A stretch of DNA of 64,000 nt, taken from the IMG/VR virus record IMGVR_UViG_3300037130_000236, one strand, 5' to 3'. Source of the DNA: a virus. The notes beneath the pieces are model-generated. The model was not told the origin of the DNA and searched no databases. It was given only the letters and a program-made list of their open reading frames with translations. Shown piece by piece: positions 1-64,000 of this stretch (position 1 is the stretch's first letter; each line of letters opens with the position of its first letter). The translations under genes were made by a program, and so were the position numbers.

Positions 1-462
1 CTATGCGACCGCTGTGGTCGGCGTCCGTACCTCTTCCGTGGTGGCCCTGAGTGAGAGTAATCCGAAGCGGCCTTCGGCGGTCTTGTAGAACATTGTGCCC
101 TTGCTGGCACGTTTGTAGAGCATCTGATCCAGGGTTTTGGCCGGTCCGATTCCGTAGGTCTTCTTAATAAGCGCGCGGATCTCGTCCGGTGTCTTCTCTT
201 CTCCGTCGAGGTTGAGTAAGACGACCCGCGCCATTTCTAAGCTGTTGGGCCGTGCGTTCGGTGAATCCTTGCCCTCGGTGAGGGCCGTTAAGGTTACAGT
301 CTGGGGTGAATAGACCTGCGGTCGGGCGCTGATAAACCCATCCAAGTCCAAACGCGCTAGAAGCGCGGCATTTAAGGCAGTCTTGTATTTCTCCAGCCGA
401 ACGATTTGTTCGTTGACTCCTGCCAGTTCCTTCTCCAGTACCCCGGTGGTTTCTTCTGTCAT
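1..462 (-). CDS. Hypothetical protein, N-terminal coiled coil plus C-terminal winged-HTH (HARE-HTH-like)
   Basis: Probable start MTEETT at 462; C-terminal TPDEIRALIKKTYG...LDQMLYK...FYKTAEGRFGL resembles a wHTH. Confidence 0.5.
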   Translation of the reverse strand: MTEETTGVLEKELAGVNEQIVRLEKYKTALNAALLARLDLDGFISARPQVYSPQTVTLTALTEGKDSPNARPNSLEMARVVLLNLDGEEKTPDEIRALIKKTYGIGPAKTLDQMLYKRASKGTMFYKTAEGRFGLLSLRATTEEVRTPTTAVA

Positions 463-533
463 GTACTCTCCCGGCGACCAGTTTTCTGATCTGCTTGGAT
501 TAGAGCACAGAGTCATATACTAAGTCAAATACC

Positions 534-1127
534 CTATGGCATTATTGGCGATTTCAGTCTTGTACCATTCTTGGACTTTGCCGCAAGTCTGCCAAGACGG
601 ACCTTTTCTTTGAAGGCTGGGGATGCCATGAGCAATCGCAGTTTCTCCCTGAATTCAGGCGACCTCTTCACACCCGTTCGAGTCAGGCGTGACTTCGTTG
701 CGGCTTCCGGAGACTTCTTCTTTCCGAGGTGGGCCCGACTCATCCTGTCCCGAGTCTCCTGTGACCGTGGCCCTCTGACTTCACTGGCATGGCTGAGCCG
801 CATCTTCTCTTTTGATTCTGGAGGGTGAATGAAGCCACTGGCGCCGTCGCCGCCATCAGTCCTGTTGAGAAGGCAACCTGTCCCAATGTCAATTCGACCG
901 TATAACTTGATCAGTCGAATCTCTTCGGCAAGAGCATCAGTCTCTGCAAGTCCTTCTTTCAGAAGGACATTGTTGGCAGGATCTTGAGGCGGCTTGGCAT
1001 TGTGGTGTTTGCTGAAGCGACGATCTGTCTGGCCTTTCCCGATGTAGTAGGGTGAACCGACGACACCGAACTTGCTCGACCTGGACCGAAGATAGGCGTA
1101 CACGTAGAATCGGCATGGATTATCCAT
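534..1127 (-). CDS. Free-standing GIY-YIG homing endonuclease with NUMOD3 repeats
   Basis: FYVYAYL...YYIGKG GIY-YIG motif, conserved E...LLN, then HxxESKEKM / RSQETRDRMS / RSPEFREKL NUMOD3-like repeats. Confidence 0.85.
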   Translation of the reverse strand: MDNPCRFYVYAYLRSRSSKFGVVGSPYYIGKGQTDRRFSKHHNAKPPQDPANNVLLKEGLAETDALAEEIRLIKLYGRIDIGTGCLLNRTDGGDGASGFIHPPESKEKMRLSHASEVRGPRSQETRDRMSRAHLGKKKSPEAATKSRLTRTGVKRSPEFREKLRLLMASPAFKEKVRLGRLAAKSKNGTRLKSPIMP

Positions 1128-1134
1128 GCCCCTG

Positions 1135-1146
1135 TCTAGTATAGGA
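1135..1146 (-). promoter_or_regulatory. Candidate promoter element TCCTATACTAGA (copy 1; copy 2 at 1449-1460)
   Basis: Exact 12-mer repeated in two adjacent intergenic gaps; contains TATACT -10-like hexamer. Confidence 0.4.
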
Positions 1147-1162
1147 CTAATTTCAGTAAATC

Positions 1163-1345
1163 TTATACAGGTCGGTGTTCAATCTTATACAGAGTAGAAT
1201 CTTGAATCGATGGGGGTTTAATATCCGCCGCGATGCGGCGGTTGCTGCACACGATCTCGTGCCAGAGCCCCAGGGCGAAGAGGATCGCCATCAGGGGGAT
1301 CGGGATGTAGGGACACACATCGAGAAGTGTCTGCCAGGTTCCCAT
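1163..1345 (-). CDS. Small putative membrane protein
   Basis: 60 aa with hydrophobic stretch IPIPLMAILFALGLW. Confidence 0.5.
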   Translation of the reverse strand: MGTWQTLLDVCPYIPIPLMAILFALGLWHEIVCSNRRIAADIKPPSIQDSTLYKIEHRPV

Positions 1346-1461
1346 TCATATTCCATGAGTTTCATAGAGGCAAAATACACAAAACAGAAGACATAAATCC
1401 ATGAGAGTCAGGAACAAGAAGGGTAAACAGGCGAGGCTCTCGCCACTATCTAGTATAGGAA

Positions 1462-1482
1462 CCGGGGTGGGCAAAACCCCGG
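1462..1482. terminator. GC-rich hairpin, possible terminator
   Basis: CCGGGGT-N7-ACCCCGG inverted repeat in intergenic gap; weak U-tract. Confidence 0.35.
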
Positions 1483-1626
1483 AAGTGCATCAACACCACG
1501 CGGCCTACGGCCGGCTTCACCCAGGCCTACCTGTTGATAGAAGAGGCCCACCCGCTGCTGCTGAGGTGAGCCAAAAGGAATGGGCCGAGTATAAGCCCGG
1601 CCCAAAGAGGAAAGGAAGCGAGTCAG

Positions 1627-2760
1627 CTACGCAGCGATCGCTTCCGGAACGCCAACGTGCCCGCTCAGGTACTTCATGACATCGTTGTACTGCTGGCGGG
1701 CCGTCTGCGTGCTGCACTGCAGCATGGCTGAGATCTGAACCCAGTTGAACTCCTTCCGGAAGATCATCTGGAGAAGCCAACGTTCAATGGTTGTCAGGTT
1801 GCGGAACAGCTTGTCGCTGGTCTGTCGGACCCAACCGTCGGTCATCTCGCTGATGTCGAGCTGGGCCTCCATCAGAGACGTGTCAGCTGCCCAGGCGGTG
1901 CCGTGTTGGTCCACGAAGTTGCCGTCCGCATGAGGCAGTGCATCGCTGGAGTGTGCAAAATCCTCGTGAGAGGAGACCTTTCCGATGCAAGTGATGCCCC
2001 GATCCAACTGAAGCACTCCCTCCCTGGACTCGAGTTCGCCCATCGCCGCCACAATATGTTCCGCCAGGTAGTAGCGAAACCACATGGCCGCGAAGTATGT
2101 AAACCCAATCGGCCCCGATTCAAAGAATGCTTGCTGAGGTGGCCAAGACGGCCCCCTTCGATAACCGATAACCTTCCTCTGGTTGCCGACCACCGAGACC
2201 AGGTACTGCTTGCGAACCAGCAGCCTAATGCACCCAACAGCGTCAAAACCCACAACTGATGAGACGGCGTCGGCTGTGAACTGCTGGAAGAATGTCTTCC
2301 CATCCAATACCTCACAAACTTGACGGACCTTATCCGTATAGAGCGGATCGTAACGCCGGCAGGCGCGAAGGAAACACATCACCATCGCGTCGTAGATGTC
2401 ATCCGTGGTCATGGTCTTGAAGGCCAGATGCAGGGTGTGACAAGTCTTCGACAGGACAGTCTGGTCGGGGTTGGATCCCCGCGGCAGCAACTTCTTCAGC
2501 ATCTCTGCGGCGTCCTTGCCGACCCGGGATGTCGGGTTCGGCAGCTGACCACGAATCACCATGTTGGTGTACTTGATCAGATAGCCGTGGAAACACTCCA
2601 CCAGCTTCAGAAAGGCCGCTTCTTTATCGGGCCCGTCTGGAAGCTTGGCGTAACGAATGGCGAGATCGTTGACCTCAGTCCGAACGTTGAAGTTGTCATC
2701 ATCGGGCACAACCCAGCCCGCTGCATAATGTGTTGCTGACAGAGTATACGATCTCGACAC
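1627..2760 (-). CDS. Sigma-factor-like transcription protein
   Basis: N-terminal region-2-like AFLKLVECFHGYLIKY; C-terminal region-4-like HTH LTTIERWLLQMIFRKEFNWVQISAMLQCSTQTARQQY; GTG start with GAGGGG SD. Confidence 0.55.
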   Translation of the reverse strand: MSRSYTLSATHYAAGWVVPDDDNFNVRTEVNDLAIRYAKLPDGPDKEAAFLKLVECFHGYLIKYTNMVIRGQLPNPTSRVGKDAAEMLKKLLPRGSNPDQTVLSKTCHTLHLAFKTMTTDDIYDAMVMCFLRACRRYDPLYTDKVRQVCEVLDGKTFFQQFTADAVSSVVGFDAVGCIRLLVRKQYLVSVVGNQRKVIGYRRGPSWPPQQAFFESGPIGFTYFAAMWFRYYLAEHIVAAMGELESREGVLQLDRGITCIGKVSSHEDFAHSSDALPHADGNFVDQHGTAWAADTSLMEAQLDISEMTDGWVRQTSDKLFRNLTTIERWLLQMIFRKEFNWVQISAMLQCSTQTARQQYNDVMKYLSGHVGVPEAIAA

Positions 2761-2809
2761 GGAAGCCCCTCAAAGTGTCCCCACACGGAGAAAGGCCCGT
2801 ACTCGATAG

Positions 2810-3196
2810 TTAGCTGATGCGTTTGTAGTCGAGGAAGACGACGATCTCATCTTCCGAGAAGTCCGCGCCGTAGGCGTCGCGCATGGCGAGCAGGACGCTG
2901 GAGTAGCTCTGGCTGCCGGAGTGGTTCCGATCGAGCACGGTGGCCGGAACCTCGTTGAACGGGCCGGTCCAGACCTTTTCCACGCGGCCGTGGCCGACAA
3001 TCTTGTGATCCAGTCCCTGGGTCAGAAGAAGATCATGTCCCCTGGGAACGTTGGCCCACTTGTCGCCGCGGCGGATGGTGTTGCCCAACTGCCCCGGCTC
3101 AAGACGGTTCACTTTGAGGTTGTGCAGCTCAGTCGGCAGCGGCGCCGGCGGAGGCATGAATGGAAACTGCATCTGTTCAATTGCGAGTGTTGCCAT
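2810..3196 (-). CDS. ASCH/PUA-like domain protein
   Basis: TIRRGDKW...GHGRVEKV...F...LLAMRDAY...DEIVVF pattern. Confidence 0.5.
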   Translation of the reverse strand: MATLAIEQMQFPFMPPPAPLPTELHNLKVNRLEPGQLGNTIRRGDKWANVPRGHDLLLTQGLDHKIVGHGRVEKVWTGPFNEVPATVLDRNHSGSQSYSSVLLAMRDAYGADFSEDEIVVFLDYKRIS

Positions 3197-3250
3197 GGAA
3201 ATGTTCCTCGTACTTCTGAATTGTTGATGGTGGGTCCGGTACTACCAAAG

Positions 3251-3466
3251 CTAGGCGGCGATGGGCAGTTCTTCGGCCAACACAACCTTGTCGTCGCCGA
3301 TGATCTTCATGCCCGGAACGAGCGTCAGGATGGCAATCGTCTTGACGAAGCTTGTGCCCTTCGGATCTTTGTAGAAGCTCACAGTTTGCTCGCCGAGGTT
3401 CAGGTCGTCGGCTTCAATGTCAACGTCCTGCGACGGGTCTTCGATGTAAGAGACGTGGTACTTCAT
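3251..3466 (-). CDS. Hypothetical protein
   Basis: 71-aa ORF with GGAG SD, in operon orientation. Confidence 0.65.
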   Translation of the reverse strand: MKYHVSYIEDPSQDVDIEADDLNLGEQTVSFYKDPKGTSFVKTIAILTLVPGMKIIGDDKVVLAEELPIAA

Positions 3467-3496
3467 GGTGCCTCCGGTTTCGGTTGGGGCCGTAGA

Positions 3497-4201
3497 CTAT
3501 GCCGCGGCCGGATGATCTTTCAGCCAGGTCTTCACCACGTCGGAGACTGTCTCCTTCTGGTGAGCCAGCAGGTTTCCTTCTTGCGTGTTGGTGATGGCGC
3601 GGCCCAGTTGAACCAGGCTGAAAGCGTCACAGATGTTGTCGTCGAAGAACTTCTCGTGCCAGCGGTCGAGCACTTCCATGAGCATGTGCTCTTTCTTGGC
3701 AGTGCCTTTCCCGGTCACGAACTTCTTCAACTGCGTTGGCGGGATCTCGATGAACGGAACACTCAAGTCATACAGCGCCACGCGGGTAACCCCGCCCAGC
3801 TCGCCCAGGCTGATGCCGCTCGACCCCTTGGCGCCGAAGGCATAGCCCTCGATCATCACCAGGCACGAGATACGTTCACCTTCTGTCGGCCGCTCAGGCG
3901 CACCCCACATGGCCAGGTTGGTCACCCGTTCCCGCAGCCAGACCAGACGGCGCATGCCCAGGACCGGGGTCACCTTCTTGGACTTGGTCGGATTGGGCTC
4001 CAAGACCCGCTCCTGACGGACTCCAGTCTTGACGTTGTACAGACACCATCCGGTGTGTTCGAGAGACATGTCGAGGCCCAGGATGTAGTCCGGAGCGGTC
4101 AGGCGTGTTTCGGTCAGAGCTGTGCTGGCCGGCTTGGGCAGTCCGGCGATCTTCGGGATCTTCAACTTGGGCACTCTAACTTTGGGTGCATTGGGAGTCA
4201 T
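3497..4201 (-). CDS. RuvC-like Holliday junction resolvase
   Basis: ILGLDMSLEHTGW, VMIEGY, LGELGG, PPTQLKKFVTG, DNICDA acidic motifs of phage RuvC-like enzymes. Confidence 0.8.
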   Translation of the reverse strand: MTPNAPKVRVPKLKIPKIAGLPKPASTALTETRLTAPDYILGLDMSLEHTGWCLYNVKTGVRQERVLEPNPTKSKKVTPVLGMRRLVWLRERVTNLAMWGAPERPTEGERISCLVMIEGYAFGAKGSSGISLGELGGVTRVALYDLSVPFIEIPPTQLKKFVTGKGTAKKEHMLMEVLDRWHEKFFDDNICDAFSLVQLGRAITNTQEGNLLAHQKETVSDVVKTWLKDHPAAA

Positions 4202-4204
4202 GAT

Positions 4205-4456
4205 TTACCTGCGGAACTGGCTCGGCACGTGGCCGAAGTGGTAGTGGTTTCCGGTGACTGGACAGAGGTAGACGTTCAAGTCCTCGCCATCGTAATAGGA
4301 GGCACCCATCAGGCTGAGCATCTCGCCTTCCGCCTGATCAAAGGTGTCGAAGGGCTGCTTCTTCAAACAGCACCGCTCAATGCGGAGTCGCTGGGAGCGG
4401 CACACCGTGCGACTCACACGCTCCCGCCGGCGCCGTATACAACGCTTGCTGGCCAT
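4205..4456 (-). CDS. Small basic metal-binding hypothetical protein
   Basis: CLKKQPF...YLCPVTGNHYHFGH (C/H motif common in small phage proteins). Confidence 0.6.
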   Translation of the reverse strand: MASKRCIRRRRERVSRTVCRSQRLRIERCCLKKQPFDTFDQAEGEMLSLMGASYYDGEDLNVYLCPVTGNHYHFGHVPSQFRR

Positions 4457-4458
4457 GG

Positions 4459-5076
4459 CTATACCTCAAAGAGATCCTTCCCCTTATGAAAGGCTGCCAC
4501 TCTTCGCAAGTAGGCTCTGAACTCCAAATCAGTCTTTGTTCCCTTGGCAAAGTTACAGATCTGACACGATGACACAACATTGCCTGGAACATATCCTTGT
4601 TGAGAATCGATTCGATCAATTCCGTTGTAAACAAAGTCGCCATAGCCAGGACGGCCCTTCTGAATCAAAGACGGAGGATCACCACAATAAGAACAAGCTG
4701 ATTGAAACAGATGACGAGTTTCTTCAAAGCTCAATGTGAAGCCGAGACCTCTTCTCCTTGCACCTGACTTATAACTATGCATAAGATGCAAACAAGCAGC
4801 CTCTCCTGGAACAGCCGACTCCTGTCTCTGCTTTCGACTTGCCAAATACCGTTCGTTACGGAGACATCCACAACTAAGACTTTCACCTGCTTTTAGAGAA
4901 GCAGCACGAATAGTCTTTTCAGTACCACAATCGCATTTGCAAAGCCACATGGCTTGTTGCTGGTGTGTTGAATCTCCCTTCTTTTGAAAACCGTTCCGTC
5001 GAAGTACAATCAAGCGGCCAAAGCGTTTTCCTGTAAGATCAGGACTGCGATTAGAGTTCGAAGAGTTCTTTTCCAC
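4459..5076 (-). CDS. Free-standing HNH-type homing endonuclease
   Basis: DLTGKRFGRL...WLCKCDCG...SCGC N-domain; CSYCG...NGIDRIDS..GY...NVVSSCQICNFAK; GTG start at 5076 with AAGGAG SD; visibly lower GC than flanks. Confidence 0.85.
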   Translation of the reverse strand: MEKNSSNSNRSPDLTGKRFGRLIVLRRNGFQKKGDSTHQQQAMWLCKCDCGTEKTIRAASLKAGESLSCGCLRNERYLASRKQRQESAVPGEAACLHLMHSYKSGARRRGLGFTLSFEETRHLFQSACSYCGDPPSLIQKGRPGYGDFVYNGIDRIDSQQGYVPGNVVSSCQICNFAKGTKTDLEFRAYLRRVAAFHKGKDLFEV

Positions 5077-5512
5077 TTCGTTCCTGCTCCTTTCTGGTGT
5101 CTTCAAAAGATGGCCTATTATCACGCGCTCTGAGTAGTATCTCCAAAACCTCTTCGATGTCTGCCTTGTACCAGGCCAAGGTGACCATCCATTCACCGGT
5201 GGGCAGCAGGCGCGGCCGGTTCTTCAGGTTCAGATTGATGAAGCGGTGCTTCATGCTTTCATGAAGTTCCTTCATGTCCTTGGTCAGAGAATTCGTCGGC
5301 GCCAGGGCCTCCAGGATCGAGACCAGGTGCTGGATCTCCAAAGGCTTGAAGGGTGTCCTGTAGGCATAGCGGGTGGGCTTGTCGACCTTGTTGCCCTCCC
5401 GGTCAAGCCACTCGCGCGTGGAGAAGATTTCCCCACGCTCGTAGTTGACCCACCAACGGTGGATCTTTCCCAGCAAATCGTCACAAACGGGTTTGAACCA
5501 CAGGCCTGCCAT
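5051..5512 (-). CDS. Hypothetical protein whose 3' end lies inside the HNH insert
   Basis: 153-aa ORF; last codons overlap HNH start and are AT-richer. Confidence 0.65.
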   Translation of the reverse strand: MAGLWFKPVCDDLLGKIHRWWVNYERGEIFSTREWLDREGNKVDKPTRYAYRTPFKPLEIQHLVSILEALAPTNSLTKDMKELHESMKHRFINLNLKNRPRLLPTGEWMVTLAWYKADIEEVLEILLRARDNRPSFEDTRKEQERSGKELFEL

Positions 5513-5517
5513 GAGAG

Positions 5518-5718
5518 CTACCTCTGTCTGCCAAGGATCTGGCCGTCAAGCTTTCCGCCGTTCGGACCATACTTGGGGTTGATAACCGTGGGGGTCAGAC
5601 CGCCTTCGAAGAGACCGAGCTTTCCAATCCCTTTGACATTGCGTGCAGGTGCCTTAATAGGGGGCACCGGAAAACGGGCTTTCGAGGAGCCCGATGTCTT
5701 ACGAGTCGTTTTGGCCAT
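5518..5718 (-). CDS. Small basic hypothetical protein
   Basis: Probable start MAKTT at 5718, fills gap in operon. Confidence 0.5.
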   Translation of the reverse strand: MAKTTRKTSGSSKARFPVPPIKAPARNVKGIGKLGLFEGGLTPTVINPKYGPNGGKLDGQILGRQR

Positions 5719-5737
5719 TGGAGGATGATTCCTTTCA

Positions 5738-6271
5738 TTACCAAGTCCTGTCTTCGAACAGATCCGTGTCCGGTACAACCACCGGCTTCGGATCGTCTGT
5801 AAATCCGAATGCCCGCATCAGCCCCTTGTGCGATTCCGGAGACATCTGCATCGTTCCTCGGATCGTGCCACTGCCGAACTCCCCTGCCTTGAGAGCTATC
5901 CGCTCACTCATGGCACGAGCTGGATCGACGTTGAGCATCACATCTCTGACATCGCATTCCACGGTTCGACCGTCAGGCGCCATGAGCACCATGTGGCAGT
6001 TGCTGTTGAGCATGGCGATGGTGCCAACGGGAATGCGTGAATCTCGAACTACGTTTCCCGGAAAGCGAAAGCCATGGTAGGTTGTTCCAGTCCGCAGATC
6101 GAAGGCCTCGGCCAAGGGAGCACTGTCAGGATTCTGAAGGTCGCCCGAAAGGATATTTCCCATGGCATGAGCACCATAAAGATGCCCGTTGGTGTACGAG
6201 CTTCCGTAGGGAACGTCTGTGGCTGTGATCTCCATTCCAACTGACGGGATCAAATCTTCCGTTGGAGGCAT
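5738..6271 (-). CDS. Hypothetical protein
   Basis: 177-aa ORF coupled to upstream stop. Confidence 0.65.
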   Translation of the reverse strand: MPPTEDLIPSVGMEITATDVPYGSSYTNGHLYGAHAMGNILSGDLQNPDSAPLAEAFDLRTGTTYHGFRFPGNVVRDSRIPVGTIAMLNSNCHMVLMAPDGRTVECDVRDVMLNVDPARAMSERIALKAGEFGSGTIRGTMQMSPESHKGLMRAFGFTDDPKPVVVPDTDLFEDRTW

Positions 6272-6633
6272 CAGCTCACCCTGTCGTTGTTGAAGGTTTC
6301 GCCATAGTCGAGACGCAACCGAAGCTGCCTCTCTTCTTCCCTGAGGTCTTCCGCCGTCTGCGGTGGGATGGTTGAGCGGAGTGGGAACCTCGGTGTCACC
6401 CGGTTCTTACCCATTACCGAGGAACTGGGTGACACTTTGTATCCCAGAATGCCCTCAAAGATCTGGTAGCCGCCGCCGTAGTGTGCGGGAAAGTCAATAC
6501 GGGCAACAAAGCAATCGCTGTTGCCCGTGAAAGTCACTTCGAATCGCGCAACATCACTGGTGGGCATGCGAAGATGCATGAGCACCATCTTCATGGCCGC
6601 TGAACGGCGTTCGATACTGACTGGTCCGGCCAT
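6271..6633 (-). CDS. Hypothetical protein
   Basis: 120-aa ORF in operon. Confidence 0.6.
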   Translation of the reverse strand: MAGPVSIERRSAAMKMVLMHLRMPTSDVARFEVTFTGNSDCFVARIDFPAHYGGGYQIFEGILGYKVSPSSSVMGKNRVTPRFPLRSTIPPQTAEDLREEERQLRLRLDYGETFNNDRVS

Positions 6634-6644
6634 GCTTCCCCTTG

Positions 6645-7145
6645 CTATCGAAGAGTGGCCAGGGCCTTCTCATCGATGACATTGTTCTGAGCCAGGAAGT
6701 AGGCCAGGGTGTCGAAGGTTCCGACATCCGCGATATGAGCCAGCCAATCTTCATGGCTCCTCATGATCGACACGCTCTGGGGAGTGCGCGTGACCAGATA
6801 GATATGGATCTCCCGCTCAGCCTGCTTGTTGGGTTGTTTCATCAGCCATTCGGGATACTTCTGAAGATCAGTCGAGCGCGCGAGAAACGCATCCATCGTT
6901 TCCTTGAAGGCCACGAAGAACTTGTTGGTCGCTTTGTGTCGCACGGTTGCGATGTGCTCGTAGTAGACGACCTCATCACCCACGGGAGTCAGGCCCGACA
7001 AATGGGTCAGACGAGGATCGTAGGCAGTCGGGTTCTGACGACGACCGACACCGCCCGGCAATGGAAAGATCTTCGTGCTGACAAGTTCCAGTCCGGTCAG
7101 GAACTCAACATTCACTGACCGGGAAGCAAGTTGGCGTTTGGGCAC
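6645..7145 (-). CDS. Hypothetical protein
   Basis: 166-aa ORF, GTG start just after upstream stop. Confidence 0.65.
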   Translation of the reverse strand: MPKRQLASRSVNVEFLTGLELVSTKIFPLPGGVGRRQNPTAYDPRLTHLSGLTPVGDEVVYYEHIATVRHKATNKFFVAFKETMDAFLARSTDLQKYPEWLMKQPNKQAEREIHIYLVTRTPQSVSIMRSHEDWLAHIADVGTFDTLAYFLAQNNVIDEKALATLR

Positions 7146-7146
7146 G

Positions 7147-7812
7147 TTACTGGCCCCCTTGACGCTTCATGCGCTCTCTGGCGCCCCCGGTGTAGATGGT
7201 GGCAGGTGTGGACGTGATCTCCTTGTGATCGCCCGTTGACTGCACCGCCGCCGCAGCCGAACGGCCGCGTGTGCCTGTGGCAATCAGAGGAGCCGCGCCG
7301 AGTTCGCGCATCGTAATGCGTGCCGCAGACTCAGGGGACTGCTCCTCTTCGGGAGTTTCCTCTTCGCCATTGGTCGCCAGCTCGACAGGTTCGGGCACTT
7401 CGCCGCCGGCCGCCCAGGTATTGAAGCGCGTAGCCAGCTCTTCGAACTGGGCCTTCAACCTGTTGTGCTCGGCCAGACTGACTGTGCCTTGCGCGATCTG
7501 ATCGAGAGTGGTGCTGTTCCTGCGCGCGATCGCCAGCTTCAGAGACTGGACAAACAGGTCACGTTCGGAACCCGCCGGAACGCCGGAGCTGTAGTTGGAC
7601 GGAATCATGATCTCGCCGCACGGGCACAGGTACACCTTTTGAGGCGCCTGGTTCACATTGCGATAACCGGCGCCGGAGGTGGTGTACATGCCGGCCTGCG
7701 CCTCGATAAAGAAGATCGATCCACAGGAAGGGCATTCGATGGGGGCATTGACCGCACTGGTCGCAGCTTGAACACGCAGCCTACTGGATTGCGGTTGGGT
7801 GGGTCTGTTCAT
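7147..7812 (-). CDS. Zinc-ribbon protein with acidic low-complexity tail
   Basis: CPSCGS...LCPCGE; probable start MNRPTQ (7812) with GAGGA SD. Confidence 0.65.
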   Translation of the reverse strand: MNRPTQPQSSRLRVQAATSAVNAPIECPSCGSIFFIEAQAGMYTTSGAGYRNVNQAPQKVYLCPCGEIMIPSNYSSGVPAGSERDLFVQSLKLAIARRNSTTLDQIAQGTVSLAEHNRLKAQFEELATRFNTWAAGGEVPEPVELATNGEEETPEEEQSPESAARITMRELGAAPLIATGTRGRSAAAAVQSTGDHKEITSTPATIYTGGARERMKRQGGQ

Positions 7813-8074
7813 CTTGTTCCTCGTTGATCTGTTGTGTGCTCTTGTTGCAGACCGTGCAATGGCTGTGATCGATGGCCCACTCATGCTCATGTGGACGAAG
7901 GTCGGTCACTTCACCGTCTGTGATGCGGAACCGTTCCTCACCGGAGTCAGGACTGACCACAGTAAGATCGTCATCTCCAATCACCGCGTCGATGACGAGA
8001 AAGCCTTCGGCATCCCGAAAGCAGTTGATCGGCTTGCGTTCGCCCTTCATAAAAACGGGCAGCGTTTCAGGCAT
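7781..8074 (-). CDS. Hypothetical protein
   Basis: 97 aa, HxHxW...CTVC motif. Confidence 0.55.
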   Translation of the reverse strand: MPETLPVFMKGERKPINCFRDAEGFLVIDAVIGDDDLTVVSPDSGEERFRITDGEVTDLRPHEHEWAIDHSHCTVCNKSTQQINEEQDEQTHPTAIQ

Positions 8075-8759
8075 GTGCGAGACTCCTGCATCTTTTACCG
8101 ATGCAGTCCTCGCAATGAGAACCAGGCACCGGATGGTCGGTATTCCGAACAGCGTCCAGTATGGAAGTGACTGCCTTGCGTACCAAAGGCAGGTCGAAGT
8201 TCTTCATCTTCCAGGGTTCGCCGCGGAACAACGGCAGGTGATAAACCCCCGGAACTGTGTAATCGGTTGAGGCCATCAGATGCACATACCGGATCAGCTC
8301 GATCGCGCCTGGCTGCTGGCAATAAGCCGGCCGCCATTCGTGGGCCTGCAGGATCATCGGTCGCTCGTCTGTGCGCCGGTCATGGCGCCGGAGCACCACG
8401 GCGTACTCGCCTTCAATGCAGTCGCCCGCACATTCGACGCTGTACGCCTCGACCGGCTTCAGCACTTCGTAATGCTGAAGGAACAGATACGTCTTCCTGG
8501 CTGCCGTATTGCCGGCACGAAGCCCTGCATAGTAAGCCTGCTGATGATCGGGAGCCCATCCTGTCGTGTGCCCGTTCCAGATGCTTTCAAACTTGCCACG
8601 CAAGGTGGTTACAGGCACAAGTCTGCCCTTGAAAGCATCCAGGACGGCCCAGCGCAACAGCTTCTGAGCACATTCGAACGGAGTAGGCTGGTGCAGCCCT
8701 ACGCCGAACATCGGGCACTTCAGATGCAGTTCGATTTGGCGCTCGGCCAGTGTTGTCAT
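8067..8759 (-). CDS. Divergent PD-(D/E)XK/Cas4-like nuclease-fold protein
   Basis: N-terminal LKCP and C-terminal PVPGSHCEDC...C Cys cluster like RecB/Cas4-type phage proteins; catalytic residues unclear. Confidence 0.4.
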   Translation of the reverse strand: MTTLAERQIELHLKCPMFGVGLHQPTPFECAQKLLRWAVLDAFKGRLVPVTTLRGKFESIWNGHTTGWAPDHQQAYYAGLRAGNTAARKTYLFLQHYEVLKPVEAYSVECAGDCIEGEYAVVLRRHDRRTDERPMILQAHEWRPAYCQQPGAIELIRYVHLMASTDYTVPGVYHLPLFRGEPWKMKNFDLPLVRKAVTSILDAVRNTDHPVPGSHCEDCIGKRCRSLAHA

Positions 8760-9157
8760 GCCGCTTGCTTGCGCCTGGACAGCCTTGGCACGTCCTGGCT
8801 CTCGGTCTCGATCGGGGCCGGTTGGTCACCAATCTCGATCACGGTTGGCTCCGGGAATTGGATCAATTCATCCGCCGGAATCTGAACAGTCCCCTCTGCC
8901 GGCAGCTCAACTGTCGAATCCGTTGAGGTGTCGATGGCGGGTTCATCAGTGCAAAGCAAGCCCTTGGAATCGAACCGAAGGTCTTCAGCAAAGTGAACGA
9001 TATTGGCCGGGTTGTGCCCGGTGGTCTTTAGGAACGCCGCGGACATGCCGACTTTCTCGACCAACTGTTCGGGAATAAGGGCATGGTTACCGTGTCCCGT
9101 ATAGGTCCCACCGAAGAAGGTGGGATCGAACTCAACCTTGTAGTTCCGTGTGCTCAT
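8756..9157 (-). CDS. Hypothetical protein
   Basis: 133 aa, AGGAG SD. Confidence 0.7.
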   Translation of the reverse strand: MSTRNYKVEFDPTFFGGTYTGHGNHALIPEQLVEKVGMSAAFLKTTGHNPANIVHFAEDLRFDSKGLLCTDEPAIDTSTDSTVELPAEGTVQIPADELIQFPEPTVIEIGDQPAPIETESQDVPRLSRRKQAA

Positions 9158-9206
9158 TGATGCTCCTCTTCACTTCGTTGTGCCAGGCAGGCCAGGCCGG
9201 ACCTGC

Positions 9207-9217
9207 CTAACGGTTAG
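9207..9217. promoter_or_regulatory. Candidate operator CTAAC-N-GTTAG (perfect)
   Basis: CTAACGGTTAG in gap after primase gene. Confidence 0.55.
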
Positions 9218-9222
9218 TAGAC

Positions 9223-11832
9223 TCACAGCTTGGACCTGTACGCAGCCCTGGAGCCTGCCAGAGTGCCTCGTGCCGACTTGTCGGCCTTGTCCCTGGTAGC
9301 CGCTGCTTCGACCAGCCTGGTACGGTATTGCTGCTGTTCCCGGTCGGAACATTCGACCATCTGGCCAGACTTGTCCTCCAGCCGGTAGAAGATCGTTCCC
9401 TTCGTGCCGGTGATCTTGTTCTTGTCGATGATGACTTCGATGATCGGCTTCCTGATGGCGACCCGAGCTTGAACCCCATCAGGGTTCGTGACCGTTTCCA
9501 TCCATTCGGAAGACTCCCACCAGACGTCAACGTTGCTGGGAACGTCACACCAGTCCTGAAGCTGGTTGTAGACTCCGCAGTTGGCCTTGGCATCGAAAGA
9601 GAGGCCAGCCGATCCCTTCAGGTTCAGATACGTCGGGCGAGAACCCGGGCGCAACTGCTCCTTCGGAATCTCCATCGTGAACAAGGCGGTCGTGCGATTC
9701 GCTGCAACGATCTCCTCGTTGATGAAGCGAGACATGGCGCGAATGTAACCCTCGCCTGTCTCATTGGTGACCAGGCTGTACAGGTGGAAGTTGTCTCCGA
9801 CCACCAACAGTGCGTGATCGGGAAACTTCTTCCGCAGATCCTGAACCCACGACTTCAGACAGCCCAGGTCAGAAGGCAATATCGAGGGATCGACAACGAT
9901 CAGGCGCTCATCCTCATGCATCTTGCGATACCAGGCCTTGGCGGCGTGATAGCGTTCGTGGAAATCATCAGGTGCGATCTCCTGACCTTCCGGGTGGTTC
10001 ATGTAGTAACCCGGCCGGCGGAAACAGTCGCTTGGCATCCCTGTATAAGCACCCAGCAGGCGGTTGATGCGATCATTCATCGAGTCATCGACCGTGTGCA
10101 GGAGCATGATCAGGTCTTCATTGTTCTCAAGCAGCCCGATGATCTGGTTGTCGAGGACGATCGACTTGCCATGGTGAGGCTTGCCCGGATAGCAAAGCAT
10201 GGAGCCATACCGCGGGATGCCACCGAACATCTTGTCGAAGATCGGGTATCCCGTCCGCAACTCGTACTCAGTGATATTTCGCTCCTTCTGATCGAAGAGA
10301 ACGTCGATGGTTTTCAGCACCGATTCCGGGTTGTAGCCGATCTTCTTCTTGCTGAGGGTCTCAAGCTGCGCCGTGGCGGCAGCGAGGTGGGCCTCAATGT
10401 GGGCCGGGTCCTGGCGGAGCTTCTTGGCAACGGTATCGCCGATCAGCGACCGCTCCTCGTCCAGCCTCGCATCCTCCTTGTCCATCAGACGGAGGACTTC
10501 CTTCATCACGAAGTCTTCGTTGGTGTTAGTCCAGTGGGCCAATTGCCTGGCCTGACGCATCCTCAGGATGTTCGACGGCTCGTTGATAATCAGCGGAATC
10601 GTCGACTCGCAGATGGTAAACGGATCTTCTCCGGCTTCCCGTCTGCACTTCAGGCTCCAGGTAAACATGTCCAGACGTTCCAGTTTGCGCCAGGCGTCAG
10701 TTCCTTTCTCCAGGGTTTCGAACCGGCGAATGTACTCATCCGGATCTTTGACGCCATCGGGAGTGGTGATGACCTCCAACCGGGTGCCCACACTGCCACT
10801 GACCTCTTCGACCAGCTTGACGACCCGCTCCACTCCCTTCTTGCCAGCCTTGTCGTTGTCCATCCCGACGATGATGTGCCGCTTGCCAAGCGAGAGCAGA
10901 AGCTCCAGGTGCTCGCGGGTAAAGGCCGTGCCGCAGGTGGCCACTGTCCCCAGTTCACCACCGGCATACAGGGTCACACAATCAGGGTTTCCCTCTACCA
11001 CCGTGATTGGGCCATCGAACTTCTTGGCCAGATCCAGGTTGTAGAGCAGATTCCGCTTATTGAACAGCGTGCCTTCCTCACGGGTGTGGACGTACTTCTT
11101 GGCCTCCCGTTTGGTCTTGCCGGCATCGAAGTCGGCCTGGTGTTCAATGAACAGCAGGTCGCGCGCCGAGAAACCGATGGGCGAGCCATTGACATCCCGG
11201 ATGGTGTAGATCAGGGATTCCGGGCTGAAGATTCGGCTTGCATTGTGGTGCTCCCGGCTGTCGGCAAGGTCGCAACTTTGCAGCAGATCCAGCGAGTGCT
11301 TGTACTGCACCGTCATCCTGTGCAGATAGTCATCGTAGGACTTCACGGTGCCAATGCCCATCTTGTAGCGAAGGCCTTGATCCCAACGCAACTCGTGGAC
11401 TTTGTTCAGGACGATGGGAGGAAGCTCATTGTCCTTGACATGCCGAACGATTTGGTAGGCGTGCGAGTAGGCGGTGATGACTTCCATCTCCCGCAGCTCT
11501 TCCGTTGTCAGATCGGGCGCCTCAAACGGAATGTTGAATCGATCGGCCAGGTACTTGACCGTCTCGGTCACCCAGCCCGGGCCAGACGAAGGACGACCCT
11601 CCAACCAGACACAGAGATCGAAGATGTCGAAGGAAGTCTGACACGAGAAGCAGTAGCCCCGGTTGCTGGACCGGATGAGACCTGCTGAAGGGTGCTTATC
11701 CGGATGGTCCGGGTTGGGGCAAGAGAACCTCTTGCCGGTGTCGTAACCGCAAGCAGTCAGGTATTCCGTAATGTACATCGGCTCTTTGATCTGCGCGATT
11801 ACCTGATCGAGGGCCTGTCTACTACTGGTCAT
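9223..11832 (-). CDS. DNA primase-helicase fusion (CHC2 Zn finger, Toprim, DnaB-like helicase)
   Basis: CPNPDH...CFSC; VVEGNPD and MDNDKAG Toprim; GKPHHGKS Walker A; DnaB-like KNKITG. Confidence 0.9.
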   Translation of the reverse strand: MTSSRQALDQVIAQIKEPMYITEYLTACGYDTGKRFSCPNPDHPDKHPSAGLIRSSNRGYCFSCQTSFDIFDLCVWLEGRPSSGPGWVTETVKYLADRFNIPFEAPDLTTEELREMEVITAYSHAYQIVRHVKDNELPPIVLNKVHELRWDQGLRYKMGIGTVKSYDDYLHRMTVQYKHSLDLLQSCDLADSREHHNASRIFSPESLIYTIRDVNGSPIGFSARDLLFIEHQADFDAGKTKREAKKYVHTREEGTLFNKRNLLYNLDLAKKFDGPITVVEGNPDCVTLYAGGELGTVATCGTAFTREHLELLLSLGKRHIIVGMDNDKAGKKGVERVVKLVEEVSGSVGTRLEVITTPDGVKDPDEYIRRFETLEKGTDAWRKLERLDMFTWSLKCRREAGEDPFTICESTIPLIINEPSNILRMRQARQLAHWTNTNEDFVMKEVLRLMDKEDARLDEERSLIGDTVAKKLRQDPAHIEAHLAAATAQLETLSKKKIGYNPESVLKTIDVLFDQKERNITEYELRTGYPIFDKMFGGIPRYGSMLCYPGKPHHGKSIVLDNQIIGLLENNEDLIMLLHTVDDSMNDRINRLLGAYTGMPSDCFRRPGYYMNHPEGQEIAPDDFHERYHAAKAWYRKMHEDERLIVVDPSILPSDLGCLKSWVQDLRKKFPDHALLVVGDNFHLYSLVTNETGEGYIRAMSRFINEEIVAANRTTALFTMEIPKEQLRPGSRPTYLNLKGSAGLSFDAKANCGVYNQLQDWCDVPSNVDVWWESSEWMETVTNPDGVQARVAIRKPIIEVIIDKNKITGTKGTIFYRLEDKSGQMVECSDREQQQYRTRLVEAAATRDKADKSARGTLAGSRAAYRSKL

Positions 11833-12416
11833 GAGTCTTTCTCCGTGAGATAGCCGAGTACGCGAGCGAAATCCGTCTCATCGAAAACCACTACCCCGAC
11901 GCCATGCTGATTTCTCAGCACCAATCCGCCAATGGACATCTTGGCCCGAGTCGCATCCTGCCTGACCTTCGTCAGTTCAGACAGCAACACGACTGGGTTT
12001 TCTCTTTGGGACTGGAACTTGGTATCGAGGGTGATGAAGCCGGCCGCGACATGATCGCCGTCCTTATTCGAGCGGCCAGAGTTCTTGGTGGCGGTAATGT
12101 TGAGATGCTTCCCGGTTGCTTGCTCAGCAGCCTCAGCCCGTTGCAGAACCTTCTTCTTGCCGCGGTCCTTCTTTAGCCGGGTCTGCTGTGCATCCCGAGA
12201 CTTCTGCATTCGGGCGAGCGCCTTCTCGTGTTCCAGCACAGGATGGGCGCGCTGCTTGCTGCCGGTAAGGGCAATCCAGTAGCAGCGTTCCAATCCCGAG
12301 TCCTCATTACCCGGAGCGAGCCGGCAGAGGCAGCATTTGCCTCGTACCGGCCCAGCAAGGGTGTCCGAGTTCTTGCATCGGTTGGCGCCAAACTCACACG
12401 ACTCAGCGACGGGCAT
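11829..12416 (-). CDS. PD-(D/E)XK Holliday-junction-resolvase-like nuclease with N-terminal Cys cluster
   Basis: RAEAAEQ...NSGRSNKDGD...ITLDTK motif; N-terminal C-C-CCxC. Confidence 0.6.
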   Translation of the reverse strand: MPVAESCEFGANRCKNSDTLAGPVRGKCCLCRLAPGNEDSGLERCYWIALTGSKQRAHPVLEHEKALARMQKSRDAQQTRLKKDRGKKKVLQRAEAAEQATGKHLNITATKNSGRSNKDGDHVAAGFITLDTKFQSQRENPVVLLSELTKVRQDATRAKMSIGGLVLRNQHGVGVVVFDETDFARVLGYLTEKDS

Positions 12417-12419
12417 TGA

Positions 12420-13607
12420 CTAAGCCGCCTCAGCTTCTTGGAATTCCTCAGCCTCAGCTGCTGCCGCCGCCGCCTCGTCTCCGTGCTCAAAACCGACTTC
12501 AGGTGTTACATCCTCGCCATCGATCAGTTGCTTGATTCCGTCGAAGATGGAACGGTGCTCACCAATCAAATCACGATAAGAACTCAGTTCGCCCTGACAC
12601 TTCCAAGGGGCGCTCTTCTTCCGCTCATCGACATTCTTGCCCTCGCCGAGGATGTAAAACCATCCGCCGAACTTGGTGATGATGCCGACACGAAGCGCCT
12701 GCTTGAAATAGTCGTACTCCTTGGAGAACCCTTCACCGAAGATGTAATAGAGATCGGTATAGCGCCAGTTGGCGCCGAGCCTGTCCTTGACCAGCTTCAC
12801 ACGGGTGATGAACCCGTATGGGTCTTTGTCGCCCTCCGCCAGCTTGCCGATCACTTCCAATTCGAAGCGCAATGAGCTGTATCGAGGCACTGACTTACCG
12901 CCAGATGTCGAGTAGCTCACCATCGTTCCGCCGATGGATTTGTTTGCATGATTCAGCCAGCAAACATGTGAACGGCGGGTGGTGTTCTTGCGGAAAAAGC
13001 CCCTCATCTTCTTCGAGATGCCGCCGACCAGATCGTTATCGCTTGTCGTCTTGGCTGCGTCGGCTTCAGAGACCAATGCATCCACCGAATCGACAATCAA
13101 GAGATCGAACACGTTGGCTGCTTTGGCAATGAGGTCAAGCACAGCTTCCACATAGACCATCTCGGTCTCGCAGTCTTCCGCCTTGACTTTCACCTGCACC
13201 AGACGAACAGCATAAAGGCCCTTGGCTTCGGCTTCGGCCTTGTCGGTGATGAATCCCAGCTGCTTCAGATACGCAGCGGTCATGCTGCCTTCGATGTCGA
13301 GGATTCCCACGCGAAGACCCAGCAACTGCCAGGTCACACCGATGGCCAGAGCGAGACTGGTCTTGCCGGCATGCTCCTTCTTCGAATAGATCTCCGAATG
13401 GCGGCACTTGGGAAGCCCACAGTTGATGCCACGATCATCGATCGCATGATCCAGGCCGGGAAATCCGGTCGTGACGCACACGACATCGTTGTCGTATTCG
13501 TCCGCCAGCTTCAAGGCGTCGCCAAGACCCAGCGTGGCAAGCTGGGCCTCGAACGCATCATTGATGCCGACGGGCTCCTTCTCTTCCTTCTTCTTCCGTG
13601 GTGGCAT
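12420..13607 (-). CDS. recA: RecA-like recombinase
   Basis: TTGFPGLD, AGKTSLAL, ILDIEGS, LLIVDSVDAL, TSGGKSVPRYSSLRFEL; start MPPRKK at 13607. Confidence 0.85.
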   Translation of the reverse strand: MPPRKKKEEKEPVGINDAFEAQLATLGLGDALKLADEYDNDVVCVTTGFPGLDHAIDDRGINCGLPKCRHSEIYSKKEHAGKTSLALAIGVTWQLLGLRVGILDIEGSMTAAYLKQLGFITDKAEAEAKGLYAVRLVQVKVKAEDCETEMVYVEAVLDLIAKAANVFDLLIVDSVDALVSEADAAKTTSDNDLVGGISKKMRGFFRKNTTRRSHVCWLNHANKSIGGTMVSYSTSGGKSVPRYSSLRFELEVIGKLAEGDKDPYGFITRVKLVKDRLGANWRYTDLYYIFGEGFSKEYDYFKQALRVGIITKFGGWFYILGEGKNVDERKKSAPWKCQGELSSYRDLIGEHRSIFDGIKQLIDGEDVTPEVGFEHGDEAAAAAAEAEEFQEAEAA

Positions 13608-13614
13608 AGTGCTC

Positions 13615-14076
13615 CTAGTTGTTGGTTCCTTCCTCGATCCCGAGGAGTTTCTTGCAGAGGTTGACCCGGCTGTCCACAGACTTGACCAGGCCTTCGAGCC
13701 ATGTCTCCAGGCCGAGGAAACCAGCCAGGAGCCGCTTCTGATAGGCCTCGCGGTCGAAGTCAGAGATGCCCTTCTCGCGCTTGACAATGAAGTGATCGCT
13801 CTTGCAGTGCGAGACAAAGCAGGTGGCCAAGCCAAACCAGCGTGTGGTCCGTTCCCTCCAGCGTTCCACCGAAGTCATGTGGTCCAGCAGGTTGGCCACA
13901 TCATTGGACCGGACATCCAGACGCAGGAGCCGCAACAGCGGGTCTCCTGCCTCATAGATCGCATCCTCAAACTTGGCCATCTCCGCCATCAGCTCGGACT
14001 CTTTGGTGAGAGCCAGAATCTGCTGGACCCGACTGACAGGCATGACGGTTGGTTTGGGAAACTCGGCGCTAGCCAA
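13615..14076 (-). CDS. Hypothetical helical protein
   Basis: 153-aa ORF between Cas4-like nuclease and recA. Confidence 0.7.
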   Translation of the reverse strand: MASAEFPKPTVMPVSRVQQILALTKESELMAEMAKFEDAIYEAGDPLLRLLRLDVRSNDVANLLDHMTSVERWRERTTRWFGLATCFVSHCKSDHFIVKREKGISDFDREAYQKRLLAGFLGLETWLEGLVKSVDSRVNLCKKLLGIEEGTNN

Positions 14077-15346
14077 TCTCCACCTCCGCGCTGGTGTCCG
14101 ACAGAAGGCCCTGCAGATCGGTGATCAGATACTGCAACTCAGGGCGCGCTTCTTTAAGGCAATGACCAGCAACCGAACAGTAGCTGCATTGCCAGTCACC
14201 GAGGCGCTTGATCTTGTCCTTCTTGTAATCGTTGTACTTGGTCTTGCCGATGGCGCCATGCTCGAACAGCAGCTCGACACGAACCGGCGAATAGGACCAT
14301 TCGTACTCGGCCGGCGGCCAGAACGAGGAAGGCAGAAGACGGACTTCATCTTCCAGCAGCGTCAGGTAGTTGCTTTCAGCGATCAGGTCTTCCCGCGTCT
14401 TCTGAACGAAGCCTTCACCGTCAATTACATCCTGAGCACACAAAACCAGCTTCAGAGACGGCGGCGGAAGGATACCCTTCTGTGCCAGGTTCTGAGCGCC
14501 TTGAGCCCGCGCGCGAAACCAGTAGCCCTGCTGGGTCTTGTACCTGGAGTAGACCGACTCCATCGTGAAGATCTTGAACGGCACACCATCCACCTGCGGA
14601 TAGTGGAAGCCGTCGAAGTCCTGGTAGATCTCGATGGTGAATTCCTTGCGGCTTGCCGAGTCGCGGTCCACGTACAGCAGCTTCCCGCCGATCGGACCAT
14701 CGCTCATGCTCTTGACCATCTTCTTGTCGGCCTCGGAGCGGTTGCGATGCTCGAACACTTCGCCGTTCTTCTTGAAGTCACGGACCTTCTTGTCCAGAAC
14801 CTTGCGCTCGTCGAGCGACTTCTGGATCATGGCCTTCAGGCGCTTGCCGGTGCGGGCCTCGAGGATATACAGGCAAATCTGGATGAGGTTTTCCAGCTTT
14901 GGCTTGTTCATCGTCTCGATTTCCTTCTTCGCGTAGTAGCCGGAGTACGACTTGCACTCCAGAATCCAACCACGCTTGTCCACCGGATCGACGGCGATCA
15001 CATCGAACTCCAGAGACAAGGTGATGTCCCGGATGAAGTGCTTCACACCGTTGGCCGCATAGATTCCCGCCAGCTTGGCCTGGTCGGTCAGGCCCGACTC
15101 AATTGCGCGGCCCATGAGCCACTTCCAAGCGCCGGTGGCATCGGCAGGGTTGGTGACTGAGAAGCCCATCATTCGCATGAAGGATGCACGGTGGCACTTC
15201 CCGACGATATTGAAGAGAGTCTTGTCCACACGATCGGCCGAAGCCTCCGACGGCCACACAGCCGGTGTCTTGGAAGCATAGGGATCTCCCATCTCTTCCT
15301 TGACCAATGCAGGGTCAAGATACGAAAACACATTGAACGTTCCCAT
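14069..15346 (-). CDS. Cas4/RecB-like PD-(D/E)XK exonuclease
   Basis: WPSEAS...CHRASF, EFDVIA, ILECKS, QICLY, C-terminal CSYC...C (1+3 Cys Fe-S pattern). Confidence 0.75.
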   Translation of the reverse strand: MGTFNVFSYLDPALVKEEMGDPYASKTPAVWPSEASADRVDKTLFNIVGKCHRASFMRMMGFSVTNPADATGAWKWLMGRAIESGLTDQAKLAGIYAANGVKHFIRDITLSLEFDVIAVDPVDKRGWILECKSYSGYYAKKEIETMNKPKLENLIQICLYILEARTGKRLKAMIQKSLDERKVLDKKVRDFKKNGEVFEHRNRSEADKKMVKSMSDGPIGGKLLYVDRDSASRKEFTIEIYQDFDGFHYPQVDGVPFKIFTMESVYSRYKTQQGYWFRARAQGAQNLAQKGILPPPSLKLVLCAQDVIDGEGFVQKTREDLIAESNYLTLLEDEVRLLPSSFWPPAEYEWSYSPVRVELLFEHGAIGKTKYNDYKKDKIKRLGDWQCSYCSVAGHCLKEARPELQYLITDLQGLLSDTSAEVEIG

Positions 15347-15354
15347 GTTGCCAC

Positions 15355-15365
15355 CTTACTGTTAG
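15355..15365. promoter_or_regulatory. Candidate operator CTAAC-N-GTTAG (1 mismatch)
   Basis: CTTACTGTTAG 9 bp upstream of exonuclease start. Confidence 0.5.
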
Positions 15366-15405
15366 TTCGGTTGGGTACCAAAGCAATGCCCTGGCACCCG
15401 TCCGG

Positions 15406-17385
15406 TTACTTGTCCAACCCGCAGACTTCCCTGAGGTTCTTCTTGTCCCTCGCGGCTTCGCGCCATTCAGCCGGCACATAGCGAAGGTTGTCGACGTAGA
15501 GCAGCGCCAGATTCGTCATCCGCTCCACCTCATCGGTGTTGGGGATGATGTTGTCGAAGGCTGCATCCCAGTCGCTGAGAAAGACTCGCAGGTCATCCTT
15601 CTCGTCTGCCTTGCGCTCGGCCCTGATCGTTTCATCGAAGGCTGCCTGAAGGAGCTGCTCCATCTCGGCGCCCGTCCAGATCCGCTTCGGGTCATAGAGC
15701 AGCCGGCCAAGGCCAGCTTGCGGGTTATTCTTGGAAGCAATCAGATCATCGGCCAGGACAATCTTGTGCTTGTGGGTCTGCGACTTCAGGATGGCCCAGC
15801 GCCCCTTGGCATCCCCCTTGGCAGGCGGAAGCATCGGGATCTTGACGTCCATACGTCCGGCGCGGATCAACGCAGCATCCAGCAGTTCGGGGCGGTTGGT
15901 CGCCGCCAGGAACACGACCTTGCCGACGCGGCCGGGGTCCGAAAGCCAGGTCATCAATGAGTTGAAGACGCGAGCTGAGGTGCCTGAATCGCCTGCCGAC
16001 TGTCGTCCGCTGGAGAACACCGAATCAAGTTCGTCGCCGAAGACCACGCACGGGGCGGCAGCTTCGATCGCTTCGATCAGCTTGCGAGTATTGGATTCCG
16101 TCTCCCCAACCAGACCACCGAAGACCTTGCCGAAGTCAACAATGATGAAGTTGACGCCAGCCTCTTTGGCCAGAGCCCAGGCAGCCATCGTCTTGCCGGT
16201 CCCGGGCGGCCCGGTCATCAGGGCGCCGCGGGCGCAGAGCTTCTTGTTCCCCGACCGAAGCGGCTTGATGATCTTCCACTGGCAGAAGTCCTTGAAATGG
16301 TCATGGCCTCCGATCAACTCAAAGCCGAAGGACGGCTCCTTGATGTCGATCATGCCGCCGTACTCGTCCTCAAGCGCGCGCTTCTTGCGTTCCTGAACCA
16401 ATGGAAAGTCCACCGGCACCTGGTTGCGCCAGGAGTTCAAGATGACGTCCTTGATCTGGCGCCGATTCATTCCGGCAGACTGAAGAGCAAACTCCTGAAT
16501 GCTGAAATCACAGGCCAGGTCGATCCCGGTCACATTGGTGTTCTCGCCGATGGTCAGCGCACCGTCCTTTACAACCCGGTTCTTGATGTTGGTCTCGAAG
16601 TTGTTGAGCCATTCCAACCGGTCCTGCAGGTTCGGCTTCCGGACGATATGGCTGACAGCCAGCTCGCCGCGGATCGATTCATGAATATCGGACAGGTGCC
16701 GGGTCATCAAGATGATCCGATTCCGATCTCCAATCGCTTTGTCCTGGGCCCAGTTCCGGATGTTCACAATGGCGCCACGGTCGCATCCCAGGTTGGCGAT
16801 GTCGCCGCGCGGGAATAGGCTGTCGGAATCGGTAAACACCAGGGTCAGGCACAGCTCCCGCTGCAAAGCCTGGTCCTGTGTGAGCTTGATCTTGTTGTCA
16901 GTCAGGATCTTCTTCGAGATGGCGAACCAGTCATTGAGCAGCTTCATTGCCGCTTCCGGACTCTTGGGCTCGAAGTAGGTCTTGCCCATGTCTTCGATCA
17001 CGTCTTCGCCAAGCACCTGCTTGAAAGTCTCGATCCACATCGTCTTGCTCTTCGGATCGGGAAAATCCAGGCCAGTGGACGTGTTGTAGAAGGCCATAAT
17101 GCGGGTCTTCTGCGATACACGCCGGACCGACTGAATGCCGGCTTCCTTGTTGTCCGAGACCGCATTAGGATTGAGACTCTTCTGGATGTTGTCGTCGTAA
17201 CAGGAGGCCAACACCTTCCTGATCGGCAGGTCATTGCCGGCATTATCCACGAAGTCGTAGATGTTGCCGTGCAGGATGAAAACGTGGGAAATCTGTGCCT
17301 GATAGTCATCCGTGATGAGCCTGACAAAGTCAGGCACGCCGCGTTGCACTACCCGAGGGCTTTTAACTGTTGCTTTGGGAGGCAT
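15406..17385 (-). CDS. AAA+ ATPase (Ycf46-like architecture)
   Basis: GPPGTGKT Walker A, VVFGDELD Walker B, LAATNRPELLDAALIRAGRMD SRH; degenerate N-terminal domain with FILHGNIYD. Confidence 0.9.
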   Translation of the reverse strand: MPPKATVKSPRVVQRGVPDFVRLITDDYQAQISHVFILHGNIYDFVDNAGNDLPIRKVLASCYDDNIQKSLNPNAVSDNKEAGIQSVRRVSQKTRIMAFYNTSTGLDFPDPKSKTMWIETFKQVLGEDVIEDMGKTYFEPKSPEAAMKLLNDWFAISKKILTDNKIKLTQDQALQRELCLTLVFTDSDSLFPRGDIANLGCDRGAIVNIRNWAQDKAIGDRNRIILMTRHLSDIHESIRGELAVSHIVRKPNLQDRLEWLNNFETNIKNRVVKDGALTIGENTNVTGIDLACDFSIQEFALQSAGMNRRQIKDVILNSWRNQVPVDFPLVQERKKRALEDEYGGMIDIKEPSFGFELIGGHDHFKDFCQWKIIKPLRSGNKKLCARGALMTGPPGTGKTMAAWALAKEAGVNFIIVDFGKVFGGLVGETESNTRKLIEAIEAAAPCVVFGDELDSVFSSGRQSAGDSGTSARVFNSLMTWLSDPGRVGKVVFLAATNRPELLDAALIRAGRMDVKIPMLPPAKGDAKGRWAILKSQTHKHKIVLADDLIASKNNPQAGLGRLLYDPKRIWTGAEMEQLLQAAFDETIRAERKADEKDDLRVFLSDWDAAFDNIIPNTDEVERMTNLALLYVDNLRYVPAEWREAARDKKNLREVCGLDK

Positions 17386-17626
17386 TTGGTCCTGCCCATC
17401 CTTTCAGTGTGAGTTGACCGGGGCCATTCGTGGACGGCATGTCCCGAAGGAACCGATCGCGCGCGACATAGTGCTCGATGTACGCCTGCAGGGCCAAAGC
17501 CGAGTCAGGTTCAATCGTGATGCACTGCCGATAAACGGGATCGCTCTCAATACGTTCCATGTCAAGGGACACACGGGCTTCAACGTCGAGAGCGATCTCG
17601 AACAGGTCCTCTGGACCTCGAGCCAT
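17363..17626 (-). CDS. Hypothetical protein
   Basis: 87-aa ORF in operon. Confidence 0.6.
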   Translation of the reverse strand: MARGPEDLFEIALDVEARVSLDMERIESDPVYRQCITIEPDSALALQAYIEHYVARDRFLRDMPSTNGPGQLTLKGWAGPNASQSNS

Positions 17627-17634
17627 ACAACCTC

Positions 17635-17868
17635 TCAGTCTTGTTTGGGTGGAACGATCACTTCAAGACGAAGCTTCTTGATCTTGAGCCGGCCGGTGGA
17701 GATTCGAGGATCGAGGGCATCCAGAGGAGCAGCCTTCAGTTCCTTCTTGAAGAGCCGGACTGCTTCCTCTGCATTGTCTGCAACCTGATTCTTGAAGGCC
17801 GTGAATGGAACCTCGGCCACACCGGAGAATTCAACCCGGTACTCGTGGAATCTACGCTGCTTGGGCAT
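17635..17868 (-). CDS. Hypothetical protein
   Basis: Start MPKQRR at 17868 overlapping upstream stop. Confidence 0.6.
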   Translation of the reverse strand: MPKQRRFHEYRVEFSGVAEVPFTAFKNQVADNAEEAVRLFKKELKAAPLDALDPRISTGRLKIKKLRLEVIVPPKQD

Positions 17869-18436
17869 AGAAGTTCCTCCGGGCACGCAGGCTCCGAAGA
17901 ACTTCCAAAGCGTGCAATGCGCCATTCAGCCCGCCATGAGGCTTCTTCTCTTCCCCGATGCCGAGATGAATAGCAACCGGGTCCTTGCCGATCTTGGGCA
18001 GTGGGCCAAGCACACCCCAGGCGATGCTGGGAATGTCGATCAGGTGCCGCTCGAATGGACCGTACTCTTCCTGCGAACGATCAGCTTCCTGATGCGGAAA
18101 GTAGAACCGGATGGCTTCATTCACGAAGCCCCAGTCAAAGCGTGTGCTGTACGAAGCAAACACACCCTGCCGCCCAAAGGCGAAGAAGGAGAGCCAGCCG
18201 TTGCGCGGATCTACCGCATGGCGCCAACCCTCAGGGGTATAGCCGTTGACCTGAAGTGCGATCGGATTCGCCAGTTCGATATGGGCCGGCGCAATCTTGG
18301 CACTGAAGGTCGCTTCGATGTCCAGGCTGGCCTGGTCCACACGAACGGCACCGATGTCGATGACTTCGTGTACGAGTGGGTCGAGACCTGTTGTTTCCAG
18401 GTCCACGATCACCAGAGAGCGATCAATGAAATCCAT
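17852..18436 (-). CDS. DEDDh 3'-5' exonuclease (DnaQ-like)
   Basis: IVDLETTGLD...EVIDIG ExoI, RFDWGF ExoII, HGGLNG ExoIII-like (last Asp appears replaced). Confidence 0.8.
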   Translation of the reverse strand: MDFIDRSLVIVDLETTGLDPLVHEVIDIGAVRVDQASLDIEATFSAKIAPAHIELANPIALQVNGYTPEGWRHAVDPRNGWLSFFAFGRQGVFASYSTRFDWGFVNEAIRFYFPHQEADRSQEEYGPFERHLIDIPSIAWGVLGPLPKIGKDPVAIHLGIGEEKKPHGGLNGALHALEVLRSLRARRNFYAQAA

Positions 18437-18445
18437 AGTTCCTCG

Positions 18446-19126
18446 TTAGGCGCAGGCCAGCATCTGATCGTCAGGGCCTTCGTCTTTGTGGGAGTAGTCT
18501 TCGCACCCTTCTTTGCCGTCGATGGCGGTCAGAGAGTCAGGAAAGCCGGTGATCTGCACCAGCCCTGCTTCCGGGTCAACAACCATCTCGACGATGTTGG
18601 CGTGAAGATCCTTGGAGTTATACCGCGTCGACAGGAAGTGAACTTCCTGGTTCCGCGAACCACAAAGCGGTTTGTCGTCGCAACGTTGCAACTGGTTGTA
18701 GCGGCCGGCGATGATGAAGTCCATCTGCTTGAGAATCGCGTTGGACAGTTTGGCGTCACCGGGAATCATCGTGCGGAGTTCCGGATGCCACCATTTGAAC
18801 TTGCCATCCCGCAGCTCCTGCAGGGTGTATCCCGTGAAGGAACCGATAGACAGTTCCGGTCGGCGCTCTTTGATGAAGCTGATAAGCAGCTCCAAGGCCG
18901 GCGCCTGTTGGAAGGGCTCACCCCCGGAGAACGTCACACCTTCCACATTCTGGTTGAGAATCCAGTCGGCGAGTTCGCTGATGAGTATGTCCTTGTCTTT
19001 GACAAAAGGATGGGTCTCGGAGTTCCAGCATCCAGAACAAGCCAGGCTGCAACCCTGAACCCAAACCACAACACGTTCGCCCGGACCGTTGGCAGTGCTG
19101 TTTGCGATGCGATTGTGAATGTACAT
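18446..19126 (-). CDS. Radical SAM protein, NrdG/activase-like
   Basis: WVQGCSLACSGCWN CxxxCxxC, GVTFSGGEPFQQ, FTGY, GSRNQ. Confidence 0.85.
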   Translation of the reverse strand: MYIHNRIANSTANGPGERVVVWVQGCSLACSGCWNSETHPFVKDKDILISELADWILNQNVEGVTFSGGEPFQQAPALELLISFIKERRPELSIGSFTGYTLQELRDGKFKWWHPELRTMIPGDAKLSNAILKQMDFIIAGRYNQLQRCDDKPLCGSRNQEVHFLSTRYNSKDLHANIVEMVVDPEAGLVQITGFPDSLTAIDGKEGCEDYSHKDEGPDDQMLACA

Positions 19127-19134
19127 TGCTACTC

Positions 19135-19476
19135 CTAGCAGGGTCTGCCCAGCCCAAACGGATCGGGACCACCAAGGTCGATCACCGCCTGGCGAAGCTG
19201 ATAAGTTTGCCGCTTCAAAGTCATGACCTCGGTTGTCTTGATCTGTGCGCGCGTCATACAGTGCAGGCATTCGATGGCTTCAACCTCGAAAGCATGGGAC
19301 TTCGGATCGGTCTCCGTGAAGGTGACTACTCCGTTTTCCCATGCTTCCGTTCTCCTCACCTGGCTGTTGCCGTAGAGCACAAAGGTTGTTGACTTGCAGT
19401 TAGGACACTGAATGTTCCGAGGGTCGATGTCCTCCGCACTTACGTCCTGCTCCATCATCACGATGGAACTTGCCAT
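19135..19476 (-). CDS. Zinc-ribbon hypothetical protein
   Basis: CPNC...CLHC. Confidence 0.7.
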   Translation of the reverse strand: MASSIVMMEQDVSAEDIDPRNIQCPNCKSTTFVLYGNSQVRRTEAWENGVVTFTETDPKSHAFEVEAIECLHCMTRAQIKTTEVMTLKRQTYQLRQAVIDLGGPDPFGLGRPC

Positions 19477-19478
19477 GT

Positions 19479-19724
19479 TTAAGCCTCGTCCTCGTCTTCG
19501 TCGTCATCGTCGTCGTACTCGACAGGAGTGTTGTCCAGCTCGGGAATGTTGGCGATGTCGACTGAATCAATGGCGACCCATTCGCCCTTCTCAGGTTCCA
19601 AATCAACCTTGAGCTTGATGGCGATTTCCCTGGCGTCACGATCCGGTGCTCCGCGGTAGAGGTACACCGTTTCACCGTACTGATGATGGTGAACCAGTGC
19701 GTGGACCATCTGTGGCTCGGGCAT
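19479..19724 (-). CDS. Small acidic hypothetical protein
   Basis: 81 aa, poly-Asp tail. Confidence 0.65.
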   Translation of the reverse strand: MPEPQMVHALVHHHQYGETVYLYRGAPDRDAREIAIKLKVDLEPEKGEWVAIDSVDIANIPELDNTPVEYDDDDDEDEDEA

Positions 19725-19726
19725 AA

Positions 19727-19924
19727 CTACCGTCCTGACGTGACTCGGTTTCCGTTGCCGGGCCCAGCGTAGAATTCAGGCTTGATGGTTTCCTTGGTGA
19801 CCGTACCCATGGATTCAAAAGCCTGGTGAATGGCCTGGCAGCCCTGACCGTGGAACCCTTCGGTATCCACGGAGAACGTGCCTGCCTCTTTGTCGATGTC
19901 AATGGTGACAATCTTCTGTGGCAT
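19727..19924 (-). CDS. DUF2997-like protein
   Basis: IVTIDIDKEAGTFSVDTEGFHGQGC...G....T.KPEFY signature. Confidence 0.75.
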   Translation of the reverse strand: MPQKIVTIDIDKEAGTFSVDTEGFHGQGCQAIHQAFESMGTVTKETIKPEFYAGPGNGNRVTSGR

Positions 19925-19926
19925 TG

Positions 19927-20334
19927 CTACCCTCTCTGAGTGAATTGGAGCCGGATCTTGCCGTTCGGAAGTTCCGTACGGCTGATCTGCTCCAGGTCGA
20001 GTTTCTGGACAATTCGCATTGCCTTGGCTTCGGTTGCAAGGCCGATAATCTCCTTGAGCCAACCGTCGCCGTAGCCGTGGGATTTGTCGAAGTCGCTGAT
20101 GATGGCCGCAAACGAACCATCTTCCTGCCGCTTGAACCCAATGTCATTCGAAGCGCGGCCAACCTGCGTGCGTGGAATGATGATCTCCGCAGTGTCCTTG
20201 CGTTTATCACCCATGTAGCCTTCCAAAGACACAGGTTGGCTGTGGCGCAAGGGTGAGAAGCCCTTCTGCTTCAGAGCTTCTTCGAGGGCGCGCGCATCGT
20301 TGATCTTGGTCTTTCGTTCCCGGTATAGGGACAT
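19927..20334 (-). CDS. DUF1257 (Ycf35)-like protein, copy 1
   Basis: MS...TKINDARALEEALKQKGF...NDIGFKRQEDGSFAAIISDFD. Confidence 0.75.
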   Translation of the reverse strand: MSLYRERKTKINDARALEEALKQKGFSPLRHSQPVSLEGYMGDKRKDTAEIIIPRTQVGRASNDIGFKRQEDGSFAAIISDFDKSHGYGDGWLKEIIGLATEAKAMRIVQKLDLEQISRTELPNGKIRLQFTQRG

Positions 20335-20360
20335 GACTTCCTTTCGGAAAGGCGGGGCGC

Positions 20361-20777
20361 CTAAGCGCCCACCTTCTCGTACTGGTAACGGACAATCGGC
20401 CGGCCGTCGACAACCAGTTCCTGCTTGCCAATGAGGCTCAGGCCAAGTGTTTCTGCCGTCGCCCGTGCCTTGGCCACCGTGTACTCGCCCTGAACCTTCT
20501 TGACGAACTGCTCGGGCGTGAACTGGCGGATGATGTACGAATCCATGCCGACGGTGTAGTAGCCATCGTCGCCACGCTGGAACCCGATGTCCCCGCGAAG
20601 CGCCGTGTCTTCCTTCTTCAGCACGATGTCGTAACCGTTGCGGTTGTCGTAGCTCTGATCGCCACGGACGGTTTGGTTCTTGCCGAGGATGGGGTTGTAA
20701 CCCATCTTCTTGAGGGTGTCGACGAGACAACGTCTGTCATTCATCGTCCCTGCCTTGAGCTGTCGAAAACTGCTCAT
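20361..20777 (-). CDS. DUF1257 (Ycf35)-like protein, copy 2
   Basis: MSSF...DRRCLVDTLKKMGY...GDIGFQRGDDGYY. Confidence 0.7.
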   Translation of the reverse strand: MSSFRQLKAGTMNDRRCLVDTLKKMGYNPILGKNQTVRGDQSYDNRNGYDIVLKKEDTALRGDIGFQRGDDGYYTVGMDSYIIRQFTPEQFVKKVQGEYTVAKARATAETLGLSLIGKQELVVDGRPIVRYQYEKVGA

Positions 20778-21523
20778 ACGTTCTGCTCCTTCTTGAAAGC
20801 TCGGCTCATGAGCGTGGAGATCTGGCCCCACGGCGCATAGTTGCCGGTCAGTTTGTCTCGAGGAAAGACGAGCACTGGCGGCGCCTGTCCATAAGCCGGA
20901 AGCGCCCTGACTCCGTGGAACGAAAGGCCATTGAGATGGGACCCTTCCTTCGTGATGAAATGGTCCAGCACTTCGGCGACCTTCGTGAACTTGTAATCGT
21001 TCAGGTTGTCGCCGTGGCCTTCCGGGAATCTCCACAGCATGCACAGATCCTTGAGAGCAAGATCTTCCCGCAGACTGAAGAGGCCCGTGTAGGCGCAGGT
21101 GTGGCCGCCGGGCTCAAAGTACCGATCGGAAGTATGAGTGGCCTCATTGATCCCGTGGTACTTGACGATGTGATTCTTGAGGGTCAGGTGTTGAGCCGTT
21201 CCACCTGCCGTCCGGAGGACGGTGGACGTGTACTGGCTGTAACCGAACTTCGAGTCCTGGTTGGGAACAACCTTGAGGACGTTCCCGAACTTCTTCTCGT
21301 CGTTCGCGGTGCTGATGACGTTGGTTTCTTCGTAGAACCAGAGGTCAATCGGCTTTGCAGTTAGGAAACAGGCCTGCACGACATTGCCGCAAGTCGGACA
21401 GTAATGGCCATACACCAGGTCCCGTTCAAATCGCGTGTACCTGGGATCGCCTTTGTAGGCCGACCGCGGAGAGAACTGGATGCTGCAGGCTGCAGACCCA
21501 GGCTTACCGATGAATTCGATCAA
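20774..21523 (-). CDS. Hypothetical protein
   Basis: TTG start at 21523 coupled to upstream TGA; CxxC motif. Confidence 0.65.
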   Translation of the reverse strand: MIEFIGKPGSAACSIQFSPRSAYKGDPRYTRFERDLVYGHYCPTCGNVVQACFLTAKPIDLWFYEETNVISTANDEKKFGNVLKVVPNQDSKFGYSQYTSTVLRTAGGTAQHLTLKNHIVKYHGINEATHTSDRYFEPGGHTCAYTGLFSLREDLALKDLCMLWRFPEGHGDNLNDYKFTKVAEVLDHFITKEGSHLNGLSFHGVRALPAYGQAPPVLVFPRDKLTGNYAPWGQISTLMSRAFKKEQNV

Positions 21524-21819
21524 TAGTAGCCCCTCCAAGCTTTCCGGCGGAGAGCAACCTCCGCGGGATTGTTATGCGCCTCGAAGAGGCCTGCGCCTTG
21601 CCGTGCTGTGATCTCCAGGAACGGCAAGAGTCTCTCGAACACAACAGGCTCAACCTTCATCACCAGATAGAAAGCCTCTTGTGATTTCAGGACCATCTTC
21701 TGGCCCAGAGACACGGCTTTGAGCAGCCGTGCCCAGGTAAATGCGCTGGTGCGAGGAGGCCAGGTCAGGAAGAGCATGGCGTCGATAACGATCATCACGT
21801 TCTTCTGGATGGTGGTCAT
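21520..21819 (-). CDS. Hypothetical protein
   Basis: 99 aa, ATGA coupling. Confidence 0.6.
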   Translation of the reverse strand: MTTIQKNVMIVIDAMLFLTWPPRTSAFTWARLLKAVSLGQKMVLKSQEAFYLVMKVEPVVFERLLPFLEITARQGAGLFEAHNNPAEVALRRKAWRGYY

Positions 21820-24728
21820 GACGCGCGCTCCTCTGCCAGTTCCAACTCCGGCATGTACACCATCTCGGTGTCGCCAAAGTCGTCCCTGATCTGAAGTGAA
21901 AGAGCTTCTTCCTCTTCGAGAACTCGCTGGGCGAAGAACTTTACATCGAAGTCCAGAGCACGACGGTTCATGACCTTGCGGTCAAGCGCCTGTTCAGCGC
22001 CCACCATCTTGCTATAGAAGACTGTGTAGATATACTCGTCCAAAGAGTTCTGGGACAACATAAGGTAAACCTCGCAGTCACGGTCCCTTTCTGTGGGGGC
22101 CATGGTGCGAGACCATGCCTGACATTGCCAGGCCGGCGACCACAACAGGTCGCAGCAGATGGTGACATCGGCACAGGAGACGTCGATTGCCTCGCGCACG
22201 GAGCGCGTGCCGGAAACCCAGACGTGGCGTTCCGGATCGTGAGCAAACAGCTCCATAGCTTCGACGCGCTTCTCGTCCCCCCAACTGGATGGCATCCTGA
22301 TGGGGTTGTAGGCATGAAGCGCCTTCTCGACCTGGATCTGCATCTCGATGAAGTCCGAGAGGATGAAGACCTTCTTGCCTTGGGCAACGGAGTCAGCAAC
22401 CAGGTTGACGATCTGGCGCATCTTGCCACCGCCCGGTGGCCCGTTGTAGACCTCATACCCGAACTTCTGATTGAGACGCTCCGGCGAGGTAGCGATGGTG
22501 CGCAGCGCGGACATCTTTGCGATGACCAGCGCCTTGTTGACCTCGTTTCCCTTTGCCTCGGCCTCTTCAACCATCTGTTCGAACTGCACCCGGAAGTCCC
22601 TGAGAGCTGCCAGCATCAGCCTTGCCTGCGCGGCAGCCATCGGGACAATCGTCCGTTTGATCGACACACGGGGCAGCTTCATGCCGGCTTCCAGCAGAGA
22701 TTGCTGGAACAGCGGGTCAGAGTAGTTGCGGCGAACGATCTTCGGCTGCATCGTTCTCCACCAGTCCGGAGGATTGATGAGGAACGGAGTGCGCTTTCTG
22801 ATCGTCTTGGTGATCTCCACACCAGTCTCTTCGTCGATCTCCCCAGTCGGTTTCTCCAGGTAGACAAAGTCGCAGAACCGGTTCTCGAACTCCTTCTTGC
22901 CCTCTGCGCCCTGCCACGGGAACTGAGGACACGGTCGGGCAACTGCCCAGTGCAGCGGCCAGTACGCATCCAGCGGAGAGTTGGACAGCAGAGTGCCAGT
23001 CATGGCGATCCGCCGGCGAGAACGGAAGGAGTACATTGCGCGAGCATTCTGCGTGTTGTATTCCTTGGCGTTGTGGATCTCGTCTCCGACCACGGCCGAG
23101 TACAAGTCCTTCACCCGGCGATACCGCGGCGGAATCCAGGTGCCATCTACGGCGCCGCACTCCAAGCACATGCGGCCTTTGATTTGTTCGCCTGAGCACC
23201 GCGCATGGCGGGCCAGGGCTTCATCCACATAGGCACCAGGCTTGTGAGTGATAACCCGATCATCCTCAGCTGCCCAGGCAGCTCCGCGATGGGACAGGCT
23301 GTCATGAACGAGCTTGTGACCAGGCTTGCACCGGTTGTCCGTTGTCCAAGAGCAACCCTGATTCCGGCAGAGATACCCCTTGTCGGTCGTCCAGCCAACC
23401 TTGGTCGTAACCCCTTCCTCACTGAACAGCGGCCGTTCCAAGGGCGACTGGCAATGCGGGCAGGTATTGTGCTGGTAAACCGTGATCTCTTCCGGTTTGC
23501 AGGACCATTTGACAGTCCGGCGGACCTTCCGCTCCGACGCACGCAGGTAGTTCTCAAAGTTCTTTCGTGATCCCCGGCTGGGGTCCGTGTAGTCCTTGAG
23601 CCAATCGAGCGTGAAGAGGTAATACTTCCCCTCCTTGTCCAGATCCTCAAGCTTGTTCACAAAGACGAAGTTCTTCATACCCAGGCGCCGGAACTCCTTG
23701 CGCCAGGCCAGTCGAACATTCCTGGTGCCAACGATACCGATCTTCTGGGAGCCCCAGAGTTCACAGATCGTAATGGCCTCGGAAGTCTTGCCCATTCGCA
23801 TGAGCTTGCAGTTGATGACCCCGCGCTTGAGCGCCTCCAGGACAGCGTCCTTGCGGACGTGCTCAAAGAGAGGCAGCCTGTCGCCGGCCTCGACTGCCTT
23901 CTGCATGTAGGAAAGCTTGGCGAGGCGGTCTTCCATCTGCTTGACCCGGTCCGGATAGACCTGATCAATCGTCTTGCCGAAGTCCATGGTCTCGGTGTCG
24001 TCGAACCACTCTTCCATCGCAGGGTTGAACTCGGTCCAGCTGTGCAGTTTGCCCTTGCCGACCAGGTTCAGCTTTGCGTTGTGAGTGATCGCTTCCGTGC
24101 AGATCTGGATCTGATCGCAACCGTCGCTCTCACCAGTAGAGGCAACGAGGTAGCGTGACCCCTTCTTGAAGAGGGCGGCGGTTGCACCGGCGGGCGCAAA
24201 GTTCTTGACACAGACCAGGGTAGTGCCAGGGCAGCATCGTCCGAAGAGGGACACGTCGTCCTTGACGATCGGGGAAGCCGGGTAGGGGAATTCCTCCAGC
24301 ACGCGGCGCCGATGCTCTTTCAGGATGTAGCCCTTCAATGTCGAAGATGTACCGACCTCAACACCATAGGACCGGAGCATGTCGCAGAGGGGATGCTTGT
24401 TGACATCGCCTCCGAGGTGTTTCCACAATTCGACACGGCCCCAACCGGACACCTGTTTGTGCCTATGGGTCTTCACCACGCCGTTGGCGACGGGCATCTC
24501 AACCGTCTCTTCTTCAACGAAGCCGAAGAAGGACGTGAGGTGCATTTTGTTGCACTCCATACGGATCTTCAGCTCGCGCAGGATGTCGGCTGCGGCTAAA
24601 TCGTTGGGTTTGAATAGCAGATACTTGCCATTCTTGTGGAGGGTGACACTGGGCTTCGACAAATCCAGGATGACTGGAAAGTCAAATGCCAGTGTGTGAA
24701 CTAATTGCTTTGCACTCGGCCTTCTCAT
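21816..24728 (-). CDS. SNF2-like SF2 helicase with Cys-rich insert
   Basis: MRMGKT motif I, GDEIHNAK motif II, AMTGTLLSN motif III, helicase-C motifs; CPHC, CxxxxC, CLEC inserts. Confidence 0.8.
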   Translation of the reverse strand: MRRPSAKQLVHTLAFDFPVILDLSKPSVTLHKNGKYLLFKPNDLAAADILRELKIRMECNKMHLTSFFGFVEEETVEMPVANGVVKTHRHKQVSGWGRVELWKHLGGDVNKHPLCDMLRSYGVEVGTSSTLKGYILKEHRRRVLEEFPYPASPIVKDDVSLFGRCCPGTTLVCVKNFAPAGATAALFKKGSRYLVASTGESDGCDQIQICTEAITHNAKLNLVGKGKLHSWTEFNPAMEEWFDDTETMDFGKTIDQVYPDRVKQMEDRLAKLSYMQKAVEAGDRLPLFEHVRKDAVLEALKRGVINCKLMRMGKTSEAITICELWGSQKIGIVGTRNVRLAWRKEFRRLGMKNFVFVNKLEDLDKEGKYYLFTLDWLKDYTDPSRGSRKNFENYLRASERKVRRTVKWSCKPEEITVYQHNTCPHCQSPLERPLFSEEGVTTKVGWTTDKGYLCRNQGCSWTTDNRCKPGHKLVHDSLSHRGAAWAAEDDRVITHKPGAYVDEALARHARCSGEQIKGRMCLECGAVDGTWIPPRYRRVKDLYSAVVGDEIHNAKEYNTQNARAMYSFRSRRRIAMTGTLLSNSPLDAYWPLHWAVARPCPQFPWQGAEGKKEFENRFCDFVYLEKPTGEIDEETGVEITKTIRKRTPFLINPPDWWRTMQPKIVRRNYSDPLFQQSLLEAGMKLPRVSIKRTIVPMAAAQARLMLAALRDFRVQFEQMVEEAEAKGNEVNKALVIAKMSALRTIATSPERLNQKFGYEVYNGPPGGGKMRQIVNLVADSVAQGKKVFILSDFIEMQIQVEKALHAYNPIRMPSSWGDEKRVEAMELFAHDPERHVWVSGTRSVREAIDVSCADVTICCDLLWSPAWQCQAWSRTMAPTERDRDCEVYLMLSQNSLDEYIYTVFYSKMVGAEQALDRKVMNRRALDFDVKFFAQRVLEEEEALSLQIRDDFGDTEMVYMPELELAEERAS

Positions 24729-24799
24729 CCTAAGTCTCCCCCCATGACGGGGAGAAGCTTGACCTTGAAAGGCAGCTTCACTCCTCGTGTGGCCTGGTA

Positions 24800-24813
24800 A
24801 TAGAGGAACCCTG
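24800..24813 (-). promoter_or_regulatory. Candidate directional motif (TAGGG..TTCC.CTAT class)
   Basis: Minus strand CAGGGTTCCTCTAT, about 70 bp upstream of SNF2 start. Confidence 0.3.
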
Positions 24814-24815
24814 AA

Positions 24816-25634
24816 TCAAGCAGACAGCCCAACAGCACAACACCCAGCACTGTCAGCAGACTCAGGAGAATTGGTTTCCAAACAAGCAAAGAGATCTCCT
24901 TTAGTTGGCTGGGCTTGCCTCACAGCCGGCTTCTTCTCGCAGATGCGTATTCGTCTGCCGCGAACACAGTGACCTGCAGGCGATCCCGTAGACCTTCTCC
25001 GCCTCCTCGGCTGGTAACTGATCAGGTGGCAAAGGTCTACTGGATTGATAGTTGGATCGGTCAGAATATCTTCCGGAGACTGGCTCAAAAGCTTGAGCGG
25101 AATCGTTTCCTTGTGAAGAATGTTCCGTGACAGCGAAGGGCTGTTCATCAGGGCGATGAACTCATCGACCTGTTGCTGGCTCTTCTGGATTCTCTTGCGC
25201 CGTTCGGCTCGAAGAGCAGCGATGAAGTCCTCGAACTCCATCGGCATCTCCATGAGCCCCCACAAATAATCCGCACAGCCCATACGAAGTTGGTCGTCCG
25301 TCAACGCCTGCGCGCGCGTCACCCGCCTGCCAAGATACTCATCAAAGTAGGTCGTTCGCATGAGACGTGCGCCTTGCCACGTCTCCGGCTTGGAAGCCCT
25401 GACTCTCAAGAGAAACTCGCTCGCGTAAAAGAACTGGTCCAGACTGGTGCCGTTCTGCGCTGCGAGGGCGTAGTTGACATAGTTGTTGCAGTCGTCCAGA
25501 AACATCTTGCAAATCATCGTGCGTTCACCTGGAACGTCCGAGAAGACGTCAATGAGCAAGCCGCCAAGAATCGACGGTCCCTGAAGATTGCACTTGTCCA
25601 GCCTGTCGTACCCGCCGAACGGGTTCTTGCTCAT
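24816..25634 (-). CDS. Hypothetical protein
   Basis: Long ORF; probable start MSKNPF at 25634. Confidence 0.65.
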   Translation of the reverse strand: MSKNPFGGYDRLDKCNLQGPSILGGLLIDVFSDVPGERTMICKMFLDDCNNYVNYALAAQNGTSLDQFFYASEFLLRVRASKPETWQGARLMRTTYFDEYLGRRVTRAQALTDDQLRMGCADYLWGLMEMPMEFEDFIAALRAERRKRIQKSQQQVDEFIALMNSPSLSRNILHKETIPLKLLSQSPEDILTDPTINPVDLCHLISYQPRRRRRSTGSPAGHCVRGRRIRICEKKPAVRQAQPTKGDLFACLETNSPESADSAGCCAVGLSA

Positions 25635-25641
25635 TCCCGCC

Positions 25642-25953
25642 TTATGATTCCCCACTGGTATCCCTTTCTCGAGGTAAAAACACCACACGATAACGCTGCT
25701 TGAAGACGGACTGGGGTTGCCCGAACCGCCAGCGCCGATGTGGCCGCTGGCCGCGCTCTACAACCCGGAAGGTTCCGAAAGGCAGGTCAACATCCTCGTG
25801 TCGCTTCAAAGCAGCCTTGATTTCATCGAAGATCAAATTCACGATCTTCCTGGCTGCTCTGTAACTACAGCCTCGGCTGACAAGTACCAAAGCCAGGGGA
25901 TTGTTTCGGCCAATCCCCTGCTTGACGGGCTTTCGCTTTACGCTTTGGCCCAT
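25642..25953 (-). CDS. HU/IHF-like DNA-binding protein
   Basis: ARKIVNLIFDEIKAALKRHEDVDLPFGTFRVVER HU-like core. Confidence 0.65.
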   Translation of the reverse strand: MGQSVKRKPVKQGIGRNNPLALVLVSRGCSYRAARKIVNLIFDEIKAALKRHEDVDLPFGTFRVVERGQRPHRRWRFGQPQSVFKQRYRVVFLPRERDTSGES

Positions 25954-26888
25954 ATCTCTGCCTCGACAACTTCAACTCCCCAGTCATGCTTCTCTGGACC
26001 CAGGGCAATCCAGCCAGGCTCACCAAACTTCGGAACGATCTGGTGGTAGGCATCGTTCATGCACTTGGCCATGATGGCCTTGACCGCCGGAATGTCTTTC
26101 TCCGCGCAGACCATAACGATCTCGTCATGAACAACGAGGAGGAATCGGACATCGTACAACTTCTTGCCGACGAAGGAACCGCCGCGGACCGCCAGGTAGA
26201 TGTTTCGCATTGCGACCTTGAGGATGTCGGCATTCCCTGCCTGGATCGGCATGTTGCCGGCCCACCTCTTGATCTGGGCGATCAGCTCCTTGGCATCTTC
26301 AGCGTCATCGGCGGGCAGCGTATAGAACCGCTTCCTGCCTCTGGGGCTGCAACTGTAGCCGAGTTCGACTGCCAGCAGGCCCTGACGTTCCAACCACTGC
26401 TTCAGCACCTTGAAGGTGCCAAAGAACTCCTCGATGAATGTTTTGGCTTCGTCGATGCTCATGCCGGTCATCAGCGCCACACGAGTCGGGCCGGCGCCGT
26501 AGGGCACGCCGAAGGTCACCGTCTTGATGCGGGAGCGGATCAGCGACAGTTCGTTGTGGCGAGGATGGCTCTCGGAGTGACGAGCCAGTTCCATTTCCTC
26601 GTAGGTGAACTTGTAGCGGGCGCCGAACACCTTCGTTGCATTGAAGCTGTGAACATCCTGCCCTGAGTTGATGGCCGCGATCAGGATTGGATCTCCCGAT
26701 GCGTGGGCCATCAGCTTCACTTCGATCTGTGAGTAATCGGCCGCCAGGATATTGTACCCGGGTTCCGCACGAATCGCAGATCGCGGATCAGGGACTGACC
26801 ATTCCAGACTGTCCGTCTGGAAGTTCCAGTAATAGGTCTTGTCCCCGACCATCCCGAGTACCGCTCTGGCTTGAGTTGTTGCGCCCAT
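25938..26888 (-). CDS. polA: Family A DNA polymerase, C-terminal (palm/fingers) fragment
   Basis: Motif A AADYSQIE, motif B RSRIKTVTFGVPYG, NMPIQAGNAD, motif C LVVHDEIV; ATG at 26888 overlaps upstream TAA. Confidence 0.9.
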   Translation of the reverse strand: MGATTQARAVLGMVGDKTYYWNFQTDSLEWSVPDPRSAIRAEPGYNILAADYSQIEVKLMAHASGDPILIAAINSGQDVHSFNATKVFGARYKFTYEEMELARHSESHPRHNELSLIRSRIKTVTFGVPYGAGPTRVALMTGMSIDEAKTFIEEFFGTFKVLKQWLERQGLLAVELGYSCSPRGRKRFYTLPADDAEDAKELIAQIKRWAGNMPIQAGNADILKVAMRNIYLAVRGGSFVGKKLYDVRFLLVVHDEIVMVCAEKDIPAVKAIMAKCMNDAYHQIVPKFGEPGWIALGPEKHDWGVEVVEAEIWAKA

Positions 26889-27067
26889 TACACCTCCGGT
26901 TGGCCTTCCATATCGGAGCAAAGGGAACGTATGTCGAACGCCCATTCCCAATACCCTGCACGGGTTTCACCGGCGGCGACCTCCCTTTGCCACTCAGCAA
27001 AGGGATGCTCTGGGTCTTCGTCGTTCCAATAGTCCTGGCCGTCAGGTGGCACGTTCGTTGATTGCAC
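26888..27067 (-). CDS. Small hypothetical protein (EW..EV...TR.GYW.W family)
   Basis: 59-aa ORF not in track; GTG start, TAATG coupling to pol C-fragment; similar to 60269-60460. Confidence 0.6.
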   Translation of the reverse strand: MQSTNVPPDGQDYWNDEDPEHPFAEWQREVAAGETRAGYWEWAFDIRSLCSDMEGQPEV

Positions 27068-27070
27068 GGT

Positions 27071-27505
27071 TTACGCCTCCGGCTCTTCGTCTCCGCCGCG
27101 GTAGAGATCGTCTCCGCCGTTTTCATCCACTTGCCGGGCAGCCTGTTCCAGCTGCGCACGGTTGACCTTCATGGCATTGCGCATGTCGCCTTCACTGAAC
27201 GGGCATTCAAAGACAACTTCTCCGTTGTCGCGGAACGCCGCCCACACGGGCTCCCTGTTAATTGGGTCCAGATGCTTGCCGGCTTCCTGCATCAGCTTGA
27301 TGAAGCCGATCTCGGCTTCAGCCGTGGCGATCTGCCGGTTACGGTCGGCAATGGCCGACTGCCGGGCAGCGGCGACGGCCAGCTCGCGCTGCACCTGAAC
27401 GCCTTCAAACCGCATTTCGAGATCGGACCGGACTTCCGGGTCCTGTATCTCGGATAACCGCAACCGCAAGGGCTTGAAAGCCCGGCGTCTGTTGTCTTGA
27501 CTCAT
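27071..27505 (-). CDS. Hypothetical coiled-coil protein
   Basis: 144 aa, ATGA coupling. Confidence 0.7.
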   Translation of the reverse strand: MSQDNRRRAFKPLRLRLSEIQDPEVRSDLEMRFEGVQVQRELAVAAARQSAIADRNRQIATAEAEIGFIKLMQEAGKHLDPINREPVWAAFRDNGEVVFECPFSEGDMRNAMKVNRAQLEQAARQVDENGGDDLYRGGDEEPEA

Positions 27506-27672
27506 AGTTTGTTCTCCAGATCCATCGCCAGATTGCGCGCCAGATTCTCGTCAAATTGACTGTCAGGGTTGATGATCTCCAGGGCAGACTTGACTAGCCC
27601 GGCAGTCCTCTCATTCATGACAAGGACCAGCTGGTCGTTATGCTTGGCGATCGTGTAGTTCGCTTTGCTCAT
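27502..27672 (-). CDS. Small hypothetical protein
   Basis: 56-aa ORF MSKANYTIAK... not in track; ATGA-coupled at both ends, AGGAGG SD. Confidence 0.6.
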   Translation of the reverse strand: MSKANYTIAKHNDQLVLVMNERTAGLVKSALEIINPDSQFDENLARNLAMDLENKL

Positions 27673-29069
27673 GCAGCCTCCTGCAACTGCGCCTGTTCGG
27701 CCTTCATCGCCGCGATCTTGTCGGCGAAGACTGCCATGACATGGTTGATTTCATCCGGCTTGCGAACCGGAGCAAACAACTCCTTCGGCTTCGGAAACTG
27801 CTGGGCGTCAGAGCTGAATCGGCCGGTAGCAATGGTCGATTTGTCCTCGCCCCCGCTCTTACGGCCTTCCTCTTCTCCCGATCCCAACTGCTTGAAGCGA
27901 GGGTGCCATCTGTTGGTGTTGGGATTGATCCTGTCCACCATGTTCTTGCCATAGGTGGTCGTCATCTTCGTGACATTGGAGAACTCGGCCAGCAGTTTGG
28001 CCAGCTTCCGTTGCCGCGGGGAGAAGTCCTTTTCGTTCTTCGAGACTTCCTTCAGCGACTCACGCTTGATGTTGTCCAGATCAATGTCGATCTCGCGGAG
28101 GGCCGACAGTTTGTCGGCGTTCGACTTGAGGTTGAAGACGTAGGTCAGCTCAGGGATGAGTGTCTCGGCCAGGTCGCCTTGCTCACGCTTCTCTTCGCCG
28201 AAGACATTGAAGATCTCGTTGGCTACGTCGATCTCGTGTTGTTCCCAATACTCGATGATCTGGCGCATGATCGGCAGGCTCAGAGTGACGCCCTCGATCT
28301 CCATCTCCGCAGTTGGGTAGATGACATCGAACTCGTCTTGCGCCACCGTGGTCAGTTGCCAATGCTTCAGCATCCTGGCCTGGTCGCGCATCAGAGGAAA
28401 CATTAGAACGATGTCGCGGGCCGAGTAGTAGGCCATCTCGCGGGTCATCTTCCGGCCGTCATGATCCAGTGTGATGAAACTGTCACGGACGGCCTTGTTG
28501 ATCAGCCAGAATGGTGCATGCCTACGGCTGCAATCAGCCAGACCGACCTTCATAGCCAGCAGGCCGGCAACCAGGAGCTGCTCGGCCAGCATGGAACAGA
28601 AGATGCGCTGCATGTGAATGCCGTATTTCACCAGCAGCCATTTGAAGTCGTAGATCGCGTTATGCAGCAGATGAAGAAAGCAGGCAGACTCCAACCACTC
28701 CTTGAACTCGACAACGAGTTCAGGCTGGATCAGATACACCATGTCCTCATTGCCGATCTGGAACAACACCATCCGTGTATCCGGATTCACCGGATTCATC
28801 GAATAGTATTTGTCGCCCTTGACGACGCGACCTGTGGTTTCGGTGTCAATGCCGTGAACTGGAAGCTTGTTCAGGGTCCGTTTGATCTCCGCCAGATCTC
28901 CTGACGATGAAACAGGAATGATCTGATCGGAGTCCCATGCGCCCGGATCCCATGCTCCTTGCAACCAGTCATGTGTTCCCACGATCTTGTACGCCACTGG
29001 CACATGCATCTCCAATGGAGTACAGACTGGTCCTCTAGCACGGCCGCCAATGCGCGCTCCTTTTGCCAT
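27669..29069 (-). CDS. polA: Family A DNA polymerase, N-terminal fragment (3'-5' exonuclease, thumb)
   Basis: GIDTET ExoI, HNAIYD ExoII, YSARD ExoIII, EMEIEG, FNLKS, ATGRFSS..QQFP. Confidence 0.9.
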   Translation of the reverse strand: MAKGARIGGRARGPVCTPLEMHVPVAYKIVGTHDWLQGAWDPGAWDSDQIIPVSSSGDLAEIKRTLNKLPVHGIDTETTGRVVKGDKYYSMNPVNPDTRMVLFQIGNEDMVYLIQPELVVEFKEWLESACFLHLLHNAIYDFKWLLVKYGIHMQRIFCSMLAEQLLVAGLLAMKVGLADCSRRHAPFWLINKAVRDSFITLDHDGRKMTREMAYYSARDIVLMFPLMRDQARMLKHWQLTTVAQDEFDVIYPTAEMEIEGVTLSLPIMRQIIEYWEQHEIDVANEIFNVFGEEKREQGDLAETLIPELTYVFNLKSNADKLSALREIDIDLDNIKRESLKEVSKNEKDFSPRQRKLAKLLAEFSNVTKMTTTYGKNMVDRINPNTNRWHPRFKQLGSGEEEGRKSGGEDKSTIATGRFSSDAQQFPKPKELFAPVRKPDEINHVMAVFADKIAAMKAEQAQLQEAA

Positions 29070-29851
29070 TACGCTGCCTCGTATGCCGAACTAACTGTAT
29101 GTTTGCCGATCCGGCGCAATACCTCGGTGAGAATGGGCACGGAAAGATCGCCCGGTGTCATGTGGTCCCAAACGTCCACGATGAAGGTGCGAGGAAGGGC
29201 CTGCAGGTAGTGCAGGTAGGCGTCCTGGATGCGCCGTTGGTCTTCGACGTTGTTCCATGCCTTGCCGTCCTGCTTGCCCGCCTCAGAGCCTTGGCGTGCC
29301 TTTCCACGGGCCAGAGCCCAGGAGATGTCCTCGCGCATGGGACCAGCGATGCTGATCTCGCCTGAGACATCCAGGTTCGCGTGACTTGGCACCAGGACTT
29401 GCTTGCCGCGGGCAATCAAAAGAACGGTCATATCCGGAATGATGCCGTACTGCTGCTCGAACAAGTCCATCACCCACTGGGGACAATTCTTGCTGGCCGA
29501 GGCGTTGTAGGCCCACTGCGAATCGGCATATCGATCCGAGACGACGATCCTGCCGGCGCTGACAGCCTCTTCGATGTCGCCGGCGGTCTGGATATGGTCA
29601 GCCAGGAACAGCAGGTCAGCCACACCTGGCCGCATCTTCAGGGTTGTTGGGTCTTTGAAGACCAGGTTGCGGACGCCGGCGCCAACATTGGAGCCGGTGT
29701 TTCGGTCGCCGGGCTCCTTGGTAAGGAGCACGTCATAGCCGGACTGGTCGAGGTTCTCAACCAGCTTCTTGGCCTGCGTCGTCTTGCCCAGACCATCGAT
29801 GCTCTCGAAAGAGATGAAGAAACCGCGCTCGCCCTTCAGGATCAGAACCAT
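29069..29851 (-). CDS. tmk: Thymidylate kinase
   Basis: FISFESIDGLGKTTQ, TKEPG, LLFLADH, SDRY. Confidence 0.9.
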   Translation of the reverse strand: MVLILKGERGFFISFESIDGLGKTTQAKKLVENLDQSGYDVLLTKEPGDRNTGSNVGAGVRNLVFKDPTTLKMRPGVADLLFLADHIQTAGDIEEAVSAGRIVVSDRYADSQWAYNASASKNCPQWVMDLFEQQYGIIPDMTVLLIARGKQVLVPSHANLDVSGEISIAGPMREDISWALARGKARQGSEAGKQDGKAWNNVEDQRRIQDAYLHYLQALPRTFIVDVWDHMTPGDLSVPILTEVLRRIGKHTVSSAYEAA

Positions 29852-30348
29852 TAGGCTGCCGCCTTGTTGGAAAGATTCTGCAGGTACTGATCGACCTGCT
29901 GGGCCAGCACGCCATCAATGGCAGCCGGTGAATAGGTGCTGGGCTTGATGACTTTGCCATCTTCCCGCTTGTGAATGGCGCCATCAGGCCAGACCTTGGA
30001 CAGGTTGCTCCGCTGGATCTCGTCCCAGACGGGTTCCACCTGGATACCGAGAGCATTTGCGGCGCCGTAGGTGACCACCAAGGTGTCACCGATCGCGTCG
30101 GCCATCTCGACCAGGTTGGGCGTGGCCGTTTCGTCGATGACCACATAGGGGCCGATCCCTTTGTCCAACAACGGAACGGAACAACCTGCAGCCTCGACAA
30201 ACTCCATTGCCTCTTCAAAGATCAGCCGGGCCCGCAGCAGCAACGTCACCCGATCGGGAATGCTCGGGAACTCCCGAACCTCCTGGTCATACAACTTCAT
30301 CAGCTCCGCGATGTCCTGCTGAGGCTGGTAAACAGTTTCACCAATCAT
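29851..30348 (-). CDS. MazG-like (dimeric dUTPase-type) NTP pyrophosphohydrolase
   Basis: LIFEEAMEF...EMADAIGD...EIQRSNLSK...DGKVIKP. Confidence 0.85.
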   Translation of the reverse strand: MIGETVYQPQQDIAELMKLYDQEVREFPSIPDRVTLLLRARLIFEEAMEFVEAAGCSVPLLDKGIGPYVVIDETATPNLVEMADAIGDTLVVTYGAANALGIQVEPVWDEIQRSNLSKVWPDGAIHKREDGKVIKPSTYSPAAIDGVLAQQVDQYLQNLSNKAAA

Positions 30349-30356
30349 GCCTGCTC

Positions 30357-30644
30357 CTACTCCGTGATGATCTTGATCGTTGCTTTGTGGTCAACGGTGA
30401 CCGCTTGTGTGACCCCAACTACGGGATCGATCTCGACTTTGTGTTCTCCGTCAAACTGCCAGTCCACACACTCATCGTTGTCGCCGTCATACCAGTCTTC
30501 TTCGTGACCTTCCGCACCATCTTCGAAGCCACGGACGACTTGTTCGGCGGCTTCCTGCGCCGAGGAAGCTTCGACTGACTGGATGATGGTGTAGATTTCC
30601 TGTGAGCCGTCTAAGAGGGCTCCGACTCGCACGTCATAAATCAT
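30357..30644 (-). CDS. Acidic hypothetical protein
   Basis: 95-aa ORF with AGGA SD. Confidence 0.65.
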   Translation of the reverse strand: MIYDVRVGALLDGSQEIYTIIQSVEASSAQEAAEQVVRGFEDGAEGHEEDWYDGDNDECVDWQFDGEHKVEIDPVVGVTQAVTVDHKATIKIITE

Positions 30645-30651
30645 TTGGGTC

Positions 30652-30912
30652 CTATTTCTGCAGCTTGGAGTAATCCACCACCGGAAGAGTCGCCAGCTCG
30701 TCTCGGTGAATCACCAGAGTCACGATCTCGCAATCTCCGTAGGGATAATGCTCCTGATACCGCTTGAACTGTTGGTTGACCATGACGACGTGGTTCTTCA
30801 AAGAACCCGGTCTGGTCCATATCTTGCCGACCGTGTTGAAGCTCGGCCAGGTTCCGCCCGTGGAGTAAAGCCCATCCGACTTCCGCCGGATCTGATACAT
30901 CTTGTCAGCCAT
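30652..30912 (-). CDS. Hypothetical protein
   Basis: Start MADKMY at 30912, GGAGGG SD. Confidence 0.65.
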   Translation of the reverse strand: MADKMYQIRRKSDGLYSTGGTWPSFNTVGKIWTRPGSLKNHVVMVNQQFKRYQEHYPYGDCEIVTLVIHRDELATLPVVDYSKLQK

Positions 30913-31316
30913 CAACCCTCCTGACGGGTCCAAGTGCGCAGGACGCCATCGGCGGCGCACCAGGCTTGGAAGAGAGATGTCACCCGTTCCTCGATTGAAC
31001 GATCGGACTGGTCGATGACCACACCCTCCTGGGTAAACATCAGGCCATAGGTGCGAAGCAGGCTCTGAACGAGCCCCATCTGCAGTCCCATGCCAGACTT
31101 CTGGAGAGTCCCCAGAATCAAGCCGGCATCGGTGAGGAAGATCTTCTTGCGCTTCCCGCGCGTGTAAGCGTAGAAAGCAAATGGACTTCCGTTCCGGTCC
31201 CTGAACTGGGTAGTGATCTTGATGAGATTGCCCATACCGGGCGCAGGTTCGAGCTCGACCTTGGAAGCTGCATTCTGCAAGGCTTCCATGACTTGCTTCA
31301 TATCTTGTGGGTTCAT
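30912..31316 (-). CDS. DUF1828-like protein
   Basis: ITTQFRDRNG...FLTDAG pattern. Confidence 0.45.
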   Translation of the reverse strand: MNPQDMKQVMEALQNAASKVELEPAPGMGNLIKITTQFRDRNGSPFAFYAYTRGKRKKIFLTDAGLILGTLQKSGMGLQMGLVQSLLRTYGLMFTQEGVVIDQSDRSIEERVTSLFQAWCAADGVLRTWTRQEG

Positions 31317-31555
31317 TTTTCGAGTGGCAGGACTTCCTGAATGTTCAGTTCTGCTTCCCCTGTCTTGAAGGCATGGAGGATCTGGTGAGCAACACCACTC
31401 GGCGCGGCAAACCGGAGGGTGACAACCCGAATGTCCGAGCCATCCCGTGGCTTGGAGATCTCAGAATCCGCCACGATCTCTTTGCTGTTGAACAGTGGAA
31501 TGCCATTCCGATAGATAGCGTTGACGAGCAAGCGAACTTTGTCGCTGAGTGCCAT
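31313..31555 (-). CDS. Hypothetical protein
   Basis: 80 aa, GGAGG SD. Confidence 0.65.
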   Translation of the reverse strand: MALSDKVRLLVNAIYRNGIPLFNSKEIVADSEISKPRDGSDIRVVTLRFAAPSGVAHQILHAFKTGEAELNIQEVLPLEK

Positions 31556-31638
31556 TGTTGTTCACCTCCCAGGTGAGATTGCGGGTTTGAATGGGCCCAG
31601 TATGTCCCGAGCCCATCCAACTACCAAATGTTCAAAGT

Positions 31639-34494
31639 TCAGGAGCATCCAGAAGAGCTGCCACACTCCAGGCACTTGTAACAAGCGCCGTTGCGGACCA
31701 TAATGCAGCCACAAACTTGGCACGCCGGCGCGTCGGTCATACTCATGACAGCTGACAACGCCTGCACTGCGCCGCTGGTAGGCCGAGGGGCTTCGTCCTC
31801 GATGACCAGCTCCGGGATCGGATGCTCAGGGAACAGCTTGCCCTGATGCGGCTTGAGGAACCGATGTTCCAGCCATCGGGCAACGTAGTCCATGATGGAC
31901 TTCGCATAGCCGATCTCGGGATTACCAGTCCATCCGCTGGGTTCAAACCGGGTGTGAGCCAGCTTCCCGACCAGCGTCTCCAAGGGCACGCCATGCTGGA
32001 GTGCAATCGAGAACACCAGGGCAAACGAGTCCATGAAGCCGGAGATGGTCGAGCCTTCCTTGGCCATGGCAATGAAGATCTCACCAGGCTGGCCGTGCTC
32101 GTAGAGTCCGACCGTCAGGTAACCCTCATGTCCCGCGATGGCGAACTTGTGGGTCATGGCCGGCCGAGTATCCGGCAGACGATGGCGCACGGCGCGCGGC
32201 GGCGCATTCGGATCATCCAGAGTCGTTTCAGCAGCAGCCTTGGCATCGAGCTCGTTCAGAATGTCCTGAACTGTCTCGGCCTTCTTGTTTTCCTTGCTGG
32301 TCACCAGCACCTGGTTGGACTTCGAGCCATCGCGGTAGATTGCAACAGCCTTCAGGCCCAGCTTCCAAGCCTGCATATAAGCATCCTCGATCTCCTCGAC
32401 GGTTGCCGTGGCAGGCATGTTCACGGTCTTCGAGATTGCGCCGGAAAGAAAGGGCTGCGTGGCCGCCATCATCTTGACGTGTCCCATGTATTGAATGAAT
32501 CGCTCGCCCTTGGTCGGCTTGAAAGCCGTGTCGAAGACAGCCAGGTGTTCAGCCTTCAGCGTCGTTCCTTCCAGGCACCCGAACTTGTCGATGTAGACGA
32601 TGAAATCGTCGATCTTCTGATGGCCGTAGCCAAGCTTTTCCAGTGCCTGGGTAACGGTCTCGTTGACGATCTTGAGCTGTCCACCGCCGACCAACTTCTT
32701 GTACTTGACCAAAGCCAGCTCAGGTTCAATGCCTGTGGTATCGCAGTCCATGAGGAACCCGATGGTGCCGGTGGGCGCCAGGACCGAGACTTGGGCATTG
32801 CGGTAGCCGTAATTGAAGCCCTGATCGTAGGCAGTCTGCCAGTTGGACACCGCTGCACTGAACAGATCGTTCGGAATGGCGCTGCGGTCGATATGATCCA
32901 GGGCCTCGTTGTGCATCCGGATCACGTCCAGGAAGGACTCCTTGTTGCTGAACCAACCGGGGCAAGCCCCTGTGTCTCCGGACCTCAAGCCTGTAGCCGA
33001 CTGCAGAGGTGCCAGATTCTCAGCCAGGAAGGCCGAGGTGGCGTAGGACCGTCCTGTCATGATCGCGGTGATCACCGCGGCATAGCTGCGGCCTTCATCG
33101 GAGTCATAAGGCAGGCCGAGGGCCATCAGAAGCGCGCCAAGATTGGCATATCCCAGCCCCAAAGGCCTGTAGTCATGCGAGTTCTTTGCGATGCGCTCAG
33201 TCGGATACCCAGACAGATCGACCAGAATGTCCTGCGCGATCGTGAACAGAGTCACCGCTTGCTCGAATGCCTTGACATCGAAAACGCCGTTCCTGAGGAA
33301 CTTCAACAGATTCAGCGAAGCCAGATTGCAGGCCGAATCGTCCAAAAAGAGGTATTCGGAGCAGGGATTCGAGGCGTTGATGCGGCCGCTCTCCTTGCAG
33401 GTATGCCACTTGTTGATGGTGTCATCGAACTGCATTCCCGGATCGCCGCACTCCCATGTGGCATGAGCGATTCTGTGCATCAGGTCGCGCGCGCGGTAGT
33501 TTTCGACCTCTTCTCTGGTTTTGACGGTCAATGTGCAGAAGTTGAGGTCTTTTTCGACCGCGTACATGAATTGATCGCTCACGCGCACCGAGTTGTTGGC
33601 ATTCTGATAGAACACCGAAGCGTACGCCGGACTGTCCGGCCCGCTCGTTCCGTCATAGCCTTCGCGCATCAGCGCCTGGGCCTTCTTGTCCTCCAGCAAC
33701 TTGCACTCGATGAAGTCCACGATGTCGGGATGCTCGATGTCCAGGATGGCCATCTTGGCCGCACGCCGCGTCTTGCCGCCTGACTTGATCACGCCGGCGA
33801 AAGCATCCAGGCCCTTCATAAAGGACAGTGGGCCGCTGGCGACACCGCCGCCTGATACCGACTCCTTGCTGGACCGCAGAGGACTGAAGTTGGTCCCGGT
33901 CCCGGAGCCAAACTTGAACAGAAGAGCCTCGGTCCTGGCCAAGGCCATGATCTCTTCCATCGAATCTCCGACGGAGTTGATGAAGCATGCCGAGCATTGA
34001 GGATTCTTGTAGCCTGTGGCGCCGTGAACGGTGGCCATGAGAGTGCTGTCCGGATACATAGGACCCCAGTGCCAACTCCCTGCCTGGGCATTGGGCTCGT
34101 ACTGGTCGCAGCCCACGTTAAACCACACCGGAGAATTGAAGGCTCCATACTGGTTGAGGAGCAGGAACGCCAACTCATGGGCAAATATCTCGGCGTTCTC
34201 GTTGTCGAAATAGCCCTGGGCAATACCGGCAGCGGTGATGGTCTTCACAACGCGGCGAACAAGCTGATCAACGCCAGTCTCGCGCTCGGCGGTTTCAAGC
34301 TTCCCGTAGAAATACTTGCTGACCACGATGTTGGTTGCGGTCACCGACCAGCTTTCGGGAACACGCACACCCTTCTGTTCGAAGATCACTTCACCTTTGA
34401 AGTTGGTGATCCGAGCGGTGCGTTCTTCCCACTTGATGGCGGTATACGGATCTTCACCCTTGGTGAAGTACCGATTGACCTCGATTTGATTCAC
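31639..34494 (-). CDS. nrdJ: Class II (B12-dependent) ribonucleotide reductase with TSCPD and Zn-ribbon tail
   Basis: FNSP, SACFI, GGKTRRAAKM, NASNPCSEY, APTGTI, YRDGSK, C-terminal CQVC...CLEC; GTG start 34494 with AAAGGA SD (alternative 34515). Confidence 0.95.
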   Translation of the reverse strand: MNQIEVNRYFTKGEDPYTAIKWEERTARITNFKGEVIFEQKGVRVPESWSVTATNIVVSKYFYGKLETAERETGVDQLVRRVVKTITAAGIAQGYFDNENAEIFAHELAFLLLNQYGAFNSPVWFNVGCDQYEPNAQAGSWHWGPMYPDSTLMATVHGATGYKNPQCSACFINSVGDSMEEIMALARTEALLFKFGSGTGTNFSPLRSSKESVSGGGVASGPLSFMKGLDAFAGVIKSGGKTRRAAKMAILDIEHPDIVDFIECKLLEDKKAQALMREGYDGTSGPDSPAYASVFYQNANNSVRVSDQFMYAVEKDLNFCTLTVKTREEVENYRARDLMHRIAHATWECGDPGMQFDDTINKWHTCKESGRINASNPCSEYLFLDDSACNLASLNLLKFLRNGVFDVKAFEQAVTLFTIAQDILVDLSGYPTERIAKNSHDYRPLGLGYANLGALLMALGLPYDSDEGRSYAAVITAIMTGRSYATSAFLAENLAPLQSATGLRSGDTGACPGWFSNKESFLDVIRMHNEALDHIDRSAIPNDLFSAAVSNWQTAYDQGFNYGYRNAQVSVLAPTGTIGFLMDCDTTGIEPELALVKYKKLVGGGQLKIVNETVTQALEKLGYGHQKIDDFIVYIDKFGCLEGTTLKAEHLAVFDTAFKPTKGERFIQYMGHVKMMAATQPFLSGAISKTVNMPATATVEEIEDAYMQAWKLGLKAVAIYRDGSKSNQVLVTSKENKKAETVQDILNELDAKAAAETTLDDPNAPPRAVRHRLPDTRPAMTHKFAIAGHEGYLTVGLYEHGQPGEIFIAMAKEGSTISGFMDSFALVFSIALQHGVPLETLVGKLAHTRFEPSGWTGNPEIGYAKSIMDYVARWLEHRFLKPHQGKLFPEHPIPELVIEDEAPRPTSGAVQALSAVMSMTDAPACQVCGCIMVRNGACYKCLECGSSSGCS

Positions 34495-34541
34495 GATGCT
34501 TCCTTTCATTGACACCTTACCTGCCCTCCGTTTGTTCCGCG

Positions 34542-34558
34542 ATCAGGTAAATCCCCTA
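34542..34558 (-). promoter_or_regulatory. Candidate directional motif upstream of nrdJ
   Basis: Minus strand TAGGGGATTTACCTGAT. Confidence 0.4.
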
Positions 34559-34562
34559 TGAG

Positions 34563-34781
34563 CTACCTGACTGTCGTGAAATGACCGCACTTTCGACAAA
34601 GCACTTCTGTCCAGCCTGTTAATGGTTTGTCGAACAGTATCTGGTCACCGCAACAGCCCGTTGCAGTCTCATACCAGCCAACCGATCCGCGGGGAAGCCG
34701 GGGATCGGGAGCGCCACTGAGCAAAAGGGCAAGCTGATCTCCGATTGTCATGAACGTGCAGACTGCATCAGCCACTGGCAA
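34563..34781 (-). CDS. Small Cys-containing hypothetical protein
   Basis: CC...CRKC. Confidence 0.55.
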   Translation of the reverse strand: MPVADAVCTFMTIGDQLALLLSGAPDPRLPRGSVGWYETATGCCGDQILFDKPLTGWTEVLCRKCGHFTTVR

Positions 34782-34989
34782 GCTCCTTTGCGTGGTTCAG
34801 AGCGTCCACGGCATCTTCAGCAAGACCGTACTCGTGATTGGAGGGATATTCGATTTCTTCGCCGTCAGGACCGATCAGGTTGAGCGACCCTGATTCGAAC
34901 TCGATAGCGATCGTCACCTGATAACCCGCGGGCAATTCACGAGCACATTGCTCAAGGCATGCATTGAGTTCTTCTGGTCTATGGGACAT
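34768..34989 (-). CDS. Hypothetical protein
   Basis: 73-aa ORF in operon. Confidence 0.6.
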   Translation of the reverse strand: MSHRPEELNACLEQCARELPAGYQVTIAIEFESGSLNLIGPDGEEIEYPSNHEYGLAEDAVDALNHAKELASG

Positions 34990-35014
34990 AGCCAGTCCTG
35001 CCTTTCATGTTGAG

Positions 35015-35290
35015 TTAGCTGTTCAGGAAGTCGGCGATCGCGCCGGCGATGCGAGGATCGGCAAGACTGGCGATGGTCCTCGAATTGTTGTCGATCAGAT
35101 AGTGGATCTCCGAATGACTGAGCACTGTAACCGGGGGTGCGTAATAGAGCCGGGCCAAAGCCAAGGAGGCATTTGCCCTCCGGGCTGCTCGCTTTTGCTG
35201 CACACGAACAGCTGCCGCCAGTTGTTCTCGCCGAGGAATACTGGTTGAAAGAGGAGTTGAAGGTCGCTCTTCGTACCCGTGCCAGCTCAT
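35015..35290 (-). CDS. Hypothetical protein
   Basis: Start MSWHGY at 35290 with AGGAG SD, ATGA coupling. Confidence 0.55.
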   Translation of the reverse strand: MSWHGYEERPSTPLSTSIPRREQLAAAVRVQQKRAARRANASLALARLYYAPPVTVLSHSEIHYLIDNNSRTIASLADPRIAGAIADFLNS

Positions 35291-35502
35291 AGCACTCCTT
35301 TGAAAACAGGCGGATGCTTGAAACGCTGGCAAGCGCCTGACTCCCGATGAAGGTGTGCCTGGCCGGTGTACCGGCAACGCCAGCACACGCGGCGCCAGTC
35401 GGATGACTTGACGCCGCGCAGAAGCCACCACCAGAACTGGGAGTTGAACGGCCAGTGGTGGCGTTTGATGACCTTGTGGGGTTCCCAAAAGAGCTTAGGC
35501 AT
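35287..35502 (-). CDS. Trp/Arg-rich small protein
   Basis: 71 aa, CxxC...H...C. Confidence 0.55.
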   Translation of the reverse strand: MPKLFWEPHKVIKRHHWPFNSQFWWWLLRGVKSSDWRRVCWRCRYTGQAHLHRESGACQRFKHPPVFKGVL

Positions 35503-36589
35503 CGTCCTCGTCGGTCGTACTCTGCTTGAACTTCAGGGTGTCGTAGGCGTCGGCTGCATCCTTGTCTGCGCGCGGTCCCTTGTAGACCGGCTGGAAGAGC
35601 GAGCCGCCTGGGAAGGCATAGAGGTATTCAACCTCCACGATGTTGCCGGCCTCGGGAACCTCATAGTTGGCCGGGATCGTGACATTGCCTACTGTTCTGA
35701 CCCAGGTCGCATCCTGAACAAGGCCGACCTCGACCGAACGCTTGCCTTGGTTCTGCTGAATGACTTGACAGGTTGCCGAGCCCTTGAACTTGAACTTGAG
35801 CTGGTTGCCGCCGGAGTTCGGCCGGCCGGGCACGTACCTGGAGCCCAGCTTCTTGAAGACCACGCCTTCACCGCGCTCGGCTTTGATCTTGTCGAAGAGG
35901 GCGCGCTTGGTCTCGGGTGTGTAAGCCGTCGTCAGGAACCCGATCGCCGGCAAGGATGTCGTCCCCAACAGGCCCTCCAACAATGACCAGCGGTTCTCAA
36001 CAGGCATGCCGGTCGTATCCTGGCCGCCGTAACGAAGGACATCGAAGGGCCAGTACACGTCGCCAATCGCTTCGCCGTCGAGGATGAAGTCAGCATCCCG
36101 CTTGGTGCGAAGACTCAGAACGCCGGCGGCGATGGACTGGGAAACAGCAACGATCAAACCCTTGCGGTTGCCGCCGGTGATTTGGTCACCAACGCGCGTG
36201 ACAAACTGACGGACGCCGTCCTTTTTCTCCTGCATGCAGTAGTTCTCGCTGTCGAGCAGAAACTCCACCTGCTCTTCATCGACAGCGTTCAGGAGCTGCG
36301 GAATCAACCCGCTCTGCTGGCCAGCTAGCTCGCTGCCGGCGTAGGGCGTGCCCTCTTCGCCCTCGGAATAGCCTTTGCCCTTCTTCTCGGCTACGAGCTT
36401 GTCGTAGACCTTCTGTGCCGCGGCCAGGGCTACCGGCGTTGCGGTCTTGCTTCCGCTGTTCAGCGTCGAACCCCGCCGACCGTACTGGAAATTGACAACA
36501 TATCCGTTGTCTTTCTCCTCGATCTGGGCGTGGTAAACCTTGTCAGAGCTGCCGTCGCGGTACGCGAGGCTGATTGACTGCACACTCAT
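35495..36589 (-). CDS. WGR-domain ATP-dependent ligase (nucleotidyltransferase plus OB fold)
   Basis: N-terminal SDKVY...QYGRRG WGR; QEKKDG motif I, LDGE, FDVL, EGVVFK, KFKF. Confidence 0.85.
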   Translation of the reverse strand: MSVQSISLAYRDGSSDKVYHAQIEEKDNGYVVNFQYGRRGSTLNSGSKTATPVALAAAQKVYDKLVAEKKGKGYSEGEEGTPYAGSELAGQQSGLIPQLLNAVDEEQVEFLLDSENYCMQEKKDGVRQFVTRVGDQITGGNRKGLIVAVSQSIAAGVLSLRTKRDADFILDGEAIGDVYWPFDVLRYGGQDTTGMPVENRWSLLEGLLGTTSLPAIGFLTTAYTPETKRALFDKIKAERGEGVVFKKLGSRYVPGRPNSGGNQLKFKFKGSATCQVIQQNQGKRSVEVGLVQDATWVRTVGNVTIPANYEVPEAGNIVEVEYLYAFPGGSLFQPVYKGPRADKDAADAYDTLKFKQSTTDEDDA

Positions 36590-36604
36590 TCTCTTTCTCC
36601 AATT

Positions 36605-36988
36605 TCAATCTGTGCCTGTCGGCAACATGGCGATTCCCGCCTGAGCTTTCAGGACATTGCGTTTGCGGAAGTGATCCGCCGGGAGAGCCAGCACGCGGTC
36701 CAGCTCTTGCTTTGTCAGCTTCTGGAAGTCCAGTGACAAAGCTCCACACAACCCAAGGAGGGTGATGCCAACTCCACCCATCTCCTGTTCAACCTTGCCG
36801 ACCGGCCGGGAGTAGACGTGGTTGACAATGCGAAGGGCATCCTCGTGAGGAACGCCCATCGCCTGGTTCAACTCGACCACCTCTTCCAGGAAGCGCCGGC
36901 CGCGTTCATGCTTGTCGCGGAAGACCTCCCACCCAAAACTGCTGGTGATCCAGCTCACGGTTCTGGCTGTCAGTTCATTGAGCTGCAT
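36605..36988 (-). CDS. MazG-like NTP pyrophosphohydrolase
   Basis: RFLEEVVEL...EQEMGG all-alpha pattern. Confidence 0.55.
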   Translation of the reverse strand: MQLNELTARTVSWITSSFGWEVFRDKHERGRRFLEEVVELNQAMGVPHEDALRIVNHVYSRPVGKVEQEMGGVGITLLGLCGALSLDFQKLTKQELDRVLALPADHFRKRNVLKAQAGIAMLPTGTD

Positions 36989-38043
36989 CAGGCCGCCCTC
37001 TGGAACTGCGTACGCCGGGCTGCTGCTTCCCGGACGATGTTGCAGATCTTGAGAACCGATGCCACTGTTGCGGACAGCACGAGGCCGCTGATCGGTGTAT
37101 CGTGGTCCGTCAGCTCATGAATGAACTGCGACAACAGATCCGCACGGACAGGCTGGCAGCCTTGATCGAGCAACAGATAGCGCAGGTGGGCAGTGAGCCT
37201 CACCCTGATCTCGTCGCCATCACGGGGCTCGGCGAGGGCGAGCTGTTTCCGGCAGATGTCCCAGTCTCCTCTGACCACCGCGGCGTTGAGCACCTTGATG
37301 TCAACCTTGCCGGAAAAGTCGGAGGACACGGCTGCAGCTTCGAGTGTGGCGCCATTGGACAGCCGTTCAACGGCCGACACGACATCGCCTGGTGCGAAGA
37401 TGCTCCGCTCAACCAGAAGCTGGGTCAGAGCAAGAACGGTCTGTTGATCGAAGCCGCCTTCCACCACAAACGGAGAGGCGTAATTGATCAACTGTTCAAT
37501 CTCTGAAGCACTGAGCCCATCCACAGTGAACTGGCAGCTCCCACAGCGTTTCTGAAGCGCCGGGATCAGCTTGGTTGGATCGGTCGTGCAGAAGATGAAG
37601 ATGTTGCAGGAGTCAGCCTGCTCAAGCGGCTTGAGCAGAATGTTCTGGGCGGCCGTCGTCATCTGCTGGCACTCGTCGAGGATGAACACCCGGTAGAAAC
37701 CGGCTCGCGGTGTCCAGCGCAGATCATTCAACAGATCGCGCATGTCCTCTGCCTTGCCGAAGGCCGCGGCGTTCATCTCATTGATCTCGAAGTCAGCATT
37801 CTCCAGGCAGGCGTCACAGGGTTCCCCGAACTCGCCGTGGGTACAGTTGACAGACATGGCCACAATCCTGGCCAGGGTGGTCTTGCCGCCGCGCGAAACC
37901 CCGACAAACTTCAGGGCGGTTGGAACCCGTCCGGCGGAGAACTGGTTCTTGAGTTGTTCGATGGTGTCGGTGTAACCGATCACCTCGCTGAAACGTCGCG
38001 GCCGCAGTGAGACGCTCAGGTTCCGTTCTTGTGTGTCAGGCAT
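36988..38043 (-). CDS. DnaX (gamma/tau)-like clamp loader subunit
   Basis: RPRRFSEVIG, GGKTTLAR, CGE..C Zn, ILDECQ, NILLKPLE, KRC. Confidence 0.9.
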   Translation of the reverse strand: MPDTQERNLSVSLRPRRFSEVIGYTDTIEQLKNQFSAGRVPTALKFVGVSRGGKTTLARIVAMSVNCTHGEFGEPCDACLENADFEINEMNAAAFGKAEDMRDLLNDLRWTPRAGFYRVFILDECQQMTTAAQNILLKPLEQADSCNIFIFCTTDPTKLIPALQKRCGSCQFTVDGLSASEIEQLINYASPFVVEGGFDQQTVLALTQLLVERSIFAPGDVVSAVERLSNGATLEAAAVSSDFSGKVDIKVLNAAVVRGDWDICRKQLALAEPRDGDEIRVRLTAHLRYLLLDQGCQPVRADLLSQFIHELTDHDTPISGLVLSATVASVLKICNIVREAAARRTQFQRAA

Positions 38044-38088
38044 GCTTACCCTTCCGTTGTTTGAGACCCTTGACGATCTCGTGGAGGC

Positions 38089-38358
38089 TCATAGCTCGAT
38101 CTCATAGTCGGCGCCCATCGAAACCAGGGAACCTTCTGACCATCTCTTCTGAAGGTCTTCAAAGCTGCTGAACTCAGGCTCGGAGAATGGATAGATCAGC
38201 TCGCCTCCGCCACCTTCCTTTTCGATCACGCCTGCTTTCTCAAGCGCATAGAGAAAGGCACTGACCCGCGTGAACTCTTCGAGTTCAAGTTCGACATCAT
38301 CCAGGTACACCTGGTTGTTGTCCGAGTAGATGAACTCAATGCTGTACTTCATCTTCAT
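38089..38358 (-). CDS. Acidic hypothetical protein
   Basis: 89 aa, ATGA coupling. Confidence 0.6.
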   Translation of the reverse strand: MKMKYSIEFIYSDNNQVYLDDVELELEEFTRVSAFLYALEKAGVIEKEGGGGELIYPFSEPEFSSFEDLQKRWSEGSLVSMGADYEIEL

Positions 38359-39428
38359 GACTTGTCCTCCCGCAGCCGGCGGAACTTGCCCATGCGAAGC
38401 GCCGCGCCATCCTTGGTCAGGTTCTGGTAATAGATCTCGGCCACCAGGCCGACCAGCTCGCCCCGAAGGTGCTGTTTCCAGAGCCGGTCACGGTCCAGGT
38501 CGGAAACCTTCTTGCCCATGCCGACTTCGCATTCGATCATCTGTCCGCCGGGAACACTGTCGCTGTCCCGATCCGGTGAGATGTTACCGTCATCACAGAG
38601 ATAGCCTCTGACCATCAGGTTGCCCAGGATGCCGGCGTGCTTGCCGCGGCCTTCCATGGCGCCGATGATCTCCATATCGCCGTCGATGAACGGCTTCCAC
38701 TTGAGCCAGACACCAGACTTCCGGAACTGGTATATGCCATCGACATCCTTGAGAACGATGCCTTCGTAACCCTGTTCCAGATACAGGTCTGTCCAGTGCT
38801 TGATGGCTTCCGGGTTGTTCGGCGCCCGGTAGGCAACGACCTTGATGATCTGCAAGTGATCGATGGCATCGGTCGCACAGTCCAGGGAGATCTTCCGGCT
38901 CTCTTGTGTTCGAGTGCAGGTCTTGCTTTCGAACTCAGATGTCAGAATCGTGTCCCAGACATGGAAGTCAATGGCCAGACTGCGCTCATCGAAGTCATGC
39001 CGGCGAAGCAGGCCACTGGTGACATCAAATGCCTCAGGCTGGTCGATCCCATGGATCAGGAACTCACCATCGAAGGTGCGATTGTCAACCAAAGCTGGAT
39101 AGAGGACGGCACTCTCTTCAAAGATCTTCAGGATGTGCCCGACGTTGTAGTGCGGCAATCCTGTCGAGCTGTAGGCAATCGCCTTCCCGTCCTTGACCAC
39201 CACAATGCCACGGATACCATCCAGTTTGGGTTCGAGGTAAACCTCCCGGAACTTGGGCGGCTTCTTCGGGTCGTAAACCTTGCACAGCTGGATGCCCTCG
39301 CGCTTGCGGCGGACAACCACCGGGCCTTGAACAGTGATGATCTCGACTACCTGCTCGCCAGGCTCAAGCTCATCCCAAAGAAATGGGCTCATCGTTGTTT
39401 CCTTCGCTGTAACTGTTTCGGTGGCCAA
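38355..39428 (-). CDS. ATP-dependent DNA ligase
   Basis: EPKLDGIR, FDGEF, FHVWD, YEGIVLK, WLKWK, OB-fold, RLREDK. Confidence 0.9.
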   Translation of the reverse strand: MATETVTAKETTMSPFLWDELEPGEQVVEIITVQGPVVVRRKREGIQLCKVYDPKKPPKFREVYLEPKLDGIRGIVVVKDGKAIAYSSTGLPHYNVGHILKIFEESAVLYPALVDNRTFDGEFLIHGIDQPEAFDVTSGLLRRHDFDERSLAIDFHVWDTILTSEFESKTCTRTQESRKISLDCATDAIDHLQIIKVVAYRAPNNPEAIKHWTDLYLEQGYEGIVLKDVDGIYQFRKSGVWLKWKPFIDGDMEIIGAMEGRGKHAGILGNLMVRGYLCDDGNISPDRDSDSVPGGQMIECEVGMGKKVSDLDRDRLWKQHLRGELVGLVAEIYYQNLTKDGAALRMGKFRRLREDKS

Positions 39429-39607
39429 TCAGAAGGCAGCTTGAACTTGTGCTTTGGCCAGTCGATCCAGGGCACAAGAACACATGTCGTTTGCACCCAG
39501 GAACTGTGTAGCCGCCGCCGTGGGCGCTTGCAGATAGGCTGGCCATCGAACTCGTTCCAATAGGCCCAGAACGTACGCCAGAAATGAATCGGGTTGTAGA
39601 TGCGCAT
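39389..39607 (-). CDS. Small Trp-rich hypothetical protein
   Basis: Start MRIYNP at 39607 with AGGAG SD. Confidence 0.5.
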   Translation of the reverse strand: MRIYNPIHFWRTFWAYWNEFDGQPICKRPRRRLHSSWVQTTCVLVPWIDWPKHKFKLPSDWPPKQLQRRKQR

Positions 39608-39614
39608 GGTTCTC

Positions 39615-39865
39615 CTGGTTCTTGAAATGCAACGGGTCGGATTGGTTGCCGACTTGATTCGGTATGACCGGGATAGAACCGGGAACACCCGGCCTCTGTG
39701 GATTGCCGAAAAGCCCTCGACGCCCTTGTCGCCGTACAAGCGGGATTGGTTACCCCTGGGCATGGCCGCACAGTTTCTGCCTGTCACCAGGCAGGGGCCA
39801 CATACAATATCGAATCGCTCCCTAGTAAAGCCGCGGTCCTACACCGCGAGCCGTTGCAAACTTAT
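39615..39865 (-). ncRNA. Candidate structured RNA
   Basis: Gap of about 260 nt with several hairpins, one a 7-bp stem with GUGA loop, and a repeated AACCAAUCC element. Confidence 0.3.
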
Positions 39866-39870
39866 GTTGT

Positions 39871-40596
39871 TCAGATCAATCCGAGTCCCAGCTCTTCGCG
39901 CCGTGCGCGCGCGGCGCGCGCCAGCTCGGCGATCTTGGTCTGTTCCAGAAACTCGCGCCGGAAGTAGTCGAGTGCCCGCTCGACGATTGCATTCTTATCA
40001 GGGGAGGGCTTCTTGATCACCCAGACCGGATCGACCATGCAGAAGATCGGAATGCCTGGCAGCAACGAGCTCTCAAACCACTGGGTGTCGTGCGTCTTGG
40101 CCTTCGGCTTGTCGTTAGCTTCTTCGCCGAAGCCAAGCATGGCCCCGGCGGCCGTCCAACCGAGAATCATCACAGCTTCCAGATTGGGCATGGCACGGAT
40201 TACACGGAGGCATCTGGGACCGAAGCAGGCTGAGATCTCGGACTTGTCCGGCTCTCGCTGCTGTTTCTCATCGCCCTTCCGTTCCAGCGGAGGCTGGCAT
40301 TGCACCATACTGGTGATGAACACGTCTTTGGTTGTGTCCAGTTTGAGGAGCCTCATCCATTTCTCGAAGGCTTTTCCGTGGGCTCCGACCATCGAAACTC
40401 CACGTTCAGTTTCCGCGTCCCGTGGAGCCTCATACACCACGGCAATCCGAGCGTTGGGATCGCCGCGGTAAATGAAGCCACGGTTGTAAGGATGGATCAG
40501 ACTGAGCCGGCAGCCGTCACAAGGAACACAAAGCGCCTTGATGACGTCGCTTATCTTCTCCTGCTGAACTTCAAGCCCATCGAAGAGTGTAAACAT
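39871..40596 (-). CDS. Uracil-DNA glycosylase family 4/5-like
   Basis: CDGCRL, VVYEAP, FITSMVQCQP, conserved C (Fe-S ligands), ILG..A. Confidence 0.8.
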   Translation of the reverse strand: MFTLFDGLEVQQEKISDVIKALCVPCDGCRLSLIHPYNRGFIYRGDPNARIAVVYEAPRDAETERGVSMVGAHGKAFEKWMRLLKLDTTKDVFITSMVQCQPPLERKGDEKQQREPDKSEISACFGPRCLRVIRAMPNLEAVMILGWTAAGAMLGFGEEANDKPKAKTHDTQWFESSLLPGIPIFCMVDPVWVIKKPSPDKNAIVERALDYFRREFLEQTKIAELARAARARREELGLGLI

Positions 40597-40597
40597 G

Positions 40598-40762
40598 TCA
40601 GCGATTGAACCTCTTGCCGATCGTTTCTCCAGCCGCCTGGAAGATGCTGTTACGGTAGGAAGACCGGGCGCCCATCATTACGACGCCCACAAAGGTCACA
40701 CCCACCAGGAGCCAGAAGGTCTTCGTGAACAGTCTGGCAACAACAAAAGCCAGGATGTCCAC
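40598..40762 (-). CDS. Small membrane protein
   Basis: 54-aa ORF not in track, hydrophobic FWLLVGVTFVGVVMMG. Confidence 0.45.
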   Translation of the reverse strand: MDILAFVVARLFTKTFWLLVGVTFVGVVMMGARSSYRNSIFQAAGETIGKRFNR

Positions 40763-40764
40763 GG

Positions 40765-41964
40765 CTAGGGCCTCACCGGCATGATCGCGTAGGTCGCGTC
40801 GATCCCATCGTTCGCGTCATCCACGATCAACGCCTTGGCCGCCTTCGCCTTCACGTTGTAGTCACTCACTCCGAAGCGGAGCTTCTCGAGGTTGGAACCG
40901 CTGGCCACGTTTTTCACATACGGGAGGTTGGTGGTGATCGAGATGTTGAGATCCGCCGGCATTCCCTCTTCCCGCTCAATCGGAAGCTCGTCTGTGATGT
41001 CGGCATTCTTGCCCTTGGTGATGACACGAATGACGTCACCGACAACCTGGAGCTTCACCAGCAACAGCTCATCGAAAGCCGGCGCGCGTTCGAGCACCTG
41101 CTTGAGCTGTTCCCGGTCGATCTTGAACCAGAAGTCCGGGGCGTGAGTCCGAAGAACACTCACGATGGCCGGGAAGGTTCCGAGCAGTAGCCTGGTGCCG
41201 AAGAAGGTGTTGTCGCCGATCTTGAAGAACAGCTTGACGACATCGTTACGGCCATTCTTCGGGCCTTCGATGACCTTCACACCGTCTTCCTTCTTGACCA
41301 GCTTGGCCAGGGCAGGCAGCGCCAGACGCGGGAGCAGGATGCTCTCCATCTTCTGCGGGCCTTTCTCGCCCTTGATGATGATCCGCGCGCAAGCGTGGCC
41401 GTCCGTCGCCTGCGCTTCAAAGCCCTCATCGCCGCATAGCAGGCGCATGCCGCCTAGCTCGAACTGCTGAGTGCCTTCGTTCTCGTTGGGGATGCAGAAC
41501 GAAACCCGGCGTACGAACTCGGACAAAGCCTGCCCCTTCATGGTGTAGGCTTCGGGCTGCCGGAAAGGAATCTCCTGCATCCGCTTGGCCATTTCATCCA
41601 TGCCGGTCGGATTGTCGCTCAGATGGAAGACGCTCTTGCCGATCTTCACCTGGATCTTGGTCGGCTGATCCTTCTTCTCGATGCGCGAGACGTCGGCAAT
41701 ATCATCCGGGTCGCGGTGAAGCAGGCCGGCACGAAGCTGCCCTGGGTCGAGTAAGGCTTGACCAGGCAATTCGACCGTGGCTGAATGCTTGATGACAGTC
41801 TCGGCTTTGTGCATGGTGGTGTACAACAGAACGGCTGCTTCGGTCTCAGTCTTAAATGCCCTGACCAGGATTCCGCCGGAGCCTTCCGTGCTCTTCTTGT
41901 CAATCGTGAAGGAGACGTCGTTCACTGCTGCGAGCAGGTCTCCGACCTTGATCTGGAATTTCAT
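40765..41964 (-). CDS. dnaN: Beta sliding clamp
   Basis: 399 aa three-domain size; ATDGH motif, TRLLLGTFP; near DnaX-like gene. Confidence 0.85.
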   Translation of the reverse strand: MKFQIKVGDLLAAVNDVSFTIDKKSTEGSGGILVRAFKTETEAAVLLYTTMHKAETVIKHSATVELPGQALLDPGQLRAGLLHRDPDDIADVSRIEKKDQPTKIQVKIGKSVFHLSDNPTGMDEMAKRMQEIPFRQPEAYTMKGQALSEFVRRVSFCIPNENEGTQQFELGGMRLLCGDEGFEAQATDGHACARIIIKGEKGPQKMESILLPRLALPALAKLVKKEDGVKVIEGPKNGRNDVVKLFFKIGDNTFFGTRLLLGTFPAIVSVLRTHAPDFWFKIDREQLKQVLERAPAFDELLLVKLQVVGDVIRVITKGKNADITDELPIEREEGMPADLNISITTNLPYVKNVASGSNLEKLRFGVSDYNVKAKAAKALIVDDANDGIDATYAIMPVRP

Positions 41965-42014
41965 GTGCTGGTTCTCCGTGAGAAATGCAAGGCGGGATCG
42001 CTCCCGCCTTTGGG

Positions 42015-42941
42015 TTAGGCTGCCTGCTGTTCCTGCAGTCGGCTCTGAGCCTCCGGACTGGTCGCGGCATTACGTCGCGCCTTGGAGCATTTCGGACAGA
42101 CACCAACTCCGTACTGGGCCATGCCCCGTAGGTAGATGTCCCAGGCGTGCATAGACTGGGTGATGTTGTCCTTGTCCGTGTACTGGATGGTCACGATCTG
42201 CTCACCGCAATCGTTGCAGTAGTTGATCGGGTAGGCCCATTCGGGGATCTGGGGCTGCTGTTTCCATTGCCCGGTCTTCGGGTCATAGGGATAGCTCAGC
42301 TTTCCGAAGGAATAGAAGTAGATCCCAGGACCCCACTTGGACATGGCGCGCTTGTAAGCCTGCGCTTCTGCCGAGGTGATCCAGTTCTCGTCCGCTGTGT
42401 CCTTGGCGCCGCTCGAATCCTGCCAGACCCATCCCAGAAGCGGTCCCATCCAGATGCCGACCCGGACGATCGCACCCACCTTGTGGGCACTGATCTCCGA
42501 CTGCGGCGAGATGACTTCCTTGGTTTTGTAATCGAGTTTGGCCTTGATGATCTTGGTGAACGGCGCGATGTCCACCCGGGTCACTTCGGACTGCCAGAAG
42601 CCATAGCCGATGACTTCGTTCATTCGTGCGGTATAGACCCGCGAGTCGGCATAGGCTGCCGCGGTTGCGGTCTTGGCCGTGTAATCGATCGTCTGGGGAA
42701 GGAATGACACATCGTCGGGATGAAATGGCGCCTTCAGCAGGTCGATGGTTTTGGCCCAGTCCTGCAGGTAAAGCGGAAGAGCCCGCTCGTCTTGACCGCC
42801 GCCGCGCATGAGCCTGTCGATGTCTGTCAGAATATGAGGTTCAGCGACAGCTTCAGGTTCCTGCGCCTCGACAGCAGAGGGAACTTCAGCAGTGGAAGCA
42901 GCCGCAACCAGTGCGGGTGCATTGTTCTTTCTCGGTGGCAT
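42015..42941 (-). CDS. Rad52/Rad22-family (Sak-like) ssDNA annealing protein
   Basis: LKAPF..DDV, AYADSR...RMNEVIG, AEAQAYKRA..KWG.G.YFY; C-terminal CxxC...CPKC. Confidence 0.85.
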   Translation of the reverse strand: MPPRKNNAPALVAAASTAEVPSAVEAQEPEAVAEPHILTDIDRLMRGGGQDERALPLYLQDWAKTIDLLKAPFHPDDVSFLPQTIDYTAKTATAAAYADSRVYTARMNEVIGYGFWQSEVTRVDIAPFTKIIKAKLDYKTKEVISPQSEISAHKVGAIVRVGIWMGPLLGWVWQDSSGAKDTADENWITSAEAQAYKRAMSKWGPGIYFYSFGKLSYPYDPKTGQWKQQPQIPEWAYPINYCNDCGEQIVTIQYTDKDNITQSMHAWDIYLRGMAQYGVGVCPKCSKARRNAATSPEAQSRLQEQQAA

Positions 42942-42943
42942 GA

Positions 42944-43111
42944 TTATTCCTCGAACCAATTGAAATGGAACCGTTGGCCGCCGCTCGGAATGTGTTTGGC
43001 CGGAGCCCCACATTTCGGACAGGGTTTCTGCTCAGTGCCCATCGGCACCAGCTCTTCAAACTGATGCCCACACTTCTTCTCGTCGGGGCATTTGAATTCG
43101 TACAGTGGCAT
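42944..43111 (-). CDS. FmdB-like zinc ribbon protein
   Basis: MPLYEFKC....CGHQFE...CPKCG. Confidence 0.8.
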   Translation of the reverse strand: MPLYEFKCPDEKKCGHQFEELVPMGTEQKPCPKCGAPAKHIPSGGQRFHFNWFEE

Positions 43112-43436
43112 TTGAACAACTCCTCGGTGGAACGGTGCGGTTGATGATCGGGCTAACGACCGCTTTGAACTTGCGGCAGAAAGGGGCCTGCCGTCTGTGA
43201 ATTTCTTCCAGCTCGGCACGGCCACCCTCACCCAGGCGGAAACCGTATGGGCCCCGCTCGATATACAACTCGTTCAGCGAGTTGAGCATCTGGTGAAAGT
43301 GGTCAAGGCCATTTCCCAGTTGCAGGCCGTGTCGTTTGTTCATCACGGAACAAACTAACAGTAAGTTCGCTTCCGTCATACAATTGTTGGGAGCCATCTC
43401 AATCAGCAACAGGACCATACGTTCCACGAGTACCAT
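43056..43436 (-). CDS. Hypothetical protein (possible wHTH)
   Basis: TAATG-coupled start at 43436. Confidence 0.5.
   Translation of the reverse strand: MVLVERMVLLLIEMAPNNCMTEANLLLVCSVMNKRHGLQLGNGLDHFHQMLNSLNELYIERGPYGFRLGEGGRAELEEIHRRQAPFCRKFKAVVSPIINRTVPPRSCSNATVRIQMPRREEVWASV
43355..43365. promoter_or_regulatory. Candidate operator CTAAC-N-GTTAG (1 mismatch, intragenic)
   Basis: ACTAACAGTAAG is identical over 12 nt to the 15355 site. Confidence 0.35.
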
Positions 43437-43786
43437 TACGTGATTACCTCCACCATAGGTGAACCGTCGGGGCTTCCAAAGACCCGGTAGCTGGTGCCCC
43501 ATTGCGGGGCGCCGATTTGTTCTTTGACTCGCTCAAGTGCGCGGGCCGCGGCTTGGCACATCTTCTCCAGCAGTTCGCCACGAAACACCGGAACCATGGT
43601 CTTGCGACCGGCTTCGATGATCTCTACGTGCGGAACCGTCCAAAAGGTTCCGCTCTCGCAGCGACGGTAATGAATGCAGGTAATGGCATTCTCATCACCC
43701 GGTCCAAAGCAAAAGGAGACCGTGGCTCTGATGCCACTGCTGTCCGAGTCCTTGCGCTCGGGAACAGTGACGATTGCATGAGTCAT
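43436..43786 (-). CDS. Possible SpoVG-like nucleic-acid-binding protein
   Basis: RATVSF...I.YR..ESG.FWTVP...VF...LLEKM..AA loosely matches SpoVG layout. Confidence 0.35.
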   Translation of the reverse strand: MTHAIVTVPERKDSDSSGIRATVSFCFGPGDENAITCIHYRRCESGTFWTVPHVEIIEAGRKTMVPVFRGELLEKMCQAAARALERVKEQIGAPQWGTSYRVFGSPDGSPMVEVIT

Positions 43787-43812
43787 TCCTGTGAGAAAGC
43801 GTGTCATAGAAA

Positions 43813-46152
43813 CTAAGCAGCCGCCGGCAACTCGACTGCCTTGACCTCCTTGCGAATACGTTGGACAAGGAAGGTATTCCGGCAGTTGACGTTGCACTGC
43901 TCCACTGCCCGCTTGACCGCGGCCCAGGACGCGAGGAAGACGATCATCTTCCTGGCCCTGGTGTTCGCTGTGTAGAGAAGGTTTCGCTCAAGCATCGGAT
44001 AGTGGTGCATCGTCATGAGGAGAATTACAATTTCAAACTCGCTGCCCTGGCTCTTGTGAGTCGTGGCCGCGTAAGAGAGCGACAGGTTGTCCGTCTCCTT
44101 GAAGGGATAACGAACCAATCGGCCGTAGAAATCGATCAGGATCTCTTTATGGGTTTCATCGAATTCCTTGATGAACCCGATGTCGCCGTTCGAGATCTCC
44201 ATGCCCTGCTGGTAGTTGTTAGCCAGTTGCATCACACGGTCACCGGTCCGAAACTTGTGACCTTTGACAGCTACTTCCTTGCCGTTGGGATTCAGTGTTT
44301 CCTGGAGAACCTTGTTGAACTCAATCGAACCTGCTGGGCCGATTCGCATCGGCGTCAGGATCTGAATGTCCCTGATAGGATCGACGGCGTGCTTGGCAAC
44401 GATCCGTTGAATGACCGGAGGCAGCTTCGCTTTGATCCACTCCAGATCGTCCTTGCCCTCCGGTCCCTTGGGAACTTCCATGAAGTAGGAGTCGGCTTCA
44501 ATGCCTTGCCCCTTCTTCACGTCCGGAAAGATCGGCGTCTGTCCGGTCCTGATCTTGTAGGCATTGCGGATGATCAGCGAGTTCTCAGCCTGACGGAAGA
44601 TGGTCTCCAGTTTGGTGACCTGGATCTTCTCGCAGTTGATCATGTCGCGGAGGACCATCCCGGGCCCAACCGAAGGGAGCTGGTCCACGTCACCCACAAA
44701 TACCACTGAACAGGAGTCAGGTACGGCGTCCATCAGGGAATCGGCGAGCTGGAGATCCAGCATCGAAGCTTCATCGCAGATCAGCAGGCTGCAATTGAGC
44801 GGGTTCTTCTTGTTGCGCTGGAAGTCATTGTCCTCATAGCTCCACTCCAGCAGTTTGTGGACCGTCTGCGCTTCCTGACCGGTGACTTCAGCCATGCGCT
44901 TGGCAGCGCGGCCAGTAGGCGCGCACAGCTCGACGTTGAGACCCAGCCGGGCTGCCGTGCGCAAAAGCATCTTGAGGGTGGTTGTCTTGCCAGTGCCGGG
45001 ACCGCCGGTCAGGATCGACAGGTTGTTCCGAAGAGCTGCAATGACCGCCTGACGCTGTTGTTCGTTCGGCTCTTGGCCCAGGTCCTTCTCGACACGTTCC
45101 AGTGTCTCCTCGATGCCGCGAGGCGCAATATGCGGAAAGCTCTGCAGCTCTCCGATCCGTCGAGCCAGTCTAGTTTCTGCATCGTAATAAACAGACAGAT
45201 AGTAGAAAGTCATCGCAATGCCGTTCAGCTTAACTGGCTGGCGAATAAGATGCTTGGGGCCTGGATCGCTGGCGAGAGACGACATCTTGATGACAGCTTG
45301 CTCTGCGACCTCCATCGGAAGCTGTTCGTTTGGGTTGAGAGTGCCTTTTCTACTACTGGCTACCTTTCGAACTGTACCCACGAGCTCATCCTGTGTAAGG
45401 AAGCAATGGCCATTGCTGGTTGCTTCTGAGACCACATGCGTAACAGCGCCTTCAGTCCGTTCCGAGCAGCGTTCCGGCCAGCCCATACGGGCAGCCATCT
45501 CGTCTGCCTTTTTGAAACCGATCCCACTCAGCTTCATGGAGCGGTAGGGATTTTTCTCCAGGATTGTAATGGCGTCCTTGCCGAACGCGGCGAGGAACTT
45601 CTTGCCCCAGGCGCTTGGGATGTCAAAGCGGGCCAGCCACAATTCCAGTTGGCGGAGCACGGGGTCATGTTGGCTACGCCAGGACGCCACGATCTTGTCG
45701 GCCTTATCAGCTCCGATTCCGGCGCACTCGGTGAGGCGTTCGGGAGAGTTGTCAAGGATGTTGATGATCGCGACACCGAACTTCGACATCAAGGCAGCGG
45801 CCGTTTTCTTGCCGATGCTCTTGACGTGATGCTCCAGGTACTTCTGAATGCCCCGGATGGTATCGGGAATGACTCTTACCGCCTGCTCGGCTTCAAACGT
45901 CGGCCCGTACTTCGAATCGTCGACCATCTTGCCGTGGAACTCGAACAGATCATCCGGATCCCAGTCGGGGAATGAATTGCATTTGACGGCCAGATCCTTC
46001 TGCCCCGGTTCAACCGGATGCACGGTCAGGATCCGAAAGGTACAACTTTCCTCAGGCTCGCTGCCTTCGGTTGTGGTCTCGGGTGGTTTGTCCATGACAC
46101 GCGGATACCGCTGCCACAGAACCTGACCCCTGAAATGCTGTTGCTCGTCCAC
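43813..46152 (-). CDS. recD2: RecD2-like SF1B helicase
   Basis: HhH repeats, GGPGTGKTT, APTGRAAKR, DEASM, GDVDQLPSVG, THKSQGSE. Confidence 0.95.
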   Translation of the reverse strand: MDEQQHFRGQVLWQRYPRVMDKPPETTTEGSEPEESCTFRILTVHPVEPGQKDLAVKCNSFPDWDPDDLFEFHGKMVDDSKYGPTFEAEQAVRVIPDTIRGIQKYLEHHVKSIGKKTAAALMSKFGVAIINILDNSPERLTECAGIGADKADKIVASWRSQHDPVLRQLELWLARFDIPSAWGKKFLAAFGKDAITILEKNPYRSMKLSGIGFKKADEMAARMGWPERCSERTEGAVTHVVSEATSNGHCFLTQDELVGTVRKVASSRKGTLNPNEQLPMEVAEQAVIKMSSLASDPGPKHLIRQPVKLNGIAMTFYYLSVYYDAETRLARRIGELQSFPHIAPRGIEETLERVEKDLGQEPNEQQRQAVIAALRNNLSILTGGPGTGKTTTLKMLLRTAARLGLNVELCAPTGRAAKRMAEVTGQEAQTVHKLLEWSYEDNDFQRNKKNPLNCSLLICDEASMLDLQLADSLMDAVPDSCSVVFVGDVDQLPSVGPGMVLRDMINCEKIQVTKLETIFRQAENSLIIRNAYKIRTGQTPIFPDVKKGQGIEADSYFMEVPKGPEGKDDLEWIKAKLPPVIQRIVAKHAVDPIRDIQILTPMRIGPAGSIEFNKVLQETLNPNGKEVAVKGHKFRTGDRVMQLANNYQQGMEISNGDIGFIKEFDETHKEILIDFYGRLVRYPFKETDNLSLSYAATTHKSQGSEFEIVILLMTMHHYPMLERNLLYTANTRARKMIVFLASWAAVKRAVEQCNVNCRNTFLVQRIRKEVKAVELPAAA

Positions 46153-46160
46153 AAATCCAC

Positions 46161-46171
46161 CTAACTGTTAG
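46161..46171. promoter_or_regulatory. Candidate operator CTAAC-N-GTTAG (perfect)
   Basis: CTAACTGTTAG 9 bp upstream of recD2 GTG. Confidence 0.55.
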
Positions 46172-46198
46172 TCTGCCATTTCTGGGCCTGGCATTGAT

Positions 46199-46215
46199 AT
46201 AGAAGGAAACCCCTA
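46199..46215 (-). promoter_or_regulatory. Candidate directional motif upstream of recD2
   Basis: Minus strand TAGGGGTTTCCTTCTAT. Confidence 0.45.
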
Positions 46216-46560
46216 GAAGCAAAGCTCTTCGGGGAGAGGAACCCATCCAGTGAACTGTGGTGACACCAGTTCCTCCAGGAGCGGCGGCATCGGCTCTGGT
46301 GCAAAGGCCAGCGCCAATTGAACCGGTCGCCGGCATGGGAGTGGTTGAATCCCAACGAGGTTGTCCTCGGTAAGGTTCTCGGCGCCGCGCAGGTATTCCC
46401 AACGCTTTGCGAGGAGCCCCAGGAAGCCCAGGTGACAGGGCTTCAACAGAACGTTCCCGGAAACAACTGCTTGAGAAGAACAGTCGGCATCGATATTGAA
46501 CAGGAACTCGAGGCCCGTTGGTTCTTTCCTGCCCAACCGGAATGTGTAGCGGCTTCTCAT
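46213..46560 (-). CDS. Hypothetical protein
   Basis: ATGA-coupled start MRSRYT at 46560. Confidence 0.55.
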   Translation of the reverse strand: MRSRYTFRLGRKEPTGLEFLFNIDADCSSQAVVSGNVLLKPCHLGFLGLLAKRWEYLRGAENLTEDNLVGIQPLPCRRPVQLALAFAPEPMPPLLEELVSPQFTGWVPLPEELCF

Positions 46561-46865
46561 CGGGCGCCGACTCTCTCTGCGAGATCTATACCAGTCTTCT
46601 CTGTGAAGAGCGCCTGGCCTTCCCGGTAGCAGTCGTAGAGATCGGGCCTGTGTGTGTCCAGTTGAACCACCTGGATAAACCAGTCGGTGCATGCTCGGAT
46701 GATCGGACCTGATCCGTAAACCAGGTACCAGTTCCGCATCGCCAACAATAAGACCGCTGGGTTGATCGGGGGATGTATGTCGCACAGGACAGACTCAAGC
46801 ACCCGGATTGTTTCGTCGTCCAGGCGTCCCGTCTTGTCCAATGTACGATCCAAGGGATTTGCCAT
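46557..46865 (-). CDS. Hypothetical protein
   Basis: Start MANPLD with AGGAG SD, divergent from repressor. Confidence 0.65.
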   Translation of the reverse strand: MANPLDRTLDKTGRLDDETIRVLESVLCDIHPPINPAVLLLAMRNWYLVYGSGPIIRACTDWFIQVVQLDTHRPDLYDCYREGQALFTEKTGIDLAERVGAR

Positions 46866-46877
46866 TTCTTCTCCTAT

Positions 46878-46888
46878 CCAACTGTTAG
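46878..46888. promoter_or_regulatory. Candidate operator in the divergent repressor gap
   Basis: CCAACTGTTAG, 1 mismatch; abuts TTGACT-N18-GACAAT sigma70-like promoter candidate for the repressor. Confidence 0.55.
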
Positions 46889-46933
46889 TTGACTCAGGCT
46901 CGGTCTCGGATTGACAATGAACCCGGAGGCAGG

Positions 46934-47344
46934 ATGCCACGCACTTTAGGAAAGCACACCAATCACTTCGGTCCATTCATCAGACGGCGGCGACGCGAGT
47001 TGAGCCTGACGCAGCGCGAGGTCGCTGCGGCTCTCAAGGTCTCTGCGCCTGAGTTTGTTGGCATGATCGAATCGGGCCTTCGCAAGCCAAACTTCGAACG
47101 GTTACCTGCTCTGGCAGAAGTCTTGCAGGTTCCGGTCCTCGAGATGATCCAGATGGCTTTTGCAGACGTCTACCCAAGCCTGGTGGGCTACCTGACACAA
47201 GAACAAACAGCTCAGACCGCCAAGGCCAATCGGCTGGGTCAGAAGCTCTACGCTCTGCCCCAGCCAATACGCCAGCCCATCATCAAGATGATCGACAAGT
47301 TCTATGCCGAACGATCCGTCGAGAAGAAGGACAAAGTGGCGTAA
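46934..47344 (+). CDS. XRE/Cro-family HTH repressor
   Basis: IRRRRRELSLTQREVAAAL.V....V..IESGLRKP....L..LAEVL; GGAGG SD; only clear plus-strand gene. Confidence 0.9.
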   Translation: MPRTLGKHTNHFGPFIRRRRRELSLTQREVAAALKVSAPEFVGMIESGLRKPNFERLPALAEVLQVPVLEMIQMAFADVYPSLVGYLTQEQTAQTAKANRLGQKLYALPQPIRQPIIKMIDKFYAERSVEKKDKVA

Positions 47345-47571
47345 TCTACCTGCGCTGCAGTCAGACTTTCCTTTTCCACCACTTCGCCGCGTCGGCGAGC
47401 CCTCTCCCTCAGAAGAGCCTTTTCCTGATTCTTCAGGTGCTTGGGCAAGCCACGCACCTTGGATCTGGATTGCTGGGTTATTGCCTGACGGATCTTCTGT
47501 GCGAACTCCAGGCACCTCTCGATCTTCTCGTCCGACATTCCCGGGATCTCTGCAAGGAAGGGATCAGCCAT
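47302..47571 (-). CDS. Basic hypothetical protein overlapping repressor 3' end
   Basis: Start MADPFL; 43-bp convergent overlap. Confidence 0.55.
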   Translation of the reverse strand: MADPFLAEIPGMSDEKIERCLEFAQKIRQAITQQSRSKVRGLPKHLKNQEKALLRERARRRGEVVEKESLTAAQVDYATLSFFSTDRSA

Positions 47572-47803
47572 TGGTGTTGTTTTTCGGCTTCTCAGCAACC
47601 ACAATCGAAACTTTCATCTGGGTGATGCTGTGACCCTTCACGCCCTTCCGCTTTTTGACTTCTTTCCAGGCACGGTTGAACGCCGTGCCATAATCGCTGG
47701 CCTTGGCGGTTGCCGACTGCCCCATGTTGACACTGGTAAGCTCGGGCATCTGGAAGTAGAAGGTGTAAGTTCGCAGGTTGTCTTCTGCACCGATGATTTC
47801 CAT
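47564..47803 (-). CDS. Hypothetical protein
   Basis: TGATG coupling at 47803. Confidence 0.6.
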   Translation of the reverse strand: MEIIGAEDNLRTYTFYFQMPELTSVNMGQSATAKASDYGTAFNRAWKEVKKRKGVKGHSITQMKVSIVVAEKPKNNTNG

Positions 47804-48501
47804 CAGGCTGCCTCTCTTTCCTGTGGATACCAAGCCTCTGTCAGCGCCGGCGTCACACATTCGCACTCGAAGAACTTGCGATCGACAGGAAACGGGTTGG
47901 CTTCCGCAAAGGCTAGCATCTTCGCTCTGGTCTCCGCGTCAGGATCCATATCGTGCCAGCTGTTGCGGCCGAACGCGCCAAATGCAGTGTCCATCTTGGC
48001 GAGTAGCTCGTCGAGTTCAGGCACCGGTCTTTCGAGAAGCCTGCGAGTAATCCTGTACCCATAACACCGGAAAGGACGGACTGAACGGCACCTCACGAAG
48101 AGAGGCTTGCAGTTGCTCTTCAGTTTGATCCAACCTTCAGGTTTGAATCCCCGGCGGCCAGCCGCCTGCTCTTTGATCGTTGCACGCCAGCGCGCGGCAT
48201 AGTCGTTCGGCGGTTCAGGGACATCGGTGAAGAAGGTCAACGGACAGGTGTAGTGGGAAGGTCCGCAGCTCTCATCGAGCGACTTGACTCCCCAGCCTTC
48301 CCCTTTGAACCGCTGCATGATGTCGTATCCGATGTAGCGATGCGAGGCCACGCCTGGTGCAGCGATCTCCCAGACCGACCATAAGATGTTGCCCTTCGTC
48401 ACCTTCTTGAGACAGCGTCGGGTAGTTCCACCGTACTCGCTGTCCGTGGTCAGTTGACGGATGAGTGACTTGCGTGAGTAGTATCCAGAGATCCAGCCCA
48501 T
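47803..48501 (-). CDS. DUF6927-like protein (plasmid/ICE-type)
   Basis: MGW...W.VWE...GWGVKSLDESCGP..Y.CPL...A.RWRA. Confidence 0.6.
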   Translation of the reverse strand: MGWISGYYSRKSLIRQLTTDSEYGGTTRRCLKKVTKGNILWSVWEIAAPGVASHRYIGYDIMQRFKGEGWGVKSLDESCGPSHYTCPLTFFTDVPEPPNDYAARWRATIKEQAAGRRGFKPEGWIKLKSNCKPLFVRCRSVRPFRCYGYRITRRLLERPVPELDELLAKMDTAFGAFGRNSWHDMDPDAETRAKMLAFAEANPFPVDRKFFECECVTPALTEAWYPQEREAA

Positions 48502-48503
48502 GC

Positions 48504-49124
48504 CTATACTGCTTCCTCAAGTGGCGGGCACTTGCAGTTGGTGAGACGTTCTTTACAAGAGCCACAGAGGGCATAGCCCTCGGGATCTACACGCAGGGGC
48601 CGGGATTCGGTCAAACGGCCGGCACGAAACAGTTGGCCGGCAGAGATGCCTCTGACCTTGGTTTTGACAGGCAGCGGCCCGAACATGTTGTCGATGATGG
48701 TGCCGTCGAGAGCGAGGTTGCAGAGATAATCGGCATCTCTGTTTTCTTCCCGCGGATACCACACGTACGAAATGACAATGCCTGAATAGAAGGCCAGGAT
48801 TTCCCTGATCTGATGTTGAAGTGCTATCAGGTTCTCGTCCTTGCATCTCCACTCTCTGGTCATCTGATTGACCAGGAGCTGGGAGTCCGCGCGGAACTCA
48901 ATACGATCGACGTCGGATGTGAAGTCGAGCAACGGGTCCAGGCTGTTTACAGCCAGCAGCAGACCCCGGTACTCAGCAATGTTGTTGCTGCCGATCAGAG
49001 TCTCGTTCAGGCAGGCAACGTATTTGTGCTGCTCATCGAATGCGACGAAGGCACAGGACGCTGGGCCCGGCTCGGTGGCTGAGTTTGAACGGCTGCCACC
49101 ATCCGTGTAGATGATCAGCTTCAT
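48504..49124 (-). CDS. rnhA: Ribonuclease HI
   Basis: YTDGGSR, NNIAEYRGL, ADSQLLVNQM, REENRDAD. Confidence 0.9.
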   Translation of the reverse strand: MKLIIYTDGGSRSNSATEPGPASCAFVAFDEQHKYVACLNETLIGSNNIAEYRGLLLAVNSLDPLLDFTSDVDRIEFRADSQLLVNQMTREWRCKDENLIALQHQIREILAFYSGIVISYVWYPREENRDADYLCNLALDGTIIDNMFGPLPVKTKVRGISAGQLFRAGRLTESRPLRVDPEGYALCGSCKERLTNCKCPPLEEAV

Positions 49125-49642
49125 GCCGCCAGTTTCCGTTCGTGGCGGCGGAACTGAATCGTCTTCTTCATCCACTTGTCGAGGGTCATCTTCCGATTCA
49201 GCTTGCCCTGGTGATCGACGATCAAGATGCCGTTGAGATGGTCGATCTCATGCTGAATGACTCGTGCTTCCAGGCCCTCGGCGACCATAGTGATCGGTTG
49301 AAAGTCTTCGGTCAGCCCAGTGACGCTGATCTCCGTTGGACGAGTGACCTTGACCTGCAAGCCGGGCAGGCTCAAGCAACCCTCCGCGACCGTCGATGTT
49401 TCGGAACCGAACTCAATGATTTCGGGATTGGTCAGGGACTGCATCTGTCCCTGGCTGTCCTGGTAGATGATGACCCGCTTCAAGACGCCGATCTGATTGG
49501 CGGCCAGGCCCTGTCCGCGGAAGGAGAGGCAAGCTTCCTTCATGTCGCCGATCAGATTTGTGAGACCCTCGCCGAACTCAGCATCAACTGGTTCGCAGGT
49601 CTTGAGAATTACGCCGTCCGGATATTCGCAGATTGCGGTCAT
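49121..49642 (-). CDS. def: Peptide deformylase
   Basis: GQGLAANQIG, EGCLS, QHEIDH intact. Confidence 0.95.
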   Translation of the reverse strand: MTAICEYPDGVILKTCEPVDAEFGEGLTNLIGDMKEACLSFRGQGLAANQIGVLKRVIIYQDSQGQMQSLTNPEIIEFGSETSTVAEGCLSLPGLQVKVTRPTEISVTGLTEDFQPITMVAEGLEARVIQHEIDHLNGILIVDHQGKLNRKMTLDKWMKKTIQFRRHERKLAA

Positions 49643-49974
49643 TCTTTTTCCTCCAGCATGTTGAGAATGCCTTCAAAGACCTTTTCAACAGCGGTCACGC
49701 CGTCGAAGAAGCTCCGCTCGAAATCGGCGCGCGTTGCTTTCGTGTAGTCCAGACACGTTGTGAGCTGTTCCTCTGTCGGCTGCACATGCAAGGCTGCCAT
49801 CAGGGCGATACGGATCTTTGTGGCCGCATAGAAGTCCAGAGAGCGGATCATGCGGCTGTACACCGGCGAGATGTTCTTCACATCCGATGTCGGTTCGCGC
49901 AGCATTTCCCGGAACTGCGCCGGCCGGTTCTCAATCAACGCGATGGTAGCGTTCAGTGCTGCATTCAAACTCAT
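49639..49974 (-). CDS. Hypothetical helical protein
   Basis: TGATG coupling at 49974. Confidence 0.65.
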   Translation of the reverse strand: MSLNAALNATIALIENRPAQFREMLREPTSDVKNISPVYSRMIRSLDFYAATKIRIALMAALHVQPTEEQLTTCLDYTKATRADFERSFFDGVTAVEKVFEGILNMLEEKE

Positions 49975-50570
49975 CACATCACCCACTCTTGCTTTGGTGT
50001 TTTGTCCTGTTCGAGCACTGACTCGTAGTCGACCAGGATGCCAAGCCTGGCATCGAAATTACCGGGATGTGGCAGGAATGGAGAGTTCCGCCTATACAAC
50101 TGCCGCTCTGCAACCAGATCGCAGGTGCAAGCTGCCGTAGGTATATCCTTTGCTGCGAACTGCATCCCAAGCAGAACCGGATCGGTCAGTTCAGGACCGC
50201 CGACTGGTTCAAAAGACGAGCGGTAAATCCTGTCTTTCCGCAGAACCGAGTCACCGTAGACACCGTACTGGACGGGAACGATTCCCATGGGCGGATAGAC
50301 ATCGAGATGCCAGCGCCAAACTTGAAACGGTTCGTCCAGACCGGCCCACTTCATGTACCGGTCAACGAAAACGTGACTGACCATCAGATGAAGACCAGGA
50401 AGCACGAGGCAATCCTGCACCACTACGGTGTAGGGCGCCTCATTGGGGTCCAACACGAAGCTGATCAACTCTCCAAGTCGGTTCAGACAAGTGATTCCGA
50501 CCCGCGACATATACACATAGTCGACAGCTTCTTCGATCATGATTCGTGCTGAAACAACGAGTTCGGTCAT
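49974..50570 (-). CDS. Hypothetical protein
   Basis: 198-aa ORF in operon. Confidence 0.65.
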   Translation of the reverse strand: MTELVVSARIMIEEAVDYVYMSRVGITCLNRLGELISFVLDPNEAPYTVVVQDCLVLPGLHLMVSHVFVDRYMKWAGLDEPFQVWRWHLDVYPPMGIVPVQYGVYGDSVLRKDRIYRSSFEPVGGPELTDPVLLGMQFAAKDIPTAACTCDLVAERQLYRRNSPFLPHPGNFDARLGILVDYESVLEQDKTPKQEWVM

Positions 50571-50579
50571 AGCTCTTGA

Positions 50580-50604
50580 AGCCGGGTGGGGTTACCACCC
50601 GGCT
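50580..50604 (-). terminator. Hairpin downstream of ssb
   Basis: AGCCGGGTGG-N5-CCACCCGGCT, 10-bp stem. Confidence 0.5.
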
Positions 50605-50614
50605 CTCTTCCGCC

Positions 50615-51232
50615 TCAGAAGGGGATGTCGTCGTCGATCAGGGCCTGCTGCGCGGGCTGGACAGCCGAAGGAGCGGGTTGCCGCTGCTGTGTCTGCCGGG
50701 CTGCGGGAGCTGCCGCTTGTGTGCGGGGCGCCGCGGCCTGACGAGGAGCTGCCGCCTGACGCGGGGCCGGTTGCTGTGCGGGCGCAGCGGCCTGCTGATG
50801 GTTCCCGTTCCCGCCATTCCCGTTGCTGTTGCCGTTGTTTTCGCTCTTGGGCACCACACGGAACGGACCGGAGATGTCGCGCGCAACGCAGCGGAAGCCG
50901 ACGGCCGCGTTGTCGATCACATTGCCGCTCTGCTTGTCCTTCTTCGAATAGGTCGTGAACTCCATCTCGCCATCGTTGATGACGATCGTGTCGCCGGGGC
51001 TGAACCGTTCGGCAACATACTGAGCCTGACGGCCGAATGCAACCACGTTGACCCAAGTGGTCTTGTAGGCCGTGGTCTGATCCTGGCCGTTGTAGTTGCG
51101 GACATCGCCCTTGCCTTCGCCGACCCACCGCTCGGTGGCGACGCCGACCTGCACCCAAGCCTTGTCGCCTTCACCCTGCAACTCCGGCTGCTTGCCAATC
51201 TTGCCATCGAAATGAACCTTGATTCCTGCCAT
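50615..51232 (-). CDS. ssb: Single-stranded DNA-binding protein
   Basis: OB-fold (TTWVNVVAFGRQA), Gln/Pro/Ala linker, DDDIPF tail. Confidence 0.9.
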   Translation of the reverse strand: MAGIKVHFDGKIGKQPELQGEGDKAWVQVGVATERWVGEGKGDVRNYNGQDQTTAYKTTWVNVVAFGRQAQYVAERFSPGDTIVINDGEMEFTTYSKKDKQSGNVIDNAAVGFRCVARDISGPFRVVPKSENNGNSNGNGGNGNHQQAAAPAQQPAPRQAAAPRQAAAPRTQAAAPAARQTQQRQPAPSAVQPAQQALIDDDIPF

Positions 51233-51306
51233 GCTTCTCTTCCTCTTTCATCCAGCCATACGGCCGGGGATTCTCTTAGTTGACATCAATCTGAGCGAGT
51301 ACAAAA

Positions 51307-51317
51307 CTAACCGTAAG
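51307..51317. promoter_or_regulatory. Candidate operator upstream of ssb (1 mismatch)
   Basis: CTAACCGTAAG in intergenic gap. Confidence 0.5.
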
Positions 51318-51356
51318 GTAGCTCGCCAGACACCGGACTGCATTCGGGTAAAGCCC

Positions 51357-51536
51357 TTAGGCTTGCTCTGCAGGTAGAGGTGGCGCAACCAACCCGCGCT
51401 TCTCCCACTCCTCGCGGCAGACGGGATGATAGATCCACCACTTGGCTATCTCAGGCGGATCGTTCTCCTGAGCGTACTTGCGGAAATCGGCCTCTTCCGC
51501 CGGGTCGAGCTGGCGAAACAGAATCTCTTGCAGCAT
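51357..51536 (-). CDS. Small hypothetical protein
   Basis: 59-aa ORF MLQEILFRQL...YHPVCREEW not in track; GAGG SD. Confidence 0.55.
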   Translation of the reverse strand: MLQEILFRQLDPAEEADFRKYAQENDPPEIAKWWIYHPVCREEWEKRGLVAPPLPAEQA

Positions 51537-52278
51537 GTTTCCTCTTGCGTTCGCACTGGGTCACCGGTATAGGCGCCATCTGGCCGGTGGCGAGGTTGAC
51601 GAAGCCTCCTTGATAGGAAACCTCGCGGTGCCTGAACAGCCGCGCCAGCAAAGCGAGCGCGTGATTGGCCAGCACCTGGTTCACAAAGGGCTCCTGTCGT
51701 TTCAGCGCCTCGACGGAGCTGCAGGAGGGCAGAGTGTCCGAACCGTCCAGTCTGGGATCGAGGATCTCCGGGTAGAGTTCCGCGACCGTGAGCAGACGGT
51801 ACTTGGCATGCTGATTGCGCCGGTTCCGGGGCTGGCCCAGAACGAACTGACCGTTGTCGGCATTGTTCCCGATGTCCAGCCAGTAGAGCGTCTTCTTGAA
51901 GGCTGGAGACCGGCTGATGGCCAGCCTGGCCGCCCGCGTATCCACACAGGTGATCAGGATGTCTACAACCCCATCCGTCTTCTCTGTGAAGTGCCCGGTG
52001 GAGGCGTTCCATTTCAGTCCCCAGAAGAGGTTCAGCCTGTTGGCAATTACCAGTGACTTGTACAGGCCGATCTCCGACTGGGAGAAGGGCTGCCTTACAC
52101 AATTGGTGGAGGAGATGCGATCGCCATCAACGAAGATGACATTGAGACCAGGCTGTCCCTCGGCAAGGAGGGACTGGTTGATGTACGGCAAGCCGCCGGC
52201 CAGCGCACTGCCCGTCCCTCCACATCCCACCACTGCGACGCGAGTTCGAGAACACCTGTGATCCAGCTTGTGGTTCAA
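51451..52278 (-). CDS. PRTRC system ThiF/E1-like adenylating enzyme
   Basis: VGCGGTGS, VDGDRIS.TN.VRQ, ITCVD, WLDIGN, LPSCS; TTG start coupled to upstream TGA. Confidence 0.9.
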   Translation of the reverse strand: MNHKLDHRCSRTRVAVVGCGGTGSALAGGLPYINQSLLAEGQPGLNVIFVDGDRISSTNCVRQPFSQSEIGLYKSLVIANRLNLFWGLKWNASTGHFTEKTDGVVDILITCVDTRAARLAISRSPAFKKTLYWLDIGNNADNGQFVLGQPRNRRNQHAKYRLLTVAELYPEILDPRLDGSDTLPSCSSVEALKRQEPFVNQVLANHALALLARLFRHREVSYQGGFVNLATGQMAPIPVTQCERKRKHAARDSVSPARPGGRGRFPQVRSGERSA

Positions 52279-52565
52279 GGGATTGCCACCGATCTCTTGA
52301 CTCGCTTGTACTTGTTGCGAAGACGCAGCCTCTGCTTGTTGAAGATTGTGATCGTTAACCGCGAGCCCATGTTCAGAAGAGAGAATTCCATCTTCTCGAC
52401 CAGGGCGTAGTGAAGGCTCACCCCAGTCGTTAGATCGACCAGCGGATACTTGCCCGTGGTCTTGATGTAGAAGCTGCCTTTGCACTCCAGGATGGTTCCG
52501 ATTTCAAAGTCCTGAAAGCGATAACGCAACCCAACGGTAACAGCGATTGTGTTCTTCATTGGCAT
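52275..52565 (-). CDS. Hypothetical protein inserted in PRTRC cassette
   Basis: 96 aa, coupled to both neighbours. Confidence 0.55.
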   Translation of the reverse strand: MPMKNTIAVTVGLRYRFQDFEIGTILECKGSFYIKTTGKYPLVDLTTGVSLHYALVEKMEFSLLNMGSRLTITIFNKQRLRLRNKYKRVKRSVAIP

Positions 52566-53278
52566 CCTTCAGTCAGCAAGTCACGAACTGTCTGTTTGGA
52601 GGGGTGCAGATACTCGAGGCCGAATGCTTCAGCGCCGGCCAGCTCCGTCCACAGCCCAAGGAAACCTCCGGAGTGCTTGGTAAGCACACCAGCACCGCTG
52701 GGATGAGTGAACTCGCTATCGAAGAAACCTTCTTCCCAGACTTCCAACGTGGACACGTCGGTGACCCTCGGCCGCTTCATGCTGCCTGAGCAGACACTTC
52801 CTCGACCTGGCTCGGTGTTCCAGTAGGGAGCCACGAAGAGTGGATCTTCCGGATCAGGACGATGATCCCCAGCCAGGGCGCGCAAGGATAAGCGGCCGCG
52901 GTTGACGATCCAGATCAAAGCCGGGTGAGGAAACACCTGGCCATTCAGAGCTACAGCCTCTTCCTTGTGGAAGAACATGGCCCGCTTTCTTGCTGGCGTC
53001 CACCAGACAATCGCGTTGGAGTTGCAGGCGATGACATTCGGCGGCAGGTAAACCAGACCGGTCTTCTGGCCAAGAGTCTCCAGGAGTTCAGTCAACAACT
53101 CGATCGAGATGAGGCTGCCAGGGCCGACCTGCAACTCCCCGTCCAGGCAAACCGGCGTGTGTTCAGTCAGGAATCCGGACTTGTCCTTCTCGGTTCCGCC
53201 AGCATAGTAGAGCAGCACCTTGTTCAGGGTGTACTCATGGCGCATCCCAATGTTTACTTCGAGGTGCATTTCTCCCAC
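52556..53278 (-). CDS. PRTRC system protein B (prokaryotic E2 family D-like)
   Basis: LPPNVI...VWWTPA...FPHPALIW...APYWN...VCSG...WE..FF.SEFTH. Confidence 0.8.
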   Translation of the reverse strand: MGEMHLEVNIGMRHEYTLNKVLLYYAGGTEKDKSGFLTEHTPVCLDGELQVGPGSLISIELLTELLETLGQKTGLVYLPPNVIACNSNAIVWWTPARKRAMFFHKEEAVALNGQVFPHPALIWIVNRGRLSLRALAGDHRPDPEDPLFVAPYWNTEPGRGSVCSGSMKRPRVTDVSTLEVWEEGFFDSEFTHPSGAGVLTKHSGGFLGLWTELAGAEAFGLEYLHPSKQTVRDLLTEGCQ

Positions 53279-54309
53279 TCCTCAACCGTCATCACGCATT
53301 TGTTCAGAAGACCAATCAGCTTGACCATCCGAGGCAGAGCTTCGAACAGCTTCGCGAATGCCCGGTAGTCATCAGGCCGGTAACCCCGGACGATAGTTGG
53401 CGCCGGGTCACAGCCGCTGTTGTACAGATCCTGCTGGTATTCATCGATCCAGGCGGTGATGTTGTCCTTCCTGTCGACACCGAGGGCAAGACCGATCTGC
53501 GAAGCGCCGTCGTAATACCGGGCATTCTCGACGGAGTATTCCAGCTCGGGGATTGTCTTCGGCAACTTGATCGTCTTGGAAAGCTTGTAGGCTTCCAAGC
53601 AGGTCAGGAAGAGTGCCCTGCATTCCTCATCGGGAATGGTGTCGAAGGCTGCTTTGATGCGACGCTCGGCGAACTTTAACCGGCTGGCTTCCTTGAGATA
53701 CACCGGACAGTCATTGGGATCGGCGAGCTCCTCAGCCAGAGGCTCTTCTCCTTGCTCCCTCTCTTCAGCCAGGTAATCCTGACGTATTTCATATTCGGCT
53801 TTGGCTTCATTCAAAGAGAAAGGCATCGTCACGGCACAGGCTGCGCCATAGATCAGCCAGTAGAACGTCGCCATCAGCTTCTCGTACTCAGGAGCTTTGC
53901 CCAGGCGTTGGACCACCGTATCCAGTGCCATGTATTGCATCGACCCATTGGTCCAGGAGAAACACAAGTACAACGGTTCCTTCTTTGCCTTCCGCATCCA
54001 CTCTTCACTGCTCAGCTCGAAGTGAATCTCAAACCCTTCATCGCACCAATAGGAAGCCAGCATGTCTTTCAGCGCCCGGATCAGGACTTCAACAACATCT
54101 TTGGCGCCCTCGGTGTGTTCATTCCTCACGTAGCCCTTGTCCACCAGAACTTCCAGTGGTTTGAGAGCCAGCTCCATATCGCGGCGAACCGTGTACTGGA
54201 ACTGCACCCCGCGCAGACTTGGCAGGCGGAGAAAGTTGGCCGGCGCGATCAGACCAACGGATGGATCAGACTCGCGGCGGGAGTGAGCAGATCTTTGTTT
54301 CGTTGACAT
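53254..54309 (-). CDS. PRTRC system protein F-like
   Basis: Position between C and B; N-terminal FLRLPSL..V pattern. Confidence 0.6.
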   Translation of the reverse strand: MSTKQRSAHSRRESDPSVGLIAPANFLRLPSLRGVQFQYTVRRDMELALKPLEVLVDKGYVRNEHTEGAKDVVEVLIRALKDMLASYWCDEGFEIHFELSSEEWMRKAKKEPLYLCFSWTNGSMQYMALDTVVQRLGKAPEYEKLMATFYWLIYGAACAVTMPFSLNEAKAEYEIRQDYLAEEREQGEEPLAEELADPNDCPVYLKEASRLKFAERRIKAAFDTIPDEECRALFLTCLEAYKLSKTIKLPKTIPELEYSVENARYYDGASQIGLALGVDRKDNITAWIDEYQQDLYNSGCDPAPTIVRGYRPDDYRAFAKLFEALPRMVKLIGLLNKCVMTVEEWEKCTSK

Positions 54310-54461
54310 CTGTCGAACAGCACGTGCAGAGCCTGCCCTATCTTTCGCGCGGATTCGCATTTCACAACCTCGCCAACAATGGCAATCGAAGCGGGATCAC
54401 CCTGATCCGCAAACTCATTGAGCCTGCGGATCAAGGCAACCTTCTTTGATGATCTGGTCAA
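54249..54461 (-). CDS. Possible small ORF between PRTRC C and F
   Basis: 70 codons from TTG; overlaps F start. Confidence 0.3.
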   Translation of the reverse strand: MTRSSKKVALIRRLNEFADQGDPASIAIVGEVVKCESARKIGQALHVLFDRCQRNKDLLTPAASLIHPLV

Positions 54462-54465
54462 CTGA

Positions 54466-54675
54466 CTACCCCTTGGCGCCCACTGCCCGACCGAAGCGGA
54501 ACCGCAGCTTGCCGTTGCGGGCCTCAGGGCCCACAACTGTTGCCGTGGTGATCTCGGGGTACTGCGGAGCGTACATCGCCCGCACCTGCTCGATGGTGAA
54601 TTCCGGATTGGGGTCCGGCAACACTGCATCATCGAACACGAACTCCCGCGTCATTTTCTCGACTTTGACTGCCAT
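54466..54675 (-). CDS. PRTRC system protein C (ubiquitin-like)
   Basis: REFVF....LPDPNP...EQVR.MYA.QYPEITTA...GP......F...VGAKG C-terminal Gly. Confidence 0.85.
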   Translation of the reverse strand: MAVKVEKMTREFVFDDAVLPDPNPEFTIEQVRAMYAPQYPEITTATVVGPEARNGKLRFRFGRAVGAKG

Positions 54676-55262
54676 TATTCGGCCTCGCCTTCGTCGAATC
54701 CGTCTGGTAGTTCAGCGGGAAGTTCGCCGTCTTCTGCCGGCGGCGCCGCGGCGGGCTCCTCGGCGTGAACGGCGGCAGCGGCATTGGCATCGCCCGCGGC
54801 CTCCCAGAGTGTGAAGGTATCCGGGGCCTGGGCAGTACCAGCCGTTGTCTTGGTTGGATGAACGGCAGGCTTGCCTTCATCCTTCTTGTCGGCCTTCGCC
54901 GGCGTCACCTTGGTCTTGGCCTTCGCCGTTGCTTCCTTGGCTGACTTGGCAACCTCGGCAAGCGTCTCCTGGAGTTCCTTCAGGCTTTCCAGAACGGTTG
55001 TGTGGCCGTCGGAGTAGCTGGCCAGCAATTGAGGCAGCTCAGCGTCGATCTCTTCGGGTGTGCCCACCAGGGATAGAGGTGTGATCAAGGCTGCAACATC
55101 TTCCTTTGTCACGCCTTCCTTCTGGGTCACGTCGCGGGTCAGCTGGCTGTCACTGTCGACCGCCTTGGGAATGACGTTGACCCTGATTTTGGTCTTGTCA
55201 ACCGAAGCGATCGTAATCGTCACGGGCCGACTCTGAAGAATCGGCATCAGTTCTGTGAACAT
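54675..55262 (-). CDS. PRTRC system protein E
   Basis: MF.EL.P.......IRVNVIP...PLSLVGTPEEIDAEL, Ala/Lys-rich tail. Confidence 0.85.
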   Translation of the reverse strand: MFTELMPILQSRPVTITIASVDKTKIRVNVIPKAVDSDSQLTRDVTQKEGVTKEDVAALITPLSLVGTPEEIDAELPQLLASYSDGHTTVLESLKELQETLAEVAKSAKEATAKAKTKVTPAKADKKDEGKPAVHPTKTTAGTAQAPDTFTLWEAAGDANAAAAVHAEEPAAAPPAEDGELPAELPDGFDEGEAE

Positions 55263-55295
55263 GGTTGTCCTCGCCCAATGGGCTGTTGATGTTGG

Positions 55296-56483
55296 CTATA
55301 GATCGGTTACACCGGAACGGTGGCCGCCAAGCTCAGTCCTGAATCGGATCTGACCTTTGAATTCCTCCGGCCGGTTCCAATCGAACAGACACGGATCACT
55401 CAGGTTGTAAAAGGGATTGATTTCCAACAGCTTGACACCGTACTGGTTATAGCTGTCAGAAAGACTCCGCCGGCGCTTGATGAACACATCGAAGACTACT
55501 GAATCGAGATGAGAAGCATCTCGCAATTCCTTGTCAAAGAACTGCTCGATCGCCCACTTGATGCCGGCGGCGTCTTCGGTAATCTCCGAGTACACTCCGC
55601 GGTAGTAGTATTGGCTGATCCCGACGAGCTTGCGGTCCTGCATGAAGCAACGGAACTCTGACCACTCGGGCAGGTCCAGACCTTCACGAATCCAAACACT
55701 GGGCGGGTAGTTCATGGCGATCTGCATGTGCAGGTCGTCATAGATGCGCTCGGAACAGCAGGTCAGGAGATCGAAAGCCATCTGGCCTGAGGTGATCTGG
55801 CCATTTGGCAACTGAGCGCCTTCGCCGAGGCTACATCCCCAGTAGAAAGCATCCTTCGGACTGCGCGAGCCAAGGCGGACAAAGATACCCTTTGGAAACT
55901 GCTGAACGGCCTTGTCCAGCCGTGCGATCAGGTGATCCTTTACCGTCTCGTGGTTCTCGGGCACACCCTCGGTAAAGCCTTCGCCCAGCTCGATGATGTA
56001 GCTGCCCATGACGCGCGCTTCTTCCAGGGTCATCTGAACCCTTACTGAGGGAACCGACAAGCTGTGCAAAGCGTTCGGCCAGCTCTCTATGTAGGTCGGC
56101 CATGACACATCCCAGATGGGTCCCTTGGGCTTGTATCTCTCCGACTCGGGCTTCTTCAACCACTCTTCCCCGGCGGCTATACTTGCCTTCATCATGGCAA
56201 GAGAAAACTCATGGCGCTCTGGTGAACCAGGCGCGCCGAACTCTGCGAACCGATCTGTCGAGGGGTCGTAGTCACTCATGTCAGGAATATCTTCCTGATG
56301 TGCAACGGCGCCGCCGGTACGGCCGCACCCTTCGCAAGGATGGCTGGTGTGGGATAAACAGCCGACATGGCTGCATGGTTCACCCGGCTCAAGCGTTATC
56401 GCTGTGGTTAAACCAGCGATCCGCTCCTGCTCCCGCCACCATTCCGGGGGATGAGTGTGTTCGTTCATTGGGGTGTCTGCCAT
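55296..56483 (-). CDS. CDC123/R2K-like ATP-grasp protein
   Basis: FVRLGSRSPKD, EFRCF, GISQY, VFDVF, LLEINPF...DPCLFDW; start MADTP at 56483. Confidence 0.75.
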   Translation of the reverse strand: MADTPMNEHTHPPEWWREQERIAGLTTAITLEPGEPCSHVGCLSHTSHPCEGCGRTGGAVAHQEDIPDMSDYDPSTDRFAEFGAPGSPERHEFSLAMMKASIAAGEEWLKKPESERYKPKGPIWDVSWPTYIESWPNALHSLSVPSVRVQMTLEEARVMGSYIIELGEGFTEGVPENHETVKDHLIARLDKAVQQFPKGIFVRLGSRSPKDAFYWGCSLGEGAQLPNGQITSGQMAFDLLTCCSERIYDDLHMQIAMNYPPSVWIREGLDLPEWSEFRCFMQDRKLVGISQYYYRGVYSEITEDAAGIKWAIEQFFDKELRDASHLDSVVFDVFIKRRRSLSDSYNQYGVKLLEINPFYNLSDPCLFDWNRPEEFKGQIRFRTELGGHRSGVTDL

Positions 56484-56497
56484 GTTTCTCCAAAGTT

Positions 56498-56580
56498 TGA
56501 CGGCGGTTGGATTCGAACCCACGAAGGCTTGAGCCAGCAGTTTTGCAGATTGCCGTGTTTGACCACTTCGCTACCGCACG
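56498..56580 (-). tRNA. Degenerate long-variable-arm tRNA, Tyr-like body with GCA (Cys) anticodon; possible pseudogene
   Basis: AAGTGGTCAAAC D-loop, GCAAT-CTGCAAA-ACTGC anticodon arm, GGC-TCAA-GCC variable arm, GGTTCGAATCC; mismatches in several stems; no CCA. Confidence 0.6.
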
Positions 56581-56586
56581 TTCTGG

Positions 56587-56766
56587 TTAGGCAACGCGAT
56601 CCTCATTATTCAAGTGATACGTCTGAAACCCTAAAGGACCGAGACCAAGCATATTCGTGGCAAAACCTTCTGCTTCTTCTCTGGATGAAAACCAACGCAG
56701 AACCAAAAGCATTGGCCCCTTCTTCCTACGGTCCAGCAGAATCCAGACATCTTCCAATTCAGCCAT
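56587..56766 (-). CDS. Small hypothetical protein
   Basis: Start MAELED at 56766. Confidence 0.5.
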   Translation of the reverse strand: MAELEDVWILLDRRKKGPMLLVLRWFSSREEAEGFATNMLGLGPLGFQTYHLNNEDRVA

Positions 56767-56767
56767 G

Positions 56768-57361
56768 TCATGCAACCCTTTCGTTGTTGATGATGTGGTC
56801 GAACGGATCGAAGTCCGCTTCGGAAACAAAGGGCACATCACTATTTGGTAGGACACTGATCGGTGACATCACAGGAAGTAACCGAACGGTGCCAGCGAGA
56901 GGCCGCTTCATTGTTGCCGGATCGATCCCGAACTGCTTCAGATACGAGATGTCCAGAGTCCATTCGTGCCGGCTGCGTTCCTCAAAGATCTCGAATGCCC
57001 TGGCGATATAGGCCTCAGCAGTCGATTGTTGTGGCCACTGGTTCACCTTCATCAGGTGGGCACGGACTTCTTCGAACTCGCCATTCACGCTGGCTAATCC
57101 GATGTGCTTGACTTTGTGGCACATGGGGCACAGGGCTATCAGCCTCACCAGAGTCTGGGTGTGCGTCTTGTCGTCGTACAGCCAGACCTCATGGCACTCA
57201 ACAGGCCAGCGACGGCCACGGCCGGCGCATATCTCACAGCGGTGTCTGGTCAGCTTCGAGGTTTGCTTCTTCAGAACTTCCCACACGGAAGGAGGAACGC
57301 TGGATCTCACATTCGAAAACCAGCAGGAAGCGGGCACAAGTTCGATCGTCAGTCGTGGCAC
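56768..57361 (-). CDS. HNH-family nuclease
   Basis: IELVP..CW..NVR...W...CEIC...ECHEVW...LCPMCHKVKH. Confidence 0.75.
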   Translation of the reverse strand: MPRLTIELVPASCWFSNVRSSVPPSVWEVLKKQTSKLTRHRCEICAGRGRRWPVECHEVWLYDDKTHTQTLVRLIALCPMCHKVKHIGLASVNGEFEEVRAHLMKVNQWPQQSTAEAYIARAFEIFEERSRHEWTLDISYLKQFGIDPATMKRPLAGTVRLLPVMSPISVLPNSDVPFVSEADFDPFDHIINNERVA

Positions 57362-57386
57362 GGTCAGCTCTCAAACACTTTGTTGG

Positions 57387-57569
57387 TCACAGCGTTGCCG
57401 TGATCGGGGCGTCTTCGATCAAGCCGTCATAGGCCCAGATGTGATCGCCGCCGTTTTCCCGTGCCTGCGTTGCGGCTTCTTCGATGGCGTCGTTCTCGGT
57501 CGGTGCCTCGATCTCCATATTGGTGGTGACCAGGGCTTCCGTTGTTACTTTCACTCGGAACTTGGGCAT
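57387..57569 (-). CDS. Small hypothetical protein
   Basis: 60 aa, AAGGA SD. Confidence 0.6.
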   Translation of the reverse strand: MPKFRVKVTTEALVTTNMEIEAPTENDAIEEAATQARENGGDHIWAYDGLIEDAPITATL

Positions 57570-57757
57570 GCTTCCTTCTCGTCTTTCTCAATCGTCGCGG
57601 CCATGGCAAACAACTGACCGCGTTCGCAGGTTGGGTCGTGGTGTTCACACCCCTTGCATTCTGGACAGCAACTGTAGATGCCGAGTCCAAATTCGGCACG
57701 CTTGGCTATAGCCAGAATCCTGGGATAGACCGCAAGCTTTCGCGCGGTGACATCCAT
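57551..57757 (-). CDS. Small Cys/His hypothetical protein
   Basis: CPEC....H...C. Confidence 0.55.
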   Translation of the reverse strand: MDVTARKLAVYPRILAIAKRAEFGLGIYSCCPECKGCEHHDPTCERGQLFAMAATIEKDEKEACPSSE

Positions 57758-57788
57758 ATCAGTGTTTCCTTTCCTGTTAGCCTGCGGT

Positions 57789-57804
57789 ATCAGGGGAATC
57801 CCTT
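57789..57804 (-). promoter_or_regulatory. Candidate directional motif
   Basis: Minus strand AAGGGATTCCCCTGAT, 32 bp upstream of 57757 start. Confidence 0.3.
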
Positions 57805-58183
57805 AATACAGAGGTTCTACTCTGACCTTGTCCACCCCACGAGAAACCATTCCGAGGGCGCGCGCCGCTGCGGTAGACAGATCGATCACTCTCGTCTTTA
57901 CAGCGGGGCCTCGATCGGTAATGGTGACGATGACAGACTTCTGGTTTCGCAGCGAGGTGACTTTCACACGCGTGCCCAGCGGCAGCATCCTGCTGGCCGC
58001 TGTCAGCTTGCTCTCGTCGAATCTCTGGCCATTGGCCATGCGCCGGCCCTGGTGGACGTGCCCGTAATAACTGGCGATGCCAACCACGGTCTTCACAGTT
58101 CTTGTGACTGCTCTTGCTGTTGCCGTAACAAACAAGAACAAGCACAGGATCCAAACGCAAACGGAGCGCCTAAACTGGGGCAC
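57803..58183 (-). CDS. RlpA-like (DPBB) lytic transglycosylase with signal peptide
   Basis: GIASYYG...MANG.RFD...TAA...LPLGT.VKVT...V.ITDRGP....RVIDLS..AA..LG. Confidence 0.9.
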   Translation of the reverse strand: MPQFRRSVCVWILCLFLFVTATARAVTRTVKTVVGIASYYGHVHQGRRMANGQRFDESKLTAASRMLPLGTRVKVTSLRNQKSVIVTITDRGPAVKTRVIDLSTAAARALGMVSRGVDKVRVEPLY

Positions 58184-58206
58184 GGTGCCTCCTTACAGGA
58201 TTGAAT

Positions 58207-58560
58207 TCATGCAGCTTGAATGCCTAAGCTATCGAGGTACTTACTCACGTCGGGATCACCGTTCACGCGCTTCCGTTCGAGCAGAGGATAGGCTGCCGAG
58301 TTAATCTGAATGAACTCAGCCAGGCGGGCATATAGTGGTGGGTTCTTCTTCAGCAGGGCAAGAATCTTCATGCGTGCCGATGGAAAGTAGCACACCTTGT
58401 CTTGAGCGATGGCCGGGAAGATCACCCAAGCCAGATCGAACCAGGCGTTGGAACCAATCACAACACCTTCACTCATCCTGAAGCTCAGGTACTCTGCGAT
58501 GTCGGCGATCAACTGGCAACGACCTGCGCTATCCAAGGGGATTCGCTTTCGTGATTCCAA
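58207..58560 (-). CDS. Hypothetical protein
   Basis: 117-aa ORF; start uncertain. Confidence 0.55.
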   Translation of the reverse strand: MESRKRIPLDSAGRCQLIADIAEYLSFRMSEGVVIGSNAWFDLAWVIFPAIAQDKVCYFPSARMKILALLKKNPPLYARLAEFIQINSAAYPLLERKRVNGDPDVSKYLDSLGIQAA

Positions 58561-58678
58561 GACTGACCGATCCCGGATACATCTGTGATTTCAAGTGCTC
58601 TGGGATCGGATCGTTGACGGTCTTGTACCAGGCGCCGCGGCGGATTGCCGCCCTTGTTCTTGCGTCGAGGAGACCCAT

Positions 58679-58888
58679 TTACTTCCGGTCTCCGAGCTCC
58701 CAGAATCCGATCAGTTCGTCGCCATTCACTTCGTCGATGATCTCGCCTGATGTTGTCGAGATTGCATCGTCTGCGAAGGCATTGGCCTTGATCGGTTCGA
58801 GAGAAGTCTGAATGGCCTGGATAGCGTCACCCAGATTGATGCCGGTTTCCAGAATTCCGATGTCGACTTTGATCACTAACTGTTTCAT
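58679..58888 (-). CDS. Hypothetical protein
   Basis: Start MKQLV at 58888. Confidence 0.55.
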   Translation of the reverse strand: MKQLVIKVDIGILETGINLGDAIQAIQTSLEPIKANAFADDAISTTSGEIIDEVNGDELIGFWELGDRK

Positions 58889-58972
58889 GGTTGATCTACC
58901 AATTCGCCCGGGATTTCCCGGTAAGCTATTCCCATTCCCTTCACGGCGCCGCAAGCATTGCAGCGCGCGCGA

Positions 58973-59314
58973 TTACGGGCAGGATTGCGCTTCTTGCACA
59001 TGCCGCATTGCCAGCCCTGTTTCAGCAGTTTTGGCTTCTTCAAATGGCTCTCCTTTACCGAGGGCTATATGGTTCCGTTTGATGAAGTGCTGGCACAGTG
59101 CCCTAAACAGCAGATCCCACACCAGCAGCCGCTTACGCGGAAATTTGGTGATGACGCCATCCCTGTACTGGCGGCCATCCTTACGGAACAGCTTGAAACC
59201 GTAGTTCCCGGTGCTTGCCGTTCCAGTGGCGTCGTTCCAGATGTGAGCGGACCCGAGAGGGTATGCCTTTGCTTCCTCACCTCTGGGCCACATCTCAATC
59301 TTCAAAACGATCAT
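58973..59314 (-). CDS. Hypothetical protein
   Basis: 113 aa, GAGG SD. Confidence 0.65.
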   Translation of the reverse strand: MIVLKIEMWPRGEEAKAYPLGSAHIWNDATGTASTGNYGFKLFRKDGRQYRDGVITKFPRKRLLVWDLLFRALCQHFIKRNHIALGKGEPFEEAKTAETGLAMRHVQEAQSCP

Positions 59315-59333
59315 CGTATCCTCGAATCAAGAA

Positions 59334-59481
59334 CCAGGGCCGGTGTGAACAACAATCCCGCTAGCAAAGCGTTCAACGGTCACTCCGTTTATCCACTTAA
59401 CTCAGCCATCTCTAGGCGACTGCTATCGCCTTACAGATCTGGCGTAGGACTCCCTTCCCACTGGGTCTGCTCCTGCCCTGG
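59334..59481 (-). ncRNA. Candidate structured RNA downstream of tRNA pair
   Basis: Noncoding; CCAGGGC/GCCCTGG closing stem and internal GGCGA/TCGCC hairpin. Confidence 0.2.
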
Positions 59482-59603
59482 CTATTGAAAATGGCCCGTC
59501 ACGATTTGGATTTCAAATCCAAAACCGGGAAAAGTCGCCAAAACCGAATAACAACAAAGAGCGATTTTGGCCTCGCGTGAGGCCTTCTCCCTATTTCTGA
59601 AGT

Positions 59604-59690
59604 TGGTGCAGATGAAGAGACTCGAACTCATACGCCGTTACGGGCACCAGCACCTCAAGCTGGCGTGTCTGCCAATTCCACCACATCTGC
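59604..59690 (-). tRNA. tRNA-Leu(GAG)
   Basis: Complete cloverleaf, CCAGC-TTGAGGT-GCTGG, long variable arm, encoded CCA. Confidence 0.95.
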
Positions 59691-59699
59691 GCTACAAGG

Positions 59700-59773
59700 T
59701 GGCTGGCGGTCAGGGATTCGAACCCCGATAAGCGCCTCCAAAGGGCACTATCCTACCGTTAGATGAACCGCCA
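59700..59773 (-). tRNA. tRNA-Gln(TTG)
   Basis: Complete cloverleaf, GTGCC-CTTTGGA-GGCGC, encoded CCA. Confidence 0.93.
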
Positions 59774-59777
59774 GTAG

Positions 59778-60266
59778 TTAAGCTGCTTCCGAGGTTACTG
59801 CGGCCGTTTCATCTTCCAAAGGCTCGGGAATGACCGTCGGCTCATCCCCTTCCTTGTAGTAGATGGAATGAGGTTTGCCATCTTCGACAGGAAGACGATA
59901 ACCGATAAGGTTTGGCATCCCGGCGTAAGGTGGACAAGCCCGAACGGTGCCTTGAACTGCCGTGAGGCGATAGCGAGTACCATCTGATGTCTGAATCAGT
60001 TGGCCCGCTTCATAAGGACTCTCCATTGCGATCGCGTGGTTGCGCTGCTCGATTGCTCTTGCAAGTTCAAACTGTCGTGTTTGCACACGTTTTACCAGCT
60101 CGGCGACTGTGGTCGCCGACATGTTGGCCTTCATTCGAGGATCGTTGTCCGGCCAGCAAATGTCGATGATGGAGTCCAGATGCCTACCCTGATGGGTGTG
60201 GTCTTTGTCGCACCGCGCGACACAACCGTCGTCCAGACGAATCCACTTCGCACAGATGAAACCCAT
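59778..60266 (-). CDS. Hypothetical protein
   Basis: 162 aa, N-terminal C/H motif. Confidence 0.65.
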   Translation of the reverse strand: MGFICAKWIRLDDGCVARCDKDHTHQGRHLDSIIDICWPDNDPRMKANMSATTVAELVKRVQTRQFELARAIEQRNHAIAMESPYEAGQLIQTSDGTRYRLTAVQGTVRACPPYAGMPNLIGYRLPVEDGKPHSIYYKEGDEPTVIPEPLEDETAAVTSEAA

Positions 60267-60268
60267 GG

Positions 60269-60460
60269 CTATTCCTGCTCCTCATCTTCTGAGCTGTCGT
60301 CTTCCTCTTCGATCTGAGCGGCAACCCATTGCCAATAGCCGCGTCGCGTGTTGTTCTCATTGACCTCTTGTTGCCAGTCAGTGACCGAATGTGTGGGATG
60401 TGAATTCCATTCCCCGTACTTCTCGGCAAGCTCCTCGGCGGACAGTTCTTTGTCAGGCAT
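60269..60460 (-). CDS. Small acidic protein (DW..EV...TR.GYW.W family)
   Basis: 63 aa; similar to 26888-27067. Confidence 0.7.
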   Translation of the reverse strand: MPDKELSAEELAEKYGEWNSHPTHSVTDWQQEVNENNTRRGYWQWVAAQIEEEDDSSEDEEQE

Positions 60461-61067
60461 AAAGCTCCAGGTGGCCGATTACGGCGTCTACATCGGCTTT
60501 GCAAACAGGCGTGGTGCAAATGGCAGTCAGGACACTCTCTTCCGTTCCATAGAACGGAGGATTGCTGTCGTGGAATGATTGGACCCGATAACGGCAGTTG
60601 CCTTCGATTCCGGCGGTTCCCGTCAAGGAGTCCTGAACGAGGGCTTCCCGAATCATCTTCAGTTCCCGGCTGTTTCGCACGCTGAGTACGATCGTCGTGA
60701 TTGGCTCAAGAATGGTTTCATCGCCGTTGTTAATGATCTCGCACCCACGCATGGCCGATACGACATGGGCGCACTGCGCCATCAGGCGGCCGGGCTCCAT
60801 GGAAATCGACCGCGGCGAACTGTCGGGCGGAGTGACCTGAACGGTTTTTGGAACGATCACATAGATCCGCTCTTCCGAGATCTCCTCAGCTTCAGTCCCT
60901 TCGTCCGCATTTGCAGGCGCTGGCACATCTATGTCCGTCACCTGATGCTCGAACACGTAGTTGCTCTCGTGGATCGTATCGACCGCTTGCACCAGCAACT
61001 GCCGGATTTCGCCCACATGCGGCTTCTCAACGGTCACCTTCAAGGTGACCTCGCTGAACTCTCTCAT
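60453..61067 (-). CDS. Peptidyl-tRNA hydrolase type 2-like protein with N-terminal extension
   Basis: GRLMAQCAHV, TIVLSV, FHD, LTAICTTP...VDAVIGHLEL match the Pth2 layout. Confidence 0.7.
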   Translation of the reverse strand: MREFSEVTLKVTVEKPHVGEIRQLLVQAVDTIHESNYVFEHQVTDIDVPAPANADEGTEAEEISEERIYVIVPKTVQVTPPDSSPRSISMEPGRLMAQCAHVVSAMRGCEIINNGDETILEPITTIVLSVRNSRELKMIREALVQDSLTGTAGIEGNCRYRVQSFHDSNPPFYGTEESVLTAICTTPVCKADVDAVIGHLELYA

Positions 61068-61115
61068 CGTTTCTCCGATACAACTGCATCCTATGGAATT
61101 GTTGGCTGGAATTGG

Positions 61116-61132
61116 ATAGAGGAAAGCCCCTA
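61116..61132 (-). promoter_or_regulatory. Candidate directional motif upstream of pth2-like gene
   Basis: Minus strand TAGGGGCTTTCCTCTAT. Confidence 0.45.
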
Positions 61133-61142
61133 AACGTACGAA

Positions 61143-61160
61143 GGGCGCCCGAAGGCGCCC
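61143..61160 (-). terminator. GGGCGCC-UUCG-GGCGCCC hairpin (copy 1)
   Basis: 7-bp stem, UUCG loop; identical copy at 62089-62106. Confidence 0.55.
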
Positions 61161-61164
61161 CGGC

Positions 61165-61320
61165 TCACGACACATACCCTCGGTATCGAGGCTTGGTCGG
61201 TGCATTTTCTAAATCGGCCTTTGCCAGACGTCGATTCAACTTGGCATTGCGCCGCTTGTACGTCTTTCTGATCACTCGGCCCTTCACGGAAGAGTCGAGC
61301 TGTTCAATCTTCAGTTTCAT
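61165..61320 (-). CDS. Small basic hypothetical protein
   Basis: 51-aa ORF MKLKIEQ...RYRGYVS not in track, GAGG SD. Confidence 0.55.
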   Translation of the reverse strand: MKLKIEQLDSSVKGRVIRKTYKRRNAKLNRRLAKADLENAPTKPRYRGYVS

Positions 61321-61338
61321 CGCCGCCTCGCACCTTCG

Positions 61339-61962
61339 TCAGACACTGACGGGGACCAGCTTGTGGCGAACCGCGTACATGACGAGTTGAACTTTGTTGT
61401 GGCACCCGATCTTCTCCATCAAGGTCGACTTATGCACTTCCACGGTCTTTGCGCTCAAACCGAGGAGGATGGAGATTTCCTTGACGCTGTTTCCCTCGGC
61501 GAGCATCTTTAGAACCTCATTCTGTCGAGGAGACAGCCGATGGAAGCCGGCAGAGTGTTCATGTCCGGTAAATCTGGGCAGAATGGAAAAGTGGGAATCG
61601 CCGCGATAGATCTTGGCAATCACTTTCTGCAGCTCATCGAAACCACACGTCTTCGTCAGGTAGGCCGAGGCTCCAGCTTCGACTGCATTGAGGATATGCT
61701 CTTCTTCGGTTGATCCGGTAAGAAACATCACTTTCAGTGGAAAGTGAGAAGACTTGGCCCATCGAGCCGCTTCAAATGGATCGGCGCCTGGGATATTCAC
61801 ATCGAGGATGAGAATATCGACCTTCTGGTCGACAGCATGTTCTGCTGCCTCGCGCGCATCTCCATGATCCCCGATGATTCGGATCGTGGAAGTCTGTTCC
61901 ATGATCTTGCACAGAATTTCACGGACCAGAACATGGTCGTCCGCCATTACACATCGAATCAT
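61339..61962 (-). CDS. NarL/FixJ-family (LuxR-HTH) response regulator, no cognate kinase in window
   Basis: ADDH, ILDVN phospho-Asp, LTG, YLTK; LSPRQNEVL..LAEG.SVKEIS..L.LS.KTVE.H. Confidence 0.92.
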   Translation of the reverse strand: MIRCVMADDHVLVREILCKIMEQTSTIRIIGDHGDAREAAEHAVDQKVDILILDVNIPGADPFEAARWAKSSHFPLKVMFLTGSTEEEHILNAVEAGASAYLTKTCGFDELQKVIAKIYRGDSHFSILPRFTGHEHSAGFHRLSPRQNEVLKMLAEGNSVKEISILLGLSAKTVEVHKSTLMEKIGCHNKVQLVMYAVRHKLVPVSV

Positions 61963-62013
61963 TGGCCTTTTTCCTCTCAGCTAATATCAGGCCGGAAGAT
62001 GGCCGTATTGAGG

Positions 62014-62030
62014 ATAGGGGAAAGCCCCTA
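62014..62030 (-). promoter_or_regulatory. Candidate directional motif upstream of response regulator
   Basis: ATAGGG-AAAGC-CCCTAT (minus TAGGGGCTTTCCCTAT). Confidence 0.45.
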
Positions 62031-62088
62031 TGAATCTTTTGTGACATGGAATACATGATGTTTCTGTATAATGCGCGTCCGGCCTGCT

Positions 62089-62106
62089 GGGCGCCCGAAG
62101 GCGCCC
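62089..62106 (-). terminator. GGGCGCC-UUCG-GGCGCCC hairpin (copy 2), near likely 3' end of tmRNA coding piece
   Basis: Identical to 61143-61160. Confidence 0.5.
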
Positions 62107-62152
62107 TTCTGTTGCCAGGCCAAGCAGACTTGGCCCCGTCTAGTCTTTCGGA

Positions 62153-62245
62153 CTAGACAGCAGCAAGAACGCCCAGGGTGTTCTCCGCGGCCGTGGCCGG
62201 TTCGAAGACCTCAAACGTCATGCTGGCGACATACCCAGTGTTGGC
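62153..62245 (-). other. tmRNA tag reading frame (A)ANTGYVASMTFEVFEPATAAENTLGVLAAV*
   Basis: 31 codons from GCC after an AT-rich resume context to TAG in a hairpin. Confidence 0.75.
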
Positions 62246-62355
62246 ATATATGCGTCTGTGTGTCCTTCTGCCGATCCAAAGATCGACACGGCAGCCACAC
62301 CACCCGGCTCGTCATCTCTATCCGTCACTGATTCCGTCGAAACCGTGACGGGCCC

Positions 62356-62421
62356 ACCAAAGCCCTCTCTGACTTACATTCCCCCGAAGTTCGGTGAACT
62401 TCAGCTAAAGCATGAGGGCTT
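62356..62421 (-). other. Intervening segment of permuted tmRNA precursor
   Basis: ACCA-AAGCCCTC pairs with GAGGGCTT-TGGT, extending the acceptor stem; internal GAAGTTC/GAACTTC hairpin. Confidence 0.85.
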
Positions 62422-62490
62422 TGGTGGACCCGGAGGGAATCGAACCCTCGTCCGAAATCGTGAAGACGATCTGTCTTCTCACGAGCGTTA
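62422..62490 (-). ncRNA. ssrA: Two-piece tmRNA, acceptor piece (5' end uncertain, may extend to about 62600)
   Basis: GCTCGT...GATTTCGGAC-GAGGG-TTCGATT-CCCTC-CGGGTCC-A-CCA; G3.U70 pair with coding piece. Confidence 0.9.
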
Positions 62491-62723
62491 TACTCCCCAT
62501 TCCTGGGGAAACTTGATGCGGGAGACTCTCGCCAGTGAGCCTTTAATCAACTTTGGAGCCGGTTCTTTCCGGAATCTCCACGGCCTGACCCGCATCTGTG
62601 GGCACAGTGTCAACGTTTTTATCGTGGTGTGCGTCACCCACCTGGTGCCTTGTTCCGTGCCCAATTTGCTTTGGGTGCAGCCAAAGCCTCGTCCGCTGTG
62701 TGTCGAAGGTACTTCCGTCTGGG

Positions 62724-62759
62724 CTACTTTGCGTTTCGAACTGAATCTACTTTGCGTTT
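62724..62759. repeat. Two exact 13-bp direct repeats CTACTTTGCGTTT, 23-bp period
   Basis: 62724-62736 and 62747-62759 in noncoding DNA upstream of tmRNA. Confidence 0.7.
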
Positions 62760-62890
62760 GGCCTACTCTTGGTTTCCCGTGCACCGGTCAGCCACGAAGT
62801 CCTTGCAGTCAACGCCTTTCAGCTCCTGCTCTGACTTCGCCGGCGGGAATATCAACCCGTCGCCCGCTACCCATCCGCACCCAAACTCGA

Positions 62891-63103
62891 TTACTCCGTG
62901 TATTTGCGACCGTCGATCGAAACAGAAAGGCCATCGTTCGATGCGCCTTTCACTATTTCCAACGCGAGTCGGGAATCGTCGGTATAGGCTAAGCCTTGAG
63001 GATCGGAATCTTGAACATTCTTCCGAACCCAGGCGGCCCCTTCTTCGCTTCGGCCTTGAATGGAGTAAATCCCAGTACCTGCAACTTCAATGTCGAAATC
63101 CAT
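62891..63103 (-). CDS. Small hypothetical protein
   Basis: Start MDFDIE at 63103 with AGGAG SD. Confidence 0.6.
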   Translation of the reverse strand: MDFDIEVAGTGIYSIQGRSEEGAAWVRKNVQDSDPQGLAYTDDSRLALEIVKGASNDGLSVSIDGRKYTE

Positions 63104-63143
63104 CGTCTTCTCCTGATCCAACCAATTGAGCGATTTCAAATGC

Positions 63144-63467
63144 TTAGTAAAACGTTGGAGGCGGCTCCGGCGGAGGCGCCACATAGCCAACCACCTCAGG
63201 CCCCATCGCCTGCGGAGCGCCCGGAGATGCCACAGGGGGTCCTGGATCTGGTACTGTGATTGCCGCTGCCAACCGGGCCAAGCAGTTTTCAGCCAGGTTG
63301 TCTTCCACCAGTTCCTCCCGCGAAGGAGGAAGCGCAGAAGTGGGCAGTCCTGGGGCGTAGGCGTCCATGGCCAGGTTGAGAAGACCCTGATGGGTCTGCT
63401 GCTGGAAGAACTCCCATTCGAGGTCTGTGAATACGACTTGTTTACCCATGATTTCTCCAGTGTTCAA
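63144..63467 (-). CDS. Pro-rich hypothetical protein
   Basis: 107-aa ORF. Confidence 0.55.
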   Translation of the reverse strand: MNTGEIMGKQVVFTDLEWEFFQQQTHQGLLNLAMDAYAPGLPTSALPPSREELVEDNLAENCLARLAAAITVPDPGPPVASPGAPQAMGPEVVGYVAPPPEPPPTFY

Positions 63468-63528
63468 TACAGCAGAGTCTCGCCGGCTACCAAAAGCACC
63501 ACCGTCATAGTTGGCAGAAGTTTCGGGT

Positions 63529-63864
63529 TCATTGGACCTTACAGCCTTGCAGCTTCAGGTAGTCACGAATCTCTTGTTCACGGGCCTTGGGGACGTGAAC
63601 AGCCAGAATCGCAACATCCCGCGTTCTCTTCCACCGATTGAATGCCAGCGAGAAATCAATCGCTTCGCCGTCCTTTTCGCTTATCAGAACGCCACACTGA
63701 TCGAGATCGTACTTTGTCTCTGGCTCAAGAATCCAGATGTCGTCCGTTGCTTCCGGCGGCGGGTTCTGATCGTGGAATTCGATTTGGCTGTCGTCGTGGT
63801 AGTAGCCCTCCGGCCAATGATGGTCGTAGAACTCCATGATCTCTGCGCCGAGTGCTTTAGCCAT
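63529..63864 (-). CDS. Hypothetical protein
   Basis: TAATG-coupled start MAKAL at 63864. Confidence 0.65.
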   Translation of the reverse strand: MAKALGAEIMEFYDHHWPEGYYHDDSQIEFHDQNPPPEATDDIWILEPETKYDLDQCGVLISEKDGEAIDFSLAFNRWKRTRDVAILAVHVPKAREQEIRDYLKLQGCKVQ

Positions 63865-64000
63865 TAGGCCGCAACCTGTTCCGTCTGCTTTTGAGAGCAC
63901 TTTGCAGCCCTTGATGTGCTTTTGAGAGCCTTCAGCATCGGACGGGTGATCTTGAATCGCCGTTTCGGTGTGCGGTCATATCGAGTGAATCGCTCCACCT
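63864..64000 (-). CDS. Partial CDS running off the window edge (ends ...TEQVAA*)
   Basis: Open frame from window end to TAA overlapping the next ATG. Confidence 0.45.
   Translation of the reverse strand, partial: VERFTRYDRTPKRRFKITRPMLKALKSTSRAAKCSQKQTEQVAA

Follow-up and report, generated by a model that had tools for sequence, protein, structure and literature searches.

The DNA analysed here is a 64,000-nt stretch (hereafter the window) of IMG/VR virus record IMGVR_UViG_3300037130_000236. It comes from a temperate phage of ~180-210 kb with a contractile tail, found integrated in peat-soil Acidobacteriaceae, and makes up the replication and recombination module of that phage. Sixteen of the 87 minus-strand ORFs in the window (18%) encode proteins terminating in Ala-Ala (AA), all of them present on the strand and with the endings given in the initial annotation, and the 3′ end of a further putative ORF at the window edge ends QVAA, also as claimed (Table 1). 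Pfam domains were detected in 10 of the 16 ORFs and agree with the earlier labels RuvC, RecA, DEDDh (RNase_T), PolA N-fragment, Tmk, MazG-like (PRA-PH), clamp loader, Rad52, RecD2 and Def. The labels "sigma-like" (first ORF in Table 1) and "DUF6927" (the 232-aa ORF) found no Pfam or PHROGs support at E<=1e-3. The tagged set consists mainly of replication, recombination and nucleotide-metabolism proteins. A megablast search of GenBank phages with 24 kb of the window returned no match, and the sets used for comparison were metagenome and IMG/VR loci together with four whole virus records.

Table 1. ORFs with Ala-Ala C-termini and the tmRNA of the window
Feature	Position	Strand	Evidence and relatives
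377-aa ORF, ends AIAA	1627..2760	-	no Pfam/PHROG match; G004 orthologue (61% id) ends EKAA
71-aa ORF, ends PIAA	3251..3466	-	uncoupled to downstream start
RuvC-like resolvase, ends PAAA	3497..4201	-	Pfam PF02075, E 1.6e-6; uncoupled
133-aa ORF, ends KQAA	8756..9157	-	G002 copy ends KYAA; AA lost in G004 orthologue
RecA-like recombinase, ends AEAA	12420..13835	-	Pfam PF00154, E 1.6e-22; G004 orthologue (49% id) ends PTAA
DEDDh/RNase_T exonuclease, ends AQAA	17852..18436	-	Pfam PF00929; L034 orthologue (55% id) ends QEAA
PolA N-fragment (3′-5′ exo + thumb; split PolA), ends QEAA	27669..29069	-	Pfam PF01612
Thymidylate kinase (Tmk), ends YEAA	29069..29851	-	Pfam PF02223
MazG-like pyrophosphohydrolase, ends KAAA	29851..30348	-	Pfam PF01503; G004 orthologue ends EVSA
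Clamp loader (DnaX/delta′-like), ends QRAA	36988..38043	-	Pfam PF13177; G004 orthologue (53% id) ends RSAA
Rad52-family annealase, ends QQAA	42015..43013	-	Pfam PF04098; G004 orthologue ends QKAA; L109 homologue (33% id) ends AVAA
RecD2 helicase, ends PAAA	43813..46152	-	Pfam PF13245, PF14490, PF18335; G004 orthologue (67% id) ends PKAA
232-aa ORF, ends REAA	47803..48501	-	phrog_21047, function unknown
Peptide deformylase (Def), ends KLAA	49121..49642	-	Pfam PF01327, E 1.4e-43; G004 orthologue (45% id) ends LKAA
117-aa ORF, ends IQAA	58207..58560	-	uncoupled
162-aa ORF, ends SEAA	59778..60266	-	uncoupled
Permuted (two-piece) tmRNA	62218..62486	-	Rfam RF04321, 70.7 bits vs gathering score 47
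Putative ORF, 3′ end running off the window, ends QVAA	63864..64000	-	ORF list

Alanine makes up 8.5% of residues in the window, and Ala-Ala accounts for 0.95% of internal dipeptides. Against the latter frequency, 16 AA ends in 87 ORFs are a strong excess (binomial p = 2.6e-16), which bears out the earlier estimate of about one gene in six, above the expectation from composition. The last residue is Ala in 30 of the 87 ORFs (34%), and the frequency of Ala falls to 22% at position -2, 14% at -3, 6% at -4 and 2% at -5. Synonymous codons are mixed at the terminal Ala positions of the AA-ended ORFs, and the excess is therefore not a DNA repeat.

Such an excess could arise as a functionless by-product of composition, of overlap with Shine-Dalgarno (SD) sequences or of false ORF calls. 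In the window, an SD-like 4-mer does fall within the final 11 nt, ahead of a coupled gene, in five of the 16 AA-ended ORFs (four EAA, one RAA). Excluding SD overlap, as the initial annotation had suggested, leaves the excess in place: AA ends occur in 6/27 window genes that are uncoupled to a downstream start and in 11/66 window genes whose final 11 nt contain no SD-like 4-mer. In two whole genomes the share is 11-14% whether or not the genes are coupled. At -3, the Lys and Glu codons show no preference for AAG or GAG. Neither SD overlap nor the coupling of genes nor codon bias is therefore the cause of the excess. The host proteome, the other comparison that had been proposed, was represented by 800 kb of the Acidobacteriaceae MAG carrying the prophage, on which the same ORF caller was used. 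Here AA ends are at chance level (9/711, or 1.3%, with 9.8 expected), showing neither enrichment nor avoidance, and the window differs from the host with an odds ratio of 17.6 (p = 1e-10). Two more distant relatives of the phage, G005 (6/248) and G006 (6/232), have ~2.5% AA ends at like Ala content (8.6-9.8%), and together with the host they rule out composition. These controls refute the by-product explanation, as do the Pfam domains in most of the ORFs and the conservation described below, and its probability is close to nil.

The AA ends recur across whole genomes, in 22 of 184 proteins of G002 and 31 of 239 of G004, a 214-kb relative whose median protein identity to G002 is 54% (104 reciprocal best hits). 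The tagged proteins are large enzymes of replication and repair with annotated functions, dispersed over a span of more than 100 kb. In these 104 pairs the terminal state was AA in both members 13 times, AA in G002 only four times, AA in G004 only five times and non-AA in both 82 times (Fisher p 1.3e-9). G004 thus keeps AA in 13 of the 17 orthologues of AA-ended proteins, and the Ala codons differ in 12 of the 13 conserved pairs, so that retention despite codon change, which the initial annotation had proposed to check, was observed. Within the AA tails of the two genomes, identity is 82% at -1 and -2 and ~18% just upstream (0-35% at -3 to -12). By these sequence comparisons, the AA ending is genuine, is selected at the peptide level and is kept in relatives. 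Across this phage clade, selection has put a free C-terminal AA on ~12-13% of all proteins, and on ~17% of those outside the head/tail block, and has maintained it there. The 37 genes common only to G002 and G004 are chiefly small unknowns.

Beyond these genomes, ~40 of 73 PolA N-fragment homologues, down to 35% identity, are AA-ended, and for Tmk the counts are 7/24 homologues at 55-84% identity, 22/46 at 45-54% and 0/27 below 45%. On a quick tree of the PolA N-fragment, the AA state requires at least 8-11 changes, which implies neither a single origin nor a set number of gains. The state of different genes covaries by locus: at metagenome loci, other genes are AA-ended in 18/194 cases where the PolA N-fragment ends in AA and in 3/213 where it does not (p 4e-4). 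Limited to loci with GC >= 0.52, the comparison has lower power and gives 18/194 vs 1/46 (p 0.14).

The late block, which contains the major head, portal, terminase and sheath genes, was compared with the remaining phage genes. AA ends occur in 2/54 late genes of G004 vs 29/166 others (p 0.012) and in 3/51 late genes of G002 vs 19/133 others (p 0.13, a trend only), the two genomes being orthologous and hence not independent samples. A few late proteins are AA-ended, such as the G002 portal. This distribution bears on the possibility that Ala codons are favoured for translation, through efficient termination or less stalling and tmRNA tagging at stops. Both termination and ssrA tagging at stops are affected by the final two residues of a nascent chain, and the phage has its own tmRNA; however, head and tail genes, which are expressed more highly than any other class, use TAA stops almost exclusively and have the fewest AA ends, AA ends precede all three stop codons, the host has no such bias, and neither G005 nor G006 shows it although G006 also has a tmRNA. 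We consider an origin in translation highly improbable.

The tmRNA of the window, placed by ARAGORN at 62062-62514, scores above the gathering score of the covariance model and has a conserved tag reading frame. Its predicted 30-aa tag, ANTGYVASMTFEVFEPATAAENTLGVLAAV, ends ...VLAAV. The tag frame given by ARAGORN for the window/G002 tmRNA can be aligned over ~30 codons with that of the G004 tmRNA, whose tag ends ...YLAAA. A non-AA tag end is therefore not a conserved feature, and the earlier proposal of a tmRNA whose added ending differs from that of the proteins is not supported as it was put.

A candidate reader for the tails is present in the host. The tag of its own tmRNA, ANQELALAA, finishes in the same AA as the phage tails, and in the host MAG clpP (571387-571929) adjoins clpX (572019-573237) in an operon. 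The host ClpX scores 576 bits against TIGR00382 and retains the GYVG, ITRDV and GGRKHP (RKH) loops; the GYVG, TRDV and RKH residues of E. coli ClpX contact Ala-Ala-COO- (PMC7652416). Natural ssrA-like "C-motif 1" ClpX degrons are known (Flynn et al. 2001, 2003, as cited in PMC7652416). Hard-wired degrons of this type, shortening the life of non-structural proteins, are the most likely explanation of the AA tails of the phage, at somewhat better than even odds. Since AA ends are kept by selection in relatives and are absent, as an enriched feature, from the host proteome, a short life is probably built into the AA-tailed proteins. The interpretation in the initial annotation is partly supported, with respect to peptide-level selection, the predominance of replication, recombination and nucleotide proteins, and the match to the host tag and ClpX loops, and is not supported with respect to the tmRNA contrast.

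In most of the tails, Lys, Glu or Ala rather than Leu stands before AA. In E. coli, terminal Ala-Ala is necessary and not sufficient, upstream Leu helps, and the favourable residue at -3 is non-polar, typically Leu, and not Gly, Pro or a short polar residue (PMC10862746), although these E. coli rules may not be those of the acidobacterial ClpX. Among 86 distinct phage tails, the residue at -3 is Lys in 23, Ala in 14, Glu in 13, Val in 9, Gln in 6, Leu in 5 and Ile in 3, with Gly/Pro once. Lys is enriched 5.7-fold and Glu 2.6-fold, and Leu and Ile are not enriched. This polar [K/E/A/V/Q]-A-A context suggests weak, graded degrons below ssrA strength. No depletion of AA ends is seen in the host, where AA by itself may thus act weakly at most. 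The tails are hypervariable, but in an AF2 model of the PolA N-fragment, the sole model made, the terminus is a confident helix (residues 438-465 of 466) and not a disordered tail. Lys or Glu in place of Leu, no host avoidance and this helical terminus weaken the reading of the tails as degrons. A search of the host MAG for a second, unrelated prophage, as a test of host-driven convergence, gave no match to HK97 capsid or TerL.

The AA tip could instead be a non-proteolytic docking tag for one common partner, such as a host or phage hub, acting in assembly, localisation or remodelling. Short linear motifs typically take the form of a conserved tip on a tail that is otherwise hypervariable, the Lys and Glu found at -3 differ from the LAA of the host tag, and the tagged set is coherent in its DNA transactions and nucleotide supply. 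The phage also encodes a Cdc48/p97-like AAA+ protein that might serve as the partner; G005 and G006, both without AA tails, carry this gene equally, and as a phage-encoded reader its product was rejected for not being specific to the AA clade. No ClpX, ClpP, SspB, S41 peptidase or PDZ domain was found encoded in G002 or G004, Def, Tmk and MazG share no obvious partner with the recombinases, and two alanines offer very little binding specificity beyond the known ClpX pocket. A docking function is unlikely.

The host tag, the clpP-clpX operon and the ClpX loops would fit equally well with competition, in which many weak AA-ended substrates occupy ClpXP at induction, shielding other phage proteins or blocking host responses (antitoxin turnover, SOS/stress regulators). 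The tip is carried by many different abundant early and middle proteins, and the phages with AA tails have no ClpP of their own, which is present in the relatives without AA tails. Yet selection on the tip is gene-specific and stable across orthologues, as expected for per-protein regulation; a bulk decoy would not require this, since a single abundant protein could serve, and no precedent was found in the literature searched. We regard competition as distinctly unlikely, more so than docking.

If the tails are degrons, host ClpXP, which reads Ala-Ala-COO- on its own tag, would bind them and cut the lifetimes of the polymerase, clamp loader, recombinases, nucleases, helicase, nucleotide enzymes and deformylase, and virion proteins would largely be spared. 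A plausible pay-off would be the removal of DNA-active enzymes made by leaky prophage expression and a reset of the early and middle programme. The sequences show the enrichment, its specificity to the phage relative to the host, its conservation at the peptide level in diverged orthologues and the intact recognition loops of the host reader; that ClpX binds the tails, that the proteins are degraded and that the phage gains in this way are inferences. A bolder conjecture, which we rate as rather doubtful, is that in this temperate jumbo-phage clade the C-terminal dipeptide serves as a "lifetime code" on the scale of the genome. Weak [K/E/A]-A-A tips on a fifth of the non-structural proteome would then let host ClpXP continuously erase leaky expression and time the lytic programme, or the tips would saturate ClpXP, and the code would track lifestyle, being present in integrase-bearing relatives without ClpP and absent from integrase-less relatives with their own.

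In contrast to the ssrA tag, the ending of the phage proteins is gene-encoded and is not added in ribosome rescue. It further differs from ssrA and C-motif 1 signals in being spread over 12-18% of the proteome and in being preceded mostly by Lys, Glu or Ala rather than Leu, and its degron role is a prediction. The closest parallel is the Streptomyces ECF sigma factor sigma-AntA, which has an AA end in 67 of 71 orthologues; ClpXP degrades it, and an AA-to-DD change makes it stable (PMC7142297). The conserved AA tip and the logic of a built-in short lifetime are alike; sigma-AntA is a single bacterial regulator, whereas dozens of phage enzymes are the candidates here. Host ClpXP is also familiar with phage proteins, and temperate phages use it to keep replication and transposition proteins unstable. 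Its substrates include lambda O, MuA transposase and variants of the Mu repressor; the signal is an N-terminal motif in lambda O and a C-motif-2-like basic tail in MuA. These are individual cases with other types of signal, in contrast to a genome-wide AA ending. Encoded Ala-Ala degrons are known for single bacterial regulators, and no description of them as a proteome-wide, evolutionarily maintained viral feature was found in the literature searched, which leaves out most subscription journals.

If the tails set protein lifetimes, they would add a post-translational layer, readable from sequence, to the temporal control and prophage silencing of large phages. They would then aid the annotation of early versus late genes in uncultured phages, and host ClpXP would be a dependency factor. 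The AA-to-DD change offers a simple experimental handle, and the contrast with the host and with sister phages lacking the tails makes the hypothesis directly testable. Should the lifetime-code reading be true, encoded Ala-Ala tails would be a general level at which phage genes are regulated, and one not yet described.

The element sampled by the window can be placed by its relatives and gene content. A 178-kb IMG/VR 'provirus' contig (G002) carries the same element at 93-99% identity, and an integrated copy (96% identity) lies within a 3.26-Mb contig belonging to an uncultured Acidobacteriaceae MAG, the host (G003). Outside of the window, G002 encodes major head, portal, terminase and tail sheath genes as well as a tyrosine integrase. 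Window genes are nearly all on the minus strand, GC content is 55-58%, and Pfam identified a RuvC-like resolvase, a RecA-like recombinase, a DEDDh exonuclease, a split family-A polymerase, Tmk, a MazG-like enzyme, a clamp loader, a Rad52-family annealase, a RecD2 helicase, a peptide deformylase (Def), a DnaG-type primase and a helicase. Two tRNAs and one permuted tmRNA are also encoded. Based upon the G002 match, the integration in G003 and the Pfam content, the window comes from a large temperate Acidobacteriaceae phage, of which it forms the replication and recombination module. The split form of the polymerase is widespread, with 73 homologues having the length of its N fragment (PolA-N). 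A Cdc48-like ATPase, an unusual unfoldase for a bacterial virus, has orthologues in 4/4 related phage genomes (42-67% identity).

Features of the window (first five rows) and of related phage genomes
Feature	Position	Strand	Description
Cdc48/p97/VAT-like AAA+ ATPase, 659 aa	15406-17385	-	two matched stretches; best PDB match 6chs, E 1.8e-60
Split family-A polymerase	25938-29069	-	N fragment 27669-29069, C fragment 25938-26951, small ORFs between
RNR-like protein, 958 aa	31639-34515	-	ends (S/T)GCS in all relatives
SSB	50615-51232	-	ends in acidic tip DDDIPF
tmRNA (ARAGORN)	62062-62514	-	permuted; confirmed by Rfam
Tyrosine integrase	G002:C1:307-807; G004:C1:210585-211088
ClpP-family protease	G005:C1:199229-199732; G006:C1:15436-15969

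The initial annotation listed 16 window ORFs ending in Ala-Ala (AA) and raised the possibility that these endings are ClpXP degrons; all 16 were recovered with exactly the endings listed. Among 87 curated minus-strand ORFs, 16 end in AA and 30 in Ala, and a binomial test against internal dipeptides yields p = 2.6e-16 (Ala 8.5% of residues; internal Ala-Ala 0.95%). Because Ala frequency drops steeply away from the end (34%, 22%, 14%, 6% and 2% at positions -1 to -5, counted back from the terminus), the excess is a property of the terminus and not of an Ala-rich tail. The terminal Ala codons are mixed synonyms.

The excess also persists under the Shine-Dalgarno (SD), coupling and host comparisons proposed with that listing. 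AA ends occur in 6/27 window genes lacking a nearby downstream start and in 11/66 lacking GGAG, GAGG or AGGA in the last 11 nt, while coupled and uncoupled genes of two whole genomes have an equal AA rate (11-14%). The host was sampled over 800 kb of chromosome distant from the prophage, utilizing the same ORF caller. There, AA ends are neither enriched nor depleted, since 9/711 (1.3%) were observed vs 9.8 expected from position-specific Ala frequencies; the window vs host odds ratio is 17.6 (p = 1e-10). Genome-wide, AA ends number 22/184 in G002 and 31/239 in its 214-kb relative G004, vs only 6/248 and 6/232 in G005 and G006, which are complete, more distant phage relatives (205-215 kb, Ala 8.6-8.8%). 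An artefact as the source of the excess was excluded by the SD, coupling, host and composition-matched controls.

Conservation of the ending was assessed in 104 reciprocal best hits between G002 and G004 (median identity 54%). The G004 orthologue ends in AA for 13/17 AA-ending G002 proteins vs 5/87 others (Fisher p = 1.3e-9). Identity in those 17 pairs is 82% at -1 and -2 and 0-35% at -3 to -12, the latter being below the 30-45% of other pairs. Examples include the tails of Def (RHERKLAA / EIAMLKAA), the RecA-like protein (EFQEAEAA / ESALPTAA) and an orthologue pair with 27% overall identity (SIQLLEAA / LEPLDKAA). AA is kept despite codon change: of the 13 pairs that conserve it, 12 have different Ala codons. 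Because the dipeptide is conserved while its codons change and the upstream tail drifts, the terminal dipeptide is under peptide-level selection. The AA enrichment is real, strongly non-random and kept by selection on the peptide.

Further afield, ~40/73 PolA-N homologues, down to 35% identity, end in AA following varied residues, and for Tmk homologues the counts are 7/24 (55-84% identity), 22/46 (45-54%) and 0/27 (below 45%). Orthologues of AA-tailed proteins have a non-AA end in 7/8 cases in G005 and 9/9 in G006; AA is therefore a trait of the lineage and no inherent property of these enzyme families. In a quick PolA-N tree built with tail columns excluded, the AA state is clustered and requires at least 8-11 changes. 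At metagenome loci where PolA-N ends in AA, 18/194 other genes share the ending vs 3/213 elsewhere (p = 4e-4); for the same covariation in GC-matched loci, the subset is too small for significance.

The ending is unevenly distributed among gene classes. In G004, it occurs in 2/54 head/tail genes vs 29/166 other phage genes (p = 0.012), and in G002 in 3/51 vs 19/133, a trend only (p = 0.13). Stop codon usage is also sharply split by gene class: the head/tail block (G002 3.9-75 kb, G004 137-210 kb) has almost exclusively TAA stops (39/51 genes in G002), and genes outside of it follow TGA > TAA > TAG. Proteins with functional C-termini, namely SSB, with its classic acidic tip, and the RNR-like protein, retain their own tips in place of AA, which shows that C-terminal motifs with a function can be recognised in this genome.

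The likely reader of the AA tips is host ClpXP. The host tmRNA tag is ANQELALAA, host clpP lies directly upstream of clpX, and host ClpX retains the GYVG (pore-1), ITRDV (pore-2) and GGRKHP (RKH loop) motifs. The six residues that contact the ssrA Ala-Ala-COO- and control specificity in the E. coli ClpXP structure (PMC7652416) fall within these retained loops. ClpX, ClpP, SspB, an S41 peptidase and a PDZ domain are all absent from G002 and G004, and the phage Cdc48-like ATPase also occurs in relatives without AA tails. A natural precedent for a genetically encoded AA end read by ClpXP is Streptomyces sigma-AntA, a ClpXP substrate that ends in AA in 67/71 orthologues and is stabilised by AA->DD (PMC7142297). 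Phage-wide AA tails were not found described in the literature searched.

Several points call for caution with a degron reading, among them that the host does not avoid AA ends. In E. coli, terminal Ala-Ala is required but does not suffice, and a Leu upstream of it strengthens recognition (PMC10862746). Among 86 distinct AA tails from the window, G002, G004 and 13 metagenome loci, Lys (5.7-fold enriched), Ala and Glu predominate at -3, with KAA the commonest tip; Leu and Ile are not enriched there, and Gly and Pro hardly occur. The codons used for Lys and Glu at -3 show no SD-like AAG/GAG skew, and SD-like codons do not account for the Lys enrichment. Gln is 4.2-fold enriched at -6. This Lys/Gln profile may reflect a reader preference other than that of E. 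coli ClpX; any degrons among these tails would probably be of weak or graded strength, unless acidobacterial ClpX preferences differ. A further caveat comes from an AF2 model of PolA-N (mean pLDDT 85.9), in which the terminal helix (438-465) is long and confident. Less likely rivals of the degron reading are that the tip is a non-proteolytic docking tag, that the tails serve as a ClpXP decoy, or that AA acts in translation termination.

The tag predicted by ARAGORN for the phage tmRNA is unusually long (30 aa) and ends VLAAV in the window and G002; G004 keeps this frame, with a 32-aa tag ending YLAAA. The proposal that this tmRNA adds a non-AA end thus holds for this phage and fails in G004, and such an end is not treated as part of a system. 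The G006 tmRNA is one-piece, with tag AEFEELPLAA.

G005 and G006 each encode a ClpP-family protease and no integrase, and the AA-tail phages G002 and G004 have a tyrosine integrase but lack ClpP. This comparison, of only two vs two genomes, hints that AA tails are linked with lysogeny and dependence on host Clp. The best-supported mechanism, which we favor by somewhat better than even chances, is that the tips are encoded ssrA-like degrons: host ClpXP would read them on phage non-structural proteins, and this recognition would render those proteins short-lived in a temperate jumbo phage.

Follow-up and report, generated by a model that had tools for sequence, protein, structure and literature searches.

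A divergent permuted tmRNA gene, predicted to act in two pieces, in a jumbo phage genome

A circularly permuted tmRNA gene (ssrA) lies inside a jumbo phage genome, on the minus strand of the 64,000-nucleotide stretch analysed here (the window; IMG/VR record IMGVR_UViG_3300037130_000236). Judged from its sequence, the gene probably encodes a functional two-piece tmRNA, with processing and activity predicted as set out below. ARAGORN calls a permuted tmRNA with a 30-aa tag at 62062-62514, and the Rfam family tmRNA_permuted (RF04321) matches 62218-62486 over the full model (1-213), with a score of 70.7 bits where the cut-off is 47 and an E-value of 1.4e-11 when the whole window is searched. Covariance among homologues, on which the original prediction of a permuted two-piece gene had staked itself, is present: across a seven-sequence alignment 88.4% of cells are paired, compared with 34-50% when the partners are slid, and 21 pairs have changed on both sides, compared with 3-6. 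On four of five measures, 0/500 shuffles attained the value seen in the real alignment; on the fifth, 2/500 did. Pairing and model scores are far beyond chance.

Identification and architecture of the gene

Every motif and coordinate named in advance is found on the minus strand, and the expectation that tRNA scanners would see only a fragment failed, as ARAGORN recovers the gene in full, tag included. Among the Rfam models, the general permuted one is passed and those for the alpha and beta lineages are not. The beta model (RF01850) reaches 47.6 bits against a cut-off of 84 and covers the tRNA-like part only (model positions 76-172); the alpha model (RF01849) reaches 9 bits against 50, from the 3′ domain only; and the cyano model (RF01851) has no row at E up to 10 among the matches listed, its score lying below 47.6 bits. 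Other viral copies score 88-148 bits with RF04321, placing the query among the lowest scorers seen, and most of them pass the beta model with 87-171 bits. By these scores, the query is a divergent member of the permuted tmRNAs. For annotation, the lesson is that lineage-specific Rfam models miss this gene, which the general model and ARAGORN find. Scanning the gene's strand for a sigma-70-like promoter or an intrinsic terminator returned none.

The limits of the gene were set by a drop in conservation at both ends together with a possible terminal helix. Variable sites make up about 6% of the gene and about 50% of the sequence just downstream among 19 metagenome copies, and upstream of about 62520 the relatives' sequences diverge from that of the gene. 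Variation inside is low and falls in loops, with a sharp rise outside. The predicted locus, 62085-62490, was right, but the gene is longer, running from about 62520 to 62074. The terminal helix GACGCG/CGCATC, a weakly supported element, is predicted by the co-fold and the precursor fold alike and coincides with both conservation limits.

Table 1. Features of the permuted tmRNA gene and its downstream neighbours (window positions)
Feature	Positions	Strand	Description and basis
Whole permuted tmRNA gene (precursor)	62074..62520	minus	Acceptor piece, intervening sequence, coding piece, in that order; ARAGORN, Rfam, conservation limits
Acceptor piece	62422..62520	minus	Terminal-helix 5′ strand (possible), GNRA hairpin, P2 3′ strands, T arm, acceptor 3′ strand, A73, encoded CCA
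GNRA-loop hairpin	62495..62508	minus	5 bp, CCCCA-GGAA-TGGGG; 5′ side of acceptor piece
Distal P2, acceptor-piece strand	62481..62486	minus	GCTCGT; pairs 6/6 with ACGAGC at 62307-62312
P2a, acceptor-piece strand	62454..62459	minus	GATTTC; pairs with GGAATC at 62330-62335
T arm	62433..62449	minus	GAGGG-TTCGATT-CCCTC; stem 5/5 in all 7 relatives
Acceptor 3′ strand, A73, encoded CCA	62432-62426, 62425, 62424-62422	minus	CGGGTCC; pairs 7/7 with 62349-62355
Intervening sequence (spacer)	62356..62421	minus	66 nt; predicted to be removed; inner hairpin; ends lengthen acceptor helix by 12 bp
Coding-piece 5′ end	62330..62355	minus	GGGCCCG 62355-62349, TCAC, GGTTTCGAC 62344-62336 (D-loop analogue), P2a strand GGAATC
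Distal P2 strand, then pk1-like region	62257..62312	minus	ACGAGC; stem CGG/CCG, long stem GTGTGGCT/GGACACAC, inserted hairpin GATC-TTTG-GATC
Tag frame	62153..62245	minus	Resume codon GCC (62245), 30 codons ANTGYVASMTFEVFEPATAAENTLGVLAAV, stop TAG 62155-62153; ARAGORN
Stop-codon hairpin (P5-like)	62138..62158	minus	8 bp; direct reading and fold
3′-domain hairpins (two)	62089..62135	minus	7 bp each, GGCCAAG-TCTG-CTTGGCC and GGGCGCC-TTCG-GGCGCCC, AACAGAA between; fold
Terminal-helix 3′ strand (possible)	62074..62079	minus	GACGCG; partner CGCATC at 62515-62520
Response regulator	61339..61962	minus	Receiver domain and LuxR/GerE HTH; next gene downstream; Pfam PF00072 3e-18, PF00196 3e-20
Protein with C-terminal PTH2-like (peptidyl-tRNA hydrolase 2) domain	60453..61205	minus	Pfam PF01981, 24.3 bits, borderline against cut-off 23
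tRNA-Leu(GAG) and tRNA-Gln(TTG)	59604..59773	minus	ARAGORN, Rfam

The tRNA-like domain is complete, with an acceptor stem, a T arm carrying a GGTTCGA-type loop, and the conserved GGUUUCGAC and UUUCGGAC elements. Its acceptor piece was assigned by direct reading of the sequence and by the Rfam alignment, which also matches the 5′ end of the coding piece. The 7-bp acceptor stem forms at 7/7 pairs in all seven relatives and bears the anticipated G3.U70 pair (G62353.U62428), invariant in 7/7 sequences; together with A73 (A62425) and the encoded CCA, the AlaRS identity set is present by sequence. As had been proposed, the spacer ends extend this stem across A73-CCA, by 12/12 further pairs. The T arm has 100% of cells paired, with changes on both sides in 4/5 pairs among relatives. 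Both predicted cross-piece P2 pairings, GGAATC/GATTTC and ACGAGC/GCTCGT, are found and covary: P2a has 95% of cells paired and three pairs changed on both sides over the seven sequences, and distal P2 becomes GCTTGT/ACAAGC, a compensatory change, in the second of two alleles (allele B, described below). The GNRA hairpin likewise reads CCCTG-GCAA-CAGGG in allele B, giving two compensatory pairs, and its loop is GGAA, GAAA or GCAA among copies. Copies of 96-100% identity hold zero variable sites over 62486-62422 except one copy's single-base gap at 62447. The minimum-energy fold of allele A, the form in the window, prefers some local hairpins to the canonical middle part of P2.

Within the pk1-like region, the long stem is clear and has homologues in relatives, and a block GCCGGG...ACCGTAAC is homologous in the viral loci L148, L190 and L075 and in allele B. 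The other stem has about 3 bp and the alignment register is poor there. The predicted pk1-like pseudoknot therefore stands in its second stem and is plausible as a whole, since a first stem of about 3 bp can only suggest it. Farther along, variation among copies of the stop-codon hairpin falls only in its loop; in the 3′-domain hairpins it is confined to the TTCG loop, and the AACAGAA motif between them is shared by L148 and L190. A hairpin-rich stretch upstream, at about 62521-62900, was considered as a displaced pk2-pk4 domain and rejected; in relatives whose tmRNA is 97% identical, nothing matches 62521-62598 and identity beyond it reaches only 78%, and phages with allele B carry other DNA in its place.

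The AT-rich resume site and the stop codon within a hairpin, both expected, were located: GCC at 62245 directly follows GCATATAT, and TAG lies in the 8-bp hairpin. The Rfam alignment places the resume codon at the same position (UAUAU-GCC-AAC versus a consensus of UAAAU-GCa-AAC). The 30-aa tag ending in LAAV is an unusual feature of the gene. Length and stop are conserved in 16/19 metagenome copies; two of the other three have no ARAGORN call, and the third, L260, is called with a wrong 12-aa frame, though its tag region aligns. Substitutions among copies are T3S, M9L, T23I and L24M/T, plus two silent changes. The tag contains neither Lys nor Arg, so that trypsin would leave it whole within one peptide. 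Given its final V in place of AA and a length three times that usually seen, its role as a degron is an assumption here.

Alleles and phage context

Replication genes in the window (primase, polymerase, RNR, UvsX-like and clamp) occupy one side of the tmRNA, and in a 98%-identical IMG/VR record (G001) portal, terminase, ligase and exonuclease genes occupy the other, so that the predicted carriage by a phage-like element holds. The same tmRNA, at 96-100% identity or as allele B, is carried by at least 23 contigs: 19 metagenome contigs, three IMG/VR loci (in G001 and G002) and one JGI contig. The portal protein shares no more than 32% identity with its counterparts in jumbo myoviruses, and our search for a close cultured phage relative found none. 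No match to SmpB (PF01668) occurs in G001 or G002, the two near-identical virus records covering the region (58% and 83% complete), in line with the earlier remark that the window has no smpB.

Sister phages carry two alleles of the tRNA-like domain (A and B), about 36-66% identical over their variable parts, on a tag half that is 100% identical between them. The spacers of the two alleles are only 36% identical, and the segment 62330..62355 is 96% identical despite divergent flanks on either side. One metagenome copy, L260, has a spacer cut to about 12 nt with the flanking tmRNA parts intact; near-loss of the spacer with both functional parts kept is as expected for a removed spacer. The allele pair on a shared tag half and the spacer-deleted natural variant are both unusual features. 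Homing-endonuclease co-conversion was tried as the cause of the allele swap, with an extra 210-aa ORF beside allele B as the candidate; this idea has no support, because the ORF has no Pfam or PHROG match. Two records that agree fully (100%) in the 3′ half but not in the 5′ half also raised the idea of a prophage junction with a host ssrA. This was rejected because the DNA on either side belongs to the phage and is 92-98% identical in sister phage G002, with phage structural genes beyond.

The locus amounts to a natural experiment: sister phages 92-98% identical share one tag module with two very different tRNA-like modules, a wild copy is almost without its spacer, and the long tag with its atypical end has counterparts in many other viral permuted tmRNAs. 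These features offer handles on the parts of a two-piece tmRNA that need to fit the host, on whether the spacer matters, and on whether phage tags are ordinary degrons.

Downstream, the protein of the neighbouring response-regulator gene recurs in identical form on a 293,436-bp JGI contig. The tmRNA gene also neighbours the PTH2-like gene, whose protein has no match in the PDB by sequence, and the tRNA genes. The tRNA segment 59604..59773 is absent from the sister phage G002, and the 4.7 kb downstream of the tmRNA on the 293-kb contig (L267) yielded no tRNA.

Proposed function and alternative readings

Phage-encoded tmRNAs are, to our knowledge, poorly understood, and we know of no demonstration of what a phage gains from one. 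The architecture described above suggests that a single precursor would be transcribed and cut by host RNase P before G62355, and that 3′ trimming would end the acceptor piece at CCA (62422), releasing the spacer. The two RNAs would be held together by the acceptor stem and P2 and charged by host AlaRS, and host SmpB and EF-Tu would bring them to ribosomes that stall on broken mRNAs in the infected cell. Translation would resume at GCC and append the 30-aa tag, whose hydrophobic LAAV end may direct the product to host proteases. The benefit to the phage would be freed ribosomes.

The tag is where this scheme is most open to another reading, in which the RNA enters ribosomes but does not perform ordinary degradation tagging: the phage would compete with or replace the host tmRNA, and tagged proteins would meet another fate, such as proteolysis that is slower or of another kind, recycling of amino acids directed at host proteins, or a part in sensing the state of translation in the host. 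A tag of 30 aa ending in LAAV rather than LAA favours such a fate, as does its identity in two sister phages with different tRNA-like domains. Many viral permuted tmRNAs likewise have long tags, of 23-33 aa, several of which end in FAV or LAV, from which it can be argued that the feature is selected in phages. Inhibition of host tmRNA by phage tmRNA-like RNAs (DS6A; PMC4131195, PMC11915505) and selective tagging by phages (PMC9004378) are also discussed in the literature. The C-terminus is nevertheless still hydrophobic and Ala-rich, like known degrons, and the second half of the tag, AENTLGVLAA, resembles the normal ANDxxxALAA. Every part for full trans-translation is present, and a different fate is demanded by no sequence feature, so we consider this departure from degradation tagging improbable.

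That the gene is a passenger, a host ssrA copy or the remnant of an integration site with no role for the phage, is suggested by the frequent use of tmRNA genes as integration sites and the occurrence of their fragments in prophages (PMC4383910, PMC9004378), by the labelling of G001 and G002 as proviruses in IMG/VR, and by a tyrosine integrase at the left end of G002. The gene is, however, no fragment but complete, lies about 116 kb from that integrase end with phage genes on both sides, and is conserved in about 23 contigs with variation limited to loops and spacer; the same subfamily is present in unrelated phage contigs. Two pattern scans of 185,579 species' genomes for the acceptor and spacer arrangement gave zero matches. 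As their patterns were narrow, calling for a spacer of 50-80 nt and an acceptor beginning GGGC, this result speaks to the viral arrangement only, and bacterial relatives of other layout may exist. A passenger gene is, on this evidence, highly improbable. We hold it equally doubtful that the transcript stays uncut, working or failing as a single permuted RNA, or is cut elsewhere, for instance by RNase III in the 19-bp extended helix. An acceptor stem running unbroken for 12 more pairs across the CCA is indeed an unusual RNase P substrate, but an uncut RNA would offer no free CCA end for charging, the helix extension is retained in relatives of differing sequence, as in known permuted precursors, and the spacer is free to vary or be deleted. 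Processing into two pieces that act in trans-translation thus remains the favoured reading.

Relation to other permuted and one-piece tmRNAs

The forms of tmRNA are defined in PMC11915505. Passages in PMC9004378 and PMC11915505 describe the two-piece tmRNA of Caulobacter (Keiler, Shapiro and Williams 2000) as functional, made from a permuted gene whose precursor is cut by tRNA-processing enzymes into two base-paired RNAs. That tmRNA is chromosomal, belongs to the alpha lineage, has a short tag and was shown experimentally, whereas for the query two-piece function is predicted from sequence. The rarity implied by the original prediction does not hold, as phage two-piece tmRNAs are published, with 53 unique forms in phage genomes (Melnitz, PMC9004378), and are abundant in IMG/VR, where two scans gave at least 200 further permuted tmRNA loci, mostly of Rfam beta type. 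Since phage copies of this gene type have already been reported, the gene is a sound find but no new kind of thing. Methylophilales phage Melnitz, pelagimyophages and cyanophages likewise encode complete permuted ssrA without smpB (PMC9004378); such marine-phage genes sit in large myovirus-like genomes, and their proposed role is to sustain the translation machinery that the phage has hijacked (PMC9004378). Unlike the query, with its alpha score of 9 bits, they belong to alpha or cyano lineages, and the Melnitz gene is joined to a glutamine riboswitch (PMC9004378), whereas Rfam found no riboswitch family at the query.

With the RF04321 family the query shares gene order, tRNA-like domain, P2 pairings and resume-codon position, differing by its longer spacer, the hairpin inserted in the pk1 region and the 30-aa tag. 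The beta type (RF01850) provides the best lineage model for its tRNA-like domain and the same layout of tag, hairpins and terminal GC-rich hairpin, and some beta-type viral copies (L088, L067 and L116) have the query's acceptor stem, GGGCCCG, together with long tags that begin ANT or ANA. The query's distal P2, pk1 and 3′ domain nevertheless fail to align to that type, and its 5′-side GNRA hairpin is extra. The nearest non-self relatives are L148/L149, L190 and L075 in IMG/VR, L148 being 77% identical over 133 nt that include part of the spacer. These share the helix extension across the CCA, the pk1 block, AACAGAA and a C4-G69 acceptor pair, and differ in tags of 27, 27 and 12 aa ending in MAA, in having no GNRA hairpin and in unrelated flanking genes. 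The suggestion of a separate permutation is neither borne out nor contradicted: the tRNA-like domain fits best, though partially, to the beta model, and the nearest relatives are other viral permuted tmRNAs.

The one-piece tmRNA of Myxococcus phage Mx1 (OR576727.2, about 46646-47023, missing from the record's annotation) is identical to the query at 32/32 nt over the T arm and acceptor 3′ strand. A GGGCC(T/C)G 5′ strand and the derived distal P2 pair CGAGC/GCTCG are also common to both, and the resume contexts are much alike (GCATA.A.G.CAACACT). The Mx1 tmRNA differs by its standard gene order (RF00023, 117.7 bits), four-pseudoknot-type architecture, 14-aa tag VNTNVFGSQMMAAA and lack of an encoded CCA. 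Tentatively, and as a rather unlikely proposal, the query, L148, L190 and L075 may form a phage-maintained lineage apart from alpha, beta and cyano, with exchangeable modules, which perhaps arose by its own permutation of an Mx1-like one-piece tmRNA. If so, phages would exchange the tRNA-like domain through recombination, perhaps to suit SmpB, AlaRS or RNase P in different hosts, and would keep the tag module, including the long phage-specific tag, unchanged.

Anatomy and conservation of the tmRNA gene

The original prediction of a circularly permuted, two-piece tmRNA gene on a phage-like element stands in its main part. All of the elements it listed are present on the minus strand by direct reading (see table), and both computational checks of the call were positive, with phage genes on both sides. 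ARAGORN calls the gene as permuted (62062-62514) and gives its tag as ANTGYVASMTFEVFEPATAAENTLGVLAAV, and RF04321, Rfam's general permuted model, gives a full-length match (70.7 bits against a cut-off of 47; E 1.4e-11, whole window). The standard scanner therefore detects the entire gene, contrary to the expectation that such tools would see only a tRNA fragment.

Features of the tmRNA gene, its neighbours and the Mx1 tmRNA
Feature	Position	Strand	Remarks
5-bp hairpin, GNRA loop	62508-62495	minus	in acceptor piece
T arm GAGGG-TTCGATT-CCCTC	62449-62433	minus	read from sequence
Acceptor 3′ strand CGGGTCC, A73 and encoded CCA	ending 62422	minus	read from sequence
Spacer, 66 nt	62421-62356	minus	read from sequence
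GGGCCCG	62355-62349	minus	read from sequence
GGTTTCGAC	62344-62336	minus	read from sequence
Resume codon GCC	62245	minus	after GCATATAT
Stop TAG	62155-62153	minus	within 8-bp hairpin
Response regulator	61339-61962	minus	complete; receiver domain and LuxR HTH; next gene downstream of tmRNA
D123-domain (CDC123-like ATP-grasp) protein	55296-56522	minus	78.5 bits
PRTRC_E	54675-55262	minus	weak match
Prokaryotic E2 family D protein	52556-53278	minus	
ThiF-like E1	51451-52485	minus	
Mx1 one-piece tmRNA, standard	L268:1156-1533 (OR576727.2, ~46646-47023)		RF00023, 117.7 bits; tag VNTNVFGSQMMAAA

The acceptor strands form seven of seven pairs, including G3.U70, and the helix is prolonged across A73-CCA by 12 further pairs between the spacer ends. 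The coding piece comprises the P2 strands, a pk1-like region into which a hairpin is inserted, and the resume codon and 30 codons; two additional 7-bp hairpins lie 3′ of the stop hairpin. CGCATC (62520-62515) is pairable with GACGCG (62079-62074) in the co-fold as well as in the precursor fold, which would form a possible terminal helix.

The tmRNA was found on 19 metagenome contigs, most of them 96-100% identical, and only ~6% of sites within ~62520-62074 vary among these copies. Variation in the structured parts is restricted to hairpin loops and the spacer, and the tag shows few, conservative changes. Directly downstream of the gene about half of the sites are variable, while upstream of ~62520 the alignment ends even for relatives with a 97%-identical tmRNA. 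For covariation, the window was aligned with a 96% variant (L263), two copies of a second allele (L162 and L260) and the three nearest other viral tmRNAs among the matches listed (L148, L190 and L075). Across 41 pairs in six helices, standard pairs filled 88.4% of cells, compared with 34-50% when partners were slid by 1-3 columns, and changes on both sides occurred at 21 pairs, compared with 3-6 in the slid controls; shuffles reached the observed values in 0 of 500 cases on four of five measures and in 2 of 500 on the fifth. T-stem pairing is complete (100% of cells) and four of the five pairs covary; P2a is paired in 95% of cells, and 7/7 sequences keep U.G at positions 70 and 3. Judged by eye in the pk1 region, where the alignment register is poor and which lies outside the pair count, the long stem is conserved in kind and the short stem has only ~3 bp.

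Architecture, conservation, covariation and phage context are matters of direct observation; the tmRNA is a real feature and is probably functional. By analogy with established tmRNA biology, a single precursor transcript would be cut by RNase P at G62355 and matured at its 3′ side to CCA, after which the two RNA pieces would associate, be charged by host AlaRS and be delivered by host SmpB and EF-Tu, with tagging followed by release at the UAG codon.

Relation to known tmRNAs

Three forms of tmRNA gene are recognised, and the two-piece RNA comes from the permuted form (PMC11915505). One-piece phage tmRNAs are found in Bxz1-like mycobacteriophages and Bacillus phage G (PMC4131195), huge phages carry tmRNAs (PMC7162821), and two-piece tmRNAs occur in Melnitz, pelagimyophages and cyanophages, with 53 of 133 unique phage tmRNAs called two-piece by ARAGORN (PMC9004378). 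Permuted tmRNAs are very common on the viral contigs of IMG/VR, where two pattern scans of at least 120 rows each gave a combined total of at least 213 ARAGORN calls. Nearly all of those tested match Rfam beta_tmRNA over its full length at 87-171 bits, and tRNA arrays adjoin many of them. In contrast, the window's gene matches beta_tmRNA in the tRNA-like domain only, at 47.6 bits (cut-off 84), and scores 9 bits with the alpha tmRNA model; together with the second allele, it is an outlier among the viral permuted tmRNAs listed. Its nearest non-self relatives among the matches listed are L148/L149 (77% identical along 133 nt that take in part of the spacer), L190 and L075, viral permuted tmRNAs on unrelated contigs, which have the helix extension, the pk1 block and an AACAGAA motif in common with it. 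Because phage-borne two-piece tmRNAs are already published, the beta match is partial and the alpha score low, and the nearest relatives are viral permuted tmRNAs, we file the gene as a divergent addition to this known class.

Myxococcus phage Mx1 was the sole match in the cultured-phage collection. Over 32 nt, the T arm and acceptor 3′ strand of its tmRNA match those of the window exactly, a derived distal P2 pair is common to both and the resume context is similar, but the Mx1 tmRNA is one-piece whereas the window's gene is permuted. The Mx1 tmRNA lies within a tRNA cluster and is unannotated in the record, which draws a 41-aa 'Hef-like endonuclease' CDS across its 3′ end. The viral acceptor/spacer arrangement was absent from the representative genomes of 185,579 species in two scans with narrow patterns (GGGC start, 50-80 nt spacer).

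Alleles, spacer and tag

Three points are worth recording: an apparent allele swap, a spacer deletion and a long tag. Both tmRNA flanks of the sister phage G002 (178 kb) match the window at 92-98%, yet its tmRNA (allele B) differs sharply by segment from that of the window (allele A). Identity is 65.7% in the acceptor piece, 36.4% in the spacer and 49% in the P2-pk1 region, compared with 96% in the 26-nt 5′ core of the coding piece and 100% (184/184) from the resume region to the 3′ end, and compensatory changes fall at at least seven pairs. Since, moreover, the tRNA-like half of allele A resembles that of allele B less than it resembles L148 (77%), which belongs to an unrelated phage, the pattern points to exchange of the tRNA-like module by recombination. 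The swapped segment includes a 210-aa ORF directly upstream of allele B (L237:687-1319; G002:115879-116511) that matches no known family and is lacking from the window. In L260, a metagenome copy of allele B, the spacer is reduced to ~12 nt, a deletion that fits a discarded spacer.

The 30-residue tag ends in LAAV, and its length and stop are retained in 16 of the 19 metagenome copies. Of the remaining loci, ARAGORN made no call at two and chose a wrong frame of 12 aa for L260, although the L260 tag region can be aligned. Substitutions are few (T3S, M9L, T23I, L24M/T and two silent). Tags of 23-33 residues are frequent among the viral permuted tmRNAs listed and group into families, several with FAV or LAV ends; recurring examples are ANADTFDFSAMSFTGNTV...ALAA, AKASTGEVTVSGKNVKFSARTVKAESFAV and ANASTFEYFTVEGFTADNGLVAA (IMG/VR loci L002-L234, e.g. 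L123, L067, L137, L191, L159). Many of these long tags look like an N-terminal block added before a normal ANDxxxALAA-type tag. An identical tag was also seen with different acceptor stems.

Phage context and neighbouring genes

The tmRNA is carried by a jumbo phage. Replication-type genes of the window, nearly all of them on the minus strand, specify a primase-helicase, DNA polymerase pieces, ribonucleotide reductase, a UvsX-like recombinase, a clamp and a RecD-like helicase. Across the tmRNA from these, the related record G001 (124 kb, 98% identical) has genes for portal, terminase, ligase and nuclease proteins. One tmRNA-bearing metagenome contig reaches 452 kb, and a 293,436-bp JGI contig encodes an identical copy of the response regulator adjoining the tmRNA. 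No close cultured relative was found, the portal protein being at most 32% identical to those of jumbo myoviruses. The phage may be temperate, because G002 encodes a tyrosine integrase domain (307-807, minus strand; 60 bits) within a 589-aa open frame at its left end, ~116 kb from the tmRNA, and IMG/VR classes G001 and G002 as proviruses. Neither record contains an SmpB gene or a second tmRNA.

The ~380 nt upstream of the tmRNA (62521-62900, minus strand) hold no called gene, Rfam family or sigma-70-type promoter; they are ruled out as part of the tmRNA because they vary among relatives and are replaced in allele-B phages. On the JGI contig, a SpoU-type RNA methyltransferase gene (L267:234-875) lies ~2.6 kb upstream of the tmRNA, past the window's end. 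The response regulator next to the tmRNA is of the two-component type, and no partner kinase was seen nearby. Further downstream follow a protein whose PTH2-like domain is borderline, tRNA-Gln and tRNA-Leu. The segment 59099-60441, which holds both tRNAs and an ORF (59778-60266), is lacking in G002, and on the JGI contig ARAGORN finds no tRNA within the 4.7 kb that follow the tmRNA; the segment is apparently an optional tRNA cassette.

At the other end of the window, where both IMG/VR records stop at ~1627, an ORF (534-1127, minus strand) contains the NUMOD3 motif that homing endonucleases typically carry and has a 51% identical homologue on L190, an unrelated tmRNA-bearing contig. The genes at 51451-55262 (minus strand) look like a PRTRC-type ubiquitin-like cassette within the phage, and the D123-domain protein beside them is also called on the JGI contig.
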